The notes beneath the pieces were generated by a model, which worked only from the letters and a program-made list of their open reading frames with translations, did not search any database and was not told where the DNA came from. Both the position numbers and the translations under genes were made by a program. This document shows, piece by piece, positions 1 through 64,000 of a stretch of DNA of 64,000 nucleotides. The DNA lies in the sequence record MZ475891.1, one strand, 5' to 3'. Numbering within the stretch: position 1 is the first letter of the stretch; each line of letters starts with the position of its first letter.

Positions 1-161
1 ATTGTGTGCGTGCAGCTACGCGCTTCATGGCACACGTTCAGCAAACCTACAGGGGTGCGAACATTCTGTTTGTCTACGGACGTGTCAAACAAAAATAAGT
101 GCTGCATAGCAGACTTGCGAATGTTTTCCTGTATAACAGCTCCAGCAGAAACGAATAGCAT
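1..161 (-). CDS. Hypothetical protein, N-terminal part only (runs off the window start)
   Basis: Manual translation: AGGAG RBS, then ATG at 161, MLFVSAGAVIQENIRK..., open to position 1; follows a terminator. Confidence 0.4.
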   Translation of the reverse strand, partial: MLFVSAGAVIQENIRKSAMQHLFLFDTSVDKQNVRTPVGLLNVCHEARSCTHT

Positions 162-171
162 ACAAGCTCCT

Positions 172-211
172 AAAACGAAAGAGGGCAGACACCTTTCGAT
201 GCCCACCCTTT
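172..211 (-). terminator. Rho-independent terminator
   Basis: Minus strand AAAGGGTGGGCATC-GAAA-GGTGTCTGCCCTCTTT then CGTTTT, just after the stop of 215..796. Confidence 0.65.
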
Positions 212-214
212 AGA

Positions 215-796
215 TCACACGAGCAGGCGTCCTGCGATAGTGATCGCCACACCGTTAAGCGTAGTATCAGCAGTATCAGGCGCAACGATGCGAAGCTGAT
301 CACCAGATACGAGAATGATTTCCTGATCTTGGTAAGCAGCAAGCGGAGCAAATACGCCAGATTTTGAACCAGCACCGAATGAGACGGTACCAAGCTGGAT
401 AACAGCCGCAGTTGCAGAGTCATACGCGCTGATCTTAAAAGCAGAAGCAGCGGTAGCAGCAACGTCAGCAGTAGCCAGAGAGCCTGCAAAGTTTTTAGTG
501 ATAGCTGTTGTGCGCACAGAGAGGAAACGAGAAATCTCTTGGCCACCAGCGTAACGCTTGAGCACGTTCATGCCCAAGTCATATGGGTTGTATGATTGTA
601 GTTGGCTAACCCACTTTGCTCGCACTTGACTATACACGTATAAGCCAGGCTGGTTAGCACCCGACACAGCAGTCAGGTTCCATACGCGACCGTTAGTCGG
701 GCTAGCAGGGAAAGTTGGGCCAGAAGAATTTGGATCACCTGGGGCGCGAACAATCTGAGAGTTCACACCTGCAAGTTGTAGACCGTAAGAAAACAT
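215..796 (-). CDS. Putative virion fibre/whisker-associated protein
   Basis: 193 aa, Ala/Thr/Gly-rich beta-type composition; GPTFPASPTNGRVW resembles fibre-linker motifs of neighbouring genes. Confidence 0.5.
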   Translation of the reverse strand: MFSYGLQLAGVNSQIVRAPGDPNSSGPTFPASPTNGRVWNLTAVSGANQPGLYVYSQVRAKWVSQLQSYNPYDLGMNVLKRYAGGQEISRFLSVRTTAITKNFAGSLATADVAATAASAFKISAYDSATAAVIQLGTVSFGAGSKSGVFAPLAAYQDQEIILVSGDQLRIVAPDTADTTLNGVAITIAGRLLV

Positions 797-807
797 CAGT
801 ATTCTCC

Positions 808-1029
808 TTAGGCGATTCGCACTTCACCTGTCACCGCGTACGGGAAGGTAATCTTAACAGTGTCCGAGTCAACGATGATTACATCTAGCGGCAGCACTTG
901 ATGTAACTTACCATCAGGTTGCATAGTGCATGTAGTCACGGCGACAGGACGCCCGAAGTTGTGCAGAATCGTCCATTCAGAAGCAGGCGTGTCTTGCTTG
1001 AAGCTACGCCCCATCGAATAGTTGAGCAT
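808..1029 (-). CDS. Small virion protein, single W-x3-H-x-[LF]-G beta module
   Basis: WTILHNFGRPVAV...LPLDVIIVDSDTVKITF; same module in 1051..1647, 1711..3330, 5858..6682. Confidence 0.6.
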   Translation of the reverse strand: MLNYSMGRSFKQDTPASEWTILHNFGRPVAVTTCTMQPDGKLHQVLPLDVIIVDSDTVKITFPYAVTGEVRIA

Positions 1030-1050
1030 AAGAGCCTCGCGATTGTGGCG

Positions 1051-1647
1051 TTAGTACAGGATTACAGTGCCAGACTCAGGATTGTCGAAGGTAATCGTCA
1101 ACTGGCTGGTGCTGTCATGCACGATAGACTTAGGCTGTACTTCATTCGCACCTTGATAGATACGCACCGCAGGGTTATAACCGAGATTATGCACAACAAC
1201 CCACGTAGCCAGATTCTCATAAGATGCAGTGAATGCAACGGTAGGAGTAGGCAGACCTGACTCAACGCCAGACAACAGTACAGCAGTACCAGCCACGGCA
1301 GAAGGGAAGAGGACAACGATGTTGTTAGCATCATCGGCGTGAATTGAAGACGGCTGTACCACGTCACCATTCTCATCGTAGCACTGTACGATAGGCGTAG
1401 CGGTATTCATCTTGTGGTTAATCTCCCAACGAGACGAAGCAGTAGGTTGCGAGTAGCGAACCATAGTCATCTGTTGAGTTAATGGAACCCAGACAGGAAC
1501 ATCTTCGATAGACACGCAGAACATCAGACGCTTGTCCATGAAGATAGCCATACCAGGCTTAGGGTTAAGAGGCCAGTCAGTCGCTACGTCAAACGCGAAG
1601 TTAGCAAGTGAGCCAAACTCTAAATCAAGAGTCCCTAGGACTTTCAT
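1051..1647 (-). CDS. Virion protein with two tandem W-x3-H beta modules
   Basis: WEINHKMNTATPIVQCYD...QP and WVVVHNLGYNPAVRIY...QP repeats; GGAG RBS. Confidence 0.65.
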   Translation of the reverse strand: MKVLGTLDLEFGSLANFAFDVATDWPLNPKPGMAIFMDKRLMFCVSIEDVPVWVPLTQQMTMVRYSQPTASSRWEINHKMNTATPIVQCYDENGDVVQPSSIHADDANNIVVLFPSAVAGTAVLLSGVESGLPTPTVAFTASYENLATWVVVHNLGYNPAVRIYQGANEVQPKSIVHDSTSQLTITFDNPESGTVILY

Positions 1648-1667
1648 AAATCTTTCTCCTGAGAGGT

Positions 1668-1697
1668 AAAAGGGGCAGGCAGAAGCCCACCCCTTTT
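1668..1697 (-). terminator. Rho-independent terminator
   Basis: GGGGTGGGC-TTCT-GCCTGCCCC hairpin followed by TTTT on the minus strand (T-run also on plus); intergenic. Confidence 0.7.
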
Positions 1698-1710
1698 GTT
1701 TGTGTCGTTA

Positions 1711-3330
1711 TTACTCAGCCGGAGTGTAAGCGTTCGCACCAGTAACGAATGCGATTGCCACTTTCTTCTCGGTGGTCAGTTCAACACGCAGCGTGTTAGC
1801 GTCAACAAACACGACCTCATCAGGGATGATCTGATAGCCGGTATCGTCAACGACGGTAACGGTACCGTATTTGACGCCTGCATTGTGTGCGAAGGTGTGA
1901 GTGGTGTTGGCCACGTCACCGCTTGCAGTTTTGTCGTACTGGTACAGCTTAGCAGCAGAACCGCTTGAGCCAGCAGCAATCGCATCGTCAACATATTTCT
2001 TGCTGACAACAGACTCATCAACCAGCGCTTCGGTACCAGTCAGAGTAAGGGCTTCGACAGCGCCGCCTTCACCAGCGATGAAACCAGCGCTTTTTAAGGC
2101 GTCTTGGTCCACGATGATTTTGCTGTTGGTAGTGTCCTGTTTCAGGCCAGTACCCAGAGCAGCGCCTGCGATCTGCGCATAGCCAACACCACCGTCAGTG
2201 ATTGCCAGACCATCAGCAGTACGTGACAGAGTAGCACCGTCCAGCTTAACGCGAGTAGCACCAGCGTTATCTTCCAGGCCACCAGCAGCATCCAGCTTAG
2301 CAGTAACAGCGTTGCCAGTGATTTCGATACCAGCGCCAGTAACCACGTTAACGACGTTCGAAACTTTCTCCAAACCATTACCTGGGTTGAAGTCAGAAGC
2401 ACCACCGAAGGTAGTCCACTGAGTAGCGTCGAAGCGACGGTATTCTTTGATGCTCTTAACCCAAGTTACAGCACCACCAGCTTCGCTGTCTGCTGGGTTG
2501 AATACAACAACGAACGCAGTGCCATTGTAACGCACGATAGCGTTATCAACCAGGCCGCTGATAGTACCGAAGTTCGGGTTAACAGTGTCTGCATCGAGGA
2601 TGATATACTGCTTACCGTTCTCCAGCACAGGGTCGAGGGTGCCGTCAGTCTGAATGTCATCAGAATCGTGCAGCCAATCGATACCAGCGATAGCGTTGTC
2701 AATGTCGATCTTACGAGCGGCATCGTTCGCGTTGGCAGGCGCGGCCAGGTTGGTGATGGTGTTACCGTCAGCGTTCAGGTCACCAGTCAGAACACCAGCG
2801 CCTGCATCCAGCTTACCTGCCAGTGCAGTTTCGTTGGCATCAGCTTTGTTCTTGACTGCGGTGATCTGAGTCTGAATAGAAGAGGAAGCACCCTTCAAAT
2901 AGCCCAGTTCAGTTGCAGTAACATCGCTTGTTTCCAGAGTGCTGTCAGCGCCTGCAAACACAACGGCGTTTTCGGTCAGACCAGACAGTTTATCCTGCTT
3001 ACCACTGATAACGGTTTCAACGTGCTTCTTACTAACAGCAGCGTTATCTTCTGACGCGCTCTGGTCTGGACCAGACAGCAGCAGATCGGCAGTCATGGCT
3101 ACGGTACCGTCAGCGAGGATAACACCCTCTACAGAACCACCGCCTTCACCCAGCTCTTTGATTGCCGTACCGTCGAAGTATTTATACTTCTTGTCTGTGG
3201 TGTTATACCACATGCGCCCTTCCTGTGCGGCAACCAAGTCACCTACAGCAGGGTCAGCGGCAAGTTGTTCCGGGCGGAAGTTCTTGAGCTGGGCACCTAA
3301 CATCAGTTCAATATTACCAGTACGCATCAT
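1711..3330 (-). CDS. Putative fibre/whisker protein
   Basis: 539 aa; phage-fibre motifs (EGRMWYNTTDKKYKYFDG, AVSKKHVE/VVSKKYVD, NLAAPANANDAARKIDID), Gly-periodic segment, C-terminal H-x-x-G module. Confidence 0.65.
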   Translation of the reverse strand: MMRTGNIELMLGAQLKNFRPEQLAADPAVGDLVAAQEGRMWYNTTDKKYKYFDGTAIKELGEGGGSVEGVILADGTVAMTADLLLSGPDQSASEDNAAVSKKHVETVISGKQDKLSGLTENAVVFAGADSTLETSDVTATELGYLKGASSSIQTQITAVKNKADANETALAGKLDAGAGVLTGDLNADGNTITNLAAPANANDAARKIDIDNAIAGIDWLHDSDDIQTDGTLDPVLENGKQYIILDADTVNPNFGTISGLVDNAIVRYNGTAFVVVFNPADSEAGGAVTWVKSIKEYRRFDATQWTTFGGASDFNPGNGLEKVSNVVNVVTGAGIEITGNAVTAKLDAAGGLEDNAGATRVKLDGATLSRTADGLAITDGGVGYAQIAGAALGTGLKQDTTNSKIIVDQDALKSAGFIAGEGGAVEALTLTGTEALVDESVVSKKYVDDAIAAGSSGSAAKLYQYDKTASGDVANTTHTFAHNAGVKYGTVTVVDDTGYQIIPDEVVFVDANTLRVELTTEKKVAIAFVTGANAYTPAE

Positions 3331-3351
3331 GTTCTCCTAGTGCGTGGGGGA

Positions 3352-4095
3352 TTAGAAAAACTGACCGTCACATTCACCAAGACTGCAACGCAGTTCCTGG
3401 TATGCAGCGATCCGTTGTTCAATTACATTAATAAACTTGTCATCAATATCATACTTCACACGAAGCGGAGCATCATATCCTTCTAAGAGGCCGTGACGTC
3501 GATACGCATCTGCACGGAGCAGCGGTGCGCTAACGTGAGCACGTTCCATAATGCTTAAATCTATCTTATCGGCATAGATGAACGGCCGCTCTCGTTTACA
3601 CAGAAGGTAATCGATCTCGTGTAAATTAAAGAGTGTGAAATTCATATAGCCAATAATGAACTCCGCAATCAAACGAAAACTATCTGCCATATCTGCACTC
3701 AGATTGTGAGCGAGTATGGGTTCTATGTGTGGTTGCAGTTCAGTACGCATGTCGTACCAAGCTTCACACAGAACAGCAGGGAAGTCTTCAGGGTGAGCGG
3801 CCATAAGACCCATCACCCCTTTCTCCATATCTGCGAATGAGCTTAAAAGATTAGCGGTATCTTCAGGTGTTTCAATACCGCGACCCGTTGAAATGAACTG
3901 GCATTCAATTTCTCTCAACCAAGACTCGGACGCAGATAGGTATTGGAGAAGTGTCTCCCGCGCGCCAGCCGAAAACTCATGTCGGTCAGACTCAAGAGCC
4001 TGGTCCAACAAGAAGGCTTTAGCTTTGTAGAAGTCACTATAGCGTTCAGCGGTAAAGCGGCGGAACGCTATATTATTTCTCAAATAGCCTATCAT
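3352..4095 (-). CDS. Hypothetical soluble, mostly helical protein
   Basis: 247-aa ORF, 4-nt ATGA overlap with 4092..4595; no recognisable motif. Confidence 0.65.
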   Translation of the reverse strand: MIGYLRNNIAFRRFTAERYSDFYKAKAFLLDQALESDRHEFSAGARETLLQYLSASESWLREIECQFISTGRGIETPEDTANLLSSFADMEKGVMGLMAAHPEDFPAVLCEAWYDMRTELQPHIEPILAHNLSADMADSFRLIAEFIIGYMNFTLFNLHEIDYLLCKRERPFIYADKIDLSIMERAHVSAPLLRADAYRRHGLLEGYDAPLRVKYDIDDKFINVIEQRIAAYQELRCSLGECDGQFF

Positions 4096-4595
4096 CGCAA
4101 TTTCCTCAGATCATTCGACTCCGAAGCGCCTAAGCCGGGCGGAGCCGTATACAACGAACTGGAGAGGCTCTGCAATCTTAGCCCTAGCTTCTCTAGCTCA
4201 TGTTGATTACCATCAAGACGGCCTAACACTTCACGCATTAGGTCAACTGACTCCTGATGGTCACGGGACTGCTGTGATATAATCCGCTCAAACCGCTGAA
4301 CTGCTCGAAGAACTGAGTTCAATCCCTCTTTAAGATCTATATTGTCGACCTGCGTGGTTTCCGAAAACTCATTAAGGGCTTTGAGGACCTGCGCTAGTTC
4401 TGCTTCTAGTGACTCACCATCGAGCACTACGGGATTTGCTTCTAACTCGGCTAACTTCTCTTTGACCCGTTCATAGTCCTGCATGTCGGGAATGACTTTC
4501 CACCAGTAAAAGCCAGCTCCTGCAATGAGAAGAACTACTGACAGGACAGTTGCGAAGTTGGACGCAAGCACTTGTCCTAGTATTTCAGCCCACAT
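4092..4595 (-). CDS. Single-pass membrane protein with long coiled coil
   Basis: Hydrophobic FATVLSVVLLIAGAGFYWW near the N-terminus, then a heptad-rich acidic region. Confidence 0.65.
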   Translation of the reverse strand: MWAEILGQVLASNFATVLSVVLLIAGAGFYWWKVIPDMQDYERVKEKLAELEANPVVLDGESLEAELAQVLKALNEFSETTQVDNIDLKEGLNSVLRAVQRFERIISQQSRDHQESVDLMREVLGRLDGNQHELEKLGLRLQSLSSSLYTAPPGLGASESNDLRKLR

Positions 4596-4600
4596 TTCTT

Positions 4601-4885
4601 CTAACCCTTACAGGCTCGGTCATTGAGTTCGATAATAACTCGCTGTGCGCCTGGTTCGTTTACATCAGTGGTTTTATACGTGTGCGCCATCTTTGGCTTG
4701 AACTCTAAGCAGCTCTGTCCATATCGTCCGTCAACGACGCAGATAGCAGACAGGCAGCTCACATCTTCCTTGAGGATTCTCGATTCAGGATCTGGGTTGA
4801 CACTTCTAACGGCCGTGACAATAAGCGACACAAAGGCCAAGGCAATGCCAACCAAAATCACAATCTTGATTTTCCCGGCGTTCAT
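4601..4885 (-). CDS. Small membrane-anchored protein with a four-Cys domain (probably periplasmic)
   Basis: KIK + IVILVGIALAFVSLIVTAV N-terminal TM; CLSAIC...C...C in the C-terminal part. Confidence 0.65.
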   Translation of the reverse strand: MNAGKIKIVILVGIALAFVSLIVTAVRSVNPDPESRILKEDVSCLSAICVVDGRYGQSCLEFKPKMAHTYKTTDVNEPGAQRVIIELNDRACKG

Positions 4886-4916
4886 TTCGCTCTATCCAGT
4901 TGAATTTTGATAGGAG

Positions 4917-4924
4917 AAATTAGC
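4917..4924 (-). promoter_or_regulatory. Candidate late-promoter motif GCTAATTT
   Basis: Exact motif 31 nt upstream of the 4885 start; recurs 23-42 nt upstream of five other starts. Confidence 0.5.
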
Positions 4925-4946
4925 GACCGCGCAGATCCTAAACGGG

Positions 4947-5984
4947 TTATTCATCCAATACTCCACTTATATCTTGGAACATGTTTTTATACACAAGGCT
5001 GCCTCCAAGTTTGTCCAGTCGTTCAATCGAAACATACATATGCGGTTCTGTATTCACCTGTGCCCACTTGTTGTCTGTACTCAGGTTTTCCAAAGAAGGA
5101 ATAAGAACAATGCTCAAGTTATCAGAAGCCCTAACGAAAGCCACATCGATATGATTCTTATTGATTCGAATGATGTATCGGTTGATTGCGTCCAAACCAA
5201 CCGTGCGATTGAACTCTACATCACTGACTGTATTCACCAAACTAATAAGGAAGCCTTTCGGGCGACTGTTTATGTCGAACAGCGAACTCTTCAACTCAGA
5301 GAGGGTAGTAGCCGAGAAGTGTTGAACATCATGGCCCTTGCCTCTTAGACACTCACCCAAGATGCGACTCGATTCAATGTGCGCGGTGTTGTCATCACGC
5401 ATGATATAAATCGGTGCACCTCTGTTGTATGTGCGCTCGGTAATCTGCTGTATCAGGTCGCATGTAGGCTCCGTAACAGTAGACAGGCCTTTATACGCAA
5501 TAACAAACTTGTCCTTGTACAGGTCGTAAATCTCAGGCGGCATGTACTTCATGTAATCGTCATCGAGGCTCAAAATCAATCGAGGCTTAACGAGAGGAAT
5601 CACAAGCTGCACAGACCGCAGAGCGTCCTTGTACTCCGTGTCAGATAGCACACGGTTTATAGGTAGGTACTGCACAGTCACATACGGGTCAGAGCCTGTA
5701 TCGACGATAGAGCGAACGGCGGTGCTGCCTACATTAGGACCTGCGGAGAACTGAGTGATAATCATCAAACTGTTCTGGCCTAAGCCCCCGCCACCAGCAA
5801 CTGTAGTAGCACTACCATCTGCATTCTGGACTGTCTTAGAGCGCGTCAGCGTTGGCGCTACTCGGTCGTCTCGTCCGTTATCGGCATATACATTAACTGC
5901 GCAACACCAGAGACAGCTTCCAAGAACGTAAGCAGCAATACGTTGTCGGGATCTGCGTCTGCCGGGTTGACGGTGTCCGGCCAT
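4947..5984 (-). CDS. Periplasmic binding protein type-1 fold (COG2984/ABC substrate-binding-like) with putative signal peptide
   Basis: Motif order SLMIITQFS...VQYLPINR...KPRLILSLDDD...FVIAYKG...IYIMRDD...TTLSELK follows the family pattern as I recall it (VLILxSY...EYMDTKR...PDVIIAxDDxA...VVFxG...I.VLxD...TxxEW); N-terminus RRRSRQR-hydrophobic-VYA|D. Start uncertain (127-nt overlap with 5858..6682). Confidence 0.65.
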   Translation of the reverse strand: MAGHRQPGRRRSRQRIAAYVLGSCLWCCAVNVYADNGRDDRVAPTLTRSKTVQNADGSATTVAGGGGLGQNSLMIITQFSAGPNVGSTAVRSIVDTGSDPYVTVQYLPINRVLSDTEYKDALRSVQLVIPLVKPRLILSLDDDYMKYMPPEIYDLYKDKFVIAYKGLSTVTEPTCDLIQQITERTYNRGAPIYIMRDDNTAHIESSRILGECLRGKGHDVQHFSATTLSELKSSLFDINSRPKGFLISLVNTVSDVEFNRTVGLDAINRYIIRINKNHIDVAFVRASDNLSIVLIPSLENLSTDNKWAQVNTEPHMYVSIERLDKLGGSLVYKNMFQDISGVLDE

Positions 5985-6682
5985 AATACTTCTCCTTTCT
6001 CGTCAGTGACATAAGGAATACCGGCGCCTTTACCCAATCCATGACGTAAGGCCCATACGGTGTCGGCATTCTCTTGAACGAACACAAGACCATGTACCTG
6101 TGCTTTATCCCCTGTCTGCTCAAGCGCTGTCACACGACTATCGAGTAACTGCGTTTGCGATTGGAGAGCACGAATCGATGCAAGGTTGGAGTTAACACGC
6201 GTGTTCATGTTGTTGAACATGGTGAAGAAGCTGTTGTTCATCGCAGTACGGACGCTGTCCGTGTACGACTTAGGAATCAGCTCATTGCTGTCAAACGTTG
6301 TTGCGCCTGGTCGAACGAATACCTTACCTTGAAGCGTACCGCCGCTTGCACTGATGATCTGAGGTGCAGGCAGATCAGCTGCGTCCCAAGTCTGAACAGT
6401 GTTCATCACAGTAGCGTAGTCCGTTTCCTCCTGCCACGTATTCTTGTACGGGCTGGTGGCTGTTTTAGACTTGCGGCGTAACACTTTCTTGTAGCTGGCG
6501 TTGGCGCCATCAGCAATGATCCAGAGACCGTTCAGAGGGAATGTATGCGTAACAGGTTCAGCAAACGCCAGTATGATAACGACGTCCGCTCCTACCTTAT
6601 ACACAATATCATTCGACGCCGAAAGTCCCTGCTGTTGCGCAAGGCTTACGAGCGTGTCCACATAGTTAGTCAACTGGCTCAT
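5858..6682 (-). CDS. Fibre-associated protein (coiled coil plus C-terminal W-x3-H-x-L-G module)
   Basis: LIPKSYTD motif, coiled coil ending LDSRVTALE, then WALRHGLG...VTDEKGEVLWP. Confidence 0.65.
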   Translation of the reverse strand: MSQLTNYVDTLVSLAQQQGLSASNDIVYKVGADVVIILAFAEPVTHTFPLNGLWIIADGANASYKKVLRRKSKTATSPYKNTWQEETDYATVMNTVQTWDAADLPAPQIISASGGTLQGKVFVRPGATTFDSNELIPKSYTDSVRTAMNNSFFTMFNNMNTRVNSNLASIRALQSQTQLLDSRVTALEQTGDKAQVHGLVFVQENADTVWALRHGLGKGAGIPYVTDEKGEVLWPDTVNPADADPDNVLLLTFLEAVSGVAQLMYMPITDETTE

Positions 6683-7142
6683 CCGAAACTCCTAAGGTTT
6701 TTAGAATTGAAGAACTTCTATCGGAGAAGGCTTTTGCAATTGACAGAGCAGCAGCCTTATCGATAACGATTGTGCTGATAACGCCTTTGGTGTTGCATAC
6801 GATTGTTTGAGGAGCGTAGTCAACACAAGCTAAGGCGAATAGCAGATGATTACCGAGTTCACCGCTGATACAAACGTCTACGTCGAGGTCAGGCACGTAA
6901 ACGTTCTGGTTAATCTCAGAAATAAACTGCGCCAGCGCAACGGGATCAAACTTAGGAGGCGCTGTATCGTATTCCGCAATCAAGTCAATCTGTTTGGTTG
7001 CGGGATCGTATTCAAATGCGTTAATGTCCGAGATGATACGACCAAAGAGTTCGTTGCTTACTTCAATGCAATACTCATCAGACTTCTCACGGACGCGACC
7101 AACTACCTTGTTAGTCGCTGGGTTGATACGAATGATTGGCAT
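6666..7142 (-). CDS. Putative tail-fibre assembly/chaperone-like protein
   Basis: 158 aa, adjacent to a collagen fibre gene; acidic; position-based call only. Confidence 0.4.
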   Translation of the reverse strand: MPIIRINPATNKVVGRVREKSDEYCIEVSNELFGRIISDINAFEYDPATKQIDLIAEYDTAPPKFDPVALAQFISEINQNVYVPDLDVDVCISGELGNHLLFALACVDYAPQTIVCNTKGVISTIVIDKAAALSIAKAFSDRSSSILKTLGVSDEPVD

Positions 7143-7144
7143 AA

Positions 7145-7966
7145 TTAGTCGCCCTCTGCACTATACCAGAAGTCCCAGCCGACAACGTTTGTGCCAGTAG
7201 ACTTAATGGTGAAGCCACCCAACAGGGCGTTCTCGTTCATCGCACTTGTACCATCCAGATTATATAGCTGGAAGGTCCGAGATTGATTGGTTGCAGTATT
7301 GACGAACGTGATTTGCACAGACACACAGCGGTTGATGAACGGGCTGTTGAAGATAACGTTAATCGTATCAGTAGTGGATGTATTCACCACACGACCAAAG
7401 TTCTTCGTGTAACCAGTGTTCAGATCGCGGTCGCTACCAATCCATGCGTTAGGAATAGGCTGACCTGTGATAGGGTCAAGCGCTTGTGCTACGAGATACT
7501 CATTGATAGCAGCATCACGTCCTGCATTACCAGTAGGACCAGTTGGGCCTGTAGGACCCACACCGCCTGTGTTACCTGTAGCGCCGACAGGGCCTGTGTT
7601 ACCAGTAGGACCTTGACGGCCACGCTGACCACGAGGGCCAGGACAACCGTCTTCACCATCAGCACCATCACGACCATCAGCACCAGGCAGACCACGTAGA
7701 CCGTCTTTACCCTGCTTGCCTTCCTTGCCTGACTTCAACTGGTCGGCAGTAGGCAGACCAGGCACGGTGCTCTGACTACCGTCTGGCCATACAATAGTAA
7801 GCGTACCACTCACTGGGTCGAACTGTACGCCTTGTGATCCCGGAATGTTAGCTGCCTCTGTCGGGTCAATAAACGCAACAGAGTTCAGCGTTTGTTTGCC
7901 GAGAACTTTACCGACAGGAAATGCACCGCCATCGATTAGTCCCGGACTTATTTTCTGCAAAGACAT
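7145..7966 (-). CDS. Collagen-like fibre protein (24 Gly-X-Y triplets) with C-terminal beta domain
   Basis: GKEGKQ...GNAGRD uninterrupted triplets preceded by the FD..G.L....G....GLPT cap. Confidence 0.85.
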   Translation of the reverse strand: MSLQKISPGLIDGGAFPVGKVLGKQTLNSVAFIDPTEAANIPGSQGVQFDPVSGTLTIVWPDGSQSTVPGLPTADQLKSGKEGKQGKDGLRGLPGADGRDGADGEDGCPGPRGQRGRQGPTGNTGPVGATGNTGGVGPTGPTGPTGNAGRDAAINEYLVAQALDPITGQPIPNAWIGSDRDLNTGYTKNFGRVVNTSTTDTINVIFNSPFINRCVSVQITFVNTATNQSRTFQLYNLDGTSAMNENALLGGFTIKSTGTNVVGWDFWYSAEGD

Positions 7967-7976
7967 GGGCTAGCTC

Positions 7977-8180
7977 CTAACCAGTCAGTGTTGTCCAATC
8001 AGGTTGGCCTGATTGACCCGCTTCGGGATTCTTAACTTTCGTGTTGTTGATTGTCATACGAATCCAACGCACAGTACCGTCAGAATCCTGCCAGCGAATC
8101 TTCGTTCCACCGTATGCTAAATTAGCTACCCATCTGTCTCTGCTAGGGTCTTTGAAAGCAAGACGTGCATAAGCAGGCAT
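7977..8180 (-). CDS. Small virion protein
   Basis: 67 aa, Trp-rich; loosely resembles the N-terminus of 11107..13128; AGGAG RBS. Confidence 0.55.
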   Translation of the reverse strand: MPAYARLAFKDPSRDRWVANLAYGGTKIRWQDSDGTVRWIRMTINNTKVKNPEAGQSGQPDWTTLTG

Positions 8181-8189
8181 AAGTTCTCC

Positions 8190-11063
8190 TTAGATTTCGT
8201 CAGGTTCCCAACACAGAATAGGACGGCGATACACTTGGAATACGCCAGTAGGTGCGTAGCTTGAGCTAAGGTATTCTTTAGCGTTTGTACTGAGGCTACG
8301 TTCTGACGTAAGCAACTGTTGCCTGTTGTGCGTCCACTGACAACGACCACAAGACTCTGCTTCGATACCTGCATCTGAATCCCAACCAGGCACGTCGAAT
8401 GTTTTGTTCCATCCGTTGAAGTGGTGAGTAGACACCGCTCCGTTGCCTGTTGCACACAGCACCATATACTGGTAGTCAGACTCGAAGTAGATAGGCACGT
8501 TACGGCCTGTAGGGATAGAAGGACCGTTAGCGTTATACGTCAACTGCCAACCAGTACGGTCTGCTGAGCCTGTAGACATGAACAACGGTCTACGGATAAT
8601 CATCATGATACCGTTCTGCGTTCCGTTGTCGCTAGTCTTAGTGCAGTACGCATTACAGCGCAGCGCACGGTCAACAGTGAACAACGTACTGTTGGAGAAG
8701 TCAGCATTGTACAGGTTAGCAGCCCACTGAGGTAAGTTAGCAGCTTCTGGTACAATGAAGTGGCGCTCTGCCAGTTCCAGATCACCGTAGCGGTCATAAG
8801 CAAACACGATATACTCATAGCCTGCATCGATCTGAATGTTGTGACCTTGAGAACCCACACCAGTCCACTTCCAAACAATCTGCCAGTCGTTAGTATCACG
8901 TCCAGGCGTATCGTTTATCAGGCCGTACTTGCGTTCGTATATCTGCCACACGCGAGAGCCACCAGTCGCAGCAAAGTACAAGCTGCCTGGATTAGAGCGG
9001 TCACCACCACAACGAGTAAGATGGTCAGGGCCTGCTTCGTTGTAAGCACTGGCTCCGCCTACACCGTCAAACATTTCCCAGTTCATCATCAAGTGAGAGG
9101 TGCACAACTCATTTGGTCCGCTATCATCCGTTGTCGTAACAAGATATTCGTACTGGTCAGCAAACGGATAGTAGACAGTCTCTGTTCCTGCCATAGCAAC
9201 ACGACGAACCCAATCGTGTGACTGCACTTTAGGTACAGGGAAGCAAGGGTTAGTCACAGACACGACGAAACTTTTAGTCTCGTACATCGGCAGCTTTTTG
9301 AAGCGGTTATCACGAATCGTTACCGTGTGCTTCATGCCGTAAGTCTGTGCACCGTCCATACCGCCTAGCACTTTGTAGTAGCTGAGATGCGCACTCTTGG
9401 TGCTCTCGTATAGCCCCGTGATGCCAAGCGACATGGCGCTGTTACGGTCAGTACCACAGCAATACTGATTGCCGTAGCTGTCATACGCGAAGCCCACAGA
9501 GAAGTAGCTATCAGGGTCAGACGACTGAGATCCGTAGTACATCTCAGTAGGCGCATTGCCCTCACCAACACCAGGCAGGCCAAAGCAGCAATAGCAACCG
9601 CGATACTGATACTGTCCGCCTTCGTACACGCGACGAGAAGCACCTATGCGATACATAGCACCAGCAAGTCCGCCTTGAGTACGGTTAACGTTCGCCGTGT
9701 CATAGGAAACGACATAAACAAAGTGGTCGGCGCCAATCGAGTTCAGGAACGCAGCCATGTTAGCAGCATTCGTTGTTCCTGGTGCAGTACCTTCGGCCGA
9801 AACGTGAATGTCATACGCTCTGCGATCTACGAGCACTTGGTCGGACTTGCGAATCTTGTACACGTTGAAGCCGCGAGAATCTCGGTAGTACACGCCATTC
9901 ACATACGTGTAACCAACATCGCCTGTGTCAAGCGTGCGCTGATAACCTACGATGTGGCTGAACACGCTACTACGCGCTTGCAGACTCGCACCGTTATCGT
10001 TCGACCAGTTGACAGATACATCACCAGCAGCCATACGCGCAGCCCAATCATCAGGCTTGTATGGGTAAGTGGTCACGTCAAAGTTAACGCCATACGCACT
10101 GCCTATTTCTACGCAGCACGGGTCACGATAGATGATCTCTGGGTCAAGAATAACATCGTCAGGAATATCGACTTGACCACAGTACATCTGACGCCACACA
10201 CCAGCTTGACCGCCGATAGAACCCGGGCCAGCAGCACCTGCGCCAGAGTTGAACTGGTAAGCAGCAGACGCACGGTAGTTCTTTTGGTTGCTTAACTGTG
10301 GAACGTTCAGCCAGCCTACGTGGTCACCAAAAGCATTGATGGACTTAGAACGCGCAGCCTGAGTAGCGACAACGTTAGCAGCACCATTGCTTGTGATACC
10401 AAGCGGACTAAAGATAGCGTTGAAGTTAACGTTACCCTCGTACGGACCTTTCTGGAGTACAATCAAGCTGACGCCGTTACGGTGTGCTTCACGCAAGGCA
10501 TTAAGCATCGCAGTAGGCATCGACTGACCGCTAGACGACAGCAGCAACATAACGCAGGACCATTGCTGGAAATACTTGTAGGTTCCGTCGTAACCGTAAG
10601 CACCAGCATTGATTTCATCCCACGTATGAGACAGCATATCAAGAGGCATACGCTCAAGATAGTGAACAAGCTGTCCCCATGACTCCATTGCAGATTCATC
10701 ATCCACAGAAGCGCCATCACTAATGACCAGCATCGTCGAGCCAGCAGTGATGTTAGAGTTATATGCACGCTCGGTCAGGAACTGGCGCAGCGCACCCATG
10801 TTGTTAATTGTGGTATTGCGATAGTTACCCATCCAGCCGTAGCCTTCAGTAACCATTGGACTATCACTGCGAATGAAGCTACCGTTCATATACACAGAAC
10901 CGTAACCGCAAACATACGCGAGAGCATGACCATCAACAACAAAGGATGTGTAGCGATTGCTATCAACGCCCATCGCATCAACAGCAGCTACGGAGCCATC
11001 ACCTACACCGCCAGTAAAGACAGGAGTAATGCCTCGTGCATACAAGCAACTTTGTTGCAGCAT
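8190..11063 (-). CDS. Large virion/fibre protein with ILEI (PANDER-like) domain
   Basis: GFNVYKI...RAYD...AAFLNSIGADHFVYVVSYD...IGA...YRGCYCCFG..G.G matches the ILEI pattern (~9490-9875); three C-terminal W...Y.Y.V repeats. Confidence 0.7.
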   Translation of the reverse strand: MLQQSCLYARGITPVFTGGVGDGSVAAVDAMGVDSNRYTSFVVDGHALAYVCGYGSVYMNGSFIRSDSPMVTEGYGWMGNYRNTTINNMGALRQFLTERAYNSNITAGSTMLVISDGASVDDESAMESWGQLVHYLERMPLDMLSHTWDEINAGAYGYDGTYKYFQQWSCVMLLLSSSGQSMPTAMLNALREAHRNGVSLIVLQKGPYEGNVNFNAIFSPLGITSNGAANVVATQAARSKSINAFGDHVGWLNVPQLSNQKNYRASAAYQFNSGAGAAGPGSIGGQAGVWRQMYCGQVDIPDDVILDPEIIYRDPCCVEIGSAYGVNFDVTTYPYKPDDWAARMAAGDVSVNWSNDNGASLQARSSVFSHIVGYQRTLDTGDVGYTYVNGVYYRDSRGFNVYKIRKSDQVLVDRRAYDIHVSAEGTAPGTTNAANMAAFLNSIGADHFVYVVSYDTANVNRTQGGLAGAMYRIGASRRVYEGGQYQYRGCYCCFGLPGVGEGNAPTEMYYGSQSSDPDSYFSVGFAYDSYGNQYCCGTDRNSAMSLGITGLYESTKSAHLSYYKVLGGMDGAQTYGMKHTVTIRDNRFKKLPMYETKSFVVSVTNPCFPVPKVQSHDWVRRVAMAGTETVYYPFADQYEYLVTTTDDSGPNELCTSHLMMNWEMFDGVGGASAYNEAGPDHLTRCGGDRSNPGSLYFAATGGSRVWQIYERKYGLINDTPGRDTNDWQIVWKWTGVGSQGHNIQIDAGYEYIVFAYDRYGDLELAERHFIVPEAANLPQWAANLYNADFSNSTLFTVDRALRCNAYCTKTSDNGTQNGIMMIIRRPLFMSTGSADRTGWQLTYNANGPSIPTGRNVPIYFESDYQYMVLCATGNGAVSTHHFNGWNKTFDVPGWDSDAGIEAESCGRCQWTHNRQQLLTSERSLSTNAKEYLSSSYAPTGVFQVYRRPILCWEPDEI

Positions 11064-11106
11064 ATTATGTCCTTAGATCGGCAAGAGGGGCCGAAGCCCC
11101 TTCCTG

Positions 11107-13128
11107 TTAGCCAAATACAATCTCAGTGATTGCAAGATACGTCACATCGTTTGAGTCGCCACGGTCACCAGAACCGTAGGCCATCAACCAAATCTCTTCA
11201 CCTGCAGGGATGTTAGTGTCGAATGTGATACGTTGCAGAACGTTAGCGCTTGAGTAGACACGTTGCGCTGCACCAGCACCTGCATAACGTTCGTAGATGG
11301 ACATGTCGTGCCAGCTACCGTTATTACCATCAAACACCCAATCAAATGTGATTCGCTTGATAGGTCGAGTGAAGAAGTTATTCCACTTGAACCAACCATT
11401 CGAGCCACCCCAGAAGTTCATATAGCTGCCGTCCCAAACTTTCAGGTTCTCAATGCCACCGCTGACTGTACGACCGCCAGTCTGTGTGAATGCATAGCAG
11501 TACCATGGGAATGGATCTGAATCAGGCGGCTGTGAGTTGCCACCAGCAACTGTGATGCAGCGATACGGAACTGTGAAGTCTCTGACGTTAATGTGCGGAG
11601 GCTGAATCGGACAGTACACATAGTAAGACCAGTCACACCCGATAGGGCCTGTAACGCGCACTGTGATCTCAGAACGCAGAACATGCTCAGGGTATTTCCA
11701 GAACTCAAGTGTACCAACAGCGCCTGCTACGACAATCGACGTATCAAGCAGATTCATATCACGGTCAAACACCTCGAACTTGGTGTCGAATGAGTTAGCA
11801 ACGCATACGACCAGCTCTGCTCGGATATCTGTCTGTGTGCCTAACGCAAAATTATCTTCTGTGGTTGGATGACCGGCAGAGTAAACGCTGTAGCTTTGGC
11901 ACGGATGCATGAACTCACGCGCACCACGCTCCGAAGGACAATAAAGGCTGTAGAAGAAGCTGTCGAGTGATTCAGCGTTTCCAAAGTCTTTAGATACCAC
12001 GCGCACCATAATGTCACACGCGATGTTCTTAGGGTCAAAGTAGAAATACAGATAACCCTCAAGTGTCTTCGCATCAAGCGTTGTTGCAATACGTCTACCG
12101 TTTTGATACACCTCAATGAAGTCGAGCGTTTCCCACGAGGTATAATCAAGGTACATCCAGCCTGCTGTCCAGCCCACAAAGTGATAATACTCGAACGCGT
12201 TAGCATTCTGAATACGCTCTGCAATAGGCCACACTGAGGCATGACACGGAGCTGGGAAGACTGGCGTGCCGATATAGTCAGGGTTGATAACGTCAGGGTA
12301 ATTGATAACGTCATACGCGGCTTGACTGTCGAGCGCTAACCCACCACGGTCAGAAGGTGCAGAAAGCAGAGGAGGATAAACCATCATGCTCCAGCCGTAA
12401 CCTTGAGTTGTGCGCACACGTATCATGATACGCATATCGGCAGCGTCAGGGTCAAACTGGAACTTGATGCGAGAACGTCCTGTTACTTTACCGCAAGATG
12501 AAGCTACGCGCACGCCCATGTGATAGACGTCAATGCTTGCACCAGCAGGAGCATACGAAGCAAAGTTAACCTCGACATAACCTTCAGTTGCAGGCAGAGC
12601 GTAGATCGTTTCAGTGATAACAGCACCACGACCGTGAGTAGATGCATAAGGCACGTTGGGGTTAGCATACGTGCCCAGACCTGCTCTCGATGCTACGCCT
12701 ACAGGGTCATAAGACTCAAGCGTCTTGATGCCTGGGCGATTGATACTGCGACCAGTTGGCGGTGCTGACGAGTTGACTACACCGAAGCCTGTACGACCCG
12801 CATCAGGCAAGTCGAAGCCTATTGGATAGCCTCCAAGAATCGTATAGCTCTCACGACCACCACTGCCTATACCGTTACCGGAGCCTTTGGTTGTTGACGT
12901 AGGGCCACCGCCACATGCACCTGTTTCGAGATTTGAACAGGGATCATCATACGTAGGGTCAAACGTGTCATCGATTAAATGCCAGCGCTTGCCCCACTGA
13001 TTACGCACGCTGAACTTCTCAGGTGTTAGAGGAGTCCAGTCACCTTCCTTGGTGCGAACGTACATGGGCGTATCGACACAATCAAGCCAACCGTTATTCG
13101 CAGCATTACGAACGCGAAAACGTGACAT
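11107..13128 (-). CDS. Virion protein with three tandem beta-sandwich repeats
   Basis: Three ~85-aa units with I.V.V/IRV and ending WSMMVYPP, FFYSLYCP, WSYYVYCP. Confidence 0.65.
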   Translation of the reverse strand: MSRFRVRNAANNGWLDCVDTPMYVRTKEGDWTPLTPEKFSVRNQWGKRWHLIDDTFDPTYDDPCSNLETGACGGGPTSTTKGSGNGIGSGGRESYTILGGYPIGFDLPDAGRTGFGVVNSSAPPTGRSINRPGIKTLESYDPVGVASRAGLGTYANPNVPYASTHGRGAVITETIYALPATEGYVEVNFASYAPAGASIDVYHMGVRVASSCGKVTGRSRIKFQFDPDAADMRIMIRVRTTQGYGWSMMVYPPLLSAPSDRGGLALDSQAAYDVINYPDVINPDYIGTPVFPAPCHASVWPIAERIQNANAFEYYHFVGWTAGWMYLDYTSWETLDFIEVYQNGRRIATTLDAKTLEGYLYFYFDPKNIACDIMVRVVSKDFGNAESLDSFFYSLYCPSERGAREFMHPCQSYSVYSAGHPTTEDNFALGTQTDIRAELVVCVANSFDTKFEVFDRDMNLLDTSIVVAGAVGTLEFWKYPEHVLRSEITVRVTGPIGCDWSYYVYCPIQPPHINVRDFTVPYRCITVAGGNSQPPDSDPFPWYCYAFTQTGGRTVSGGIENLKVWDGSYMNFWGGSNGWFKWNNFFTRPIKRITFDWVFDGNNGSWHDMSIYERYAGAGAAQRVYSSANVLQRITFDTNIPAGEEIWLMAYGSGDRGDSNDVTYLAITEIVFG

Positions 13129-13139
13129 GTACTATCTCC

Positions 13140-13631
13140 TTACGGGCGAATCCACAGTGCACCTGCTGAAATCTCTTGGTCGAGTGCAGGGTCAGTGTCT
13201 TGAATGAATATCTCCAAGACACCTGGGTTTCCAGGAGCACCAGTCGGTCCTGTAGCACCGGTAGGACCTGCTGGACCACGAATACCCACATAGCCTTGCT
13301 TGCCTGGCAGACCATCGATACCACGAGGACCAACACATCCGTCAGTACCACGCTTACCGTCAGAACCCATCAGGCCGTCGATACCATCACGACCAGAAGC
13401 ACCAACGCCACCTTCAGGGCCGTAGCCGATGCTGTAGATAGTAGGCAGGCCAGAGATAGCGAGCTTTCCGATACTCGGAATATTGATAGACAGCACACCT
13501 GTCAGTTGATCGAAGGCGCCTTGTAGCGTTGTTTCGTCTTCGGCCACATCAACAGACACACCGCCTTGAGTTGCTACTACCTTACCAGACGCATTCGTCT
13601 TGAGTAGCGATATATCAACCTTTTCTACCAC
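13140..13631 (-). CDS. Short collagen-like fibre protein (23 triplets)
   Basis: GPEGGV...GNPGVL; cap motif GLPT; C-terminal AGALWIRP. Confidence 0.85.
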   Translation of the reverse strand: MVEKVDISLLKTNASGKVVATQGGVSVDVAEDETTLQGAFDQLTGVLSINIPSIGKLAISGLPTIYSIGYGPEGGVGASGRDGIDGLMGSDGKRGTDGCVGPRGIDGLPGKQGYVGIRGPAGPTGATGPTGAPGNPGVLEIFIQDTDPALDQEISAGALWIRP

Positions 13632-13640
13632 GAGAACTCC

Positions 13641-14273
13641 TTATGGCCATGTGGTGCCTTGATCTTTAGTAGGGTCGACCCAGAGCGTGCCGGCAGCTAC
13701 AGCTCCTGGCTGGGTAGCGCTAACGATAATTGCAAGACGACCGGAAGGACCTGCAGGACCAGTTGGGCCAGTAGGACCAGTACCACCAGTAGAGCCAGTA
13801 GGACCAGTACCACCGCGAGGACCAGTAGGTCCAGTCGGCCCCATAGGTCCTTCACGACCTTCTCTGCCCGTAGGCCCAACATTACCGTCACGGCCATCAC
13901 GACCATCCGGGCCTGGTATGCCTTGCTCGCCATCTGGACCAACAGGGCCTGTACAGCCTGGACCGCCCGTTGCACCATCACGACCATCACGACCGTCTTT
14001 TCCGTCTGCACCTGTTTCACCTTTCTGACCTGTACGACCTGCTGGAATATCAGACGCAGTTGGGAAACCTGAGACTTTGAGACTACTGCCGTTAGCAAAG
14101 CGCAGAGTTAACACGCCCGCAGTAGCGTCATACGAGGAATCTGACGTGACTTCTGATGGAGCTTCGGACTCCGCGCTGTTGACAACAAGTGTACCGCCAG
14201 ATGCTCGGACAGGTGTCGCAACAGAGCTTACGCCCGCAGCGATTAAACTTGTTTTTACCTTTATCAAACTCAT
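13641..14273 (-). CDS. Collagen-like fibre protein (34 triplets)
   Basis: GRTGQK...GPSGRL; cap motif GFPT; C-terminal AGTLWVDP. Confidence 0.85.
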
Positions 14274-15709
14274 TACGTCTTCTCCGCCTGAGCAGTCATA
14301 TCCGTGTTATGAGCCAGAACATCACCAACGAAATAGCAGTCGAAAGGTTCAACGTCTATGTCTACGGTATTAACGAGTTGGTCTATACGACGACATTCGT
14401 ATACAGACACAGGACCTTTACGTCCTCTGACTTGCATTCCTTGCTTAACTTCACGAGCAGGAACATAGCGCCATTGCTTATCATCGTAGATCAGCACAGG
14501 ATGTTCGTGCGTAAACTTCTGTCCGTTAATGACGAAGTAGTGATCTTCCTGACCGTATTTGAGTGCTCGAACAGCAGCATAGACATTCTTACCTTTCAGA
14601 CTTGGTGAGGACCATTTACGGAACTCTTTAGGCTGATTGGAGAACGATGCAAGCATATCACCTACAGACAAACGCTCAACAGGCACAGAGCCTGCGATTG
14701 TATGCACAGTAGAGCCGAACACGATACAGCCAGATGTTTTACTCACAGGGTTACGTGCAACTACGGTCAGAGCAGACTTCACTGTGACTGTAGGTCGAGA
14801 GGGTTGCCCCATGTCTGTTACTAAACAACTGATGGTGCCTTTGATTGTACGATCAGCACCGAGACCAAGACGCAGATAGAAGTTAACTATACAGGTGTTA
14901 GTCTCTATGGCGTCAAGATTAACGCCCTCAGTTGTTGTGATTGTCCACTTGTACTTGTATGGACCCACACCGCCACGCGCATTGACAGGCAGATAAGCAA
15001 GCGAGGTGAATACGTCAGACCCTTGTACTGTGCGCGTGCCTACCATGTACAGACTAGACACAGAAGCAACAAGTGGGCTGATAGTAGGAAGAGGAGGTGC
15101 TGGCGATACGTTAGCAGTCGGGTACAGCCACACGAACACGTTAGATGCAGTGGGCTGCACATTAGACAGCACAGCAGTTTCGATAGGCGCAGGACCAGTA
15201 GGACCCGTTGCGCCCGCGATACAGCTTGGACCGTCATTGCCTCGTGGACCGAGTATGCCAGTAGGACCCGTTGGACCGATTGGCCCTGTAGGCCCGTCTT
15301 TACCGTCAGGACCCGTGTCACCGTCAGGACCAGTAGCGCCGTCACGACCAGGTTCACCCGCAGTGCCGTTAAGACCTCTAGCACCAGGGAGACCACCACA
15401 GCCGTCAGCACCAGTAGAGCCATCACGTCCATCACGACCGTCACGACCAGCAGCGCCTGGCGCACCTCTCTTACCTTGCTTACCTGAACCAAACATTGCA
15501 CTCGTAGGCAGGCCGGGGATATTAACTAAATCCCCATTCTGTTTGATGAGTACGAGCACGCCGTTCTTACTGTCAAACTTTACGCTTGCGATCTGTGTCG
15601 TTGTCAACACATCGGAGGATTCGAATTGAATACCACCAGCAACAGCAACAACGGATTTACCTTCATCGTTGCCTGTTGTCTCGATTTGCGAAAGTTTTAA
15701 GTCTGTCAT
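14273..15709 (-). CDS. Collagen-like fibre protein with Ig-like segment and C-terminal Hint domain
   Basis: 29 triplets + CIA break + 3 triplets; [10 protein letters not shown] Ig-like motif; Hint domain at the C-terminus. Confidence 0.85.
14306..14728 (-). other. Hint (Hedgehog/intein) autoprocessing domain, endonuclease-free, 141 aa
   Basis: G|CIVFGSTV (C1), [14 protein letters not shown] (block B TxxH), VDIDV...[10 protein letters not shown]|T (blocks F/G, +1 Thr). Confidence 0.85.
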
Positions 15710-18045
15710 TTAGGCTCGACCTTAATGCACAAGTTACCAATCAGCTTCGAACCGTAGCTCGTGATTTGGGCATTACTGATACGCACCTTAGCGACAATAT
15801 CAATAAAGCCTTGAGGTTGGTTCTCGGCTAACACAACAAGCATCTGGGTGATACTGACATTCGAATATGCGATGATCTCGGTCAGGTTTTCTGTAGAATC
15901 AACAACGTTGAAACCACTGCTACCCGTACCTTTAAGACCACGACCATATTCAGCCTCAGCAAGGCCAGGCGTCTTGTACGATAGAACGTACTCGATATGC
16001 TCTTTGCCGCTGGTGGCCTTGAAGCCAGGACCCAATTGACACTGGAAGTCTGCAACACAGGTAAGCATAACACCTTTCTTGAACTCGATGCGCTGCGTAA
16101 TCGTCAGCTCCTCTGAGTCCTCAACATCTTGGTGGATGTTGTACATGTTCTTAGGGTCAGCTTCTTCTGCGAGCGCTTGCGTGTTGCTGATGGTGATGTT
16201 CGGCCACTCACCACTGATCTTAATGCCTTCACCCTGAATGATTTCAGGAACGAACATAGGCACATCAATCGGCGAGAGTCCCTGACGCTTGAACATGAAG
16301 CCTGTTGGCGTAGGGATAACATCAATGATAACGCCATCAACAGAACTGTCTTTCGAGCCTACAGCCATCACGTTTTCGAAGATGGTGATTTCCACCAGCG
16401 TGTCTGCTGGGATAGGCGATACAGTCTGCAACGAGTTACCAACAACGGTGAAGTCAGAAGGATGAATCGTCAGACCACCCATCGTTGCAACAACGTGCGC
16501 TTTGTTCAGTGGGCTAGTCGGAAGAATGTATGTATCAGCATCATAAGGAAGGCGATACTGAGAAACACGCATACGAGTAGACCAGTTGGCGCGTTCTTCA
16601 TAGCGGGCAACATAGAAAGAATATTTCTGGCCAGAAGGAATTGCCTGCGTTAGCGTAATCTTATTGCCGTTGTTGATCTTGTAGACTGTGGAGGGCTGCC
16701 ACGTTGAGCCAACAACACAGAAGACCATATCGGCGCTTTCGATTACTTGACTACCAAGAGAGAACTGAGTTGTCTGACCGTCACCTACACCTTCGTACAG
16801 CTCAAACAGAACGACATGGCCTTGAGATGGTTCGATACGGAACTGTCTCAGGTCAAGCAGCATCTGTTGTTCAGGGTAGGACGAGAGCAGCAACTGATCT
16901 TCCTGAACGGAGTATGCAGTACGCGGCTGGAGAACGCCTGACGTGCCTACAAACAAATCAGTAGAGCTATCAAGAATCTCGGTCAGTTGGTAACGCAGAG
17001 CATCAGGAGTAGCTGTGGTCACAACAGAACTAAACAGCATCTTGCCTGGAGGTACAAACAGGCTTGCAGTCGTCTGACGTGAGCCACCAACAGGACCCCA
17101 ATACGGTTCGTTGTCTGCACCACGCATCAATCCCCAAGTGCTCGGCACATCGTTGTTAGCAGGCCACGGGATGCCAGCGCTCGGCGTAGTTGGGTTAGTG
17201 ATTCGACGCCACACAGCGATAGACGTTTGCGCAGATACGAATGGGATAGCGCTGTCCAAGTTGACAAGCTGCTGGTTGGTGTATTTGAAGTGACGACAAG
17301 CGCCTGCACCAGTACCTGCAATAGTCTGCACGAGGACGGTCTCACCTTCTTTGAGAGAAGTAAGACTTGGAATCTTAAACGTGTTAGCGTTAATGAAACC
17401 AGTAGAGGTAATCTGGCCGCTGAACACACGGTCGTGCTCGCTGAAAGCCCAATAGTAAGAGCCTGCACCGTAGCGCGAAGCCTGACCAGGAGATTTAGAG
17501 CCATCGCTGTTGATATGCATGTCCAGCACAGACACAACGTTGAACACGTTATCGTTCAGGCTAGGCAGATTCTCCAGCGTTGCTACACTCGGGATAGACG
17601 TGTAATCTGCCATCTCAACAGCAAGAATCTTCTGGACGTCCTGCGTCAAATGGATGAGCAAGCTAACGCGAGACACAGAGTTTGGAACTGCAATGATAGG
17701 CTCTTGCAGAACAACGTGACCGAAAGGACGGTTGTCTTTGAGCATGATCATCAACTCACCCACACGCTTCAATTGCTCACCAGCAGCGTAGGTCAGTTTT
17801 ATATCAAAGATAAAGCGTGCGCTATTCTCAGAGAGAACCTGTACATAGGACAGAGCACCGGAAGCAAGCTCGTTGCCAAGTAACTGCTCTGGAACCTCAG
17901 ATGGGTTAGAGCCGATATAGTCACCTGCTTTGAACGAAACTGGCTGCACAGCAATGCCGCCTGCGTTAGCGTTCGCAACGGCCTGTTCTCCCTGAGGCGT
18001 TAAACGCAGAGCGTCAACGTAGATAGATTCATCAGCGGCCATCAA
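15706..18045 (-). CDS. Tail fibre/baseplate attachment protein
   Basis: N-terminal [12 protein letters not shown]...F.AGD resembles tail-collar fibre N-termini; repeated GDG.TT.F / V.V.G..Q..S.Y modules; position next to the wedge gene. Confidence 0.6.
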
Positions 18046-18072
18046 AAGAACTCCTTGAATATTTACGTTCTT

Positions 18073-18080
18073 AAATTAGC
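18073..18080 (-). promoter_or_regulatory. Candidate late-promoter motif GCTAATTT
   Basis: Exact motif 27 nt upstream of the 18045 start, directly after a terminator. Confidence 0.55.
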
Positions 18081-18087
18081 AATAAAC

Positions 18088-18126
18088 AAAAAGGGAGCCA
18101 GGAACACGCAGCTCCAAGCTCCCTTT
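18088..18126 (-). terminator. Rho-independent terminator
   Basis: AAAGGGAGC...GCTCCCTTT stem followed by TTGTTT on the minus strand, after the stop of 18132..22658. Confidence 0.7.
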
Positions 18127-18131
18127 ATTTT

Positions 18132-21100
18132 CTACTGGTATCTGACGGTCAGCACAGAACTGCCGAAAGCACGCGCATTGGTACGATAGATACAGACAAC
18201 ATCTGTCAGGTTATCGTAGACTCTGCGCCCAACAATCGGTCCTGTTTTACCATCTGATCCCGTTACTGGCCACTGAGCACCATCAAAGCCTAACCACGCA
18301 CGATTCACGTTACCCGTAGCATCAGCAGCAGCGCTGAACACAGGCGTACCGTAATCTTGGCGCACAACAAAGTAACCATATTCCTCTGTCTTAGTTGACA
18401 GTACGAACTGGCCACCTGTGTTAGAACGCAAGCGCGTAGGCAGTTGATCGAGTGCAATGCTTATCGTTGTCAAACCGAATGGCGCAACACCGAAACGAGG
18501 ATAGGATGAATACGCTGTCATGAAGTGGGTCTGCGTCAAACGCTGTTGCCCTTCAATGTACAGTGCTTTCACACCAAACTTGGTATCGTTGAGCAACGTA
18601 CCGATAACCAGCTTACCTGTCTGAGCGTTAATGCTGATACCTTGCACGTCTACAACGTCACCCTTCTCGTTTGTTATTTGCCACAAACATTTGGCGCTAA
18701 CATCTTCCTTGTCAAACGTACCAGTACGACCGAGCAATGCGCTGATCTGCATCGCGCTATCATCGCGCACGTTAGTGTAACCACCCACAGATAAATCTTG
18801 AGGGAAGCCAACGCCTGGACAAACGATTGTCTGTGTCAGGCTTATCGTGGTGCGCTGTTCCGTAATGATACATTCCACTTGAACAGTCTGCGGGTCCTTC
18901 GAAGCAGCAAAACTAAACGTACCGTCTTGTGCTAAGGTGAATCCAGTAGAAGACTTAACAACGTTCCATTGGAAGGACACAGAGTTAGCATCAGGCAGAA
19001 CAGACGAGCCTGTCGCACCAGAACGGCGTTCATAGTATGCGATAAACTTGTAATCTTTGTTTGGCTCAATGTTTGAAGCAGGGTTCTCGATGGCACCACT
19101 AAGGATAGTGTTCAACGTTTGCAGATTAACAGTACGACTGCTGGTAATCGTTTCATCCACCAGCGAATACGGGTTCTGCTTGGTGAACGTGGCGTTGATT
19201 GTAATCAGACCATCAGACAACTGAGACTGACCGATATACAAATGACCGTTAAGCTGATCAATCGATACGCCATCAACGTTGGTGCTTTCCCCAATAGACC
19301 ACAGTGCGTCTGTTGTTGTCAGTTCATCATCGGGGTCGATAATGATACGCAGCGAGAACGGAACGAACCAGCGACCATTCTCGTACCCAACATCAGGGTT
19401 ACGATCAGACACATCCCACACAATATCAGGACCAACGATACCCATCTGACGCAGATACGTGTTAGCCTGTACGAGGAATACAGTCAGCGTCTTTTCAATC
19501 TGATATTGGTCACAGGTATAACGCGCACGCAACGTCACAGCACCATTAACGTTCTGGTTAGGTGTGATGTTACCTTCATCGTCAATCACTGCGATTATAT
19601 CGTCGGTCGGCACAAGCACTGTCGTATTGTTCGGACCTGCCTGTGTGTAATACTGACCGATGATAGCCCACTCGGCATACTGCTCAAGTTCGAACGTGGT
19701 AGGCTTCTCTTCCAGATATGAACCATCAATCGTTCGCGCTACGCCTCCTGTTTGATACGTGAGTACAAGCGCATAAGACTCGGACAGCACGCCAGCAGAA
19801 ATCTGAGTAGCACCTTCAATGCGACTGTTGATCACATTGTTGATACTCTCTTTAGGCTTAGGCGAAACGATTAGATCAATCTTGTTGCTCACACGGAAGA
19901 ACGAAGCAATCACCTGAGTGTACGTCGGATAGAGACACTTACCCGCTTGCAGTATCGCACCATCGTAGAACGTATTCTCCAAATCAGTCAGACTCGCAAT
20001 GGAGTTGAACATAGGCAGCTTGGAGACTTTCATCGCACGGAAGTCTTTGTACGACGCAGGCGTTGAGCCTTCTACGATTTCAACAACAGCCATACCACTA
20101 TAACGACCAGGCGAGAACTGTAGGACTTTGTAATCGTCTGTGTCTTTATCTGGCCAGTTGCCCGACCACTGTGCGGCAGTAACGTATTCCTGAGTGCCAT
20201 CTGCATAGGTCGCGAGCAAACGCACAAAGGTACGCGTGTTCGAATACAGGGTGTCAGGACATTCGATAGTGATTGAATCCACCAGCGCACGTAATGGAAT
20301 AAGCTGAATGTCTCGGTAGTTGACTAACTCAGTGCCTTCGTATTCATAGTGCATAGTAATACGTGCAGCACCATGCAAGTCACCTTGGAAGTAAAGCGAG
20401 TATTCATCCGACTGACGTTCCATAATCGGGTCATACACACTGTTGGACGAGGCAGATACGTTCAGCGTTACCCAGCGAGCATAATCAGGATTATCGGGGT
20501 CATACTGCGTTGGGTCCTGACCTTGTTCGACAGCTTCCTGTTGCAGCTTGATGGTACGCTCACGCGCTTCTTCCTTGGCGCTCGCACTTGGCACATACTC
20601 AACGCTAACCGATGCAGCGGCCGCATACACTTGACCGTCGTTCCACAAACATACAGTAGGCAGCATCAACGTGTTACCGTTACCGATAGACGATGAGCTA
20701 CGAAGATCCACCTGTTTAGGAATCATGATAGTGTCATTGATCAAGAACAGGTTCTGGTATGTCTGTGTTGTGCCTTCTGTGTAAGCAAAGCACAAAGCAT
20801 AACGCACAGCATCACCATCAACCAGAGGTGCAGTGAACTCACCACTCTTCGGGTCAACATACGTGAGGGCATGTGTATCGGTCGCTGTGTCAGCACGACT
20901 GAACCAGACGCCTTGAACCTCTGTGTAAGCTACCACGATCGAGGGGTCACGCGCAGCAATCTGCTCAGGCGTTGCAGCGGCAAGAACATACAGCGCCATA
21001 GCTTTAGGACGAATGATTGTGCGCTCGACGATGATGTCAGGGATAACGAGGTCAACAGTCGCAAGCGCAATCTCAGGTGCCTTCATCTTGATCTGACGCA

Positions 21101-22658
21101 CAGCCTGAATAGGAGTGACGTCACCAAACTCAGCATACAGCGAGGTCATGTAATCCTGACGCATCACCTTAGACTTGAGCGTGGACTCTACAATGTCAGT
21201 CCATTCAGAGGTAGAGCGGCATTGCGCAGAGGAGACCTTAGACGTACCATCGTTGTATGTAACGACATACTTGATAGCTTGGTCCTGCCCTTGAGCAATC
21301 TCGTCGTCAACGAGAATCTCCAGATTGACAGGCACAAGGTCTTTGACGCTGCGGTTGACAGCAAACTCTTTCGTCTGCGTCATATTAAACTGACCCTGGA
21401 AGTCTACCGTGATATCCAGAGTGGTATCAGCATCAACACTAGGCAGCACCAAAGTCGAACCGTTGAACGTACCCAGAGTAGAACTCAGTTTGACCATGCC
21501 GCTATCAGTCAGGTCCTTTGTCTGGCCCGTAGTTTTATACAGACCGTACACTTTGACCTTAGCGCTTGAGTTACCATACAGGCTAGACGTTTCGATTGTC
21601 AGCTCATCTGGGTCAGGCTCAACGCCGATAGGGTAGATGCGACTCTCCAGCACTTGGCTGGTGGTGTTATAGCGCAAGGTAAGGCTAATCGATGTGATAG
21701 CAAGAGGCTCATTGAAACGCACAGCATTACCATCACGCTCTGCAATCCACGAACTGTCTTCTACCCACACTTCGACTGTTTGTTCTGTGTTGTCGCTGTA
21801 GCTGATAACAGCACCGAACGTCATCCACTCACCACCACGAATAAACTCAGGCTGAATGAATGAGATAGCAGATTGCAAAGGACTACCTACAGTGAATCGG
21901 CGAATAGGCTCTACCACTGTATGTGCACCGATATAAATCTGCGCTGTCATGTTGATTGCAGCGTACACGCCTTCCAAAACTTCTTCGATAGGCGCCCACT
22001 GGTAGAACAGCTCGGAGATGCGACGATAGAACATTGCACTACGCGCCGTGTACTGCTCAACATCGTTGTTCACAGGGTCAAAGCCAATGTGGTTGTTGAA
22101 CCAGTCTTCGGCTTCTGTCTGCGTCAACCCTACTTGCTGTAGAGCATTCACAACATCGGTCTGCGCATCTTTTGTGATCGTCAGATCAAGGCCACCGTCA
22201 ATCAGATGCGCATCGACTTCCAGATTAACCTTGTTCGTCTTATACCACTGGCCACCATCTTGAATCAAAGCACCAAGAGGTGTAGGTAGGAATGTCTGAT
22301 AGTCCGCTGTGTACAGGCGGTTAGTATCAAACTGGCCACCCAGCAACAGACCAACAAACTTGTTCCACTGTGTTGTTCCACTGACTTGCTGCCAATCAGG
22401 CAGACAATCGATAACACGCTTTAACGTAGGCAGACGCGCACTCATCAGATCACGCGTCAAGTTGATGCCTAACTGGCGAATGGATGCAGCCGCCAGTTCA
22501 TCGTTAGAGTCAGCATTGATGCGACGAAGGTCTAACAGTTGCTGAATCGCTGCTAGGTTTTGTTCGTCGTTGTGGTCATCAAAGATTTGGAACAACTCAG
22601 CCCATGCTTCATTCGACTCAACAAAGTCGATGTTAAAGGCTATTGAGTTAGTCTTCAC
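18132..22658 (-). CDS. Large baseplate wedge protein with multiple Ig-like repeats
   Basis: 1508 aa; N-terminal region like P2 gpI/T4 gp7-type wedge subunits; repeated A.Y.DG....V.A.W Ig-like units; directly downstream of the J-like gene. Confidence 0.65.
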   Translation of the reverse strand: MKTNSIAFNIDFVESNEAWAELFQIFDDHNDEQNLAAIQQLLDLRRINADSNDELAAASIRQLGINLTRDLMSARLPTLKRVIDCLPDWQQVSGTTQWNKFVGLLLGGQFDTNRLYTADYQTFLPTPLGALIQDGGQWYKTNKVNLEVDAHLIDGGLDLTITKDAQTDVVNALQQVGLTQTEAEDWFNNHIGFDPVNNDVEQYTARSAMFYRRISELFYQWAPIEEVLEGVYAAINMTAQIYIGAHTVVEPIRRFTVGSPLQSAISFIQPEFIRGGEWMTFGAVISYSDNTEQTVEVWVEDSSWIAERDGNAVRFNEPLAITSISLTLRYNTTSQVLESRIYPIGVEPDPDELTIETSSLYGNSSAKVKVYGLYKTTGQTKDLTDSGMVKLSSTLGTFNGSTLVLPSVDADTTLDITVDFQGQFNMTQTKEFAVNRSVKDLVPVNLEILVDDEIAQGQDQAIKYVVTYNDGTSKVSSAQCRSTSEWTDIVESTLKSKVMRQDYMTSLYAEFGDVTPIQAVRQIKMKAPEIALATVDLVIPDIIVERTIIRPKAMALYVLAAATPEQIAARDPSIVVAYTEVQGVWFSRADTATDTHALTYVDPKSGEFTAPLVDGDAVRYALCFAYTEGTTQTYQNLFLINDTIMIPKQVDLRSSSSIGNGNTLMLPTVCLWNDGQVYAAAASVSVEYVPSASAKEEARERTIKLQQEAVEQGQDPTQYDPDNPDYARWVTLNVSASSNSVYDPIMERQSDEYSLYFQGDLHGAARITMHYEYEGTELVNYRDIQLIPLRALVDSITIECPDTLYSNTRTFVRLLATYADGTQEYVTAAQWSGNWPDKDTDDYKVLQFSPGRYSGMAVVEIVEGSTPASYKDFRAMKVSKLPMFNSIASLTDLENTFYDGAILQAGKCLYPTYTQVIASFFRVSNKIDLIVSPKPKESINNVINSRIEGATQISAGVLSESYALVLTYQTGGVARTIDGSYLEEKPTTFELEQYAEWAIIGQYYTQAGPNNTTVLVPTDDIIAVIDDEGNITPNQNVNGAVTLRARYTCDQYQIEKTLTVFLVQANTYLRQMGIVGPDIVWDVSDRNPDVGYENGRWFVPFSLRIIIDPDDELTTTDALWSIGESTNVDGVSIDQLNGHLYIGQSQLSDGLITINATFTKQNPYSLVDETITSSRTVNLQTLNTILSGAIENPASNIEPNKDYKFIAYYERRSGATGSSVLPDANSVSFQWNVVKSSTGFTLAQDGTFSFAASKDPQTVQVECIITEQRTTISLTQTIVCPGVGFPQDLSVGGYTNVRDDSAMQISALLGRTGTFDKEDVSAKCLWQITNEKGDVVDVQGISINAQTGKLVIGTLLNDTKFGVKALYIEGQQRLTQTHFMTAYSSYPRFGVAPFGLTTISIALDQLPTRLRSNTGGQFVLSTKTEEYGYFVVRQDYGTPVFSAAADATGNVNRAWLGFDGAQWPVTGSDGKTGPIVGRRVYDNLTDVVCIYRTNARAFGSSVLTVRYQ

Positions 22659-24118
22659 TGATTCATCTTCCTTTCGCTATAAAGGATATTGACTCGCAGG
22701 TTACGCAGAGCAACATACTCAAGCACGGTGTTAGGAATGATATCCTGAACAGGGCTTGGGATATTGCAGTAGTCCACTTCTGGACGACGCACTGGCTTGT
22801 CTGGGTCTGTCCAATCATACAGCACACGGTCAGTAATGTCAGACAGCGCAAGACGTTTACCCAACATGCCAGGGCGGCGCTCAAACAACTTGAGAACAGA
22901 CGCTTCCAGCACAGACTGATTAGACTCACGCGTACCAGGTGCATCAGCATAAAGCGACACGTCCAGCACACAGTCAATCTGCAACTTGTCTGGGTTCCAT
23001 GATTGAATATCGAGTGGGCTGCTGTATTGTGAAAGCCAGTTGAGGAACTTAGTCCACTGTGCCGACGAAGGGTTCGGGTTGATGCCGCCCCACGAGCTGG
23101 TGTTACGAGGCAGCACACAGATGCGTACAACGCCTTGCCACTCTTTGTCGTTAGGTGCTATCTCTGCTTGCCCCTGAACAACAACGTCAGCAACGTCTGG
23201 ATAGAGCGCACACGCCGCCTTCCATTCATCACGACGAATCAGTTTCTTGCGGCTACGACCAACAATCGGGCTGTAGTTGCGATAATACTCAGGAGGAGTT
23301 TCATCAGAACCACCAAGCGCGGCAGTAGTAGTCTTGCCTTGAAGCTGAGGGTTATCTAAGCACTGCACTTTCAGGCCCATGCTGTCAGTATTACCAGCAG
23401 CGCCTACCGCCTTGATGCCCTGAACTTTCATTGTATAGCCAGCTGGTGGTTTGATTCCCCACTGCTCACCACCGAACTGAATCTCAACGTCACCGTTATC
23501 TGTCGTCACATCGAGGAAGATCTGTTGTCCAGCATACGCTTCAAACAAACACTTCTCATAGCGCTGATACTCAGTCTTGGTACCAGTAGGATGTTCGAAC
23601 CAGACACGCAGGTCAGACGTAAGCTCGAAGTTCTCGGTGCCTAGCGCGACAGTCATGTAATCATACGGGTTAGTGATCACTTGGCTGAACGTGAACATGC
23701 TACCGATAATCAAATCAACTGTCTTGACTTCGCCTGGTGCCCATTGAGTTACTTCGGACAGGAGAGCATTACTATCGCCTACAGTGAATGCCGTGTACTT
23801 GTCATAACTGACTTTCACAGCACTCAGGTTAGCGATGGTGGCACTAACAGTAGACGTTGACTTGCGTCCAATGTCCACACCAAGATAACGGGCGTTAGCG
23901 AGGAGGCTTGTGTTACGACGAGCAAGACGGCTGAACGCTTCACGCGCTGCAATCAGTGTAGCCCACGAGTTAGATACACCGATATCGCCAAGAGCATCGG
24001 CAAGGAGTGCAGTCAATGAACTGACTTGACTATCAGTCCAGTAAGAAGATTCGTTGATACGCTTGAGGAAGTCTTGTGCAAACTCCTCGTGCGTAGTGTA
24101 CGTGTTAAGCATGGACAT
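22655..24118 (-). CDS. Baseplate J/T4 gp6-like wedge protein
   Basis: VEIQFGGEQWGIKPP, ALGGSDETPPEYYR...IRRDEW, YPDVADVVV motifs; context. Confidence 0.8.
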   Translation of the reverse strand: MSMLNTYTTHEEFAQDFLKRINESSYWTDSQVSSLTALLADALGDIGVSNSWATLIAAREAFSRLARRNTSLLANARYLGVDIGRKSTSTVSATIANLSAVKVSYDKYTAFTVGDSNALLSEVTQWAPGEVKTVDLIIGSMFTFSQVITNPYDYMTVALGTENFELTSDLRVWFEHPTGTKTEYQRYEKCLFEAYAGQQIFLDVTTDNGDVEIQFGGEQWGIKPPAGYTMKVQGIKAVGAAGNTDSMGLKVQCLDNPQLQGKTTTAALGGSDETPPEYYRNYSPIVGRSRKKLIRRDEWKAACALYPDVADVVVQGQAEIAPNDKEWQGVVRICVLPRNTSSWGGINPNPSSAQWTKFLNWLSQYSSPLDIQSWNPDKLQIDCVLDVSLYADAPGTRESNQSVLEASVLKLFERRPGMLGKRLALSDITDRVLYDWTDPDKPVRRPEVDYCNIPSPVQDIIPNTVLEYVALRNLRVNILYSERKMNQ

Positions 24119-24537
24119 TATTGGGCCCTCATGGCAAACGTAACTGACTGCGTGTTTTCCAGTTTAGGACAACGCCAGTTGATGGTACACACATAGGTCT
24201 GATCGTACTGAGCGCTCATACCACACGTTGTCCTTACATCGGTAACGTCATCAGTCAACCCGTTCGCTGGGTCTTCCAGTGCGATACGCATGTAGGTTGC
24301 AATCCACTGCGCGGTCTTATCATCAAACGGTTCGAACAGGTATTGATAGACGTCAGCACCAAACGCTTCACGCCATTTACGTGAACGCTTTCTCGTACCA
24401 ACAACCATCAGAATCTTTTGGACGATGCTGTCCATGTTCTGAACGTTATCGCGAGGCTCAAGATGAATCCACACGTTAACGTCACAGTAAACACGCTCGG
24501 AGACAGGCACGTCAATCAAACGAATAGCGATAGCCAT
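24118..24537 (-). CDS. Baseplate wedge gp25/GpW-like protein
   Basis: GTRKRSRKWREAFGADVYQYLFEP matches the gp25 family T..GER...P.FG..L...LFEP pattern. Confidence 0.8.
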   Translation of the reverse strand: MAIAIRLIDVPVSERVYCDVNVWIHLEPRDNVQNMDSIVQKILMVVGTRKRSRKWREAFGADVYQYLFEPFDDKTAQWIATYMRIALEDPANGLTDDVTDVRTTCGMSAQYDQTYVCTINWRCPKLENTQSVTFAMRAQ

Positions 24538-24827
24538 TAGCCAAATCTCACGTTGTTGCTGCCATTGGATGCGGTGTCATTGCACGTATTAGGATCACCG
24601 TTGCGTTGAGCAGGCTTACCGTTAACACGCACAGTCGAACTGGAAATAGCGTAGCCCACATGCGGTGGTTTCTTAGGTGCTGAGTGTGGCTGATACGCAT
24701 CACCCTGACGCACGCTTCCCTTACCGTTGATCATGACATTGGCTGAGGCTTGTACTGCGACAACAGGATAAAACCCGTTGTGTCCTGTGGACTGGTCTGC
24801 GCCTAACCGAATTGCTTTCTGGCCCAT
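24537..24827 (-). CDS. PAAR-repeat spike-tip protein (T4 gp5.4-like)
   Basis: AIRLGAD..TGH, V.INGK..VR.GD...H, VRVNGKPAQRNGD...C; His/His/His/Cys metal ligands. Confidence 0.9.
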   Translation of the reverse strand: MGQKAIRLGADQSTGHNGFYPVVAVQASANVMINGKGSVRQGDAYQPHSAPKKPPHVGYAISSSTVRVNGKPAQRNGDPNTCNDTASNGSNNVRFG

Positions 24828-24850
24828 TGTTATTCTCCTCTGTTAGGCAC

Positions 24851-24858
24851 AAATTAGC
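24851..24858 (-). promoter_or_regulatory. Candidate late-promoter motif GCTAATTT
   Basis: Exact motif 23 nt upstream of the PAAR start, just after a terminator. Confidence 0.55.
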
Positions 24859-24876
24859 TTTATACGTGACAGAAAC

Positions 24877-24903
24877 AAAAACGGGCAGCCTAATGGCCAC
24901 CCG
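24877..24903 (-). terminator. Rho-independent terminator
   Basis: CGGGTGGCC-ATTA-GGCTGCCCG-TTTTT on the minus strand. Confidence 0.75.
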
Positions 24904-24926
24904 GTTCTTGCGCTTGGATTTTGTCG

Positions 24927-25088
24927 CTATTCCCACATCCCTCGAACGTGTGCCACTGTGCCCTCAAGCACGTAGCCGGAATGAATAGAGGAAGGATAGA
25001 CTGCCTGAGGTCCTTCCTGTAACGATAACAACCGACCAAGCATTGCGATTGCTATCAGCGACAATATGAGCAGTATAATCGTCATCAT
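24927..25088 (-). CDS. 53-aa small membrane protein (absent from the supplied ORF track)
   Basis: Manual translation MMTIILLILSLIAIAMLGRLLSLQEGPQAVYPSSIHSGYVLEGTVAHVRGMWE*; followed by a terminator; weak RBS (AAGAG). Confidence 0.5.
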   Translation of the reverse strand: MMTIILLILSLIAIAMLGRLLSLQEGPQAVYPSSIHSGYVLEGTVAHVRGMWE

Positions 25089-25094
25089 ATCGTC

Positions 25095-26075
25095 GTTACT
25101 CTTCTTTTGGCCGAACGGTATTGCATGGTTTGATCAGATTACTCCGCTGCCTATCGTCCACGATCACTTAGGTTTCAGTTTCTTCATCTCTTTACCGCCT
25201 GCGCTGCGGTCAAGCCGCACACCCTGCACACGAGTCTAACACAAAGGGGCGGAAGAACCTTTATGCTCGAAACATGCACCTGGCGAAGGAGGCCACGCAT
25301 CGGTGATCTGCTGGTGTTAACACACTTTTAAGGCCTTTCTTTTGTGCACCATTCAAGAGACAGGGCCACCAGCTAGTGATCTCTTTAAGGTATTGCACTG
25401 ACTTGTGAACAAGTCACGGGTTGAAAACTATACACTTCCATATGCGCATCGGGAGAAACGCATAAGGCTGATGCACAGCTTTGACTAAGAAGGATTGCGC
25501 CCGTCGCCCGACTTCACTTGGGTATCGACAATCGTTCTCTCTTACTCCCTTGAGCACAGCGCAAGGAACACTGAGTCAATGAGTAGTCTGCGGGTGTTTC
25601 TCACTAGAGGGTGAAAGCCTCTTAGATTCATTATTCTGCACAGCGCCTTAGTGGACTTGAATCGCCCGCTGGAGCATCCAATAAGGCCCTCTCGGTTAGG
25701 CACCTTGCTGCACAGAAAACCCGGGGAGTACGTTACCATATAAAACGACTCTCCCCAATGCATACCAGAGCGACTTGATATGCATCAGGCAGTGAACGTT
25801 TGCAGAAGTTCAACTGCTTTGCTTCCCGCCGAACTAGAGCCACACCGTTGAGTCTACGGTCCACAGTAGTTACATGCCTAGAGGATATTGCCTTGGAGTT
25901 TATGTCCTATGGAATAACCGGGCTCGTCGCGTCGGTGCCACAGCAATATTCTATCATGTGGTGCTGGGGTTGTTCCCCACATTATGCGATTGCTCGCAAC
26001 CAGCTGGAGGTCTGCGTCCGATGAAAAGAATAACTAAGACGCAGATGAGCTTTTCAGAAAAAACGGCACACCAAG
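25095..26075. ncRNA. Candidate large structured non-coding RNA (G-U pairs favour the + strand)
   Basis: ~1 kb with no credible long ORF in an otherwise gap-free genome; more than 12 back-to-back hairpins between 25399 and 26045. Boundaries approximate. Confidence 0.5.
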
Positions 26076-26145
26076 AAAATTGGCTAAACTCAGTGTGCGT
26101 ATAGATATTACTATCTACAATTTTTATTTACAGATTTTTCTGAGA

Positions 26146-27909
26146 TTAGAATGCCTTACGTTCAACATTCGAATAATACGTTTCGTACGGCTCAGAATAC
26201 AACTCAGGACCGCGCTGCGCACGCACAGTAACATAGCCTGTGTGGCGATTCACTGCGGTGATTTCGATAGTAGGCTGTTTAGGCTTAATCGTGCCGTAGA
26301 TAGGCGCGTTCATCGTTGGTGGGTCTGTCTGAATCTTGTTTACAGATTGCAGTGCAGCACCAGACAGCGTAGGGAACTTAAAGCGCAATTCAGCACGCGT
26401 GCGGCCTGTAGCGATCTTGATACTACCAGCAGGCAGTTCAACGCCGCTCTGTTTCAGGTAAGCAGCGATGCGACGACCAATACCCGCCAATTGGTTCTTA
26501 GCGACAGGGTCCATCAGACCATCGAAGCTAATAGCAGCCGGAGGTTGATTCACTGACAGATGCATACCAGTGTTGAAGTAGCCTTCTGCGAGGAAGCGAT
26601 ACAACTGACGAACAATCTCAGGAGTGTTCTGTGCAATCACAGGCGTCAACAACTCAGGTGGGTTGGTCTTCATTGGGTCGCGGTATTCAACCTGACCCTG
26701 CGAGTAACCCATGCTGATATGCTTAACACGAGGATAAGCAGACTGCAATGAACCAGTAGAGCGAATCAGGATAGAGCCAGACTTCGCTTGATCATACAGT
26801 TCATCGCTGGTGGTTGTTGAGAACAGGAAGTAGTCGGTAGGCACAGCCATACGACCGATAGCTTCGATTGCTTTCGTCTGCACTTCTTTGATCGTCGAGC
26901 CGAACACTACACGACTGCGATTAGGCTGAGCAGTAGACACAGCAAAGAATGCACCGTACACTACCTTCTGGTCTTTGACGATAGGCGAAGCAGACTTAAC
27001 CTTTTGACCGCCAGGCAGAGGAGGTAGCTTAACGCCCACCAGCTTGCCTTTAGTGATTGCTTTGTTCGCAACAACAGGCTTCAAGGAAGACAGCAGCTTG
27101 TTCAACTCAGACCCGTCAAGAATCTTCTCCAGCGGAACAACGAGGTTCTGCGGCAGATAGTGTTTCTTGCGCAACGTATAGATAACGGTGTCTTTCTTGA
27201 TCTGTAACGGAGTAGCCATGTTACGACCAGCTTGACCAACAGGCTGGAACGTATTCGCTTTATCCTGCCCAACAGAGCCGAACTCTTTGTCAAACACAGA
27301 CTGACCGATGATGTTCGCTGCACGCAGATGACCACGCACGTTGAACACAATCTTAGGTTCATCTTTCATGCGCAACTCATAGCGGTCACGCGTCAGATAG
27401 ACCATGCTGAACTTGTCGCCTTTCTCCAGCTCAAGGTCATACTCGTCGTTAGCGTCATCGATAACAACTTTCTTACCCTGATAGGTAGCGTACACGCGAG
27501 CGGCAGCAGACTCCGAAGCAATCTTCAACGCTACGCCACAGTTAGACAGCGCGGTAGCATAGTTGGTTGCGTGGAACAGCGCGTCATTCGATTCCGTGAT
27601 AGCGACTTCTTTACCGCGTACACCCAGCGCAAGGTGGATAGCGCTAGAGCTGGACATGAACACAGTGTGACCTGTATCTTCATGCTTACCAGCAAAGGAC
27701 ATACCACTAACACGCGACACAGACAGCGCATTCAGGTGCGGAGTAGTGAACGTATCACCCGCAGCAAAGTCAAAGATTTCACCTTGACGCCACGCGTAAC
27801 CGATGTTGTTTGAACTCAAGCCAACAAACGCATCACCCACCTGTCGAATCGTAGTAGGGATAATGCTGAGATCGCGAACGATCTGATTTTGTTTCTGAAT
27901 GATGGTCAT
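26146..27909 (-). CDS. Putative internal virion protein with the shared ~60-aa domain
   Basis: 587 aa; IASESAAA followed by YATYQG...LEKGDKFSM...RYEL...PKIVFNV, similar to segments of 40618..41295, 49232..50362, 56465..58411. Confidence 0.65.
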   Translation of the reverse strand: MTIIQKQNQIVRDLSIIPTTIRQVGDAFVGLSSNNIGYAWRQGEIFDFAAGDTFTTPHLNALSVSRVSGMSFAGKHEDTGHTVFMSSSSAIHLALGVRGKEVAITESNDALFHATNYATALSNCGVALKIASESAAARVYATYQGKKVVIDDANDEYDLELEKGDKFSMVYLTRDRYELRMKDEPKIVFNVRGHLRAANIIGQSVFDKEFGSVGQDKANTFQPVGQAGRNMATPLQIKKDTVIYTLRKKHYLPQNLVVPLEKILDGSELNKLLSSLKPVVANKAITKGKLVGVKLPPLPGGQKVKSASPIVKDQKVVYGAFFAVSTAQPNRSRVVFGSTIKEVQTKAIEAIGRMAVPTDYFLFSTTTSDELYDQAKSGSILIRSTGSLQSAYPRVKHISMGYSQGQVEYRDPMKTNPPELLTPVIAQNTPEIVRQLYRFLAEGYFNTGMHLSVNQPPAAISFDGLMDPVAKNQLAGIGRRIAAYLKQSGVELPAGSIKIATGRTRAELRFKFPTLSGAALQSVNKIQTDPPTMNAPIYGTIKPKQPTIEITAVNRHTGYVTVRAQRGPELYSEPYETYYSNVERKAF

Positions 27910-27917
27910 ATTGATCC

Positions 27918-28352
27918 CTAATACGAAACAAGGCGGAAGGCATTCTTCTTGAGAAGATTCAAATTGCCTAACATGAGACTGTAGGCCATTGTGCCGTGCT
28001 CTTTAATAAGCTCGTCAGGCACAAGTGAACCGAAATAAATTGAGCGGTCTGGACGTGAGTTAATCTCTACGCCACTGGACTTCATTGCATTCGGTACGAT
28101 GAAGCACCAAGGCTCTGCAACGTACTTACCTTTCACATACTGAACTCTATAGCCAACGGCAACGCGCTGGCCTTTCGGCGGGCTGTATGAAAAGACATCC
28201 GTCTGCAATTCGAGGGCTTTCGATACGGAGAAAAGCGCCATAGTCAGAAAGCGTTGCTCGAATTGTGGAATGAATGCGTTGTCTTCGCATATCTTTTTCA
28301 GTACAGCCTCTTGCCGTGCTCGTGGGAACGAAGCGAAGAGGCTCAGGTTCAT
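27918..28352 (-). CDS. Hypothetical protein
   Basis: 144-aa ORF, 4-nt overlap with tmk. Confidence 0.65.
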   Translation of the reverse strand: MNLSLFASFPRARQEAVLKKICEDNAFIPQFEQRFLTMALFSVSKALELQTDVFSYSPPKGQRVAVGYRVQYVKGKYVAEPWCFIVPNAMKSSGVEINSRPDRSIYFGSLVPDELIKEHGTMAYSLMLGNLNLLKKNAFRLVSY

Positions 28353-28963
28353 CCGAGACGCGCCAGAATCTGTCGAACTACCTCAGACACAGATGCCGTT
28401 TCAGTATCGATAACAAGATCGAAACCACCAGGCACTTGCTTGTAGCGTTCGCTGTATTGCTCGAACACTTCTTTGGTCTGACGTTGTTCTATGCGGTCTT
28501 CACCACCAACGCGATGTTTACGGCGCTCTACCGAAGTCTCATAAGAAACATTCAGCAGCACAGTAAGGCGCTTCTCAGGTGCGAGCACTTCCCACGTATG
28601 ACGATAGATGCGATCATTGATATCCGAATCACCCGCTTGATAAACGAAGGTGGACGGATAACCACGATCAGCAATAATCATCGTGTTCGGTTCGTTAGCG
28701 AGAATACGCTCGTAGGAATTCATGGTCGATGAACGCGCGGCCAAGAACAGCAGCATTTCGGTGCGACTGTCCATATCTGTTGCGAGGCCGCCTCTGTCGT
28801 TAAGCAGAATATCACGCAGATGTTCTGACAAAGGAGTACCACCAGGCTCGCGCAGTCTCAGGACCTGAGAACCACGTTGTTGCAAAATTTCGGAGATTGC
28901 TGTGCAAACGGTAGATTTGCCAGAACCTTCGGGACCTTCTACTAAAAGATAAACAGAGTTCAT
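28349..28963 (-). CDS. tmk: Thymidylate (dTMP) kinase
   Basis: VEGPEGSGKST P-loop, LREPGGTPLSEHLRDILL, LLFLAAR, ADRG motifs. Confidence 0.93.
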   Translation of the reverse strand: MNSVYLLVEGPEGSGKSTVCTAISEILQQRGSQVLRLREPGGTPLSEHLRDILLNDRGGLATDMDSRTEMLLFLAARSSTMNSYERILANEPNTMIIADRGYPSTFVYQAGDSDINDRIYRHTWEVLAPEKRLTVLLNVSYETSVERRKHRVGGEDRIEQRQTKEVFEQYSERYKQVPGGFDLVIDTETASVSEVVRQILARLG

Positions 28964-28972
28964 AGGGATTCC

Positions 28973-29464
28973 TTAGGCAAATCGCCCACCACGCCATGCG
29001 GCCTTGATGAGCAACTTAGCCACGATTTCGTTCTTCATTGTCTTTCGCTTTGCATTGCTACGGACAAATGCAGAGCCGAACTTATTCACGACAATCAAAC
29101 CAACACCGCTCACGCGTATGCGTTCGATTATTCTATCGCCGTGAGATTCAAACAGAGCCTCGTCTATGGCAAAGTACATACGCATACAAAACGGTAGATA
29201 CTTGTGCCACTTCTTATCGGTATTGAAATCAGCCCAGCAACTCTTAACCTCAGTGATAATCATATCGCATTTGGTATTAAGGCAGAACACATCTGCTCTT
29301 AGATTGCCGTGCTTAATCAAACCCAGCTCAACATGACAGGAATAACGTTTGTCAATCCAATAACGCTGAGCTGCCTCAGTGATAAACATAGTCCTATCAG
29401 GACGACTCATTGAGGCAAAGACTGCCTGTGTTTGACGTTCAGCTTTGCGGCGCTTAAAGGCCAT
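28973..29464 (-). CDS. mmcB: MmcB-family PD-(D/E)XK DNA-repair nuclease
   Basis: RADVFCL...IITEVKSCWADFNTDKKWHKYLPFCMRMYFA follows the MmcB pattern RAD...EIKSS..DF..D.KW..Y...CDR.YFA. Confidence 0.8.
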   Translation of the reverse strand: MAFKRRKAERQTQAVFASMSRPDRTMFITEAAQRYWIDKRYSCHVELGLIKHGNLRADVFCLNTKCDMIITEVKSCWADFNTDKKWHKYLPFCMRMYFAIDEALFESHGDRIIERIRVSGVGLIVVNKFGSAFVRSNAKRKTMKNEIVAKLLIKAAWRGGRFA

Positions 29465-29909
29465 ACGAGTCGATAATGTCCAGCGCCTGAGCTAAAATTG
29501 GGCGGAGTTTCTTGTCCACCTTCTTTAGAGCTTTATCAGCACTGAACCACTTACGCTCACGCATGCCTGCTTCATCGTATTCAGTCAGTTCCTGCTTGAC
29601 CTTCATGATGAACCATTCAACGTTCTGGGCGCGGCCGGTCTTGCCTTTAACATACTTCATAATGTCGATGAAGTCTTTAGGCTTACCAAGAATGCCGCCT
29701 TCTTCCATGGCTTCTTTAAGCGCGGAATCCAGTGGCGTCATACCTTTCTCAACGCCGCCTTTAGGGAATCCCCAATTGTTTCCGTGTGTGGTGCGAATCA
29801 ATAAGATCTGCACTTCACCTTTTTTCTTTTTGTATGGGACAACGCCTGACTGCTTACGCGCTTTCTTTTCAGAAGGCAGCTTAGCAGAGAGTGACACATT
29901 CAGCATCAT
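29454..29909 (-). CDS. Nudix hydrolase (diadenosine polyphosphate/DIPP-like subgroup)
   Basis: SGVVPY...LLI...WGFPKGGVEKGMTPLDSALKEAMEEGG Nudix box; ERKWF. Confidence 0.9.
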   Translation of the reverse strand: MMLNVSLSAKLPSEKKARKQSGVVPYKKKKGEVQILLIRTTHGNNWGFPKGGVEKGMTPLDSALKEAMEEGGILGKPKDFIDIMKYVKGKTGRAQNVEWFIMKVKQELTEYDEAGMRERKWFSADKALKKVDKKLRPILAQALDIIDSYGL

Positions 29910-30406
29910 AGATAATCACTTCCACGAGGCATGTTCACTTCCCAGCGCCCAGAGTTGTCTACCCACAGACCGTTATCTTGCAAACGCTTGTACGCATCAT
30001 ACAGAGAGCATGAGGCGAGCACTCGCAGTTCGGTGCCGAAGTCCGACATTGAATAGCTGTAGATAGATTCAGGCAGGTACGACAGGCGCTGGCCTTCATA
30101 CGAGTCGTGAACAATACAGCCATCAGCATCAGTAACAACAGCGTGAGATGCAACGAGGGTAGGCCCCAGAACAACGATACGATAGTCTGGGTGCTTGTTG
30201 TAGTTGCGCTGAATGAACAACGCAGCTTCTGCAAACGGACGTGCGACTTGCGCAGCGCGTGTGCAGTTTTGTTCAAACGCAGATTCAGACAAAGAGCGTG
30301 CACCAGTCAAATTCATGGCCGATGCAAAGATCATTGTTGTCAGATCGTTTGGTGCGATAGCTGTGGGGAAGAACTTCGTGCCCCACGCTTGATCTAAAGA
30401 AAGCAT
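29906..30406 (-). CDS. Hypothetical protein
   Basis: 166-aa ORF, AAGGAG RBS, 4-nt overlap with the Nudix gene. Confidence 0.7.
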   Translation of the reverse strand: MLSLDQAWGTKFFPTAIAPNDLTTMIFASAMNLTGARSLSESAFEQNCTRAAQVARPFAEAALFIQRNYNKHPDYRIVVLGPTLVASHAVVTDADGCIVHDSYEGQRLSYLPESIYSYSMSDFGTELRVLASCSLYDAYKRLQDNGLWVDNSGRWEVNMPRGSDYL

Positions 30407-30436
30407 GGACCGTCTCCTTATTCGATAGTCTAAACT

Positions 30437-30444
30437 AAATTAGC
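30437..30444 (-). promoter_or_regulatory. Candidate late-promoter motif GCTAATTT
   Basis: Exact motif 30 nt upstream of the 30406 start, in a 39-nt intergenic gap. Confidence 0.55.
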
Positions 30445-30445
30445 G

Positions 30446-30736
30446 TTAATCAGCAGGACAGATAAGGACTTGTCTGCGATTCTGCATAAAAGACTTTGGA
30501 GCAGGGCCACCTATCACGATAGCGTATTTTAACAGGAAGCCAGGCTTCTTTGTCGCTACGTTACAGCCACCGTGTGAAAGAGCTGCCAGAGCTTGACTGC
30601 GAAAAGGACCAGTCAAACACAGCGTATGAGCGAAGAAGGGTTTGCTCACCTTCTTCATTGTTCTGCTCATCAGAGCGCGGATAGCTTCGCATTGTTCCGC
30701 AGTAGGCTCAGCACCGCAATAAACATCGAAATGCAT
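30446..30736 (-). CDS. Hypothetical protein
   Basis: 96-aa ORF, TAATG-coupled to 30736..31437. Confidence 0.6.
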   Translation of the reverse strand: MHFDVYCGAEPTAEQCEAIRALMSRTMKKVSKPFFAHTLCLTGPFRSQALAALSHGGCNVATKKPGFLLKYAIVIGGPAPKSFMQNRRQVLICPAD

Positions 30737-31437
30737 TATGCGCCCTTAATAGTCATAAGGCTCTTGTACAGGCCGAACTTCTTCGAGAAGTCAGCAAGCG
30801 CATAGCCAGCCATATCTGCGGAGTCAATCTGCTTAGTGATCAGCTTGCAGTTGGACGCGCTCAGGTTGTTTGCTCTGTCTTCATACAGGACAAGGGTGTG
30901 ACCATCATAGCGCTTATCGTCTGTGAAGAACACACCAAACTCTTTCCACGAGCGAGTGCCGTACTCAAGGACGAACACCGATGCTTCATAGAAGCCAGTG
31001 CCCATCTCCTGACTGTTGTCATTGAGGAAGTGCTGGTCAACGTGGTCAGCAGCAACAACGTCAATCGTAATGAACTCACACACCTCAGGACAGTTGCGCA
31101 GCCACGCACGCATACTGCGGTCAAAATACGCAGCCAGTGCGCAGCAGATGCAGCTACGATTGTTCGGGTCTTTATCGACACGAGGGATAGCTGTCAGCAA
31201 ACGATCATACACAGCCCACGAGATGAAATCTGTGTCCAGACGTCCATCCGAGTACTCGTATTCTTCGTCGTTGATAACAAACAGATTGTGGCGCTGCATG
31301 TTGATGTTGCCTAACACATGCTTAACGCGGTTCATCTGCCCGTAAGGGAATTGGAATAGAACCTCGGTGTTGATAACACGAGGTACGCCATTTTCTAAGT
31401 AGGCAAACTCCATAGGGTGCCGTAATACAGAACGCAT
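30736..31437 (-). CDS. Hypothetical protein
   Basis: 233-aa ORF with AAGGA RBS; no motif recognised. Confidence 0.7.
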   Translation of the reverse strand: MRSVLRHPMEFAYLENGVPRVINTEVLFQFPYGQMNRVKHVLGNINMQRHNLFVINDEEYEYSDGRLDTDFISWAVYDRLLTAIPRVDKDPNNRSCICCALAAYFDRSMRAWLRNCPEVCEFITIDVVAADHVDQHFLNDNSQEMGTGFYEASVFVLEYGTRSWKEFGVFFTDDKRYDGHTLVLYEDRANNLSASNCKLITKQIDSADMAGYALADFSKKFGLYKSLMTIKGA

Positions 31438-31447
31438 TGTCTTTCCT

Positions 31448-32236
31448 TTAGTTCAGGTGGATTATCTGGCCATTAGCTGTAATGTCTTGACCTGCTTCAA
31501 TTCCGACGCGGCCTTTGACGTCCAGAGTATCATCGCCCTTTATTGTGGTCTTGCGATTACCTTCAATCACAACTGTCTGATTGCCTGTAATCTTCGTGTA
31601 CTGATTACCACCATCACCTTTCGCAACACCAGCAAACTTGATGCGCTTCTTAGGGTCAGGCTTGAGAGCTTTAGGCGTCATCGTCGGGTCATTCAAGATA
31701 TAATCAGGAATGTCGTTCTTGCTGCCTGTGACGATAAGCTGTTGGTTGCCTACGATTGTCTGATTCACGTCACCCATGATCGTCATGTTGAAATCACCAG
31801 ACGTCACAAGGAAGTGTTCGTTAGTCAGACGGTCAATAATCAACTGCGTACCTGTAGACAGACGCACACCCACACGGTGGGGGTAGTTGATCAAGAACTC
31901 AGGCAGCTTATCAGCTTCTGTCATGCGCACGTTGGTGCTGTATACGCCCTCATGCAACTGACCAGTAGGGAATCTGACAGATACCTTAGCGCCCATCATA
32001 GGAACGAACTGTGCACCAAACACAGTTCCAGTAGAGCCACCTTTGAGTCCTTCAAGATGACCGATGCCTGGACGAATCCACGGAATCATCTCGTCAGGAA
32101 TATCATCGGTAAGTCCCATGATGCGTGCGCGTATCATCTGAATCTTCTTGGGGTCGGAGCTATCAATAACAATAGCTTCGTACTCCATTTGCGGGTCAAT
32201 CCCTTTCTTTGAGTTTACAGCATTTAGAGGAATCAT
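31448..32236 (-). CDS. Baseplate central spike (gp5/GpV/VgrG-like: OB fold + beta-helix), no lysozyme insert
   Basis: YEAIVIDSSDPKK...IRARI.GL...PW, P..GAKVSVRF..G, and C-terminal I.GN.T..I.G repeats. Confidence 0.85.
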   Translation of the reverse strand: MIPLNAVNSKKGIDPQMEYEAIVIDSSDPKKIQMIRARIMGLTDDIPDEMIPWIRPGIGHLEGLKGGSTGTVFGAQFVPMMGAKVSVRFPTGQLHEGVYSTNVRMTEADKLPEFLINYPHRVGVRLSTGTQLIIDRLTNEHFLVTSGDFNMTIMGDVNQTIVGNQQLIVTGSKNDIPDYILNDPTMTPKALKPDPKKRIKFAGVAKGDGGNQYTKITGNQTVVIEGNRKTTIKGDDTLDVKGRVGIEAGQDITANGQIIHLN

Positions 32237-34131
32237 TGTTTTACTCGCGGTAGGTACATCTCAAGTTTCTCACCGTCTGGTGTGCCTGTTTTATTAGAGC
32301 CATCAACAGTGCCGTCACCAAGAGAACACAGGAAGTTACGCAGGTCTTCTTCTGCTTGTCTGATCAACTGGCTCAAGTTAGTGCTCGGCCCCATCAGCTT
32401 ACTGATAGAGGAAGCATCGAGACACTTGTCAGGCAGAGAGTTGTCCAGCATCTTCTGCATATCATCAAGTTTGTTTGAGACGCAGCGCTGATTGATCTGA
32501 GGACCATCAAGATACTCAGCGGGAATATCACCGTTAGCGATAAGACCGTTAATATCGCCGGTCATGCCACCCAACATATTCTCCATGCTATCCAGACGAC
32601 CGGCAAGTCCATCGAGTATGCCTGTCTTATAGTTGATGGACAGGTCAACGCTCATCTTCTGGAGTTTGTTGAGTGCAGCACACATACCCGTAAGCAGCTT
32701 GGCAAGGCTGAACTCTTGCATAAGACTGTTTAGGTAGTCAGCACCTTCTCCATACTTAGCGGCCAGCTCTGGGAACTTGAATGCTTCGCTGTCTACTTGG
32801 AATTGGTTGAGCATCACATCAAGTTTAAGGCTGTGTTGCTGTGCAATCCAATCGAGTGGGCTGGCACCATCAAGCGCCTGTTTGATGTTCGCGTTAATCT
32901 GCATAGGGCGCAGAATGTTAGCGACAGTATCGAGAGGAGTAAGGATGATGTTCTTACCACCACCGATATTCGATGTGCCTTCAACAGGAGTGAAGTTACG
33001 GGCCAACAGGAATGCTTCGCTGTACATGTGCCCTGAGTAAACGCGAGTACGCCCGATGATAATCCACTTGCCTGACAGCTTCTCATCGAGAATCAGTTCA
33101 CGGTTAGAAGACACCATGCCAGCAGTCACTTCGACAATATCAAACAGGTCAACCTCAGGACAGCCGCCCATGATAAGTGCGCGTGCAGTCTCGGTATACG
33201 TCATTGTCTGACGCTTGTTTGAATAGAACGCCTGCATGTATTTATCGTGCAGGTTAATGTCGTTCGAAGGTCTGGCATAGGCTTTACGTGCACCAACAAT
33301 ATCACCACGCGTGTCGCTGTTGATATTGAGAGGGTCACGGCCTTTGACAGTCACTGTGGACATTTCATTGACAGCACCTTTGCTATCAGCCCACAGCAGC
33401 TTGTCACCATAGTTCGACATACCGTTGAAGATGCCGCTAAGCGATTTCGGGCGGAACTCATGCACGTTGTACTCAGGACTACGACCTGTTGGCGTGTGGT
33501 TAAACGTCCAGTAAGCTACAGGGTCTTTGTCGAACTGAGCATTGAGGTCACGCACTATCATGCGCTTGTCTGCGCTGATAATCATCTTAGGTGCAGCTTC
33601 TTCCGATATCCAGATGTGCTGCTCAATCTCCGACGCAAACTTCTTAGGCGAACACGCAGCAGACACCCAGCTCATAATGTCTTTGGTCTGCATATCACCT
33701 GCATCAAGCGTAAGCCCACACGACTGTGCGACTGTGCGTAGCGCCTCAAGGCTGGTGGATCGCATTGCATAGGAGCGAGAGTCGAAGAGGAACTTGGGTG
33801 CGTCGATAGCACACAGCACGTTCATCATATGGAAGCCACCCTCGTCGTACTCACGCACGGCGAACACACTAAACGTCAGTGTCGTGGACCTATCAACTGA
33901 GGGACCAGTGGTTATCGTGATCTTTGTACCATCAACGATAGCGTGGGAGCTACGCAGGATATTTGTGCGATCAGCTAATACGAGAAGACAGGCAGGAACA
34001 GCGAAGGTGTTTTCATACGTGTGAACGTTGCGAACAAGGTTCGGTGCATCCGGAGGAGCTTTACCGTCAAGCAACAGACCAAAGTAGCCCTGATTCTTGA
34101 CGCCACCAGCGGAAGGATTTTCCATCGCCAT
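32233..34131 (-). CDS. Baseplate hub protein (gp27/late-control D-like) with C-terminal helical extension
   Basis: Position upstream of the spike; C-terminal OB-like end LSGKWIIIGRTRVY...YSEAFLLAR; then ~230 extra residues. Confidence 0.6.
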   Translation of the reverse strand: MAMENPSAGGVKNQGYFGLLLDGKAPPDAPNLVRNVHTYENTFAVPACLLVLADRTNILRSSHAIVDGTKITITTGPSVDRSTTLTFSVFAVREYDEGGFHMMNVLCAIDAPKFLFDSRSYAMRSTSLEALRTVAQSCGLTLDAGDMQTKDIMSWVSAACSPKKFASEIEQHIWISEEAAPKMIISADKRMIVRDLNAQFDKDPVAYWTFNHTPTGRSPEYNVHEFRPKSLSGIFNGMSNYGDKLLWADSKGAVNEMSTVTVKGRDPLNINSDTRGDIVGARKAYARPSNDINLHDKYMQAFYSNKRQTMTYTETARALIMGGCPEVDLFDIVEVTAGMVSSNRELILDEKLSGKWIIIGRTRVYSGHMYSEAFLLARNFTPVEGTSNIGGGKNIILTPLDTVANILRPMQINANIKQALDGASPLDWIAQQHSLKLDVMLNQFQVDSEAFKFPELAAKYGEGADYLNSLMQEFSLAKLLTGMCAALNKLQKMSVDLSINYKTGILDGLAGRLDSMENMLGGMTGDINGLIANGDIPAEYLDGPQINQRCVSNKLDDMQKMLDNSLPDKCLDASSISKLMGPSTNLSQLIRQAEEDLRNFLCSLGDGTVDGSNKTGTPDGEKLEMYLPRVKQ

Positions 34132-34134
34132 ATT

Positions 34135-34347
34135 TTACTCCAGAATGCGAAAAGGCCCGCTAACAAAGCGGATAGCTATGTTACTCAGGCCATGTTGTTT
34201 CAACAGTTTTGCACAGCAGTTGCAGCAAAGTCTTTTGTCAGTTGGATTGATTACGGACGAGGCGTATTCGCTTATCACGTAATTGTCGTACGGTTCATCG
34301 CAGAACTGACACAGCTCCTGCTTTTCGAGTGATACTCGGATGCGCAT
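34135..34347 (-). CDS. Small zinc-finger protein
   Basis: CQFCDE...CCNCC in 70 aa; GGAG RBS. Confidence 0.6.
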   Translation of the reverse strand: MRIRVSLEKQELCQFCDEPYDNYVISEYASSVINPTDKRLCCNCCAKLLKQHGLSNIAIRFVSGPFRILE

Positions 34348-34349
34348 GG

Positions 34350-34772
34350 TTAGCCCTCGGCGTCAAGCTCCAGCGCAATGGCTTTCAGTTTCGCAGCAAG
34401 CAACTTAATCTCAGAAGACTTGGCTTGCATGTTAAAGCCACCACGCCCTGGTTTTATTTCAGAGTCTTTCTTCGTGTTGTACCACTTGCGCACTTCTACG
34501 ACACGGTTACCGGCATCATCGTTAGCAAGATCAACAGACAGGAAGGTGTTAGGGCCGATAGCGATGCGAAACAGCTCTGGTGCGGAAGTCTCTTTGCGAG
34601 TCTTCTTTGCTTTCTCTTTCACAGGCTCAGACTTTTTAGTCTTCTTAACAGTCTTCGCTAACTCTCCCTTAGCGGGCTTCTCTGTCTCACGTTCGACAGG
34701 CTTAACCTTGCTCAGGGTCTTCTTGATCTTCTTCGCTTTCGCGCCAACGATTTTGCCGTTAACCATTGCCAT
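34350..34772 (-). CDS. PC4/Sub1-like ssDNA-binding protein with Lys-rich N-terminal tail
   Basis: FLSV...VEVRKWYNTKKDSEIKPGRGGFNM matches the PC4 motif VDIR.[WY]Y.......PG.KGI.L. Confidence 0.75.
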   Translation of the reverse strand: MAMVNGKIVGAKAKKIKKTLSKVKPVERETEKPAKGELAKTVKKTKKSEPVKEKAKKTRKETSAPELFRIAIGPNTFLSVDLANDDAGNRVVEVRKWYNTKKDSEIKPGRGGFNMQAKSSEIKLLAAKLKAIALELDAEG

Positions 34773-35062
34773 TAGATTTGCGTCCTCTTAACTTGCTTTA
34801 TTGCAGCACTAGGACGAGGCTGGGGAATAGCAACGAGTGCGCCTGCCAGCATCTCGGATGAGTGAACCCAACCGTTAGCTATCAGAATATTCCGCCAGTA
34901 TGCGTTAGTGCTGAGTTCTTTGTACGACAGCAACTGAGGATTCCCCTCCATAGATGCGTCGATACGTTTGGTCGTGAACAACGATCTGTCCACATCGTCG
35001 AATACAGAAACAGACAGCGGGTCAATTCCCCACTTGTCTATGTTAGCGATAGTTTCAGCCAT
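34772..35062 (-). CDS. LysM-like/gp53-like small baseplate protein
   Basis: PQLLSYKELSTNAYWRNILIANG...GALVAIP resembles LysM/tail-X (D.LA...YG....W..I..AN...G..L.IP). Confidence 0.65.
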   Translation of the reverse strand: MAETIANIDKWGIDPLSVSVFDDVDRSLFTTKRIDASMEGNPQLLSYKELSTNAYWRNILIANGWVHSSEMLAGALVAIPQPRPSAAIKQVKRTQI

Positions 35063-35781
35063 TTTTTCAGATCCTCACGAGTCACGGCAAAGTAACTGCT
35101 TACCTGCAGGACGAAGTCAACGGAGATTGGATTCCCTGTACCATCTTCCCACACGTTGTCGAAGTTAGCACTGACGCTATCAACAACGCAGGGTGTCATA
35201 GAGAAGAAATTACCAATATCAACTGAGAACGCTTCGTCATCAGAAAACTCTATGTTCTGTCCAGCTTGAGCAGCGGCCGCATTAGCGATTGCTTTAGCTG
35301 GGCTTGGGCCTGGCGCAACAAGTATCCCGCCTACCTCAGACGGAGCACACAGGCTCAACAGATTATAGGTTGTCTCGACGACTTCGCTGCGCGTATCATC
35401 GTAAGCATCAACGAAGATAGGGAGGTCAAGCGTAAAGTAACTTGGTCCTCCCCACATCTTGAAGCTGGCCAACTTGTGAATGGAACTGGCACCGCCGAGC
35501 TTTAACGCTGAGTCAGCAGTGCCTGCGAGTCTACCCAACATACCGCCAGACCTATCAGAAATTCCCTGACCGATTGAAGTGTCCCCGAAAGGAGCACTCC
35601 AACCGCTTGACAGAGAGAACGTAAAGTCAGGTGGCACGAATCCGGTAAACTTGATGGTGCCGCTTTTGTTGTAGATCTGAACACGGTACATGTTATCGAC
35701 GCTTATCACGTCACCACGTTGTCGTGCAGTACCCACAGCAGTGGCAGTGTTACCATCAGCAGGAATCAGATAGTTAGCCAC
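35038..35781 (-). CDS. Tail tube initiator/baseplate hub-associated protein
   Basis: 247 aa between tape-measure-like and LysM genes; IGNFFSM..CVVDSVSANF...GNPISVDFVLQ resembles tube-initiator folds. Confidence 0.55.
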   Translation of the reverse strand: MANYLIPADGNTATAVGTARQRGDVISVDNMYRVQIYNKSGTIKFTGFVPPDFTFSLSSGWSAPFGDTSIGQGISDRSGGMLGRLAGTADSALKLGGASSIHKLASFKMWGGPSYFTLDLPIFVDAYDDTRSEVVETTYNLLSLCAPSEVGGILVAPGPSPAKAIANAAAAQAGQNIEFSDDEAFSVDIGNFFSMTPCVVDSVSANFDNVWEDGTGNPISVDFVLQVSSYFAVTREDLKKWLKLSLT

Positions 35782-35792
35782 AGATAATCCTC

Positions 35793-38573
35793 TTACATAT
35801 AGTCCATAGTAATCATGTTCGTCATAGGGTCGTTCATGAATACTGGAATACCATCCAATGAATGTGCATTGCCTGGGCGACCTTGAGCAGGAACAGGACC
35901 TTGCTGAGGAGTAGCAGCACCTGTAACTTTAGCCGTATCTGTCGGTGCAGGAGGCGGCGCTACAGGCTCAGGCACTTCGGTACGAGCAACATCGCCTACA
36001 GATACTAGAGGCTGGTGATCGACTTCGGGCTGAGGTTGCTGTTTAGGCTCAATGCGTGATACTTGGTCCTGTACTTCTTTAGGCTGTAGCCCACCAGCTT
36101 GCTCATCGTTGACACGCTTACGCGCAGCAGGCAGCTCCTGACTGTTAATGTCTTTGCCTTGACCAGAAGCAACGAGGTCTTGCATCTTACGGTCGTAGTC
36201 TGCTTGAGACTGCTTAGGCGTGACAGCACCTTTGCCAGTCAAGTCTGGGACGTTTTTGTTTGCATCCACTTGCGTGTTCGCATAGTCCTCAGGCTTACCA
36301 GTGCCTTTCTTCAACTCAGGGAACTTCTCGGCAATGCGACGATCTTCATCGGACATATCTGTCAGCTTAGGCATCTTTACAGACTTATTTAGGTCTGCCT
36401 CAGATACTTTGAGCAGCACGTCCTTTTCGTTTTGAGCACGGTTCGCTACTGATTGTTGCGTCTGTGCTGAACTCGATTTGAAGTAACGATCGGTTGTCGC
36501 GGCTTTGTAGTCCTGAATGGTCTTAATCATATCCGCATCGGACATGGAGTTAACGTCTTTGCCTTTAAGTGCATTGGCAATAACGCTAGTACCAGCACCA
36601 TACTGAACTGCCGTACTGTACATCAGCTCCTTGACACCAGCACCACGCTTCGTCAAGTCTACACCAACATCGTTCTGCACTTTAGCAGCAAGTGGTGCGT
36701 AGTGAGTACGCGTAATGTAATCGCCCTGTGCTTTATCGAACTCTTCTCCTTGAGTGTTAGCAACGTCCTTGTACACAGAGTTGAACTGTGCTGTGCCCGG
36801 AGCAAGGCCACCGAAACGAGCAAGGAATGGTTTGCCTTCAGGACTGTTCAGGAAGTTAGTCATACTGCCTGTGTTAGTAGCAAGCTGGTGCTTACCGTAG
36901 CTTACACCACCAGCATCACCTGCGCCCGTAGACACAGTACCAACACCACGACCGCCTGATTCGAATTGCTCTGACACTGAACCAAGACCGCCCTCAGCAA
37001 TAGCCTTGTTAGCAATATCGGTTACTTGCTTGCTGTCCATACGACGAGAAGGCTGTGCACGGAACGGGCCTTGATACTGACCAGCACCAGAGCCAGGCAT
37101 ACCACCAGCAAGAGCGCCTAAGTTAAACGGTACAACAACAGGTGCAGGAGTCTTAGACTTGTCCAAGTTCTCAAGCGTTGTGTCGTTGTATTCATCCATC
37201 TTCTCTTGGCGATCTTTCTCACCATCAGCAATCATCTTGTCAGAGGTGTCGGTAATCTTGTCAGACACGTACTCACCAACAGAGCTACCGAAGTAGTCAC
37301 CTAGGATGCCGCCAATAGTAGCACCAAGAGCAGCGCCAGCAGCAGTCCCCGCTACAGGTACGACAGACCCCAATATGCCACCAATCCAACCGCCAGCCAC
37401 TGCGCCGATAGAGCCACCAGCAGTGCCACCAATGGCCGAGCCAGCAGCCTTCTTTTTAGCTCCAGCTTTCTCAGCATCTGTCATGTCCTGATCAGCATCG
37501 ATGTGTTGAACATCATTTGCGTATGAAAGGCCATTACCTAACGCTGGACCGATTACAGGGATGCGCTTAGAAGCACCCATAAGCAGTGCGCTGGTTCCCG
37601 CAACTGCAACGTCCTGAACAGCGGAAGGTGCAGTTGGTGTCTTAGCAGCGATAGTCTGTGCAGCACTATCGCCAGCTTGTGTTGTGTCTTGTTGTGCAAC
37701 GGATGGATTAACCGCAGCAGGAACAATGTCAGGCTTACCTGCACCTTCGTTGCTTGCGTTGTCATCAACAGAATCCGTGTCAGTCTTATCCTTGAGCCAG
37801 TTACCTACACCCAGACCAGCAGCGGCAGTAAGAGCAACAGCAGCAAACGATCCCCACTTACCAAGCTTACCCAAACGAGGGAAGCGCTCACGTAGAGGTC
37901 TGCGACGATTAGGCAAGTCACGACCTGGACCACGACGTTCACCACGGTTACGTCCATAGCGTCTACCACGTCTGCGACCTCTTCTGCGATCTGGCCCATC
38001 AAGGTCTATGCCTGGACCGTCATCCGCTGGTGGTGGACCATCGTCATTAGCAGACTTACCGCCTTCGCCATTCTGTTGTCCATACGGGTCAGACTTGGCT
38101 TTGTTCTTAGCGCGGAATGCTTCTGACTTCTCCCACGCTAACCATTCTTCCAGTGCTTTCTGCGTCTTCTGATTGACTAACGTACCGTCACGAATAGCAT
38201 CAACGATTTCATCACTGGAGCGCTCGCCTGAGATGAACAGGTCTTCAAGCGCAGACTCAACCTGTTTAGGATTCGGCACGGTAGCACGCGGCGATGGGTC
38301 CTGACTTAGGTTGATATTGATTGCACGTTCTTTCTCACGGGCAGCTTTACGCTCACGCACAGCACGGTTCTTAGCACGCGAACCTGGGCCAACATAATAC
38401 TCGTCTTCATCATCCACGAGATCATCGTCGTGCATGTTAAACGAGAAGTCAGGACCTTTCTTCCGCGCTTTGCGTCCTTTAGGCATACCCGCTACAAAGG
38501 AGCCTAAGCCATCAGCGTGCTCGATCATTAGTTCGAGTGCAGACAGCTCTTTCTCTTGAGGCTTAGCCATCAT
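35793..38573 (-). CDS. Tape-measure/hub protein with VgrG3-type peptidoglycan hydrolase domain
   Basis: Arg-Gly-rich segment, Gly-zipper hydrophobic stretch, then SEQFESGGRGVGTVSTG.GD.GGVSYG.HQL (~36410-36990) typical of VgrG3-like muramidases. Confidence 0.7.
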   Translation of the reverse strand: MMAKPQEKELSALELMIEHADGLGSFVAGMPKGRKARKKGPDFSFNMHDDDLVDDEDEYYVGPGSRAKNRAVRERKAAREKERAININLSQDPSPRATVPNPKQVESALEDLFISGERSSDEIVDAIRDGTLVNQKTQKALEEWLAWEKSEAFRAKNKAKSDPYGQQNGEGGKSANDDGPPPADDGPGIDLDGPDRRRGRRRGRRYGRNRGERRGPGRDLPNRRRPLRERFPRLGKLGKWGSFAAVALTAAAGLGVGNWLKDKTDTDSVDDNASNEGAGKPDIVPAAVNPSVAQQDTTQAGDSAAQTIAAKTPTAPSAVQDVAVAGTSALLMGASKRIPVIGPALGNGLSYANDVQHIDADQDMTDAEKAGAKKKAAGSAIGGTAGGSIGAVAGGWIGGILGSVVPVAGTAAGAALGATIGGILGDYFGSSVGEYVSDKITDTSDKMIADGEKDRQEKMDEYNDTTLENLDKSKTPAPVVVPFNLGALAGGMPGSGAGQYQGPFRAQPSRRMDSKQVTDIANKAIAEGGLGSVSEQFESGGRGVGTVSTGAGDAGGVSYGKHQLATNTGSMTNFLNSPEGKPFLARFGGLAPGTAQFNSVYKDVANTQGEEFDKAQGDYITRTHYAPLAAKVQNDVGVDLTKRGAGVKELMYSTAVQYGAGTSVIANALKGKDVNSMSDADMIKTIQDYKAATTDRYFKSSSAQTQQSVANRAQNEKDVLLKVSEADLNKSVKMPKLTDMSDEDRRIAEKFPELKKGTGKPEDYANTQVDANKNVPDLTGKGAVTPKQSQADYDRKMQDLVASGQGKDINSQELPAARKRVNDEQAGGLQPKEVQDQVSRIEPKQQPQPEVDHQPLVSVGDVARTEVPEPVAPPPAPTDTAKVTGAATPQQGPVPAQGRPGNAHSLDGIPVFMNDPMTNMITMDYM

Positions 38574-39409
38574 TTACTCCTATTGCGCTTCGATTTCTCC
38601 AGCGCTCGGGCTTCTTCTGCTTTGTTCTTATCGTGAACGTAAGCACTATGCCAGTAGAGCAGTTTGTTTATATTGATATTGTCTGGCACGTAAATGTTCT
38701 TGGCCGAGGCAAGGTCCAACGTCATGTTGTTCATTGACGTATCGGAGTACACACGCAAGTAACCCAAGATATTGATAGGGCTTTTGTGTTTGTACGTGCG
38801 GAAGCAGCGGTTACACTTGTGGGTTGTTTCCAACTCGCAGCTAATGTACTCGTAGCTTCCTGCATTAAGCAGCTCGGCAGGGTCCGTGTACAGGATGGTA
38901 TCTTCCAGTGATAAATCGCTGTCCACGTAAAGCGCATTCATTACCTGTGTGCGTTCATACGTCTCTGCCAACAACTCGGCTTCAATCCAACGCTGCACTG
39001 TAGGGTGACGAACACCAGCAGGTACATCATACCACTTGTGTTCAATGATGCGCTGCTTACTCACTTCCTCTGTGTTAAGCATATCACAAGGCACTTCAAC
39101 GAACTTGCGACCACGTGGTCTGTCGTAATGACGTTCACCACGCATATCAACATAGAACGATTGCACACAGCGCCACTCATACAGACGGTGAGACTGAGGC
39201 CAACTGTTTCTGTCGAACATTGCAAGCATGTAGCGGAAGTCTTCCAAATACATATCGCGGACACGCACGTTGGTAAAACGTTGCAGCGTGTCAACAAAGA
39301 GGTCAGGCAGTTTATACTTCTGTGCGTTGTACAGGCTAGACATAGCATCAGCCGTGACCTGTTGAATACGCACATCGGTCCTGCCTGAGGGCAGATATAT
39401 CTCTAACAT
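38570..39409 (-). CDS. Baseplate hub assembly chaperone (T4 gp26/gp51-like)
   Basis: N-terminal YLPSG, C-terminal HKCNRC Zn motif; paralogous pattern to the upstream gene. Confidence 0.55.
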   Translation of the reverse strand: MLEIYLPSGRTDVRIQQVTADAMSSLYNAQKYKLPDLFVDTLQRFTNVRVRDMYLEDFRYMLAMFDRNSWPQSHRLYEWRCVQSFYVDMRGERHYDRPRGRKFVEVPCDMLNTEEVSKQRIIEHKWYDVPAGVRHPTVQRWIEAELLAETYERTQVMNALYVDSDLSLEDTILYTDPAELLNAGSYEYISCELETTHKCNRCFRTYKHKSPINILGYLRVYSDTSMNNMTLDLASAKNIYVPDNININKLLYWHSAYVHDKNKAEEARALEKSKRNRSK

Positions 39410-40092
39410 TAGCTGATAAAGATCTGAGGTGTCATTTCCCAGCGACGAGTCGAGTGACGGCCGCAGGAAGGACAGAGCAGTTCAATATCATTGAGCACAC
39501 CATGACGAGAAGCAAGCACCCACTCAGACAATTCAGTCCATAGCTTGAGGTCTTGTTGATCTTCTAAGCGTGCCATGTTGCGATCAAAGTTAGGACCAAG
39601 ATGCGCTACGTGCCAGTTGAAAATATCTTCTGACGCGCGGTCATAATCACGCATACGAGGCAGGTCAAAGTGTTCATGCTCAGCAGTCAGCACCGCGATT
39701 GTCATAGACGAATCATCGATGATACCCACGTTACGGCTGGCGCACGGGAAGGTGTTGATAACGCCTGCGTCCGTACGTAATTCGTTGACGATACCATCAG
39801 AATATTCAAACAGAGGTTTCTTACACTGCCAGTATGTGCGCAGCGGCACAACAGGCGACATGAACATGCGTTGCTGGAATACAAGTGCGTGCGCATCAGG
39901 TATTGTCAGCTCATCCAGACTGACGTTCAGGCAAGGGGCTAGAGCATCAAGCAAGATGTAGCGCATATCTTTTGTTTCAACTGCTTTGGCGATAGCACGG
40001 TTCTGTCTGCCGCTAAAGTGTGTCATCTCAAACGACTCAGGCAGGTTAGCCTTGTAGCCGCGTGACGGTAAGCTCGCTGTTTGAATTTCCAT
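39409..40092 (-). CDS. Baseplate hub assembly chaperone (T4 gp26-like); start revised to MEIQ at 40092
   Basis: LPSRGY motif, LTIPDAHALVFQQR, C-terminal CPSCG; the longer track start overlaps the tube gene. Confidence 0.65.
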   Translation of the reverse strand: MEIQTASLPSRGYKANLPESFEMTHFSGRQNRAIAKAVETKDMRYILLDALAPCLNVSLDELTIPDAHALVFQQRMFMSPVVPLRTYWQCKKPLFEYSDGIVNELRTDAGVINTFPCASRNVGIIDDSSMTIAVLTAEHEHFDLPRMRDYDRASEDIFNWHVAHLGPNFDRNMARLEDQQDLKLWTELSEWVLASRHGVLNDIELLCPSCGRHSTRRWEMTPQIFIS

Positions 40093-40099
40093 AATGATC

Positions 40100-40615
40100 T
40101 CAACTAAATTCAGGGATTTGGGCATCAAGCTGCATTTGCACTGACCATACACCACGGCCGCCTGTGCCGTTAAGTTGTATGCCTTGCCCACCCACTGGCC
40201 AACAGTTACGAAGCTGCATAGCGGCAACCATTTTTCCTTGGTTGTCGTACAGTTCAATGAACATATTCTTTTTATAAGCTGACGGTAAACGCATACCGCC
40301 TGTGTACGGATTCTGAATCAGGTTCTGCCACGCTGTGAAATACTTCATTACAGCAAGACGTTGGTCGATACCGAACATCAGATTGAATCCGTCAATGCTG
40401 GAACCATGTGGCCAGTTGATTGCTACAGAAGCCACTTCTTTTGATTTAGACTGAAAGACAGAGAACGGCAAATCGACTTCTTCACACGCAAAAGGACTGA
40501 GTGACACACCGCCCATTGTAGGAAACTCACGGATGCGCCACTTGTCCAGCATGAAGGGATCGTCTAAGCCAGGTGCAGATGTGTCTTGCAGGTCAGCAAG
40601 CGTCGGCAGCGGCAT
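40100..40615 (-). CDS. Tail tube protein paralog (gp19/gp54-like)
   Basis: FTAWQNLI.NP.TG...YKK...IELYDNQG......L.NCWP; similar to 41344..41856. Confidence 0.75.
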   Translation of the reverse strand: MPLPTLADLQDTSAPGLDDPFMLDKWRIREFPTMGGVSLSPFACEEVDLPFSVFQSKSKEVASVAINWPHGSSIDGFNLMFGIDQRLAVMKYFTAWQNLIQNPYTGGMRLPSAYKKNMFIELYDNQGKMVAAMQLRNCWPVGGQGIQLNGTGGRGVWSVQMQLDAQIPEFS

Positions 40616-40617
40616 GA

Positions 40618-41295
40618 TCAGTCCTCTACAATAATAAGCACAGGTCTAACAGCATCATCGAACTTGATGAACGCAGCGCCAACAAGATAGCCACCCTTCT
40701 CTACTTGTTTCACGACAGCCTTTTCAAGATCTGTTTCCCACTTATCGCGCTGTGCGGGTTTGTAAGAAGCAAACGTCTCAGAAGCATCGTAGTAGTTATA
40801 GGTACCACCAGTAGGCATTGGGATACGTGCAAGGAACTCTAAGCGACTACAGTTCTTGAACGGGGTCTTGCGTAGCTCTTGCGTCAGCTTGGTGTTCTCT
40901 GATTTAGAGCCAGGCACAGCGGTGAATACTTTCTTAGGCTGAGGCTCACGAGGAGCAGCAGGCATCTTCTCACGCGCTGGCGTATTCTTGTCGCTGGCTT
41001 TCTTAACACGAATACCAGAAACAGTCCCTGTGAATGGACGACTGCGACCAAGCAACGAACGTGCGGCCGTAGCATCAACAACAAACACAACAGACGGGTC
41101 ATCACGGTGCAGCACATAGAACTTGTTACGTGCAGCGGCCTTGATACCGAATACGTCTTTGTCCTCAATATCCGCTTCGTGTTCTTTGTTCTCGATACTG
41201 ACCTTGCGCTTACCTTCAAAGCGATACCAGTCGCAGTCATTGATAGACACGATAGGTGTTTTGCGTGAAGCACTCTCGCTCAGAAAAATAAGCAT
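40618..41295 (-). CDS. Putative internal virion protein (N-terminal SESAS + shared ~60-aa domain)
   Basis: MLIFLSESAS...WYRFEG...IEDKDVFGI...FYVL...PSVVFVVD...LLGRSRPF. Confidence 0.7.
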   Translation of the reverse strand: MLIFLSESASRKTPIVSINDCDWYRFEGKRKVSIENKEHEADIEDKDVFGIKAAARNKFYVLHRDDPSVVFVVDATAARSLLGRSRPFTGTVSGIRVKKASDKNTPAREKMPAAPREPQPKKVFTAVPGSKSENTKLTQELRKTPFKNCSRLEFLARIPMPTGGTYNYYDASETFASYKPAQRDKWETDLEKAVVKQVEKGGYLVGAAFIKFDDAVRPVLIIVED

Positions 41296-41314
41296 GGTAT
41301 CTCCAGGAAACGAG

Positions 41315-41338
41315 AAAGGGCCAAAACATCTGGCCCTT
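41315..41338 (-). terminator. Rho-independent terminator
   Basis: AAGGGCCA-GATGTTT-TGGCCCTT-TCTCG after the tube gene; short U-tract. Confidence 0.55.
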
Positions 41339-41343
41339 AGTTA

Positions 41344-41856
41344 TTACGATGCGAGTTCAACGTAGTCGAAGGACCATTCGATTGAGATCGGTACAGCCTG
41401 TGCAGCGCCAGAGAAGCTCAGGTCAGGAACCTGCTTCGGCCACACACCGAACACGTTGTATTCTGCAACCACAGAACCATCCATATCAAAGATACGGAAG
41501 ATAGCTTTGGTTGAGTAGTCCGCTTTCTTCGCACCCAACTGAGTCTGCGTAGCACGAACGAGTTCATGCCATGCTTCCAGTTGTTTGTACACAGCCATCT
41601 CTGAGTTCTCGTTATACTCAGTAGAGATTGTGTGCGAGAAGGTTTTACGACCCGCGTAGTTAAGCTGGTGGCCGAACGCTTCTTTCAATACTTCTTCCAG
41701 CGTTGAGCCAGGCTTAACGCCAGTCTTACAGAAGATACGCAGAGTACGCGCATAGTCTGTACCACCAACTGGCGGGTTCGGAATCAGGAACTCGAAGTTG
41801 TCATCGAGTAACGGATCGAGCGTAGACGAAAATTCGTCAAGAGTTACCTTTGGCAT
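41344..41856 (-). CDS. Major tail tube protein (T4 gp19-like)
   Basis: Directly after the sheath; LEAWHELV...Y.....IFRIFDMDG......Y...GVWP..V.DL.F...WSFDY. Confidence 0.85.
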   Translation of the reverse strand: MPKVTLDEFSSTLDPLLDDNFEFLIPNPPVGGTDYARTLRIFCKTGVKPGSTLEEVLKEAFGHQLNYAGRKTFSHTISTEYNENSEMAVYKQLEAWHELVRATQTQLGAKKADYSTKAIFRIFDMDGSVVAEYNVFGVWPKQVPDLSFSGAAQAVPISIEWSFDYVELAS

Positions 41857-41866
41857 CTAAAGCTCC

Positions 41867-43552
41867 TTAGATTGCGCCAGACTGGATGAGTTGCAGCGCG
41901 TACTGGATATCGCCAACAGGTGGCACGATAGCAGTTACGTGAATGCGTTTAGTGTAGCGAGTCGGGTCAAGGAAAATATCGATGATCAGATCGCCACGCG
42001 CTTCGTCTTCTGCGGTGTTGTTGGTATAGTCACAAGTAACTGCATACCAACGCAGGCCACGACCGGTCTTAATCGGTTCGAGGATTGCTTCCATCGCAGA
42101 CTTCTGGCGCTGCTTCAGGATGTCATCGTTCGGCTCAAACACGGCGCTAAGGTTGTTAGCACGCGCAGATGCATGAAGCATCGCAAGCAGACGACGTACA
42201 CCGATATCCTGAAGAGGAGACTTCGTGGTGTAAGTGGTATCAGCACCCCACATGAAGATGCCTTCACCTTCGAAGATAGCAATCGGGTTGATTTGGTTCT
42301 CAACCAGAATATCGCGATCCCCGAGTTTGAAGCGATAGCGCACGTCAGTAGCGAAGTCCAGTTTACCACGTTGCAGACCGCCAGGAGCAAGCCATGAAGC
42401 AACTTGGTCAGCAGTCAACATGCAGTAAGCAGAACACACAGACGCAGGCACATAGAAGTCGCGTGCGTTGTCGTTGTCGCGTGCTTTAACATCGGAGTTA
42501 GCCAGAGAAGACCAAGAACCCGTGATAGAGAACTCAGCGTTCTGGTACTCTTTGTTACCACGACGATACGCAACAGCGTTGTCACGACCTTGCAGCAGCA
42601 CAGGGATACCGTGCGTTGCAATACAGTCCATGCGAGACTCGGCCAGGGTGTCAATCTTGTTGGCAATCACTGGATGCTCAAGACCACCAGAGCACAGGAT
42701 GCCAGCTTGAATGTCTTCCCAATCGCGGTAGTTATCCCACGCACTGACAACAGCGCTCAGACTCTGATTCGCTATAGTTGCATCGGAGTGATCGACGTCA
42801 ATAACAGCACCATCAGAACCGCCAGTAAACTGACCGTTAACTGCATCAGGGTCCGTAGGATCAGCTGGCCCACCACCGATAGCATTGATGACCACATAGT
42901 TTGGGTCCTCCAGCAATTTGTAGTGATCGGTATTCAGCTTGACACGGATATATTTGGACGCTGTGTTGATAACGTCTTCAATATAGAACTGATTGCCAGC
43001 TTCGTCTTTGTAGTAACGAGTAGTCACCACGTGGGTTTCGAGTGCTGTCAGGTAACCTGTCTGATACACTTTGATGATGGACTTAATGCCCAGTGCATCA
43101 GTCACGTCAGGTTCAAACGTGATGTACAGGTTGTTCGCCGCTGCATACTGAGACAAGGAATAAATCAGGCAAATGTCGCGGGTAGAGAAAGCGACTTGCT
43201 CTGGGTCATCTAATCCAGCATCACCCAGAGGGCGGCAGGTGGCGAAGTTGTTATAAGTTGTGAGGAACACACCTGCGTACTTAACAGAGAGAGCAACACG
43301 CGTAATGTTCAGCTTGGTCGCCTTCGTCATCAGAATCTTAGCGATCTGAACGTTGTTGGCATACTGACCGGTCGCTGGACCAAACAGGGCATCAATCTCG
43401 TCTTTGCTTGTCACAGTTGTGTTAACGCCAACAGGACCTCGTGGGAACGGCAGCACAAGAGTACACATGCCAAAAGTGACAAGTGACGCTTGGTTACTGC
43501 GGTCGTTCTCCATCGAGTAAACCCCAGGAGAGGGGTGATTCGGAATTAACAT
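41867..43552 (-). CDS. Contractile tail sheath protein
   Basis: PGVYSME...GPVG, WLAPGG..RG, L.ENQINPI..F.G.G..MWGADT, VRRLL, VFEPND, C...NNT motifs. Confidence 0.93.
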   Translation of the reverse strand: MLIPNHPSPGVYSMENDRSNQASLVTFGMCTLVLPFPRGPVGVNTTVTSKDEIDALFGPATGQYANNVQIAKILMTKATKLNITRVALSVKYAGVFLTTYNNFATCRPLGDAGLDDPEQVAFSTRDICLIYSLSQYAAANNLYITFEPDVTDALGIKSIIKVYQTGYLTALETHVVTTRYYKDEAGNQFYIEDVINTASKYIRVKLNTDHYKLLEDPNYVVINAIGGGPADPTDPDAVNGQFTGGSDGAVIDVDHSDATIANQSLSAVVSAWDNYRDWEDIQAGILCSGGLEHPVIANKIDTLAESRMDCIATHGIPVLLQGRDNAVAYRRGNKEYQNAEFSITGSWSSLANSDVKARDNDNARDFYVPASVCSAYCMLTADQVASWLAPGGLQRGKLDFATDVRYRFKLGDRDILVENQINPIAIFEGEGIFMWGADTTYTTKSPLQDIGVRRLLAMLHASARANNLSAVFEPNDDILKQRQKSAMEAILEPIKTGRGLRWYAVTCDYTNNTAEDEARGDLIIDIFLDPTRYTKRIHVTAIVPPVGDIQYALQLIQSGAI

Positions 43553-43594
43553 CGTGAATCTCCATAAGAGAGGGTATCGTGCAACGACTGGTGT

Positions 43595-43602
43595 AAATTA
43601 GC
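43595..43602 (-). promoter_or_regulatory. Candidate late-promoter motif GCTAATTT
   Basis: Exact motif 42 nt upstream of the sheath start, intergenic. Confidence 0.55.
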
Positions 43603-43608
43603 GTGTTG

Positions 43609-43953
43609 TCAGTAGCAAATCACATTAACACGCTGATCAACGTCACTTACCAGAACACTTTTATCCATAGAGCCAGTAAGAGTAAACTGACCTTCGATAA
43701 TCATCTGGCCACCAGCGAATTGCAGAATAATAGGCTCGGCAGTATCGATATACAACAGGCCTACGATAGCAGGCAGTTGATATCCAGTAGGTCCTACGAT
43801 AACAGACTGCATCTGATACAATCCATCGAGAGGTACGCCCACAGCATGAGACTGACGCTTGAGCACTTCGTTCTGATTAGAAGTAACTGAACGCACACGG
43901 CTGTCAACGACTAGCGTACGGTCGAGCTTACGATACTTTTGGCGCGTATACAT
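43609..43953 (-). CDS. Hypothetical virion protein
   Basis: 114-aa ORF, TAATG-coupled to the upstream gene. Confidence 0.65.
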   Translation of the reverse strand: MYTRQKYRKLDRTLVVDSRVRSVTSNQNEVLKRQSHAVGVPLDGLYQMQSVIVGPTGYQLPAIVGLLYIDTAEPIILQFAGGQMIIEGQFTLTGSMDKSVLVSDVDQRVNVICY

Positions 43954-44624
43954 TACTCTTCCTCTTCGTCGTCAGGCAATCCCAAGTCCATATCGATCTC
44001 AACGTTCTCGGAGACTTCACCGTAGTTGTTGATTTTCGCTTGTTCGAGGTTAAAGCCAATCTTTGTTTTAATCGAGAACGGGATCTCAAGTTCAAAGCTG
44101 CCCGGCGTTGAGCCTTCATCAAGGTTATCGATGGTGGGCATTGGGATGCTGTCACCGTCAAGCAACACACGCACAGTCCATGCTGACGTAGGCATCTCAA
44201 TCTTAAAGCTGAGCAGTTCGGTGATGGATGCGATCAACAGTTGCTGCGTGAACAACAGCGCTTGGTCGATATCCATGAACTTGACATAGAAGCTACCACT
44301 AAGCGTAACAGGAAAGTAGTAGTTAGTGACAACGATGGCATTGGTATCGTCTTGACCCATTGCCCAACCAGAACCAAAGCGAGCAACAGTCTTAGGGTTG
44401 GCCATCAGTTCACGGTCGAATGTGATGTTGGACAACTTGAACCAACCGTAAGGATATTCTGTACTCTGATTGTTGTTAGCACGAATACCTTGCTTAGGGT
44501 TGTTGTGTACAGACCACACAAAGCGCTTTAGACCAAAGCCTCGGCATAGTTGTCGTTGTACTCCGAAAATCGAGGTGCGCAATGAAGTAGAGTTCTTCAT
44601 CAGACCTGTAATGTTTACCGTCAT
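43953..44624 (-). CDS. Putative tail terminator/completion protein (gp15-like position)
   Basis: 223 aa between capsid and sheath genes; beta-rich PVTL...V.F and ELEIPFSIKT. Confidence 0.5.
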   Translation of the reverse strand: MTVNITGLMKNSTSLRTSIFGVQRQLCRGFGLKRFVWSVHNNPKQGIRANNNQSTEYPYGWFKLSNITFDRELMANPKTVARFGSGWAMGQDDTNAIVVTNYYFPVTLSGSFYVKFMDIDQALLFTQQLLIASITELLSFKIEMPTSAWTVRVLLDGDSIPMPTIDNLDEGSTPGSFELEIPFSIKTKIGFNLEQAKINNYGEVSENVEIDMDLGLPDDEEEE

Positions 44625-44643
44625 TTGTGGTACCCCAGATACG

Positions 44644-44670
44644 AAAAAGGGCAGCCGAAGCCACCCTTTT
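44644..44670 (-). terminator. Rho-independent terminator (UUCG loop)
   Basis: AAAAGGGTGGC-TTCG-GCTGCCCTTTTT; ends the capsid operon. Confidence 0.8.
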
Positions 44671-44689
44671 GGTTACCCGTAATCGGGTG

Positions 44690-45094
44690 CTAGTCGAGAC
44701 GCAAGCGAATCAGCGAGCTAGACTCAGAATCAACAACGGTAACGTCATCTTCATCGTCCAGGTCTTCTTCGTCTTCAACATCATCCGCAGAATCATCTTC
44801 GGAGGTATTGAGACTAACTACTTCATCGTCATACAACGACTCGGCTCTTTCTTCCTCGGCAGTAAGCGCTAAGGCCGCAGACAGAGCAGTAACCGAATCA
44901 GCCATGCTTGACGCACTACTCACGGAGTTAACGAGGCAGTTAGCTTCGAAGTTATCAGTGAGTTCGCATTCAAGGAACTGATCAGCATCTGGCGCAACAG
45001 CAGCTTGAGTTAACAAGCGTGCTACGTCCAACCACTGTCCGTCACGCGCGGCGACAATTGCCAGTGCAGCTAAGGAACCAGATAAGGTCTTCAT
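44690..45094 (-). CDS. Small acidic head protein
   Basis: 134 aa, helical N-half, D/E-rich C-half with DSESSS; directly after the MCP. Confidence 0.7.
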   Translation of the reverse strand: MKTLSGSLAALAIVAARDGQWLDVARLLTQAAVAPDADQFLECELTDNFEANCLVNSVSSASSMADSVTALSAALALTAEEERAESLYDDEVVSLNTSEDDSADDVEDEEDLDDEDDVTVVDSESSSLIRLRLD

Positions 45095-45149
45095 GTTTGG
45101 TCCTCAGTGAAGAGGGCAGCTTATGCCACCCTCAGATTGCACAACAATG

Positions 45150-46250
45150 TTAGCCTCGAACTGCTTTGGCAACGGAACGCACGTTCGCCAGAGTGAAGGA
45201 GAAGGTGCTTGACAGCAACCAGCCGCGGTCAGTGTTACCCTGGTTAGCACCAGAGGTAGGAGTAGACTGCGTACCGCCACGAGTGGTGTACACTGCATGG
45301 TAGTCCTGGTCAGCCAGAACATACAGCTCGCCCTGTTTCAGAACGATGTGCTCTGGAGCACGCATACCATCGGTAACCAGCTCCATACCCAGCAGGGTAC
45401 CCAGACGACCGGTGATCAGCAAATCATACTTAGACACTGGGTCCAGAGCAGAAGAGAACTGATCGTTACCGATAATGTCGTTCCAGTAGTCCCACGCCAT
45501 CACGGCGGTAGAGGTCGGCAGCGGCCATGAAGCAACGCTGTTTTTCAGGGTAGACAGCAGACGCGGAGTCAGGTCACCGTGAACGTAGGTGATCGGGTTA
45601 GCGATACCAACAGCTTCGTCACACGCTTGTTTCCACAGACGGTCTTCTGCAACCATGATAGAAGACAGGCCGTCTTGCTGCGCACGGTCCAGCAGGTCGC
45701 CGTTGATCTGGTCCAGATCCATTTTGCTTACGCGGATGTTGGATTTCAGTTCGAACTCAGCCGGCTGGTAGGTACGGCCGCGGAACTGGCGGTAACCGAA
45801 ATCGGTAGGACCAGTTGCGATGATTGCTTCTGCCTGGTGAATTTTCAGTTCGATACGAGCAATGTCGCCCTGACGAACGGTAGCACCCTTACAGACTTTG
45901 CGCAGCAGACCAGCACGCTCAGCACGGTCTTCGATAGATGCAACGATAGAAGCACCCAGCGAGTCCCACTTAGCGCCAGAGGTATCAGCAGCAGCTTCGG
46001 CGAACAGCTCAATCTTCTCAGCTTCTGACAGACCGTTAGAAGCGTTAGACTGTGAATGAACCAGCTCACCATTTTGGAACGCGTTAGCCAGACGGCTGAT
46101 CTGAGAGATCAGGTCTTTCTGGCTTGATGCGTTAATCTCACCAGTGCTTTGGCTCAGAGCTAATTCATTGCTCTTGCCGAAACGCAGGTCTTCAATCGGG
46201 GCGCCATTACGCAGAGTTACTTTCGCGCCGCGCATTAAGGAATTAGTCAT
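45150..46250 (-). CDS. Major capsid protein (HK97 fold)
   Basis: 366 aa, strongly biased codon usage, E-loop/P-domain-like pattern (P..FEL.S...V...DL; G.LG.L.GM....D), terminator-bounded operon after scaffold and protease. Confidence 0.8.
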   Translation of the reverse strand: MTNSLMRGAKVTLRNGAPIEDLRFGKSNELALSQSTGEINASSQKDLISQISRLANAFQNGELVHSQSNASNGLSEAEKIELFAEAAADTSGAKWDSLGASIVASIEDRAERAGLLRKVCKGATVRQGDIARIELKIHQAEAIIATGPTDFGYRQFRGRTYQPAEFELKSNIRVSKMDLDQINGDLLDRAQQDGLSSIMVAEDRLWKQACDEAVGIANPITYVHGDLTPRLLSTLKNSVASWPLPTSTAVMAWDYWNDIIGNDQFSSALDPVSKYDLLITGRLGTLLGMELVTDGMRAPEHIVLKQGELYVLADQDYHAVYTTRGGTQSTPTSGANQGNTDRGWLLSSTFSFTLANVRSVAKAVRG

Positions 46251-46313
46251 TGCTTTGCTCCTGAGATTTTAATCTCGTAGTTTCAGTTTCTAACAGTTAC
46301 GGTGCGCGACGAA

Positions 46314-47036
46314 TTAGGCGCCGTAAGAGGAAGACATTTCGATGATCAGGTAACCTTTATCAGAGGTCGGCGAGTGCTTGATGATGCAGCCAGTCAGCTC
46401 AGTACCGGTACCGCCGATAGTCAGCATACCGTTCGGGCCCAGGGTAGGATGCAGCACATTGTCAGCAGACCAGTCAACAGACGGGTCGAACATTGACGTT
46501 GCGATGTTACCCAGCTTGATATAGCCGATACGGCCAACAACGTTTGATGCCAGACCACCGATAGGAGCATCAGCAGTGTAAGAACGCGCTTCGGTAACGG
46601 TCAGCTCGTATGCGTACTGAACGTATACGGTTTTGCCAACGTCATCAGCGTGGAAGTACAGGTCAGCGCCATCAACGCCAACGATACCTTTAGCAGACGC
46701 TTCGGTATCAGCTTCCTGGTCAGCTTTTTTGCCGTCGATTTTAACGAACAGCTTACCAGCATCAGGTACGCGAGAAGCAGTGAACTTTTTGGTAGCGTCG
46801 ATAGTGAAGGTTTCAACGCGGTTCATGTGCGCAGGCGGCATGTTACGAGCCAGAGCGAAACCAGCGAACACTTCGTTAGCAGCACCAGTAGACAGACGCA
46901 GGAATGATTGACCGTTTTCACGGGCCCATACCAGCGCAACGCCTTCTTCGTGGATTACTTCGCCCGGCAGCAGGTCAGCTTCCTGGGTCTGTACAATGTC
47001 AGTAGCATTCTGATACAACATAATTGGAATCTCCAA
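46314..47036 (-). CDS. Capsid decoration/cement protein
   Basis: 240 aa immediately upstream of the MCP; EEGVALV...FAGFA...G.I pattern typical of decoration proteins. Confidence 0.6.
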   Translation of the reverse strand: MEIPIMLYQNATDIVQTQEADLLPGEVIHEEGVALVWARENGQSFLRLSTGAANEVFAGFALARNMPPAHMNRVETFTIDATKKFTASRVPDAGKLFVKIDGKKADQEADTEASAKGIVGVDGADLYFHADDVGKTVYVQYAYELTVTEARSYTADAPIGGLASNVVGRIGYIKLGNIATSMFDPSVDWSADNVLHPTLGPNGMLTIGGTGTELTGCIIKHSPTSDKGYLIIEMSSSYGA

Positions 47037-47071
47037 TAAGAGAGTAAAGTTTAACTAGCGTAAGGCCGCTC

Positions 47072-49168
47072 TTATGAGCAGCGCAAACGGGCCAGTTTAT
47101 CTTCGAACGAGTCAGTGGAAGCTGAACTCTGTGATTGAATAGGTGCACTATCTTCGTCACCCAGAAGCTGCGCTGCAACGCTTGGTTGCTGCGGCTTAAC
47201 AGGTGCGGTGACCTGCTGTTGAACTACAGGCTGAGCCTGCTGCACGGTACCGGCTGCGGCTTCGATTGACTGTGCAACTTCGTTCTGTGCAGTTTCAGAC
47301 ATAGACATAAGAGTCTGTGCTTTTGCCAGAGAAGTTGTCAGGAAATCTTTACCATGCGCGATAAACGCGTTTTGAATCAGCGCGTTCGGGTCTTTGATGC
47401 CTGCGGCAGACAGAGAGCGAACGAGAGAATCAACGATCGGGTTACGCACTTCACCCCAGTAGTTTTTGGTGATACCCAGCTGAGCAGAAGACAGGGCAGC
47501 AATCAAACGTTCCTGATGGGAAGCAACAGTGTCGTTGATGGTAGACGATACGCTGGTAGTGGCTTCGTTGATGCGAGCATCAGATTCAGCAACCAGCAAC
47601 TTGTCTACAGGCATTTCGATTTGATACGGCATAAAGCCATACGCTTCGACTGTACCTACAACACCGCTTTGAACCAGGCTGTGTGAAACGGCACGGATGA
47701 AATTATCAGTTGCGAAAGATTTACGCGCAACTTCTTCACCAACAACGTTAGACACAGAGTTGAACGTGGCGCGAGCAACTGGCTGGCCGTCGTAGTACAT
47801 GTGTACCGATTCGACTTTACCGCCGTTAGAACGGCTGAGGCTTACCAGGGTCGGGTCCAGTTCGCCGTACTGAGCTTGTACGGTAGACAGGCTGTCGAAG
47901 GTGCGATTAACGACTTTAGATTCAGAATCGAAGTCTTCATCGTCGAGGTCGAGATCATCTTCTTCCAGATCTTCGTCCTCGTCGAGGTCTTCGTCTTCAT
48001 CAGCGCCAGACTCAGAATCGAAATCTTCGTCTTCGTCTTCGCCTTCGAGGTCCAGATCGTCTTCATCCAGATCTTCGTCGTCGTCGTCGCCTGCACCAGA
48101 TTCGGAGTCGAAGTCTTCGTCATCTTCGAGGTCTTCCTCGTCTTCGTCGTCCAGATCATCTTCATCCAGATCTTCGTTGTCGAGGTCATCCTCTTCGTCT
48201 GCCTCTTCGTCTTCCTCTTCGTCTTCGTCGAAGTCATCTTCATCGAAGTCGTCTTCATCTTCATCACCATCAGATGATTCAGAATCAAAGTCGTCGTCAG
48301 AATCTTCGTCTTCGTCGTCGAGGTCCAGATCGTCTTCGTCCAGGATATCAATGTCGCTGTCGCTATCATCGTCACCGGAGTTAGATTCAATCGGCTCGTC
48401 GACCAGCGCCGCAGAGCAATGCGCACAGAAGACAGGCTCTTCATCGGAGCTTACAGTAAACGGCTGTTCGCATTTAGCGGAGCAGCTATAGATGTGAGCT
48501 TCGACGGTACCGTCAGCGGCAGCAGAAGACAGAGCAGTAACAGCTTCAGGGGCTTCCTGAGCGTCACAGCTATCAACAGCCTGGCCGGTGTACGGGTCGA
48601 ATTTGGCAACAGTAGCAGCGTTGAAGCTACCAGTGTTGGACAGCGCTGTGAACGTTTGAGCACCAGACAGGGCCTGCGCGAAGTTGCGTTGAGCTTCTTC
48701 GGCAGTCTCGCCAGTAGCGATCAGGCTCGCGTGTTCAATCTGTTCATCAGCGTTTGCGCTCTCAGCAAGGAACTGTGATACGCGTTCATCAGTGATTTCT
48801 GACAGGTCAGCAGAGCACGACGGGCAGCAGCCCTGAACGAGCGAAGCACTGTCGCTGATAACGTGGCTACCACAACCATCCAGACAGATAGTGTAATGCG
48901 CCTTCACGTCACCAGCAGAAGACTGAGACTGAACTTCGGCTTTCTCAACCAAATCAGGATGCTCATCCAGCAGTTCGTTACCGCCGGTTGGGTTGTAGAG
49001 GTCAGCGCCACTTTGCGAAGCAAAGCCCACACCGTCAGAAGAACCATAAATCATTAAGTTCTGGCCTAACGCAGTGCGACGAAAGTTCTCTACTGCCTGA
49101 TTATGGTTTTTACCGACACACAGGATACCCGCGAGTTGGGTAATCTTTGGCATGGTTAAAACCCTCAT
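47072..49168 (-). CDS. Putative prohead core/scaffold protein with Zn-ribbon motifs and long acidic tract
   Basis: CLDGC/CPSC and CSAKC/CAHC pairs; ~150-residue D/E tract (~47925-48375) with four FDSES; position between protease and capsid genes. Confidence 0.6.
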   Translation of the reverse strand: MRVLTMPKITQLAGILCVGKNHNQAVENFRRTALGQNLMIYGSSDGVGFASQSGADLYNPTGGNELLDEHPDLVEKAEVQSQSSAGDVKAHYTICLDGCGSHVISDSASLVQGCCPSCSADLSEITDERVSQFLAESANADEQIEHASLIATGETAEEAQRNFAQALSGAQTFTALSNTGSFNAATVAKFDPYTGQAVDSCDAQEAPEAVTALSSAAADGTVEAHIYSCSAKCEQPFTVSSDEEPVFCAHCSAALVDEPIESNSGDDDSDSDIDILDEDDLDLDDEDEDSDDDFDSESSDGDEDEDDFDEDDFDEDEEEDEEADEEDDLDNEDLDEDDLDDEDEEDLEDDEDFDSESGAGDDDDEDLDEDDLDLEGEDEDEDFDSESGADEDEDLDEDEDLEEDDLDLDDEDFDSESKVVNRTFDSLSTVQAQYGELDPTLVSLSRSNGGKVESVHMYYDGQPVARATFNSVSNVVGEEVARKSFATDNFIRAVSHSLVQSGVVGTVEAYGFMPYQIEMPVDKLLVAESDARINEATTSVSSTINDTVASHQERLIAALSSAQLGITKNYWGEVRNPIVDSLVRSLSAAGIKDPNALIQNAFIAHGKDFLTTSLAKAQTLMSMSETAQNEVAQSIEAAAGTVQQAQPVVQQQVTAPVKPQQPSVAAQLLGDEDSAPIQSQSSASTDSFEDKLARLRCS

Positions 49169-49198
49169 AAGGAATGAAGTCGTTGAATCGACAGGTTG

Positions 49199-49206
49199 AA
49201 ATTAAC
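49199..49206 (-). promoter_or_regulatory. Variant late-promoter motif GTTAATTT
   Basis: One mismatch to GCTAATTT, 30 nt upstream of the 49168 start, intergenic. Confidence 0.45.
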
Positions 49207-49231
49207 GAAAGCAGAAAAATTTAAGGTATTT

Positions 49232-50362
49232 TTAGACTTTTCTGCTATCAATATCTGACTGAGGAATATAGCGATTTTCGAAGTATTTATTCACTACTTC
49301 GACACCGTTTAGCGTATAAACGTTACGCAAACTATCTCCCCATACCATTAGTTCTGCCAGCGTTGCAAAGTGCTCCGTAGGCACGGATTTAATGGTCAGT
49401 GCATTGTTCGAATCAGGATGGATTCGCTTACCACGAATGGCCTGATCAAACTTCATACGGTCTACGTTACGCAGCATAGTATGGTCCACAAAGTGAGCCA
49501 ATTCATGCGTCATAACGTGGGCCATACTTTTGCTGTTATATCCACCCAGCAGACGAACAAGCTGTTGTGGACTAATAGCGATAACACCGTACATAAAGCC
49601 ACGAATCATGTACGTGCTAATGTGAGAACCGCCTACATCGTTACCTTCTTGCCCGCCCAGAATAGAAACGTACAGACGCTTAAACGGCAGATTAACGTTC
49701 AGCCCAACAGCAGGCATTACGTTGTCCTGGATATCCTTTAGCACGAATGCTGGTGGACTAACACCGTTGACTGAGATGTTTAGGCCAGGGATATTCAGTT
49801 CATCTGCACCACGCACTTCGAGATGTACCGTACCACATTTAGGTAGTGGTTGAATTGCGTAGTTGTTTGGAGTACCACCAGCATAAGCAATATCAGAGTA
49901 TTGCAGAGGCGTAAATTTACCGAACTGAGGCCTGTCAAGTTCTCGACGTTGACGCGCTTCTTTGGATGCACGATCATCATCGATAGGAGTATCAACAGGA
50001 GGTTTTGGCTCGGGTTCAGGCGGTGGGATTGGCACTTCGGCAGCGGCAGGTTTTGGAACTTTCGCAGGCTTAGGCACTTTGACAGGCTTAGGCTTAGCAG
50101 ACTTCTCCTCGAGTGGAGTAAAGTCAAAGCTATCAAACAACGCATCAGGCTGAGCAGCAAAAGGTCTGCTATTAGCCAGTATCATTCCAGCGCTCTCCCC
50201 GCTGATTGCAACAGCTTGAGGGTACTTAGGGTGAGCGATGTAATAGAGGTCATCGTTAACTTGATGGAGACCTACGACCTCGCGTGGCTGCATACGCACA
50301 CCATTTGAAATCATAGTATCTCCACCTAAGTAACGGACGAATTTGTAGTCCGTTATATCCAT
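49232..50362 (-). CDS. Zinc metallopeptidase (HExxH) with N-terminal shared domain and Pro-rich linker; start revised to MDITDY
   Basis: VMTHELAHFVDH (~49493-49507) and downstream EHFATLAE; ATG at 50362 overlaps the TAA of the protease gene. Confidence 0.75.
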   Translation of the reverse strand: MDITDYKFVRYLGGDTMISNGVRMQPREVVGLHQVNDDLYYIAHPKYPQAVAISGESAGMILANSRPFAAQPDALFDSFDFTPLEEKSAKPKPVKVPKPAKVPKPAAAEVPIPPPEPEPKPPVDTPIDDDRASKEARQRRELDRPQFGKFTPLQYSDIAYAGGTPNNYAIQPLPKCGTVHLEVRGADELNIPGLNISVNGVSPPAFVLKDIQDNVMPAVGLNVNLPFKRLYVSILGGQEGNDVGGSHISTYMIRGFMYGVIAISPQQLVRLLGGYNSKSMAHVMTHELAHFVDHTMLRNVDRMKFDQAIRGKRIHPDSNNALTIKSVPTEHFATLAELMVWGDSLRNVYTLNGVEVVNKYFENRYIPQSDIDSRKV

Positions 50363-51141
50363 TAACGCATCCGCAGCAGGTGTTCTTTGTACGTTGCAGC
50401 ACAAGCAAACGCTGGGTCATCCACAGAGCTACACTCGAAACCAGTGAGGCCCTTACAGTCACGATAAACCAGGCGGCCTGTACGTGCATCCAAATACGTA
50501 GGCTTGTTGAACGCTGTGTGCGAGCAGAAGTTACGATTCTTCGGTGTTACCATCTGACCACAGATACTGCATTTATAAGCACGGTAGGTTGTGCCCTTGC
50601 TGTACGTGTTCAGTTCACCGCTGAGAATACGATCACAACGTTCCTTACAGCGCGTGCGGTCAAACGCCAGCAACAGAGTCAGACGCGCATGATTGCCACG
50701 GAAGTTTTTCAGCTTAGACAGGTTTGAGTCAAAGATCATGCCCATTGCTTGGCGATAGTCTTTGTTGTTGTGCTCGATAAACGTCGGCTTACCAATGAAC
50801 GTCTGATATGCAAGGCGTCCTTGATCAGGGTTAAACGTCAACCATTCCTGCAAGCTGAATGCATCACCGTTAGTGTTCGGCAGCTCCGTGATGTTTACCA
50901 CAACAGGCGCAATGATATAGTCACGGATATCACGCGAGGTGTTGTACATCTCAGCAGCTTTAGGCAGCCACACGTTAACGTCGAGGTTAAAAGATCCCGT
51001 CTCAATACCGAAACGCGAAGCATCAACACGAATAGACTTAGCGTTTCGGCTAACATCTTCTTTGTGCATATCAATCGCGTTCAGTCCGACGAGGCCCATG
51101 TCTGAGGTATCAAACGACTCAGACTTGATGAGCTGGGTCAT
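50362..51141 (-). CDS. Prohead maturation protease (HK97/herpes-type serine protease) with Zn-binding insert
   Basis: FIGKPTFIEHN (His), NTYSKG (Ser), CSICG...CSH insert, GFECSSVDDPAF. Confidence 0.75.
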   Translation of the reverse strand: MTQLIKSESFDTSDMGLVGLNAIDMHKEDVSRNAKSIRVDASRFGIETGSFNLDVNVWLPKAAEMYNTSRDIRDYIIAPVVVNITELPNTNGDAFSLQEWLTFNPDQGRLAYQTFIGKPTFIEHNNKDYRQAMGMIFDSNLSKLKNFRGNHARLTLLLAFDRTRCKERCDRILSGELNTYSKGTTYRAYKCSICGQMVTPKNRNFCSHTAFNKPTYLDARTGRLVYRDCKGLTGFECSSVDDPAFACAATYKEHLLRMR

Positions 51142-51151
51142 CGTGTTCTCC

Positions 51152-51589
51152 CTATTGGAAATTGTTTATGTTATCAAGGCCGCAATTGGCTAGACGCACA
51201 TGCGACTCAGGCACCTCGAAGATTTGAGAGCAACCCAAGTCGGTCAGTTGATATATCAATCGTCCATTAGAAATTATTGCGTTTTCAACATAGGCAGCAA
51301 CTTCTGTACCATCTTCTTGCTTGACCATAACTTCAACGCCAGGATAGAATACGTCGAAACTCTTGGAGCTAAAGATAGGTCGAACAATGTCGGTCTCTGC
51401 AACAGGGTGCTGGGCATAGCGCGTTTGAATCATATACAACGCACAGTCACCGCTGATCAGGATAGTATTGATTGTGCCACGCAGATTGTACGGAGCACCC
51501 TGAGCAGTAGTGCCAGCAACGAACGTGACAATATCACCGATGTTATACGCAAACGAGAACTGAGCCATGTTAACCTCGAAGTGCACCAC
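51152..51589 (-). CDS. Hypothetical protein with two KOW/SH3-like units
   Basis: YNIGDIVTF...G.I..I.I and FYPGVEVMV...V....I; 145 aa. Confidence 0.6.
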   Translation of the reverse strand: MVHFEVNMAQFSFAYNIGDIVTFVAGTTAQGAPYNLRGTINTILISGDCALYMIQTRYAQHPVAETDIVRPIFSSKSFDVFYPGVEVMVKQEDGTEVAAYVENAIISNGRLIYQLTDLGCSQIFEVPESHVRLANCGLDNINNFQ

Positions 51590-52424
51590 GCGCCCAAGAC
51601 TTAGCGAGAGCCAGAGTCATGCGGCTAGGGTTCTGGAGTTTGACTTCACCCCGATGAACAGCAGTGAACGGTTCATTAGGGTTCTCGCTGCGCCCAGAAC
51701 GATACGCAGATTCATTGAAGCCATCAAACAAAGTAACCAGCCAGCCAGTTGACTTATCAGAGCATTCGCCGCACTTGTTATCCCAGCTAATCTTACCACA
51801 TGTACGGCCACCAGCATTGATGGCGTATGACACACGGTCTTTGTCAGAGTAAACGTCCTTGGCACGAATGGTCTTGAACGTCACACGAGACGAGGACTCG
51901 GAGCGCGGCATCATGCGTGCTTTAATCGCTTCTGCATCAATCGAGGACCAGAACGATTCAAACAGCATACCCAGCTTCTGATCGATAGGCAGCTTGAGTC
52001 CATTGATTTGGGCAATGGTACTGGAGCTATCATTGATAACGCGATTCAGGAAGTAGCCACCAATGATTATCGGCAGCTGTGTTCCCTGTGTGCCTACAGT
52101 AATACCAGATTGCTTGCAGTAGATCTCAGACAGACCGATAGCAAGACGCGCAAGAACCTTGAACGTCTCTTTCTCTGTCGTGTTTGCGATTTCAGTATAC
52201 AGACGCGCTGCAATGTTCGGCACGACTGTACGCTTGGCAACGCTGGCAATATCTTCGGCTGTGATAGTCTGACCAAGTTTCTTCTTGGCCGCTAACGCAA
52301 AGGCGTTATACAGGCTGGCTTTGTTCTCCGACGTCAGGGCCTCGTTCAGCTTGCTGATCGTCGTCTCCGCGCTGCTTTTCAGACTCGGAGTTTGAACTGT
52401 TTTGAGTCTCGCAACTTTCGGCAT
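51570..52424 (-). CDS. Hypothetical protein (two domains separated by RSESSS)
   Basis: 284-aa ORF with AGGAG RBS. Confidence 0.7.
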   Translation of the reverse strand: MPKVARLKTVQTPSLKSSAETTISKLNEALTSENKASLYNAFALAAKKKLGQTITAEDIASVAKRTVVPNIAARLYTEIANTTEKETFKVLARLAIGLSEIYCKQSGITVGTQGTQLPIIIGGYFLNRVINDSSSTIAQINGLKLPIDQKLGMLFESFWSSIDAEAIKARMMPRSESSSRVTFKTIRAKDVYSDKDRVSYAINAGGRTCGKISWDNKCGECSDKSTGWLVTLFDGFNESAYRSGRSENPNEPFTAVHRGEVKLQNPSRMTLALAKSWARGALRG

Positions 52425-53538
52425 TGGAGTTTTTCTCCTGGTTGAGGGCTTGCTTCGCTAAAATCCCAAGCAGGCCAGAGGCTTTGATTTCTGTCTCAAC
52501 GTCAAGCCCACGATGCAGACTGAGTTGAGCTAAATAGTTCAATGCAGGTTCGACCATATTAAGATTACGACAACCCCAATAGGCGCATTCGTAACATAAG
52601 TCTAAATTAACAGAGGTCTGGTCAAACAAGAAACTTTTTGGATTCTGTTGCGCAACAGACAGTCCCTGGATAGCCATGCCCACAGAGTTGATCATATCGT
52701 CACGGCGATAGAAAATATCAGACAGCATCGCGTAGCATTCAATACGATCAGAGCGGGCTGCAATAGCACGATAGCAGCAGTTAACGGCTTCCTGAATAAA
52801 GCCCTGCTTGAACGTTGCTTTTGACAGTTCCAGATTAGCCACAGCAACATAGTCAGACCACGTTGCGAGTTTGGTGAGACGTGCCACTTCGGCGCGTGCA
52901 TCATCAAGCAGGTCAGCACGGTCATAGTAAGCAACCGAATAGCACAGTTCACGCGCATAATAGAACGAGCAGCGCTGGTCACGAGGCCAATCGCCCGCAT
53001 CACGCGCCAGCTCCATGAGATAACCACGAGGCTTAGTGTGATCTGGGAAATGGTCAGTAGCGAACTCAGCACGCACAGTATGCGGTGGGTTACCTTCACG
53101 AATACGCATCAACACTTCATGCGCACGGTAACGCCACGTATATGCTCGGCTCTTGTATGCTTTCATCTGGTCATACTGGCTATCTCCGTTACGCATCAGA
53201 ATCCAAACACCATCAGCCTGTTCAATGTCAGGCATCTGACGTAACTTCTCAACCCAATCTGGATCGTCGAAGCGTTCATCAATGTCCAGCCAAACGATTA
53301 AATCATCTTCATGGAATGGCGCAGCGGCCAGGTCGCGACTAGCACCCAGATTGCGTTCTTCGGAGATGTCCGTAGAGTGATACAGCGCTGGGTGCGCGAA
53401 CTCGGAAACAATCTGAGTCGTTGCATCAATGCTGCCTGTGTCCACGATACTGATAGCATCAGCAGCAGACACATGCTTCAACCACTCGGCCATATTCTTT
53501 TCTTCATCACGGCAGATAGCCGCTACGCAAATTCTCAT
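52306..53538 (-). CDS. Glycosyltransferase family 2 with C-terminal TPR repeats
   Basis: ICVAAICRDEEKNMAEWL, IVDTGSIDAT, WLDIDERF (DxD), W.YRAHEVL, P.D.R..FYYARE, helical repeats. Confidence 0.88.
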   Translation of the reverse strand: MRICVAAICRDEEKNMAEWLKHVSAADAISIVDTGSIDATTQIVSEFAHPALYHSTDISEERNLGASRDLAAAPFHEDDLIVWLDIDERFDDPDWVEKLRQMPDIEQADGVWILMRNGDSQYDQMKAYKSRAYTWRYRAHEVLMRIREGNPPHTVRAEFATDHFPDHTKPRGYLMELARDAGDWPRDQRCSFYYARELCYSVAYYDRADLLDDARAEVARLTKLATWSDYVAVANLELSKATFKQGFIQEAVNCCYRAIAARSDRIECYAMLSDIFYRRDDMINSVGMAIQGLSVAQQNPKSFLFDQTSVNLDLCYECAYWGCRNLNMVEPALNYLAQLSLHRGLDVETEIKASGLLGILAKQALNQEKNSNAESCETQNSSNSESEKQRGDDDQQAERGPDVGEQSQPV

Positions 53539-53549
53539 GAGTGCCTCTT

Positions 53550-54458
53550 TTATACAAGAACGTTACCGCTATCCCACCACTTCTTGCCATAGATTTCAGA
53601 CAGGCGGTAGTCAAGCACGATTTGTTGGTCAAGATCGACCTGAAGGATATCGCGACCTAGTGCAGCGCTATAAACTGTTTTCTCCTCAGTGTATACGCGT
53701 ATCTCTAGTTCCATGTCGCCTTGCGAATACTTGGGAACGAACGGCACATTCAGATCGCCGTTGAACCCCTGACCGAGCGTATCGTCAAAGTAAGTAGACA
53801 TACGAATCTCGGTGCCCTGATTGATAATGGTGGGTGCATACACCATGCGATTGTTATACGCCGTGTAGTCGGCCACCGTGGACTGTTGAATCAGGCGGCG
53901 CTTATAGATGCGCGTTACGCCTTTGTCATCCACTACCGTACGATACTGATTGTAGAACCAGTTGATCTCATAGAACTTAACTGGCTTGAGGCCAGCAGAT
54001 GAAACCAACGAGGCAGTCATACGGTGATAGGTCTTCTCCGTATTCAGACGATAGAGCAGAATCTTAAACGCGTACCATTGGTAAACGTCTAACGTGATTG
54101 AGCCTGCATCTGATTGCTGAGTACCGTTAGTGAGGATATACGAGAAGCAATCGCCACCAACGTAACCGCTACGGGGATCGTAAATGAACGCATCACTAAA
54201 GCTATTCAGTTCGACAGTACCCAACAGTGGGTCGCTCACTTTGATTGCAGCAAGGCGCCAACCACGCTGGGCTGGAACCTTGTCGAGAACGCCTTCTGTG
54301 GGACTGTGACCTGTTAGCTCGTCGCGTGCGCCTTGCAGAATCTGATCGATAGTGATTTCAGTTTTACCTGAGTTCTTCACACGTATCGTTCTGTTTGGTG
54401 CTATTGGCTTATAGTTACGCCAGTAGTCAAACGTACAAGGCAAAGAGAGCATAGTCAC
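53550..54458 (-). CDS. Virion protein with Ig-like (Big_9/cadherin-type) domain
   Basis: FIYDPRSGYVGGDCFSYILTNG...ITLDV matches the Y.P..GF.G.D.F.Y.V.DG pattern. Confidence 0.65.
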   Translation of the reverse strand: MTMLSLPCTFDYWRNYKPIAPNRTIRVKNSGKTEITIDQILQGARDELTGHSPTEGVLDKVPAQRGWRLAAIKVSDPLLGTVELNSFSDAFIYDPRSGYVGGDCFSYILTNGTQQSDAGSITLDVYQWYAFKILLYRLNTEKTYHRMTASLVSSAGLKPVKFYEINWFYNQYRTVVDDKGVTRIYKRRLIQQSTVADYTAYNNRMVYAPTIINQGTEIRMSTYFDDTLGQGFNGDLNVPFVPKYSQGDMELEIRVYTEEKTVYSAALGRDILQVDLDQQIVLDYRLSEIYGKKWWDSGNVLV

Positions 54459-56425
54459 TCCAACTTATATTTACGTCGGAACTCTGCTAGACCCATGACA
54501 GGAATGCCTTTGTCCATGGCCTTCTGGAGTTTCGCAGAACCCGAGCCTGGGTCTTTGGCGATAAGAATGGTTGTATCTGCCTTCATGCTATCTGAGGCAG
54601 TACCACCAAGCTCAACGATACGCTGCATCAGTTCACGATCACGAATGCCCGTGAATGCAACGTTAACGCCTTTCAGCTTAGAACTCTTCACCTGAACGCG
54701 CTTCGGTGCCACCAGCTTAACACCGATTTCATTCGCAAGCTGATACGCAGACACGCACGCAAGAGCAATGTCAGGTGATTTCGTTTTGATGCCATGAATA
54801 TCCGAGATAGCTTTAGCGAGCGCCAGAGGATTCTGTTTGCGCACTAGCTTGTCAAGGTCAGGCACGCTATCGACCACTTTATCAAACGTAGTGTTAGCGC
54901 CACGCATGAAGTACGGCGAGCACGCTTTAAGCCACGTATTGACAGCAACGCCTGAGCGTAATGCTTTGAGGTCTTTCGCAAGCTGAGCGCCACGCGAGTC
55001 ACCAACAACTTCACGCAGCACACCGATAGTTGCAGCGAACAAACGGGCAGGTGTATCAATGCCAGACTCTACGAGCAGCTTCGACGTACTCGGTCCTGTG
55101 TTAGCAACGTCCAATCCTTTGAGGAATGAACTGAGCAGTCGAGTAGTGCCTACCTCAGTCTTGGTATTGATAACGAACTCAACGCCATTGACTTTGTAAG
55201 GCACATCAGGCAGCTTTGGCTTCTTCGCAGGCTTGAGAATCTCCATGATGTATGGGATTACCTTACCGCTACGAATCAGCTTAACGGTAGCACCCGGGCC
55301 AAGAGGTTTCTTAGCGTGAGGTGCAGTCGCTTTGCCTTTAGGCTTGAGATAGCCGTGCTCAACATAGAATCCATTGTGACCATTAGCACGCTGCACAGTA
55401 ACACCGCCAGTCATCAACGTCGGTGGGAAGATGATAACAGGCTGCAAGATACCGTACTTGGTTTCTTGATAGATAACATCCTCTACCTTAACTATCACTG
55501 TGTCAGCTTCTGCATTCATCTTAAACTTGAATGCGTGCTTTGGATTGGATGCAGTCGCTTTAGGGCTGGGTACATCTTCCGTGAGTACAACACCATCCAG
55601 CTCGTAGATAGCTTTAGACAGACGGCGCTCCAAGAACGCGATCAACTCATCTTCTGAGTTGAAGCGCTTTGGTGGCGTATGCCTAACGACTTCGAATCCC
55701 CAGCGCTCTAGCAGGGCGAACTGCTTAGACTGTTTGAGCGTAGCACCATCACCGCCGATGATAGAAAAGCACACCATGCGGACGTACTTGAACTCGGACG
55801 CTGTTTCAAAGTTACGCACAAGTCCAGATGCAGCGTTACGCGCAGCCTTGAAGCGACCACCAGCAGACTCATGCATCTTAGCCATGAATGTCTTTTGAGG
55901 AATGAGTGCCTCAAAGCGCAACACCGTCTGACCTCTGACTGGAATCTTTTTAGGGATTTTCATCGCAGGGATATGATGGGATACGTCTTTACCATGAGTA
56001 GCATCACCACGGGTATAAGCCTTTACAGGCACCCCGTCTTGATACACAATCTCAAGGCTCAAGCCATCGAGCTTGTCTGTTGCAACGTAGTCCACATCTT
56101 TCGACAGTGCTTTGGCAATCTGCTTCGAGCCAGCCTGAAACTGATTGAGACTTGCCATAGGAACAGGCAGCTTAACATCGGCATCATCACGCTGGCCAAT
56201 CTTACGCGCCAGCTTAGACTTGGGCCATTTAGCGTCGATGTAGTTACGGATTGAATCGTACACCGCATCGCTCACCAGACCTTCATCATCCGTATGATAT
56301 GCGTTGTCCAGAGCGGTTATTAAGTTACGCACTTGCGTCTGGTTCAAGGTGTCCAAGACCTTTTGAGGGTTCTTGGACAGTTGCTTGAGACTAACAGAGG
56401 CAGAAATAGAAAGCCTTACTTTCAT
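54455..56425 (-). CDS. ligA: NAD+-dependent DNA ligase
   Basis: Domain Ia AYH...VSDAVYD, KLDG adenylation motif, TRGD..G.DV, R..A.G, YELDGVV, AFKF, OB fold, C-terminal BRCT (VAFTG...GG...K..KA...GIPV); no tetracysteine Zn finger evident. Confidence 0.93.
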   Translation of the reverse strand: MKVRLSISASVSLKQLSKNPQKVLDTLNQTQVRNLITALDNAYHTDDEGLVSDAVYDSIRNYIDAKWPKSKLARKIGQRDDADVKLPVPMASLNQFQAGSKQIAKALSKDVDYVATDKLDGLSLEIVYQDGVPVKAYTRGDATHGKDVSHHIPAMKIPKKIPVRGQTVLRFEALIPQKTFMAKMHESAGGRFKAARNAASGLVRNFETASEFKYVRMVCFSIIGGDGATLKQSKQFALLERWGFEVVRHTPPKRFNSEDELIAFLERRLSKAIYELDGVVLTEDVPSPKATASNPKHAFKFKMNAEADTVIVKVEDVIYQETKYGILQPVIIFPPTLMTGGVTVQRANGHNGFYVEHGYLKPKGKATAPHAKKPLGPGATVKLIRSGKVIPYIMEILKPAKKPKLPDVPYKVNGVEFVINTKTEVGTTRLLSSFLKGLDVANTGPSTSKLLVESGIDTPARLFAATIGVLREVVGDSRGAQLAKDLKALRSGVAVNTWLKACSPYFMRGANTTFDKVVDSVPDLDKLVRKQNPLALAKAISDIHGIKTKSPDIALACVSAYQLANEIGVKLVAPKRVQVKSSKLKGVNVAFTGIRDRELMQRIVELGGTASDSMKADTTILIAKDPGSGSAKLQKAMDKGIPVMGLAEFRRKYKLE

Positions 56426-56464
56426 GCTTTTCTCCGATCGACATTAACACTCTTGTTTACAGTG

Positions 56465-58411
56465 TTATGATGCGATAGGGTCCTTGTTGACCTCGTAATC
56501 TTCCGCCATGTCGTACACGCGATTGAACAGCTTAGGCGCCATATCTTTCACATGCTCGGCATAGTCAAACAGGTTCTGCTTACGCGCACGATTGACACGC
56601 ACCTGACGTACTTCGTCTGGGCTATTCGTAATGTCATACAGCGTATACACAACGATGTTATCGGATGAGTTATGAGTGCTTACTTTGAGGACTACCCAAT
56701 CGCGTTGCAGCTTAGCATCAGCCTTGAAGCGGAGGACGTCGCCCTCTTCGGCTTCATCTGCACGCGCATCAGGAGTAGACTTGTTAGTTGCGGCAATCTT
56801 CTTCGCAGTCTCGGCAGCTTCTTTCTCTGCCTCAGCCACATCAGAGTCTTGGTCTTCATCCGCTTCTGTTTCGTCTACGGCATCAGAGGTATCGTCAGCG
56901 GAGTCGTCGGCTTCTTCGTCGTCATCTCCAGACGTATCTTCCTCGTCATCTCCTCCGTCGTCGGCATCATCGGGATCCACATCGGAGTCGTCATCTGAAT
57001 CGTCGGAGCTATCATCCCCATCCTCATCATCAGACTCTGAATCGCTATCGTCAGCATCTTCTTCTGCATCTGGATCGTCCTTTTCCGTTTCGTCGTCTGG
57101 GTCAACGTCACCGCCTTCAGGGTCATCCTCTTCCAGCTCGGAGTCGTCGTCGAGGTTATCCTCTTCGGAGTCGTCTGGCTCATCATCCTTGGTTGAGTTC
57201 TTAGCAGAGCCACCTTTCTTGCGAACCTTAGACTTAGGAGCAACTTCCTCTTCGTCATCATCTGGCTCATCAATGTCAGACAGGTCAAGCTCGGAATCGA
57301 CTTCGTTGTCTGCGCTATCATCACCGCCGAACATAGAACTAACGGTGTCCTCCAGACTGAATACATCACCTGCAAACGGGCTACGTTGAAGAATGTCTTC
57401 AAGGCGTTGCTCATCGAGGTCCTGCTCAAGGTCCAGATGTTCTTCGATAGCATCATCGAGGTTTTCATGCTCAATGACTTTAGGCAGACGACGACGATCA
57501 TTCAGGCCAGGGTCATCGGAGTAGATGGTACGCTGTGGTCCTGTAGGCGCTTCAATCTCACCGTCACGCACTTTGCGTCTGAGGTCACGCATCTCTGCGC
57601 TACGCTCACGCGCTTTCTTACGTGCTTCCTGTGCGAGTTCCTTGCGCTGTTGTTTGCGCTCAAGGGCAGATGCCTCACGACCTAAACGTTCAGCTTCTTC
57701 CTGTTCACGGCCTTCGCGATGGCGAGCACGACGAACCATACGACGATACTGTTTGATAGTATCAACATCAACACTACCAACAGGCCAGTCATTAAGAGGC
57801 AGAATGTTTGTGTCATGCACAATCAGATCGTACTGAGCGTCATCAACTTTCAGGAACAGGCCTTCTGTGTTGATAACGATACCGCCTTTGCCTTGACGCA
57901 AGAAACGCACGCCAATCATATCGTTGCGGTACATCTTATAAATACCCTTGGTAGTCTTCACAGGATACTCATTGCCCGGCACCATGCGCCATTGATAGTT
58001 GGCAAAGTCAACGCCATACACAGCTTCTGACTTAACCGATTTCGGCATAAAGCGAGGAGCATCAAACAGGGTGCGATTGATTTTACGCTCAAGGCTCTTA
58101 GCACCAGCAACGCGTGCAGTAGTACCGGCCTCACGTTTAACCACAGCTGGTGGCTTACGCAACTTAGAGCTACGTTCAATGAGGAACAGACCTGTCGTTT
58201 TGTCGAGAGGGAAATCGACGTGCGGCATGTCTGGGAAAATCAGTGTATAACGACCACCATTCCTGAGTGGCAGAATACCAAAAGTGTCGCCATTACGAAT
58301 CATACGTTTGTGTGATCGCTGCGTCACCTCTCGCCCACGTGAACCAGTAAACTGCATCCACGCGTACTTCGATACGGCATCTTCATATGATGCGGATTCG
58401 GAGAGTACCAT
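56465..58411 (-). CDS. Putative internal virion protein: SESAS, two copies of the shared domain, charged coiled coil, long acidic tract, C-terminal SH3/KOW-like domain
   Basis: Read directly from the translation; acidic tract ~56830-57330. Confidence 0.7.
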   Translation of the reverse strand: MVLSESASYEDAVSKYAWMQFTGSRGREVTQRSHKRMIRNGDTFGILPLRNGGRYTLIFPDMPHVDFPLDKTTGLFLIERSSKLRKPPAVVKREAGTTARVAGAKSLERKINRTLFDAPRFMPKSVKSEAVYGVDFANYQWRMVPGNEYPVKTTKGIYKMYRNDMIGVRFLRQGKGGIVINTEGLFLKVDDAQYDLIVHDTNILPLNDWPVGSVDVDTIKQYRRMVRRARHREGREQEEAERLGREASALERKQQRKELAQEARKKARERSAEMRDLRRKVRDGEIEAPTGPQRTIYSDDPGLNDRRRLPKVIEHENLDDAIEEHLDLEQDLDEQRLEDILQRSPFAGDVFSLEDTVSSMFGGDDSADNEVDSELDLSDIDEPDDDEEEVAPKSKVRKKGGSAKNSTKDDEPDDSEEDNLDDDSELEEDDPEGGDVDPDDETEKDDPDAEEDADDSDSESDDEDGDDSSDDSDDDSDVDPDDADDGGDDEEDTSGDDDEEADDSADDTSDAVDETEADEDQDSDVAEAEKEAAETAKKIAATNKSTPDARADEAEEGDVLRFKADAKLQRDWVVLKVSTHNSSDNIVVYTLYDITNSPDEVRQVRVNRARKQNLFDYAEHVKDMAPKLFNRVYDMAEDYEVNKDPIAS

Positions 58412-58444
58412 GTTATTGTCTCTTTGTTATACGAACGCTCATTG

Positions 58445-58452
58445 AAATTAGC
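58445..58452 (-). promoter_or_regulatory. Candidate late-promoter motif GCTAATTT
   Basis: Exact motif 33 nt upstream of the 58411 start, intergenic. Confidence 0.55.
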
Positions 58453-58462
58453 TTTTTGAGGG

Positions 58463-58484
58463 AAAGCGGGGATTATCCCCCGCT
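58463..58484 (-). terminator. Possible terminator hairpin overlapping a stop codon
   Basis: AGCGGGGG-ATAAT-CCCCGCT followed by only TT; weak U-tract. Confidence 0.35.
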
Positions 58485-61400
58485 CATATAACCTCGTGCG
58501 GAACAAGACATAGAACCACATGCAGAATCACACACGGTTACCTGTGCCCACGTCCATGCACCATTAGGCTGCTCGATAGCGTACACAGCAGACGCATCGA
58601 ATCCCCAAACCTGAGTAGCATTTTGCAGCGCCTCCAGCTCAGTAGCGAAGTAACCCTCTTTGAGTGGCTCATCTCGCGTACCATGATTAGGAGTTGCAGT
58701 CCACGTTTCAAACACAGGACCTTTGACACGCACAGCACTGTTGGACGTAGTTTTACGCGCAGTAGGCACTTTAGCACGAACAACAGGACGAGCTGTAGTC
58801 TTAGGCGCACTTACCTTAGCACGAACAGCATTAGCACTCACGACCTTGATAGGCGGTGCTGCCTCTGGATGTCCGATAGCCGCAGTAGGAACGTGTTTGA
58901 TTCCCTCGTTTGAAGCCAGATACGCAGGCGCTGTAGCTTTGAACGCAATACTGTGCGGAACTACTGAATCAGCCACCAGCTTCAATTGATAGAACTGAGG
59001 ACGTGATGGGTCAATCAGATATTTCTGCGGAGCTTTCTGCCAGTCAGACGCAGCAGGACCTACGTGGTAGTAGACAGGGTTCGTATGGAAACGAACGAAC
59101 GGTATCTCAGGCATAAAGATTACTGCCGGATGATATACCGGATCCACATACTTACCGACGATAGCCTTGACCTGATACGTCACTACCGAAGGCATCCACT
59201 GAGGACGTGCTGGGTCGATGTGATACGTTGTCGATGTAGACACATACACAGGCAGTGCAGTATCAGCAGCGTACAGGCCTGGCTGTTTGACGTACTGAGG
59301 TCGTGCACCTTCAACGACGACATAAGAGTGATCGACTTTACGGCCGGGCGCAGCAGGAACATGATGCAGGCCAGGCTCAGGGCGATACTTACCTTCTGTC
59401 TTAGGTGCTACAGCCAGAGTCTGCTTGACGTAACGCGGCGCAGCAATCTCGAATGAATCCCATGCAGCTTCCAAACTAAAGTGCGCATCGAACTCAGGGA
59501 CAAACGCATCAGCTACTGCCTTACTGCCTTGCGTCATCTCAAACAGTGGGAACTCTGCAACAGAGTCCTTTTGTCCGAGTGTTGCTTCGAACAGAGGCAT
59601 GTCTGTGACTGTGTGCTCTGTGCCTTGAGTCAGTTCGAATAGCGGCATGTCCGTGACTGCGTGCTCGGTGCCTTGAGTCATTTCAAACAGATCAAACTCA
59701 GTTACACCATTAGAGCCTACAACCGCTTCTGGCTTCATCAAAGGAGTTGTTTCGACAACATCCTTCTTACCTTCCACCAGCTCAAACAAAGGCATGTCCG
59801 TTACTGCTTTCTCTGTGCCTTCCACAAGTTCGAACAGGTCGAAATCGGTAACAACAATATCCGAACGAGCAATAAGATCTGCCATGCGGAAGTTATCAAC
59901 GAAGTCTTTCTGACCTGTATCAAACGCAGGACCTGCAACAGTTTCCGCATTGAACTCAGGTGCTACGAAGTTTCTGACAAGAGGCTCTGCGAGAACAACA
60001 GACGCGTCTTCGAACTCAAACAGGTCAATGTAGTTAGCACTGTCTGTCTTAGTCGCGTACTCAACCTCGATCGAGGTAACGTTCTCCGTATGTGCTGCGA
60101 CAAAGTGCTGGTCAACGAACTGTGCTGTTTGCTCTCCCCACTCGTAGGTAGGGTCAACCGTCATGTCGTACAGCCAAGGCAGTGGTGCATTGCCCAGCAT
60201 CAACGTATGCGGCTGATCGTGCGACGGCAGGCCGTAGATTTTCAGCATCGTGTCTGCGCATTCGAATGGACCTACAACGAGTCCTTGATTCTTATACACA
60301 CCACGTACGTCCAGCTCTTGGACAACACGATTGCCGTCAACATCAAGCAGCAGACCTGCAGGCACTGTGATATACGTCCAGAAGTTATCTGGGATGTTAT
60401 CAAAGAAAATGTCACCGCTATCTGCCATGACGTAACGTTCGGCACGCTTTGTCTGAGGCACATCACCAAGCCACACCTTGTCAGCCCACACGTACCATTC
60501 GTAATCGTGCTGCTCTGTGCTGAACTTGACAGTATATTGAATGTTCTCTGTAGGCGTGAACTCAATCTGAGCCGTACCGTTAGCAGGGACAGTTACTGTC
60601 TTGCCTCCTGACACAAACTTAGCATCGGTGTCAGTGATTGTCAGGACAAGAGCACTGGTGCCTGTGTTGCGAATAACATCAGAACGTACAGGCTTACCGA
60701 TAGGCGCGTATGCCCAGTGACGTCCTACATCCAGCACAGGTTCGACTATGGTGTACACACCAAACGAGGAGCTTGTCTTGCCTACCTCAACGCTAATCTT
60801 TGTCGTGTTGTTTTGTTGCAGCACTTCGAAGCCAAGCGTCTGACCGTTACGAATAACAGCAGGCTGGGCAGTCTCTACGCCATCAACAAAGATCTTAACA
60901 CGTTCATCAGTTGCTTCTTCACCATCCACCAGCACTGTGATAGGAACGGTAACGTTGATGCCACTGATTGTCACATCTTCGGTGCGTGTCCACGTATCGT
61001 TCTCAACACCAACAATGTTCTCCCACTTGAAAGCGTTAGGAGTATCGTCGATTTTAGTTTCGAACTGATATACGGTGCGGCCGATTGCTACAGGGAAAGA
61101 TGTTCCTGTGATGTAAGCATGAGACAGCGTGACAGTAACTTCATCACCGTTGAACACATGCGTTACAGGCTTACCACCAACAGTTGCTGATACAGACACA
61201 CCTGCAGGCGTTGAGATAGCGAGAGGTAAGTCTGGGTCTTCTGCCTGAACTGTCAACGTGAAACTAACAGTCGGACCAAGCTCAACATCAGCCAGGTTAG
61301 GCCAGACAGTGTTGTAGTTGCGATAGTCGATGTGTTTCAGGTTGTTCGTAGGACGTGCTGCGTAATAGAACAGGCGGTCATACTGATCTGCATCAGTGTA

Positions 61401-62666
61401 CGGAGCATTGAACAGCGATAGCACAGGCCAACCGCTGCGCGTAGACGTAGCAACATCTGAACCACGCAGTGAACTGATAAGAGCATCCGTACCATCAGTA
61501 CACATACCCTTGGACATATAACCAGCATCAGTCCAAGCACCGTCAGACCAGTAGAACAGTCTGTCACCATTATCACTGCGACGACTGCCCTGTCCAGCAA
61601 ACGACCAACGCATCTCATACACACTTGCGCGGGTAGGGTCTGTGTCATACGCAGCAGTGTTAAAACCAACGGCAACAGTTGAGCCAGTAGGGAACTGGAA
61701 CCATAAAGTGTTTGCTGGTGGTGTGTAGCTGCCGTTATCAGTAACGAAACCGATCATTTCACCTGATGCAGTGACGAGTATGTCATTACCATCAGAGGCG
61801 TTGACGTAGAACTTATCCGTCAATACCTTAGTCTGATTGAAAGACGCATCGAGGTAATGTGCAGCACCATCACGGTCAAACACCACATAGCTATCAGCAG
61901 TACCGTTAAGCGCGAAGTTAGCGCGACGATACACAACACGGTTGACCTTATACCCGAGTTGGATAGGGTCCGCTGTAGACGTCAGGGCTTCATCGAGAAT
62001 ATCGATATGACCATCACGATGAATCAGCACCAGACCTGTACGCTTACCAGTAGAGTCAAAAGTCACATGGTAGTGTGCAAGGTCAACGTCAGTCAGTGCG
62101 CTGAAGATCTTCGTGTTAGCCACAGCACCGTTAGTGTATAAACAGTACAGGGTTTTAGCTTGGCGATCATATACGAACGACACACGCTTGGTAAGGTCAA
62201 ACGGTGCGTATGCGAGATCACTGATTTTAACTACAGGCGATTGCTGCAATTCAGCCTGAGTAGGATTGCGTACACCACCACCAATAACAAGACCGTTGTA
62301 CGTCGGGTTTAGGGACGCACCAAGCGGCATTGCATCAACGCCTTGCGTGAAGAAGCGATAGTCCAGCGTCTTCTTGCGAGGTACGGTGAAGATACGAGAA
62401 GCTGAATGAACCAGCATCCAGTTGTCACCGTCTTTGTAATAGACGACTACAGGCTGGGTTGTTGTCTCATCAACAGTGATAGTTGCCTTGAGGGATAGTG
62501 CATACACAGAACCCGTTGGCGTAATGTCCATCTGAGATGTGTTGTTGCTAAACGTACCACCAGCAACACGAAACGTCAGGACGTCGGTATGACCAGAAAT
62601 CGTTACGCTATCTGACCACGTAACTGGACCGCTGGCCTGCTCGACTACAGGAATCAATTCAGCCAT
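58473..62666 (-). CDS. Large virion (tail/fibre-associated) protein with propeller-like N-part, Ig-like units and internal repeats
   Basis: 1397 aa; DDTPNAFKW...VTISGI.V motif common in phage tail proteins; 16-aa acidic repeats; Pro/Ala/Val-rich C-terminus. Confidence 0.65.
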   Translation of the reverse strand: MAELIPVVEQASGPVTWSDSVTISGHTDVLTFRVAGGTFSNNTSQMDITPTGSVYALSLKATITVDETTTQPVVVYYKDGDNWMLVHSASRIFTVPRKKTLDYRFFTQGVDAMPLGASLNPTYNGLVIGGGVRNPTQAELQQSPVVKISDLAYAPFDLTKRVSFVYDRQAKTLYCLYTNGAVANTKIFSALTDVDLAHYHVTFDSTGKRTGLVLIHRDGHIDILDEALTSTADPIQLGYKVNRVVYRRANFALNGTADSYVVFDRDGAAHYLDASFNQTKVLTDKFYVNASDGNDILVTASGEMIGFVTDNGSYTPPANTLWFQFPTGSTVAVGFNTAAYDTDPTRASVYEMRWSFAGQGSRRSDNGDRLFYWSDGAWTDAGYMSKGMCTDGTDALISSLRGSDVATSTRSGWPVLSLFNAPYTDADQYDRLFYYAARPTNNLKHIDYRNYNTVWPNLADVELGPTVSFTLTVQAEDPDLPLAISTPAGVSVSATVGGKPVTHVFNGDEVTVTLSHAYITGTSFPVAIGRTVYQFETKIDDTPNAFKWENIVGVENDTWTRTEDVTISGINVTVPITVLVDGEEATDERVKIFVDGVETAQPAVIRNGQTLGFEVLQQNNTTKISVEVGKTSSSFGVYTIVEPVLDVGRHWAYAPIGKPVRSDVIRNTGTSALVLTITDTDAKFVSGGKTVTVPANGTAQIEFTPTENIQYTVKFSTEQHDYEWYVWADKVWLGDVPQTKRAERYVMADSGDIFFDNIPDNFWTYITVPAGLLLDVDGNRVVQELDVRGVYKNQGLVVGPFECADTMLKIYGLPSHDQPHTLMLGNAPLPWLYDMTVDPTYEWGEQTAQFVDQHFVAAHTENVTSIEVEYATKTDSANYIDLFEFEDASVVLAEPLVRNFVAPEFNAETVAGPAFDTGQKDFVDNFRMADLIARSDIVVTDFDLFELVEGTEKAVTDMPLFELVEGKKDVVETTPLMKPEAVVGSNGVTEFDLFEMTQGTEHAVTDMPLFELTQGTEHTVTDMPLFEATLGQKDSVAEFPLFEMTQGSKAVADAFVPEFDAHFSLEAAWDSFEIAAPRYVKQTLAVAPKTEGKYRPEPGLHHVPAAPGRKVDHSYVVVEGARPQYVKQPGLYAADTALPVYVSTSTTYHIDPARPQWMPSVVTYQVKAIVGKYVDPVYHPAVIFMPEIPFVRFHTNPVYYHVGPAASDWQKAPQKYLIDPSRPQFYQLKLVADSVVPHSIAFKATAPAYLASNEGIKHVPTAAIGHPEAAPPIKVVSANAVRAKVSAPKTTARPVVRAKVPTARKTTSNSAVRVKGPVFETWTATPNHGTRDEPLKEGYFATELEALQNATQVWGFDASAVYAIEQPNGAWTWAQVTVCDSACGSMSCSARGYMSGG
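59508..59845 (-). repeat. Coding tandem repeat, 48-bp/16-aa unit, about seven degenerate copies
   Basis: [FM][DP]LFE[LM][VT][EQ]G..K/H.VTD; two near-identical 48-bp units at ~59592-59688. Confidence 0.8.
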
Positions 62667-62691
62667 TGCTTTTCCTCACGATGTAGAAACT

Positions 62692-62715
62692 AAAAAGGGC
62701 GGCCGAAGCCACCCT
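62692..62715 (-). terminator. Rho-independent terminator (UUCG loop)
   Basis: AGGGTGGC-TTCG-GCCGCCCT-TTTT; 23 of 24 nt identical to the 44644 terminator. Confidence 0.8.
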
Positions 62716-62728
62716 GTGAGGAATAGGC

Positions 62729-63901
62729 TTAGGCGCCTGAAGTTGGAGCTGGGTCTGCCGCTTTGTAGCCACGCAGGAAGAAGACACGCATACCGGTGTT
62801 GTTCGGACTGTTAGCAGTCAGAGCTTTATAGGTACGCTTCTTCGGCGTAGTGCCATCGCTTTCCATCTCGTTGTACACCTGCACGTCGAGGTCGGTACCG
62901 TTCGATACAACGTCAGCAGACGCGTAACCAACAATGTCCATCTCGTACGGGTAGCTGTAGCGCTGCGTGTTGAAGCCAGCAGGCAGACGGAAGTCGAAGT
63001 GGTTATCCTCAGAGAATGGAACCATCTGATATGGGTTGATAACCGCAGAGCAGTCAGCGCTGTGCAGATGCGCAGGAGCTGGAGCAGTCGGCGCATTCAC
63101 ATCAGATTCACGCACGGTAAAGCGCATGAGCTGGTACGAACCTGGGCTGTACGTGATAGGACGCACTTCGGTGTTGTTATCCGCAGCGCCACCACCGTTA
63201 ACGGTGAACATACAGAACAGAGGAGCTTTACCATCAACAACCACAGTACCATCGCTGTTGATAGCACGCTGAACAACGAACCACGCTGCACGGCAACCAT
63301 CAGAGTCATGGCCTTCTGCCTGAATGTGAACAGCGAAGCCGTGCTCAGTCAGAGAGATGTGGTAAGTGAACGGCGTAGCTTCTGGGTCAGCGAAGATCAG
63401 ACTGTCTGGGTTAGTCTGAGTTGGCGTGGTAACGTTCTGTGGGAACGCCATAGTGCCGCTGTAGTACACGCTGTTTTGGTTAGCACCAGCAATACCACGA
63501 TGCCAGAAGCATACTTCGGTATCACCAGTTGCACCCTGAGTACCAGTGAAGCGAGCACCAATCTGACCTGAATACTCAGGCATAGAGTTGGAGGTGGTAC
63601 CAGTAGTGCCTGTCTTAGACACAGTGCCCGTGTCAGAGATCTGCGTAGGCGAAGCAACATAAAGCTGCGTGCGCTTATCAGTTCCCTTCATGGCCACACG
63701 CCATTTCTGCGTAGCAGCCAGCGGATCAATGGTATCAGTCGCTTCGATTACGAAGGACGACAGGTCGGTAGAAGGCACAGTGGTTGCTGCCGTACCGTTG
63801 AAGCTGATCAGCTTAAAGCCATTAGCCAACAAATCATTCAGAATGTCTTTCCACATCTTCAGGTTGTTGGTGTAGCCTGATTTAACAATCAGTTTGTTCA
63901 T
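62729..63901 (-). CDS. Virion structural protein
   Basis: 390 aa, Thr/Gly/Ala-rich, highly biased codon usage, followed by a terminator. Confidence 0.65.
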   Translation of the reverse strand: MNKLIVKSGYTNNLKMWKDILNDLLANGFKLISFNGTAATTVPSTDLSSFVIEATDTIDPLAATQKWRVAMKGTDKRTQLYVASPTQISDTGTVSKTGTTGTTSNSMPEYSGQIGARFTGTQGATGDTEVCFWHRGIAGANQNSVYYSGTMAFPQNVTTPTQTNPDSLIFADPEATPFTYHISLTEHGFAVHIQAEGHDSDGCRAAWFVVQRAINSDGTVVVDGKAPLFCMFTVNGGGAADNNTEVRPITYSPGSYQLMRFTVRESDVNAPTAPAPAHLHSADCSAVINPYQMVPFSEDNHFDFRLPAGFNTQRYSYPYEMDIVGYASADVVSNGTDLDVQVYNEMESDGTTPKKRTYKALTANSPNNTGMRVFFLRGYKAADPAPTSGA

Positions 63902-63919
63902 GTTTCAAATCCCCTAAGA

Positions 63920-64000
63920 TTAAGCTGAATCGCCGGCAGCAACAGGAAGCATCAGACGCATACCACGGTTGTCTTTACCGTTAGCGTTCATACCCTGATA
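63920..64000 (-). CDS. C-terminal end of a paralog of 62729..63901 (partial)
   Basis: Manual translation YQGMNANGKDNRGMRLMLPVAAGDSA*, versus YKALTANSPNNTGMRVFFL in the downstream gene. Confidence 0.6.
   Translation of the reverse strand, partial: YQGMNANGKDNRGMRLMLPVAAGDSA

Follow-up and report, generated by a model that had tools for sequence, protein, structure and literature searches.

The stretch of DNA analysed here (64,000 nucleotides of record MZ475891.1; hereafter the window) belongs to the 264,714-bp genome of the Erwinia jumbo phage pEa_SNUABM_13. Four of its genes, all on the minus strand, encode proteins that have in common a module of about 65 residues and that form separate BLAST clusters outside it. 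In 4/4 proteins the module matches the Pfam family PF20294 (Pfam scan, E 3e-17 to 3e-20). The family is named KMPT-N, for "KTSC and Metallopeptidase N-terminal fusion domain". An initial annotation, made from the sequence of the window, had proposed a repeated domain of ~60 aa in four otherwise unrelated proteins; this proposal is confirmed, and its coordinates for the four strong copies agree with the PF20294 ranges. The genes and their features are the following, with the basis of each call in brackets.

26146..27909, minus strand: gene for a 587-aa protein (ORF call, translation, Pfam, PHROG)
27307..27495, minus strand: its KMPT-N copy, residues 139-201 (PF20294 E 8e-20, 71.2 bits)
27505..27516, minus strand: its SESA, residues 132-135, where the h-S-x-S-A leader lies internally
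40618..41295, minus strand: gene for a 225-aa protein (translation, Pfam, AlphaFold model, family alignment)
41041..41235, minus strand: its KMPT-N copy, residues 21-85 (PF20294 E 6e-19, 68.4 bits)
41269..41280, minus strand: its SESA, residues 6-9, inside the N-terminal leader (translation)
49232-50404, minus strand: gene for a metallopeptidase protein, full ORF (ORF call)
49232..50362, minus strand: the same protein, 376 aa from the preferred start (ATG at 50362)
49493-49507, minus strand: HELAH motif of its zincin-like domain (conserved in three orthologues)
50168..50347, minus strand: its KMPT-N copy (PF20294 E 2.6e-20, 72.8 bits)
56465..58411, minus strand: gene for a 648-aa protein (translation, Pfam, segment properties)
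56732-57511, minus strand: its acidic tract, 260 residues, net charge -97 (segment properties)
57800..58009, minus strand: its degenerate KMPT-N copy 2, residues about 135-204 (profile-profile comparison)
58169..58366, minus strand: its KMPT-N copy 1, residues 16-81 (PF20294 E 3.1e-17, 62.9 bits)
58391..58402, minus strand: its SESA, residues 4-7, in the leader (translation)

The 587-aa protein, which falls in a PHROG of its own (32352, function not assigned there), has a 131-aa N-terminal region followed by SESA, KMPT-N and a 383-aa basic C-terminal region; its gene sits near PAAR and VgrG-like genes. In the 225-aa protein a leader, MLIFLSESA, precedes KMPT-N, a disordered basic/Pro-rich linker and a 90-aa alpha/beta C-terminal domain (AlphaFold model, mean pLDDT 82.2). 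The gene lies between two tail-tube-like genes, here and in phage Yoloswag. The 648-aa protein begins with the leader MVLSESA and continues with KMPT-N twice in tandem, then a basic segment, the acidic tract and an 88-aa C-terminal domain, and its gene adjoins that of a 1397-aa protein and genes annotated as tail sheath by RefSeq.

The true start of the metallopeptidase ORF is most likely the ATG at 50362. This ATG shares nucleotides with the stop codon that ends the prohead protease gene (TAATG), an arrangement that suggests translational coupling of the two genes. The resulting 376-aa protein carries KMPT-N at its extreme N-terminus without a leader, then a Pro/Lys-rich linker and the zincin-like domain. 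SESA is absent from its translation, and the initial annotation was right to describe the domain of the fourth protein as already N-terminal. Despite the HELAH motif, the Pfam scan returned no match to a peptidase family. The N-terminal position and the metallopeptidase fusion fit the family name; a KTSC domain was detected in none of the four proteins, the 225-aa protein included (Pfam, E <= 1).

Relationship, fold and distribution of KMPT-N

Pairwise identity between the copies is 23-30%, and the four strong copies exceed the PF20294 gathering cut-off (28.9 bits) by 34-44 bits. Leave-one-out HMMs, each built from the other three window copies only, recovered the copies of the 225-aa (E 2.8e-13), 587-aa (E 1.8e-4) and 648-aa (E 6.7e-3) proteins, against a background in which the top unrelated ORF scored at E ~1-2. 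They missed the copy of the metallopeptidase protein (E 11), which only the richer Pfam and family profiles recognise. A six-frame scan of the whole genome found no further copies, while a profile search with the window copies gave 69 database representatives, 69/69 of which also match PF20294.

The weaker second copy suspected in the 648-aa protein does not stand by its own score (2.2 bits against a 71-sequence profile, not significant), and the Pfam scan of this protein reports a single PF20294 stretch, with none at copy 2. Support comes from its relatives: representatives of the orthologues score significantly there (E 2e-8 to 7e-4), as does Lu11 gp078, and a profile of the copy 2 region from 21 proteins of this family aligned with a copy-1 profile from the other families (hhalign 96.4%, E 1.2e-9, 68 columns). 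Neither the name of PF20294 nor the literature searched describes such a degenerate tandem copy. By sequence comparison, the five segments are copies of KMPT-N.

The domain had been called hidden, but it is already catalogued in Pfam for PaBG/Lu11-type jumbo phages, and UniRef names orthologues in pEa_SNUABM_28, JA33 and Yoloswag after it; the domain itself is not new. Its name occurs in no paper of the literature searched, and the family name gives no function. Taken alone, the finding adds little: it places four proteins of a single Erwinia phage, annotated as 'hypothetical', in an existing Pfam family.

The AlphaFold model of KMPT-N is a small beta-barrel plus a helix (mean pLDDT 84.9), with six strands and a helix in the 225-aa protein (pLDDT ~90 over the domain). 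The best 25 PDB matches found with Foldseek were all SH3 or SH3-containing chains, with E-values of 0.04-1, TM-scores of 0.44-0.6, identity below 15% and Foldseek probability up to 0.99. The fold is predicted to be SH3-like, as initially proposed, at the level of Foldseek ranking and with weak E-values. In one member of the family, Pfam gives an SH3_2 match below threshold. The five-to-six-strand barrel of SH3 and SH3-like domains is predicted in KMPT-N too, whereas SH3 domains lack its additional C-terminal helix and strands, and the likeness implies no proline-peptide-binding function. Predicted-structure matches were found in Y3, Yoloswag, PaBG and others; among isolated phages, KMPT-N was found only in jumbo phages of the PaBG/Lu11/Y3/Yoloswag type ('Lupandier group').

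KMPT-N is a portable N-terminal module, set on disordered basic or proline-rich linkers and joined to unrelated cargo. The family has seven or more classes of cargo besides singletons, among them SprT-like peptidase domains (in five relatives), a SAP domain and a Tad6-like domain (one each). In pEa_SNUABM_13 the cargo is a zincin-type HELAH peptidase, a protein of extreme acidity and a pair of unknown domains, in agreement with the differing cargo of the initial annotation.

The h-S-x-S-A leader, the prohead protease and the capsid protein

The newer lead is the short leader before KMPT-N, which is described neither in the name of PF20294 nor in the literature searched. SESA had been noticed before the domain in three proteins; its spacing is real and conserved, lying 3-11 residues upstream of the Pfam-defined start of KMPT-N. 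SESA is a particular case of a leader that runs through the family, h-S-x-S-A, in which x is E, L or I. An exact S-x-S-A is present at most 30 residues upstream of KMPT-N in 45/73 family members, mostly starting at residues 3-7, and in most members the leader takes the form M-L-h-S-x-S-A, 0-11 residues before the domain. The SESA position of the 225-aa protein is kept as S-x-S-A across 36 members of the family alignment. Orthologues retain S-x-S while x varies, SESA being replaced by SLSA or SMSA (SMSA and SLSA in the Yoloswag orthologues of the 587-aa and 648-aa proteins, respectively). In the 587-aa family and the Tad6-like fusion, a cut at the motif would remove a folded N-terminal region.

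S-x-S-A occurs 60 times in the genome, compared with 33.9 +/- 5.9 in shuffles, and 16 of the 60 occurrences lie within the first 25 residues of proteins, compared with 5.9 expected (p 1.8e-4). The N-terminal motif is also found on proteins that have no KMPT-N, namely a NUDIX hydrolase, an NAD ligase and a 1944-aa helicase. The ligase leader is missing from Yoloswag, PaBG and Lu11, so some S-x-S-A instances may be chance occurrences. A leader of the LIKINL type is present on two proteins of pEa_SNUABM_13 (331/333 aa); PaBG gp83, a virion protein by MS (PMC7412058, Table 1), has this type of leader in common with them, and nothing else. PaBG gp202 (N-terminus ...LNSLSAA), virion band 1 of that phage (PMC7412058, Table 1), is orthologous to the leader-bearing 1944-aa helicase.

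Because the leader is also found on proteins without KMPT-N, its function, whatever that may be, does not require the domain, and the leader is the better candidate for targeting or cleavage. The capsid-targeting role that the initial annotation had proposed for KMPT-N itself is not supported. The PaBG KMPT-N proteins (gp89, gp107, gp217 and a small unannotated ORF) are not among the 14 Coomassie-visible virion proteins of that phage (PMC7412058, Table 1).

Motifs resembling the leader lie in two further genes of the window.

45150..46250, minus strand: HK97-fold major capsid protein gene (NCBIfam NF042927 E 8e-84)
46143-46163, minus strand: LALSQST in the N-extension of the capsid protein (comparison with relatives)
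50362..51141, minus strand: prohead (head maturation) protease gene (PHROG 18299 E 1e-125)
51112-51123, minus strand: SESF at the N-terminus of the prohead protease (N-terminus comparison)

The conserved body of the capsid protein begins near residue 78, and LALSQST in the extension before it corresponds to LALSSST in PaBG, LALSSAT in Lu11 and LALSEST in Yoloswag. The counterparts of SESF are SHSF in Yoloswag and SRSF in PaBG. Across the capsid N-extension and the N-terminus of the protease, motifs similar to the leader were seen in four phages. On maturation, the mass of the capsid protein of PaBG falls by ~20% (PMC7412058, section 3.2). The prohead protease, which has no sequence match in Pfam, NCBIfam or PDB, is a candidate enzyme for the leader motif. 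A T4/phiKZ-type x-x-E site was rejected for this motif, since its central residue is often L or I.

A plausible role for the leader is that of a tag for cleavage by the head protease or for packaging, comparable to the T4 capsid targeting sequence (CTS), a 10-residue propeptide that suffices for packaging foreign proteins (PMC9026906). As in the T4 system, where gp21 cleaves internal proteins and Alt, proteins that have little else in common begin with a leader of ~5-15 residues, and the capsid N-extension and the start of the protease contain a related motif. In evolution, enzymes have also gained and lost the leader, consistent with a portable tag (PMC9026906; PMC5694885). It differs in its motif, h-S-x-S-A as against L/I-x-E in T4, and in the folded domain that follows it in a subset of the proteins.

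The internal head paralogs of phiKZ and SPN3US, a likeness to which had been suggested, offer an analogy only. They too form a multi-copy module of late proteins behind propeptide-like N-termini, with copy number variable among relatives (PMC5694885), but they belong to another phage lineage and have a cleavage motif, A/S/G-x-E, unlike that of the KMPT-N proteins. PF12699, their internal head family, has no match in the four proteins (Pfam, E <= 1), and the Pfam scan found no other family that the four proteins share with the phiKZ/SPN3US head proteins.

Possible roles of the leader and of KMPT-N

Our preferred reading, put forward tentatively and with somewhat less than even confidence, is that the leader is cut by the prohead protease and that KMPT-N then docks unrelated cargo in the head. 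We infer cleavage, packaging and docking as follows. The protease would recognise the leader and cut at it, and the leader would probably also direct proteins to the prohead, with a function similar to that of the T4 CTS and another motif. Cleavage would leave KMPT-N as the new N-terminus; KMPT-N, shared by the different proteins, would dock the cargo in the head, bound to the core, to DNA or to one another, and the cargo would be delivered with the genome. In favour of this reading are the leader-bearing virion proteins gp202 and gp83 of PaBG, the mass loss of its capsid protein, the place of one of its KMPT-N genes next to head genes and the overlap of the metallopeptidase and protease genes here. 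Against it count the lack of a leader on the metallopeptidase protein of pEa_SNUABM_13, the folded N-terminal region that a cut would remove in the 587-aa family and the Tad6-like fusion, and the absence of KMPT-N proteins from the PaBG virion list.

A wider version is possible, though on the unlikely side: in PaBG/Lu11/Y3-type phages a portable h-S-x-S-A tag, with or without LIKINL before it, would do the work of the T4 CTS with a new motif and load a changing set of enzymes into the head for injection, and KMPT-N would anchor a subset of them after removal of the tag. In pEa_SNUABM_13 the tagged enzymes would then include the NUDIX hydrolase, the NAD-dependent DNA ligase, the 1944-aa helicase, the KMPT-N proteins and a protein with a partial match to a PHROG family whose label is RNA polymerase ADP-ribosylase. 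The leader gives a testable hypothesis for the processing, and perhaps the packaging, of internal proteins in almost unstudied jumbo phages, together with a candidate list of packaged enzymes. If true, it would be a second capsid-targeting system besides the T4 CTS, distinct in sequence; it would provide a first function for KMPT-N, and a tag for putting foreign proteins into capsids of PaBG/Lu11/Y3-type phages.

It seems unlikely that KMPT-N is instead a nucleic-acid-binding SH3-like domain that tethers cargo to DNA in the infected cell, with the leader as an unrelated processing or turnover signal. The family is mostly basic (mean net charge +4.5 over the domain; pI >8 in 81% of members), basic linkers follow KMPT-N, and among its weak fold matches is the C-terminal SH3-like domain of retroviral integrase. 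SprT-like peptidases are DNA-dependent and SAP domains bind DNA, and fusions to the former recur while one of the latter occurs. However, three of the four strong window copies have a net charge of 0, there is no sequence match to DNA-binding families, the genes lie in the late structural block and KMPT-N is tightly coupled to the leader.

We consider it improbable that KMPT-N docks, homotypically or heterotypically, to the KMPT-N zinc metallopeptidase and that this enzyme, not the serine prohead protease, cuts the adjacent S-x-S-A. The sole leaderless KMPT-N protein in pEa_SNUABM_13 is indeed a peptidase, encoded by the gene that overlaps the prohead protease stop codon; peptidase fusions recur across the family, and Iyer et al. 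suggested a possible part in maturation cleavages for a zincin conserved in jumbo phages (PMC7824862, section 3.4.5). The SprT-like peptidase fusions with KMPT-N, however, do have the leader, many leader-bearing proteins have no KMPT-N to dock, and the leader-like motifs of the capsid protein and of the serine protease itself favour the prohead protease.

The neighbours of the 225-aa, 587-aa and 648-aa genes described above would suit tail or baseplate accessories, with KMPT-N as a structural attachment or decoration domain that has no link to the head interior. This is highly doubtful: head and tail genes are interleaved throughout the late structural block of pEa_SNUABM_13, one PaBG KMPT-N gene sits between the portal and terminase genes, the N-extension of the capsid protein also has the leader motif, and an acidic tract and a peptidase would be unusual for tail decorations. 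Finally, a chance or compositional similarity of the segments, which could appeal to their low pairwise identity and to the two copies that are not significant alone (the fifth copy, and that of the metallopeptidase protein in the leave-one-out searches), is refuted by the scores of four copies against an independent curated model, by the match of all database relatives to the same model, by the profile-profile E-value of the fifth copy and by a confident, consistent predicted fold.

The repeated domain and the proteins that carry it

The window matches Erwinia phage pEa_SNUABM_13 (MZ475891.1, 264,714 bp) at 100% identity; a window position is the record position minus 62,000. Every gene in the region lies on the minus strand, and head, tail and DNA-metabolism genes are mixed in one block. 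The tail/baseplate portion of the block contains a 926-aa protein (35793-38573, minus strand) that strongly matches the C-terminal domain of VgrG3, a T6SS spike protein (PF21277, E 3e-64). Nearly all genes in the GenBank record are labelled 'hypothetical protein', including the four that concern us here:

26146-27909, minus strand: ORF of the 587-aa protein
40618-41295, minus strand: ORF of the 225-aa protein
49232-50404, minus strand: ORF of the metallopeptidase protein (376 aa from its likeliest start, the ATG at 50362)
56465-58411, minus strand: ORF of the 648-aa protein

The initial annotation had described a repeated segment in these otherwise unrelated proteins and interpreted it as an SH3-like module for capsid targeting or core binding. 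The observation is fully confirmed, and the interpretation is partly supported. The segment is already known as a Pfam family, PF20294 or KMPT-N ("KTSC and Metallopeptidase N-terminal fusion domain"), whose matches coincide with the segments originally described (E 8e-20, 6e-19, 2.6e-20 and 3.1e-17 in the four proteins) and exceed the curated threshold by 34-44 bits. UniRef already gives this name to orthologues in pEa_SNUABM_28, Dickeya phage JA33 and Yoloswag; no mention of it was found in the literature searched. The part worth pursuing is a conserved leader, a short h-S-x-S-A motif ahead of KMPT-N, together with the cohort of proteins that bear it.

Pairwise identity among the copies is 23-30%. 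When HMMs were built from three copies, those of the 225-aa, 587-aa and 648-aa proteins were recovered (E 2.8e-13, 1.8e-4 and 6.7e-3; best unrelated ORF about 1-2), but not the metallopeptidase copy, which gave E 11 against the HMM of the others and is recognised by richer models only. Once KMPT-N is masked, BLAST places the four proteins in separate clusters.

The weaker second copy proposed in the 648-aa protein (residues ~135-204) scores only 2.2 bits alone with the 71-sequence family profile. The same position reaches significance in many representatives of the orthologues (E 2e-8 to 7e-4), as well as in Lu11 gp078, and an hhalign comparison of the region from 21 family members with a copy-1 profile drawn from other cargo families only gave a match spanning the whole domain (96.4%, E 1.2e-9, 68 columns). 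This fifth copy is a degenerate tandem duplicate. Neither the four-copy nor the 71-sequence profile found a sixth copy in six frames of the entire genome; the best extra match (record 162756-163847, E 0.5) was rejected as phosphoesterase-like, judged from sequence alone.

An AlphaFold model from a 71-sequence alignment (mean pLDDT 84.9) has six strands, a helix and one more strand. The first ~17 residues are less confident (pLDDT 57 for residues 1-10 and 70 for 11-20, versus 88-94 across the domain). Compared with solved structures, its best 25 matches are without exception SH3 or SH3-containing chains, though at E values of 0.04-1 and TM scores of 0.44-0.6. 'SH3-like' can therefore serve as a reasonable name for the fold but not as a demonstrated relationship. 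No significant match came from searching PDB sequences with the KMPT-N profile, the profile of the 225-aa family, the metallopeptidase or the prohead protease.

The start of the metallopeptidase is most likely the ATG at 50362; it overlaps the stop of the upstream prohead protease gene (TAATG), and a PHROG model aligns from there. In pEa_SNUABM_7 (26224-27288 of locus L001, NC_061451.1) the RefSeq CDS of the orthologue begins ~16 codons downstream of the homology start, and the KMPT-N domain is consequently truncated in the annotation. The window protein has a conserved HELAH motif followed downstream by a conserved acidic segment; NCBIfam and Pfam assigned no family to its peptidase portion or to the prohead protease.

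Relatives and cargo

Among 1.84 billion representative proteins the four-copy profile found 70 matches, 69 of which also match PF20294; one of the 70 was discarded as a spurious repeat protein. Isolated phages in which KMPT-N was detected are confined to Erwinia, Dickeya and Yersinia relatives, Pseudomonas phages Lu11, PaBG and HRDY3, and phage NCTB; except for HRDY3 and the Yersinia phage, these constitute the "Lupandier group" (PMC7412058). In RSL1, with a capsid protein of 35% identity, no KMPT-N was found in the 41 kb around the capsid gene. Family-wide, seven or more cargo classes recur as fusion partners of KMPT-N, alongside many singletons.

Recurrent cargo classes and number of representatives
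225-aa type: 20
648-aa type: 19
587-aa type: 6
SprT-like peptidases: 5
peptidase type of the window: 2
SAP domain: 1
Tad6-like region (Thoeris inhibitor family), N-terminal to two KMPT-N copies: 1

The Tad6-like case is P0016, a 919-aa protein on a metagenomic contig (8001-10760 of locus L014) with a Tad6-like region, SESA and two KMPT-N copies; nearby paralogs of 698 and 708 aa begin MRVLVSQSA and MELNLHSLAA. In the window proteins, disordered basic or proline-rich linkers follow KMPT-N, and the 648-aa protein has a tract of 260 residues with a net charge of -97.

PaBG likewise encodes four proteins with KMPT-N, five copies in all:

gp89: KMPT-N and a SprT-like peptidase
gp107: KMPT-N, its gene between portal and terminase
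gp217: two KMPT-N copies, adjoining the ligase as in the window
10974-11408 of locus L007 (PaBG record ~55973-56407), minus strand: small unannotated ORF with the leader and a partial KMPT-N match (E 0.0012)

The unannotated ORF lies between gp84 and gp83 and stops three codons short of the gp83 start; gp83 is a virion protein whose leader is almost the same. An origin of gp83 as cargo separated from a protein of the 587-aa type was rejected (BLASTP E 0.046).

A conserved leader with and without KMPT-N

An exact S-x-S-A occurs no more than 30 residues upstream of the first KMPT-N in 45 of the 73 family members, and most of the others have near variants. The motif usually starts at residues 3-7 behind M-L-h (MLISISA, MLLSLSA, MLSESA), although in the 587-aa family it is found at about residue 130, and the gap to KMPT-N has a median of 6 residues (range 0-11). 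At the variable position E is found 13 times, L 13 times and I 9 times. Between orthologues of 43-68% identity S-x-S is retained but x differs, SESA becoming SLSA, SMSA or STSA; the invariant feature is therefore two serines and a small residue, not the glutamate. With L or I at x as often as E, a T4/phiKZ-type cut after Glu was set aside; the leader also differs from the L/I-x-E cleavage site of T4 and the A/S/G-x-E site of phiKZ and SPN3US (PMC5694885).

The leader was then counted in our own gene calls over the whole genome (334 ORFs). The count of S-x-S-A is 60, versus 33.9 +/- 5.9 in within-protein shuffles, and that of SESA is 9 versus 1.8. Of the 60, sixteen fall within the first 25 residues, where 5.9 are expected (binomial p 1.8e-4); for permuted control motifs the number there is 1-8. 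Leader-bearing proteins that lack KMPT-N include several of unknown function and the following:

29454-29909, minus strand: NUDIX hydrolase (Pfam E 2e-14), leader MMLNVSLSA
54455-56425, minus strand: NAD-dependent DNA ligase, leader MKVRLSISA
outside the window: 1944-aa helicase, leader in the first 25 residues
outside the window: 183-aa protein matching the C-terminal part of PHROG 832 (RNA polymerase ADP-ribosylase)

Leader proteins outside the window lie in record 146878-175022 and 207110-208591 (loci L004 and L005). The NUDIX leader is present in Yoloswag (MEIIVSLSA) and absent from PaBG, and that of the ligase is missing in Yoloswag, PaBG and Lu11; compared with the PaBG orthologues, both leaders look like additions at the N-terminus. 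Two tandem paralogs of 331 and 333 aa, also outside the window, have a longer form, M-S-LIKINL-x4-V-S-E-S-A, and share LIKINL(L/A)E, and nothing else detectable, with PaBG gp83. In Yoloswag the 331-aa type is a single 545-aa protein with the leader internal.

Possible roles of the leader and of KMPT-N

On the simplest reading, the leader would be the site that the prohead protease recognises and possibly also a prohead-targeting tag, analogous to the T4 capsid targeting sequence, a propeptide of 10 residues that is enough for a foreign protein to be packaged (PMC9026906). KMPT-N would then be a module of its own, exposed at the N-terminus of the mature protein. Since the leader also occurs on proteins without KMPT-N, the domain itself is unlikely to be the targeting element, contrary to the capsid-targeting role suggested in the initial annotation. 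We favour, with low confidence, a putative role for KMPT-N in anchoring or docking inside the head. Alternatively, it may be a DNA-binding domain acting in the cytoplasm; the family is basic overall, but three of the four strong window copies are neutral. It might also dock substrates onto the KMPT-N metallopeptidase, or KMPT-N proteins might function in the tail.

The sole proteome available for the group consists of 14 Coomassie-visible PaBG bands (PMC7412058, Table 1). No PaBG KMPT-N protein is among them, which is weak negative evidence given the Coomassie-band method; no mass-spectrometry notes were seen in 28 kb of the Lu11 GenBank record. Two leader-bearing proteins are listed in the PaBG virion, gp202, the orthologue of the helicase (N-terminus ...LNSLSAA), and gp83, with its LIKINL leader. 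The PaBG capsid protein is reported to lose ~20% of its mass, and several proteins to be processed (PMC7412058).

In the window, the N-extension of the major capsid protein, whose HK97 body begins near residue 78, contains a motif related to the leader, LALSQST (46143-46163). The corresponding sequences are LALSSST in PaBG, LALSSAT in Lu11 and LALSEST in Yoloswag; the motif is absent from the RSL1 capsid protein. The prohead protease has another related motif, SESF, at its N-terminus (51112-51123), with SHSF in Yoloswag and SRSF in PaBG. These are possible sites of maturation cleavage and autocleavage. A 698-aa protein (47072-49168, minus strand), called 'ATPase' in RefSeq, has four S-x-S-A motifs and is Cys-rich near residues 100-230; it had no match in Pfam, NCBIfam or other families, and it is conserved as a neighbour of the capsid gene in PaBG, Lu11 and RSL1.

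What the first reader, a model, noticed from the sequence alone, without database searches (positions are those of the whole stretch)
29454..58411. S-[E/Q/I/L]-S-[A/S/G] motif at N-termini and linkers: candidate maturation-protease site or packaging tag that also marks two enzymes
Seen near N-termini: MVL-SESAS (56465..58411), MLIFL-SESAS (40618..41295), MKVRL-SISAS (DNA ligase), MMLNV-SLSA (Nudix), MTQLIK-SES (prohead protease), LAL-SQST (MCP residue ~33). Seen internally: FD-SES four times plus SQSG/SQSSA in the scaffold candidate, A-SESA (26146..27909), R-SESS (51570..52424), D-SESS (44690..45094). Established: T4 gp21 and phiKZ gp175 cleave many head proteins at short motifs (I/L-x-E; S/A/G-x-E), and multiple sites in scaffolds allow their removal. 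Inference: the serine protease at 50362..51141 recognises an S-x-S motif, and the ligase and Nudix hydrolase are packaged and ejected with the DNA.
Basis: partly seen in the sequence, partly recalled or inferred. Interest (0 to 1): 0.72.

Follow-up and report, generated by a model that had tools for sequence, protein, structure and literature searches.

The report
Candidate Ser-x-Ser head-protease cleavage motif
A short Ser-x-Ser(-Ala) motif in this Erwinia jumbo phage is real, conserved and sits where a capsid-maturation protease would cut. It probably defines a new cleavage specificity and a readable tag for proteins packed into the phage head, but no cleavage has yet been measured.

Summary
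The window is Erwinia jumbo phage pEa_SNUABM_13. The enrichment is not chance.

Both serines are fixed across genera while the middle residue and flanks drift. This holds in:
- the capsid protein (two sites; the second is in a hypervariable linker, in 27/27 close relatives against about 1% of control windows);
- the portal (two sites);
- the protease's own N-terminus;
- the scaffold candidate (8 invariant pairs against 1.25 expected);
- about a dozen short N-terminal leaders.

The protease has the T4 gp21 fold. One tagged protein, a 1944-aa helicase, is a proven virion component in relative PaBG and keeps the tag there.

Best reading (about 0.6): [V/F/I/L]-x-S-x-S-[A/small] is the prohead protease site and doubles as a leader on packaged proteins.

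- the middle residue is free;
- two "SESAS" proteins are paralogs (KMPT-N domain);
- the four FDSES copies are tandem repeats;
- the ligase tag is patchy (two genera only).

Packaging of ligase and Nudix remains unproven. No proteomic cleavage data exist for this lineage.

The parts
50362..51141 (-). Prohead (capsid maturation) serine protease, 259 aa. It carries its own conserved S-x-S-F site at residues 7-10 (nt 51112-51126).
   Evidence: phrog_18299 head maturation protease, E 1e-125. AF2 model pLDDT 88. The only significant PDB fold match is T4 gp21 5JBL. H124, S181 and E236 are invariant in 61 homologs. The N-terminal S-x-S-F is kept in Y3, Yoloswag, Afa-NA1, JA11 and PaBG with x = E, E, H, E, K, R.
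47072..49168 (-). Scaffold candidate, 698 aa (databases call it 'ATPase'), with a long acidic repeat tract and many S-x-S sites: residues 51, 81, 105, 262, 296, 355, 385, 415, 426, 443, 471, 585, 679.
   Evidence: It lies between the protease and the MCP in all relatives out to phiRSL1. 30 Ser are invariant in 5 phages and form 8 S-x-S pairs against 1.25 expected, 0/5000. It is the most S-x-S-enriched real protein in the genome, 22 against 8.2, z 5.2. Lu11 has A-x-A, S-x-A or A-x-G in the same columns. It has no Pfam or PDB match.
45150..46250 (-). Major capsid protein, 366 aa, HK97 fold, with an N-terminal extension of about 70 residues. Site 1 is at residues 33-35 (nt 46137-46157 spans L32-E38). 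Site 2 is at residues 66-68 (nt 46041-46061 spans V64-A70).
   Evidence: phrog_2522. PDB 6WKK aligns from residue 106 to chain residue 34, and that MCP has no propeptide. Site 1: S33 and S35 are invariant in 27/27 relatives at >=65% identity, with x = E 11, Q 9, A 4, S 3. Site 2 linker: S.S in 27/27, 9/12 and 22/55 by identity band, against 1-6% of control windows. The PaBG clade has [A/S]-x-S-A-R there. PaBG MCP loses about 20% of its mass (PMC7412058).
56465..58411 (-). 648-aa protein with the N-terminal leader M-V-L-SESA-S (nt 58388-58405), followed by a KMPT-N domain and an acidic tract.
   Evidence: PF20294, E 3e-17. The tag is kept as SESA (Y3), SLSA (Yoloswag) and SQSA (JA11). Only 7 Ser are invariant in 648 residues, and two of them are the tag.
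40618..41295 (-). 225-aa KMPT-N protein between the two tail-tube paralogs, with leader MLIFL-SESA-S (nt 41266-41283). It is a paralog of 56465..58411.
   Evidence: PF20294, E 6e-19. blastp residues 3-85 against 1-81, E 1.7e-5. The tag is kept as SESA (Y3), SASA (Yoloswag) and SVSA (JA11).
49232..50362 (-). Third KMPT-N paralog (376 aa from the likely start), directly downstream of the protease. It has no N-terminal tag but has a conserved internal S-x-S at residue ~277.
   Evidence: PF20294, E 2.6e-20. SKS/SLS/SAS/SKS in four phages.
29454..29909 (-). Nudix hydrolase, 151 aa, with N-terminal V-SLSA-K (nt 29883-29897).
   Evidence: PF00293, E 2e-14. SLSA is kept in Y3, and in Yoloswag it directly follows the initiator Met.
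54455..56425 (-). NAD-dependent DNA ligase, 656 aa, with N-terminal L-SISA-S (nt 56396-56413) in a 6-8-residue insertion ahead of the conserved start of the protein.
   Evidence: Pfam adenylation, OB and BRCT domains. SISAS is also in JA11. It is absent in Y3, Yoloswag, Afa-NA1 and PaBG, where in-frame stops lie just upstream of the annotated starts.
51570..52223 (-). 217-aa head-module protein of unknown function with a conserved internal S-x-S (nt 51891-51911).
   Evidence: SES/SES/SLS/SES in four phages. phrog_31537, function unknown.
44690..45094 (-). 134-aa protein just downstream of the MCP, with a conserved S-x-S at residue 57 (nt 44915-44932) and a Ser-rich DSESS near the C-terminus.
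   Evidence: SVS/SFS/SVS/SVS in four phages. The C-terminal site is Ser-rich but not cleanly conserved.
43953..44624 (-). 223-aa protein between the MCP and the sheath, with N-proximal S-T-S at residues 12-14 (nt 44580-44597).
   Evidence: STS in four phages and SGS in Afa-NA1.
26146..27909 (-). 587-aa protein of unknown function with A-SESA-A at residues 131-136 (nt 27502-27522).
   Evidence: Yoloswag's ortholog has SMSA at the same place. phrog_32352, function unknown.
46314..47021 (-). 235-aa 'virion structural protein' directly upstream of the MCP (decoration-protein position). It has no conserved S-x-S and serves as an internal negative.
   Evidence: phrog_16710. 1 invariant Ser and 0 conserved S-x-S. 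Phage G has its decoration gene in the same position.
52306..53538 (-). GT2 glycosyltransferase conserved in the head module. It is relevant only to the rival 'modification sequon' reading.
   Evidence: Annotated in all relatives out to PaBG and Lu11.

Best explanation
The motif, best written [V/F/I/L]-x-Ser-x-Ser-[Ala/small], is the recognition site of the phage's own prohead serine protease (window 50362..51141, T4 gp21 fold).

Inferred mechanism:
- Inside the assembled prohead the protease trims its own N-terminus.
- It cuts the scaffold candidate at a dozen or so sites so that the fragments can leave.
- It removes about 68 N-terminal residues of the capsid protein (two sites) and about 50 of the portal (two sites).
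- It clips 3-16-residue leaders from a set of about 12-15 other proteins.

By analogy with other giant phages, those leaders would also mark their carriers as head-internal, packaged proteins. The carriers are the KMPT-N domain proteins, several proteins of unknown function, the 1944-aa SNF2-type helicase, the Nudix hydrolase and, in some genera, the ligase.

Shown: the motif's presence, its enrichment, its replication in unseen sequence, its positional conservation with a free middle residue, the protease fold, and virion residence of the helicase ortholog in PaBG.

Inferred: that the protease binds this motif, where exactly it cuts (most likely after the second Ser), and that the tagged enzymes are packaged.
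For: 1. Enrichment replicates outside the window under a local-composition null, and the controls are flat. The density of S-x-S-A is about 4 times higher in residues 1-15 than anywhere else.
2. The substrate set is the classical one for prohead proteases: two MCP sites, two portal sites, the protease N-terminus, the scaffold candidate with 8 invariant pairs against 1.25 expected, and head-module neighbours.
3. The site in the hypervariable MCP linker is present in 27/27 close relatives against about 1% of control windows. It sits where removal would cost about 19% of the mass, matching the ~20% loss reported for PaBG MCP.
4. A feature not used to pick the sites appears: V/F/I/L two residues before the first Ser in 20/24 sites, and Ala after the second Ser in 12/24.
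5. The protease has the T4 gp21 fold and invariant H124/S181/E236.
6. The tagged helicase is orthologous to PaBG gp202, virion band 1. PaBG's copy keeps S-L-S-A at residues 9-12 although its N-terminus is otherwise unalignable.
7. The architecture parallels SPN3US gp245, which has a P3-x-P1 motif, a P4 hydrophobic and P1' small preference, some leaders of only 20-24 residues, and autoprocessing (PMC10052503).
Against: - No mass-spectrometric or Edman N-terminus exists for any member of this lineage in the literature I could reach, so cleavage at the motif is unobserved.
- Characterised relatives of this protease fold cut after Glu. A Ser at that position would be a change of specificity that I cannot test from sequence.
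- At MCP site 1 the deeper-conserved element is the T-G-E-x-N-A that follows the motif, so the cut there could lie after that Glu.
- The motif decays in the Lu11, phiRSL1 and PaBG-like clades to small-x-small.
- Some tagged proteins are replication or repair enzymes with no virion evidence.
- A few conserved S-x-S pairs also occur in tail proteins.
Confidence: 0.6

Rival explanations
1. The motif is a docking or targeting signal that brings proteins to the scaffold, portal or a chaperone, but it is not itself the scissile site. The protease cuts elsewhere, for example after a conserved acidic residue as in characterised relatives.
For: At MCP site 1 the T-G-E-x-N-A that follows the motif is conserved far deeper than the serines: G 55/55 and E 49/55 below 50% identity. 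Known proteases of this fold cut after Glu (PMC10052503).
Against: No Glu or other fixed residue recurs at a constant offset from the 24 conserved sites. The multiple sites inside the scaffold candidate, and the single conserved element in the hypervariable MCP linker at the position predicted from the PaBG mass loss, fit cutting better than docking.
Confidence: 0.15
2. S-x-S is a sequon for a post-translational modification, for instance O-glycosylation by the GT2 glycosyltransferase (52306..53538) that is conserved inside the head module.
For: A glycosyltransferase gene is kept between the ligase and the protease in every relative out to PaBG and Lu11. The fixed residues are hydroxyl-bearing serines.
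Against: The motif clusters in the first 15 residues of many unrelated proteins and in proteins that normally leave the head (scaffold, protease). In the Lu11, NCTB and PaBG clades one or both serines are replaced by Ala or Gly at the same columns, which cannot be glycosylated. PaBG MCP loses mass on maturation and does not gain it.
Confidence: 0.08
3. The leaders are removed by a host enzyme with a small-x-small preference (signal-peptidase-like), or reflect export, and not by the phage protease.
For: The generalised pattern, small-x-small followed by Ala, resembles the -3/-1 rule for leader peptidases (my own knowledge, not tested here).
Against: The leaders are 3-16 residues long with at most 3-5 hydrophobic residues and no basic n-region or long h-region. 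The carriers include the cytoplasmic capsid, portal, helicase and Nudix proteins, and many sites are internal (scaffold, MCP linker).
Confidence: 0.04
4. The pattern is chance plus Ser-rich composition plus paralogy.
For: The motif was defined post hoc. Two N-terminal examples are paralogs. The FDSES copies are tandem repeats. N-termini are slightly Ser-rich, 8.4% against 6.8%.
Against: The enrichment replicates in unseen sequence under a local-composition null with flat controls. The sites are positionally conserved across genera with a variable middle residue. An independent hydrophobic preference appears at position -2.
Confidence: 0.03

Closest known systems
SPN3US prohead protease gp245 and its substrates (also phiKZ and 201phi2-1, as cited in PMC10052503)
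   Same: A giant-phage prohead protease with a three-residue P3-x-P1 motif, a hydrophobic preference just upstream and a small residue just downstream. Substrates are the MCP, the portal, the protease itself and abundant internal or ejection proteins. Some N-terminal propeptides are only 20-24 residues. Long propeptides are cut at several sites.
   Different: gp245 cuts after Glu (A-X-E), whereas here both fixed positions are Ser and no Glu is fixed. There is no detectable sequence similarity between the proteases. Leaders here are often only 3-16 residues. Nothing here has been measured.
T4 capsid assembly protease gp21 (PDB 5JBL) and T4 head maturation
   Same: The same fold: it is the only significant PDB match, with probability 1.0 and target-normalised TM 0.58-0.64. 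There is a His...Ser pair about 57 residues apart, and the gene sits beside the scaffold and capsid genes. The SPN3US paper notes that T4 propeptides target proteins into the prohead core.
   Different: About 11% identity and no Pfam family hit. There is an extra Cys/His cluster (C191, C194, C206, H208). The putative specificity differs.
PaBG / Lu11 / Y3 'Lupandier' jumbo phages and phiRSL1 (Mieseafarmvirus)
   Same: The same lineage and head-module order. PaBG virions show a processed MCP (about 20% smaller), several multiply processed proteins, and the giant helicase as a virion protein (PMC7412058).
   Different: No cleavage sites were mapped there. In these more distant members the motif relaxes to [S/A]-x-[S/A/G].

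Membership tests
Prohead serine proteases of the T4 gp21 / HK97 gp4 / assemblin-like fold | Fold similarity to a solved member | tested here: met
   AF2 model pLDDT 88, pTM 0.85. Foldseek against the PDB gives 5JBL chains A-C as the only significant hits, probability 1.00, TMt 0.58-0.64. BFVD returns many 'prohead serine protease' models and phage G gp19.
Prohead serine proteases of the T4 gp21 / HK97 gp4 / assemblin-like fold | Invariant catalytic His and Ser (plus a third acidic or His residue) | tested here: met
   H124, S181 and E236 (also S69, N89, S238) are invariant in 61 homologs down to about 30% identity. Their spatial arrangement in the model was not inspected.
Prohead serine proteases of the T4 gp21 / HK97 gp4 / assemblin-like fold | Match to a curated sequence family (Pfam peptidase S77/S78/S80 models) | tested here: not met
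   No Pfam hit for the protein or for any of 8 orthologs. No PDB hit by sequence or by profile. Only phrog_18299 matches. It is a distinct sequence family with the same fold.
Prohead serine proteases of the T4 gp21 / HK97 gp4 / assemblin-like fold | Gene next to the scaffold and major capsid genes | tested here: met
   The order protease - (KMPT-N) - scaffold candidate - small virion protein - MCP is kept out to phiRSL1.
Prohead serine proteases of the T4 gp21 / HK97 gp4 / assemblin-like fold | Demonstrated proteolysis of head proteins | not testable with these tools
   There is only indirect literature evidence: PaBG virion proteins are processed.
Giant-phage prohead-protease cleavage-motif systems (SPN3US gp245 type) | The motif recurs in the MCP, the portal, the protease itself and internal head proteins, with multiple sites in removable regions | tested here: met
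Giant-phage prohead-protease cleavage-motif systems (SPN3US gp245 type) | Glu at P1 (cut C-terminal to x-x-Glu) | tested here: not met
   No Glu is fixed at any offset in 24 conserved sites. The fixed residues are two Ser.
Giant-phage prohead-protease cleavage-motif systems (SPN3US gp245 type) | Cleavage termini observed in virions | not testable with these tools
   No proteomic termini were found for this lineage.
N-terminal capsid-targeting leaders on packaged proteins | A short N-terminal leader ending in the protease motif | tested here: met
   12 annotated proteins have S-x-S-A within the first 15 residues, conserved in Yoloswag, JA11 and PaBG.
N-terminal capsid-targeting leaders on packaged proteins | Carriers are found inside virions | tested here: inconclusive
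   Only the helicase ortholog is documented in virions (PaBG gp202). That proteome listed just 14 Coomassie bands. There are no data for Nudix, ligase or the KMPT-N proteins.
KMPT-N domain proteins (Pfam PF20294) | Score above Pfam's gathering threshold | tested here: met
   72.8, 62.9 and 68.4 bits against a cut-off of 28.9 for 49232.., 56465.. and 40618...
Sec-type signal peptides cut by leader peptidase | A basic n-region and a hydrophobic h-region of about 10 or more residues before a small-x-small site | tested here: not met
   The leaders are 3-16 residues with at most about 5 hydrophobic residues.

The most novel reading that the evidence does not exclude
The Ser-x-Ser-Ala leader is a general, genome-readable packaging-and-cleavage tag. 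If so, this phage lineage loads its head with a DNA-transaction toolkit: a 1944-aa SNF2-type helicase, a Nudix hydrolase, in some genera an NAD-ligase, plus KMPT-N proteins. These would be injected with the genome. The protease would have switched its P1 preference from Glu to Ser, a specificity not described for this fold in phages.
Probability: 0.25. Interest if true: 0.75.

Novelty: new variant of a known kind. Interest (0 to 1): 0.55.

Why it matters
If the motif is the cleavage site, three things follow:
- It defines a new specificity for a widespread prohead-protease family (more than 1100 relatives in the metagenomic library) that no curated model currently covers.
- It lets mature termini of capsid, portal and scaffold proteins be predicted for a whole jumbo-phage lineage used in fire-blight biocontrol research.
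- It gives a sequence-only way to list candidate packaged or ejected proteins, including DNA enzymes. That question is otherwise answered only by deep virion proteomics.

It also shows that the "ATPase" annotation of the gene between protease and capsid is probably wrong.

Tried and rejected
- **DNA-level explanation (shared promoter or RNA element under the N-termini).** Rejected because the copies use different Ser, Glu and Ala codons.
- **Mis-called starts as the reason Y3 and Yoloswag ligases lack the tag.** Rejected because in-frame stops lie just upstream.
- **Phage G MCP (PDB 6WKK) as an experimental cleavage anchor.** Its gene is 282 aa against a 280-aa chain, so it has no propeptide.
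- **Sequence and profile searches of the protease against the PDB and Pfam.** Nothing was found; only the fold search worked.
- **Literature searches for termini or virion proteomes** of Y3, SNUABM phages, Lu11, phiRSL1, fHe-Yen9-02 and phage G. There are no cleavage data, and three papers are not held.
- **Strict all-orthologs-invariant counting.** It undercounted sites where MAFFT slipped by one column, so I added an alignment-free linker test.
- **PaBG gp191 (processed virion protein).** It has no motif in its first 80 residues.

Full report
**Identity and context.** The window is positions ~62001-126000 of Erwinia amylovora jumbo phage pEa_SNUABM_13 (MZ475891.1, 264.7 kb), with 100% identity over the 20 kb tested. 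All of its genes lie on the minus strand. Annotated relatives are pEa_SNUABM_7 (98%), vB_EamM_Y3 (~76%), Yoloswag, Dickeya JA11, Alcaligenes Afa-NA1, and more distantly PaBG, Lu11 and phiRSL1. The finding's span holds baseplate/tail genes, a head module and several enzymes. The head module runs protease 50362..51141, a KMPT-N protein, a 698-aa acidic protein 47072..49168, a 235-aa virion protein, and the MCP 45150..46250.

- That statistic is post hoc, so I fetched the remaining ~200 kb of the genome as separate loci and used it as an independent set. There it occurs 28 times against 15.8 overall and 6 against 1.2 at N-termini.
- N-termini are slightly Ser-rich, so I repeated the test shuffling only residues 2-20 of each protein. 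S-x-S-A in the first 15 residues occurs 14 times against 3.0 genome-wide and 10 against 2.5 outside the window (0 of 500 shuffles). Six control patterns are flat.
- Two of the ten hits outside the window lie in short unannotated ORFs, and eight lie in annotated genes.
- The density of S-x-S-A is 2.6 per 1000 residues in positions 1-15 against about 0.6 elsewhere.
- The copies use different codons, so the signal is in the peptide and not in the DNA.

**Corrections to the observation.**
- The two SESAS proteins (56465..58411 and 40618..41295), together with 49232..50362, share an N-terminal Pfam KMPT-N domain. Their leaders lie within a BLAST-alignable paralogous stretch.
- The four FDSES copies are tandem repeats in an acidic tract.
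- The second position is not limited to E/Q/I/L.

**Conservation.** Across genera the two serines stay fixed while the middle residue and the flanks change.

| Protein | Observed pattern across relatives |
|---|---|
| Protease N-terminus | S-x-S-F with x = E, E, H, E, K, R, out to PaBG |
| KMPT-N leaders | SESA / SLSA / SQSA, and SESA / SASA / SVSA |
| Nudix | SLSA in Y3; directly after the Met in Yoloswag |
| Tagged proteins outside the window | helicase STSA / STSK; a 415-aa protein SESA / STSA; a 429-aa protein beside the head-tail connector SISA / SIST; a pair of 331/333-aa paralogs SESA / SLSA |
| Portal (record 5575-7500) | two sites in its variable first 60 residues, kept in JA11 and a Yersinia phage; NCTB has A-L-A at the second |

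**Scaffold candidate and MCP.**
- In 47072..49168, 30 Ser are invariant across five phages, and 16 of them form eight S-x-S pairs against 1.25 expected (0 of 5000 permutations). Other spacings are unremarkable. Two of the eight pairs sit in Cys motifs and are probably structural.
- It is the most S-x-S-enriched real protein in the genome (z 5.2).
- In 94 MCP cluster representatives, site 1 has S33 and S35 in 27/27 sequences at >=65% identity, with residue 34 split E 11, Q 9, A 4, S 3.
- Residues 62-78 form a hypervariable linker between a conserved N-terminal segment and the HK97 core. Even so, an S-x-S occurs within residues 60-80 in 27/27, 9/12 and 22/55 sequences by identity band. Control windows from the mature part of the same proteins contain one 1.2%, 3.1% and 5.6% of the time.
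- PaBG-like sequences have [A/S]-x-S-A-R there.
- The only solved relative, phage G gp27, aligns from our residue 106 to its residue 34 and has no propeptide (282-aa gene, 280-aa chain). Our first ~70 residues therefore lie outside the shared core.
- Cutting at site 2 removes 68 of 366 residues (19%). PaBG's MCP is reported to shrink by about 20% (PMC7412058).

**Motif shape.** Over 24 positionally conserved or N-terminal sites, V/F/I/L occupies the position two residues before the first Ser in 20 cases. Ala follows the second Ser in 12, and other small residues follow in most of the rest. No residue, Glu included, is fixed further downstream. The hydrophobic preference was not used to select the sites.

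**The protease.**
- There is no Pfam or PDB sequence match.
- A scan of 1.84 billion representatives gave 1162 relatives.
- In 61 of them, S69, N89, H124, G134, L157, S181, G183, E236 and S238 are invariant.
- The AlphaFold model (pLDDT 88) matches only T4 gp21 significantly in the PDB, and matches prohead serine proteases in the viral library.

**Virion evidence.** PaBG_00202 is 1969 aa and sits in the same helicase-lysozyme-Pol I neighbourhood. It is the ortholog of the tagged helicase and is band 1 of the PaBG virion proteome. Its N-terminus carries S-L-S-A at residues 9-12 although BLAST cannot align its first ~100 residues with ours. I found no termini or deeper virion proteomes for the lineage.

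**Ligase and Nudix.**
- The ligase tag lies in a short insertion ahead of the conserved start. It is present in Snuvirus and in JA11.
- It is absent in Y3, Yoloswag, Afa-NA1 and PaBG, where upstream in-frame stops exclude mis-annotated starts. It is therefore non-random but dispensable.
- The Nudix tag is conserved in three genera.
- Neither enzyme has virion evidence.

**Interpretation.** The distribution matches the pattern described for SPN3US gp245 (PMC10052503): MCP, portal, protease, a multiply-sited scaffold candidate, and short leaders on a set of other proteins, one of which is a known virion protein. The fixed residues here are Ser and not Ala/Glu.
- I rate 'prohead-protease site that also marks packaged proteins' at about 0.6.
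- The rivals are: a docking signal with the cut elsewhere (0.15; the T-G-E-x-N-A after MCP site 1 is conserved more deeply); a modification sequon for the conserved head-module glycosyltransferase (0.08); host leader-peptidase-type processing (0.04); and chance or paralogy (0.03).

Noticed in passing
Homologs of window 50362..51141 (e.g. P0002, P0010, P0023-P0025): Many protease relatives are about 610-870 aa and match the 259-aa query in two pieces, split just after query residue ~124 beside the invariant E123-H124. That leaves about 380 extra residues in between, which looks like an intein at the presumed catalytic His.
   Followed up: no
window 24830-26145: A ~1.3-kb stretch with no annotated gene here or in relatives. 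There is no tRNA or Rfam match, and one terminator-like hairpin on the minus strand (24903-24882). Only the ends are conserved beyond the genus. It is unexplained.
   Followed up: partly
window 56465-58411, 40618-41295, 49232-50362: Three paralogs carry the Pfam KMPT-N domain (PF20294). One sits beside the protease and one sits between the two tail-tube paralogs. The domain's role is unknown, and I found no paper describing it.
   Followed up: partly
window 47072-49168: The scaffold candidate is labelled 'ATPase' in PHROGs and RefSeq but has no ATPase domain hit. It carries conserved Cys motifs (around residues 115-119 and 226-230, plus a further Cys-x-His-Cys stretch) that suggest zinc ribbons, and a D/E repeat tract of about 150 residues.
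   Followed up: partly
window 50362-51141, residues 191-208: The protease has a conserved Cys/His cluster (C191, C194, C206, H208) that the aligned T4 gp21 fold does not account for. It may be a zinc-binding insert.
   Followed up: no
window 54455-56425 and relatives (L002-L008): The NAD-dependent DNA ligase gene sits inside the structural gene block, between tail and head genes, in every relative out to PaBG and Lu11. A GT2 glycosyltransferase (52306-53538) is likewise fixed in the head module.
   Followed up: no
L011:23492-29326 (record 148991-154825) and PaBG L020:1139-7048: A ~1950-aa SNF2-type helicase is a virion protein in PaBG and carries the N-terminal tag in pEa_SNUABM_13, Yoloswag and PaBG. 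A packaged giant helicase is unusual in itself.
   Followed up: partly
L009:5349-5567 (72-aa ORF just upstream of the portal): A small CxxC...CxxC protein conserved next to the portal in JA11 and fHe-Yen9-02. PHROGs labels it 'DNA ligase', which is probably a misnomer. It has an S-x-S at residue 17 in this phage only.
   Followed up: no
window 7145-7966, 13140-15709: Four tail-fibre-like paralogs share an N-terminal module (blastp E down to 2e-20). Several other proteins in the genome begin with a similar M-S-L-I-K start.
   Followed up: no
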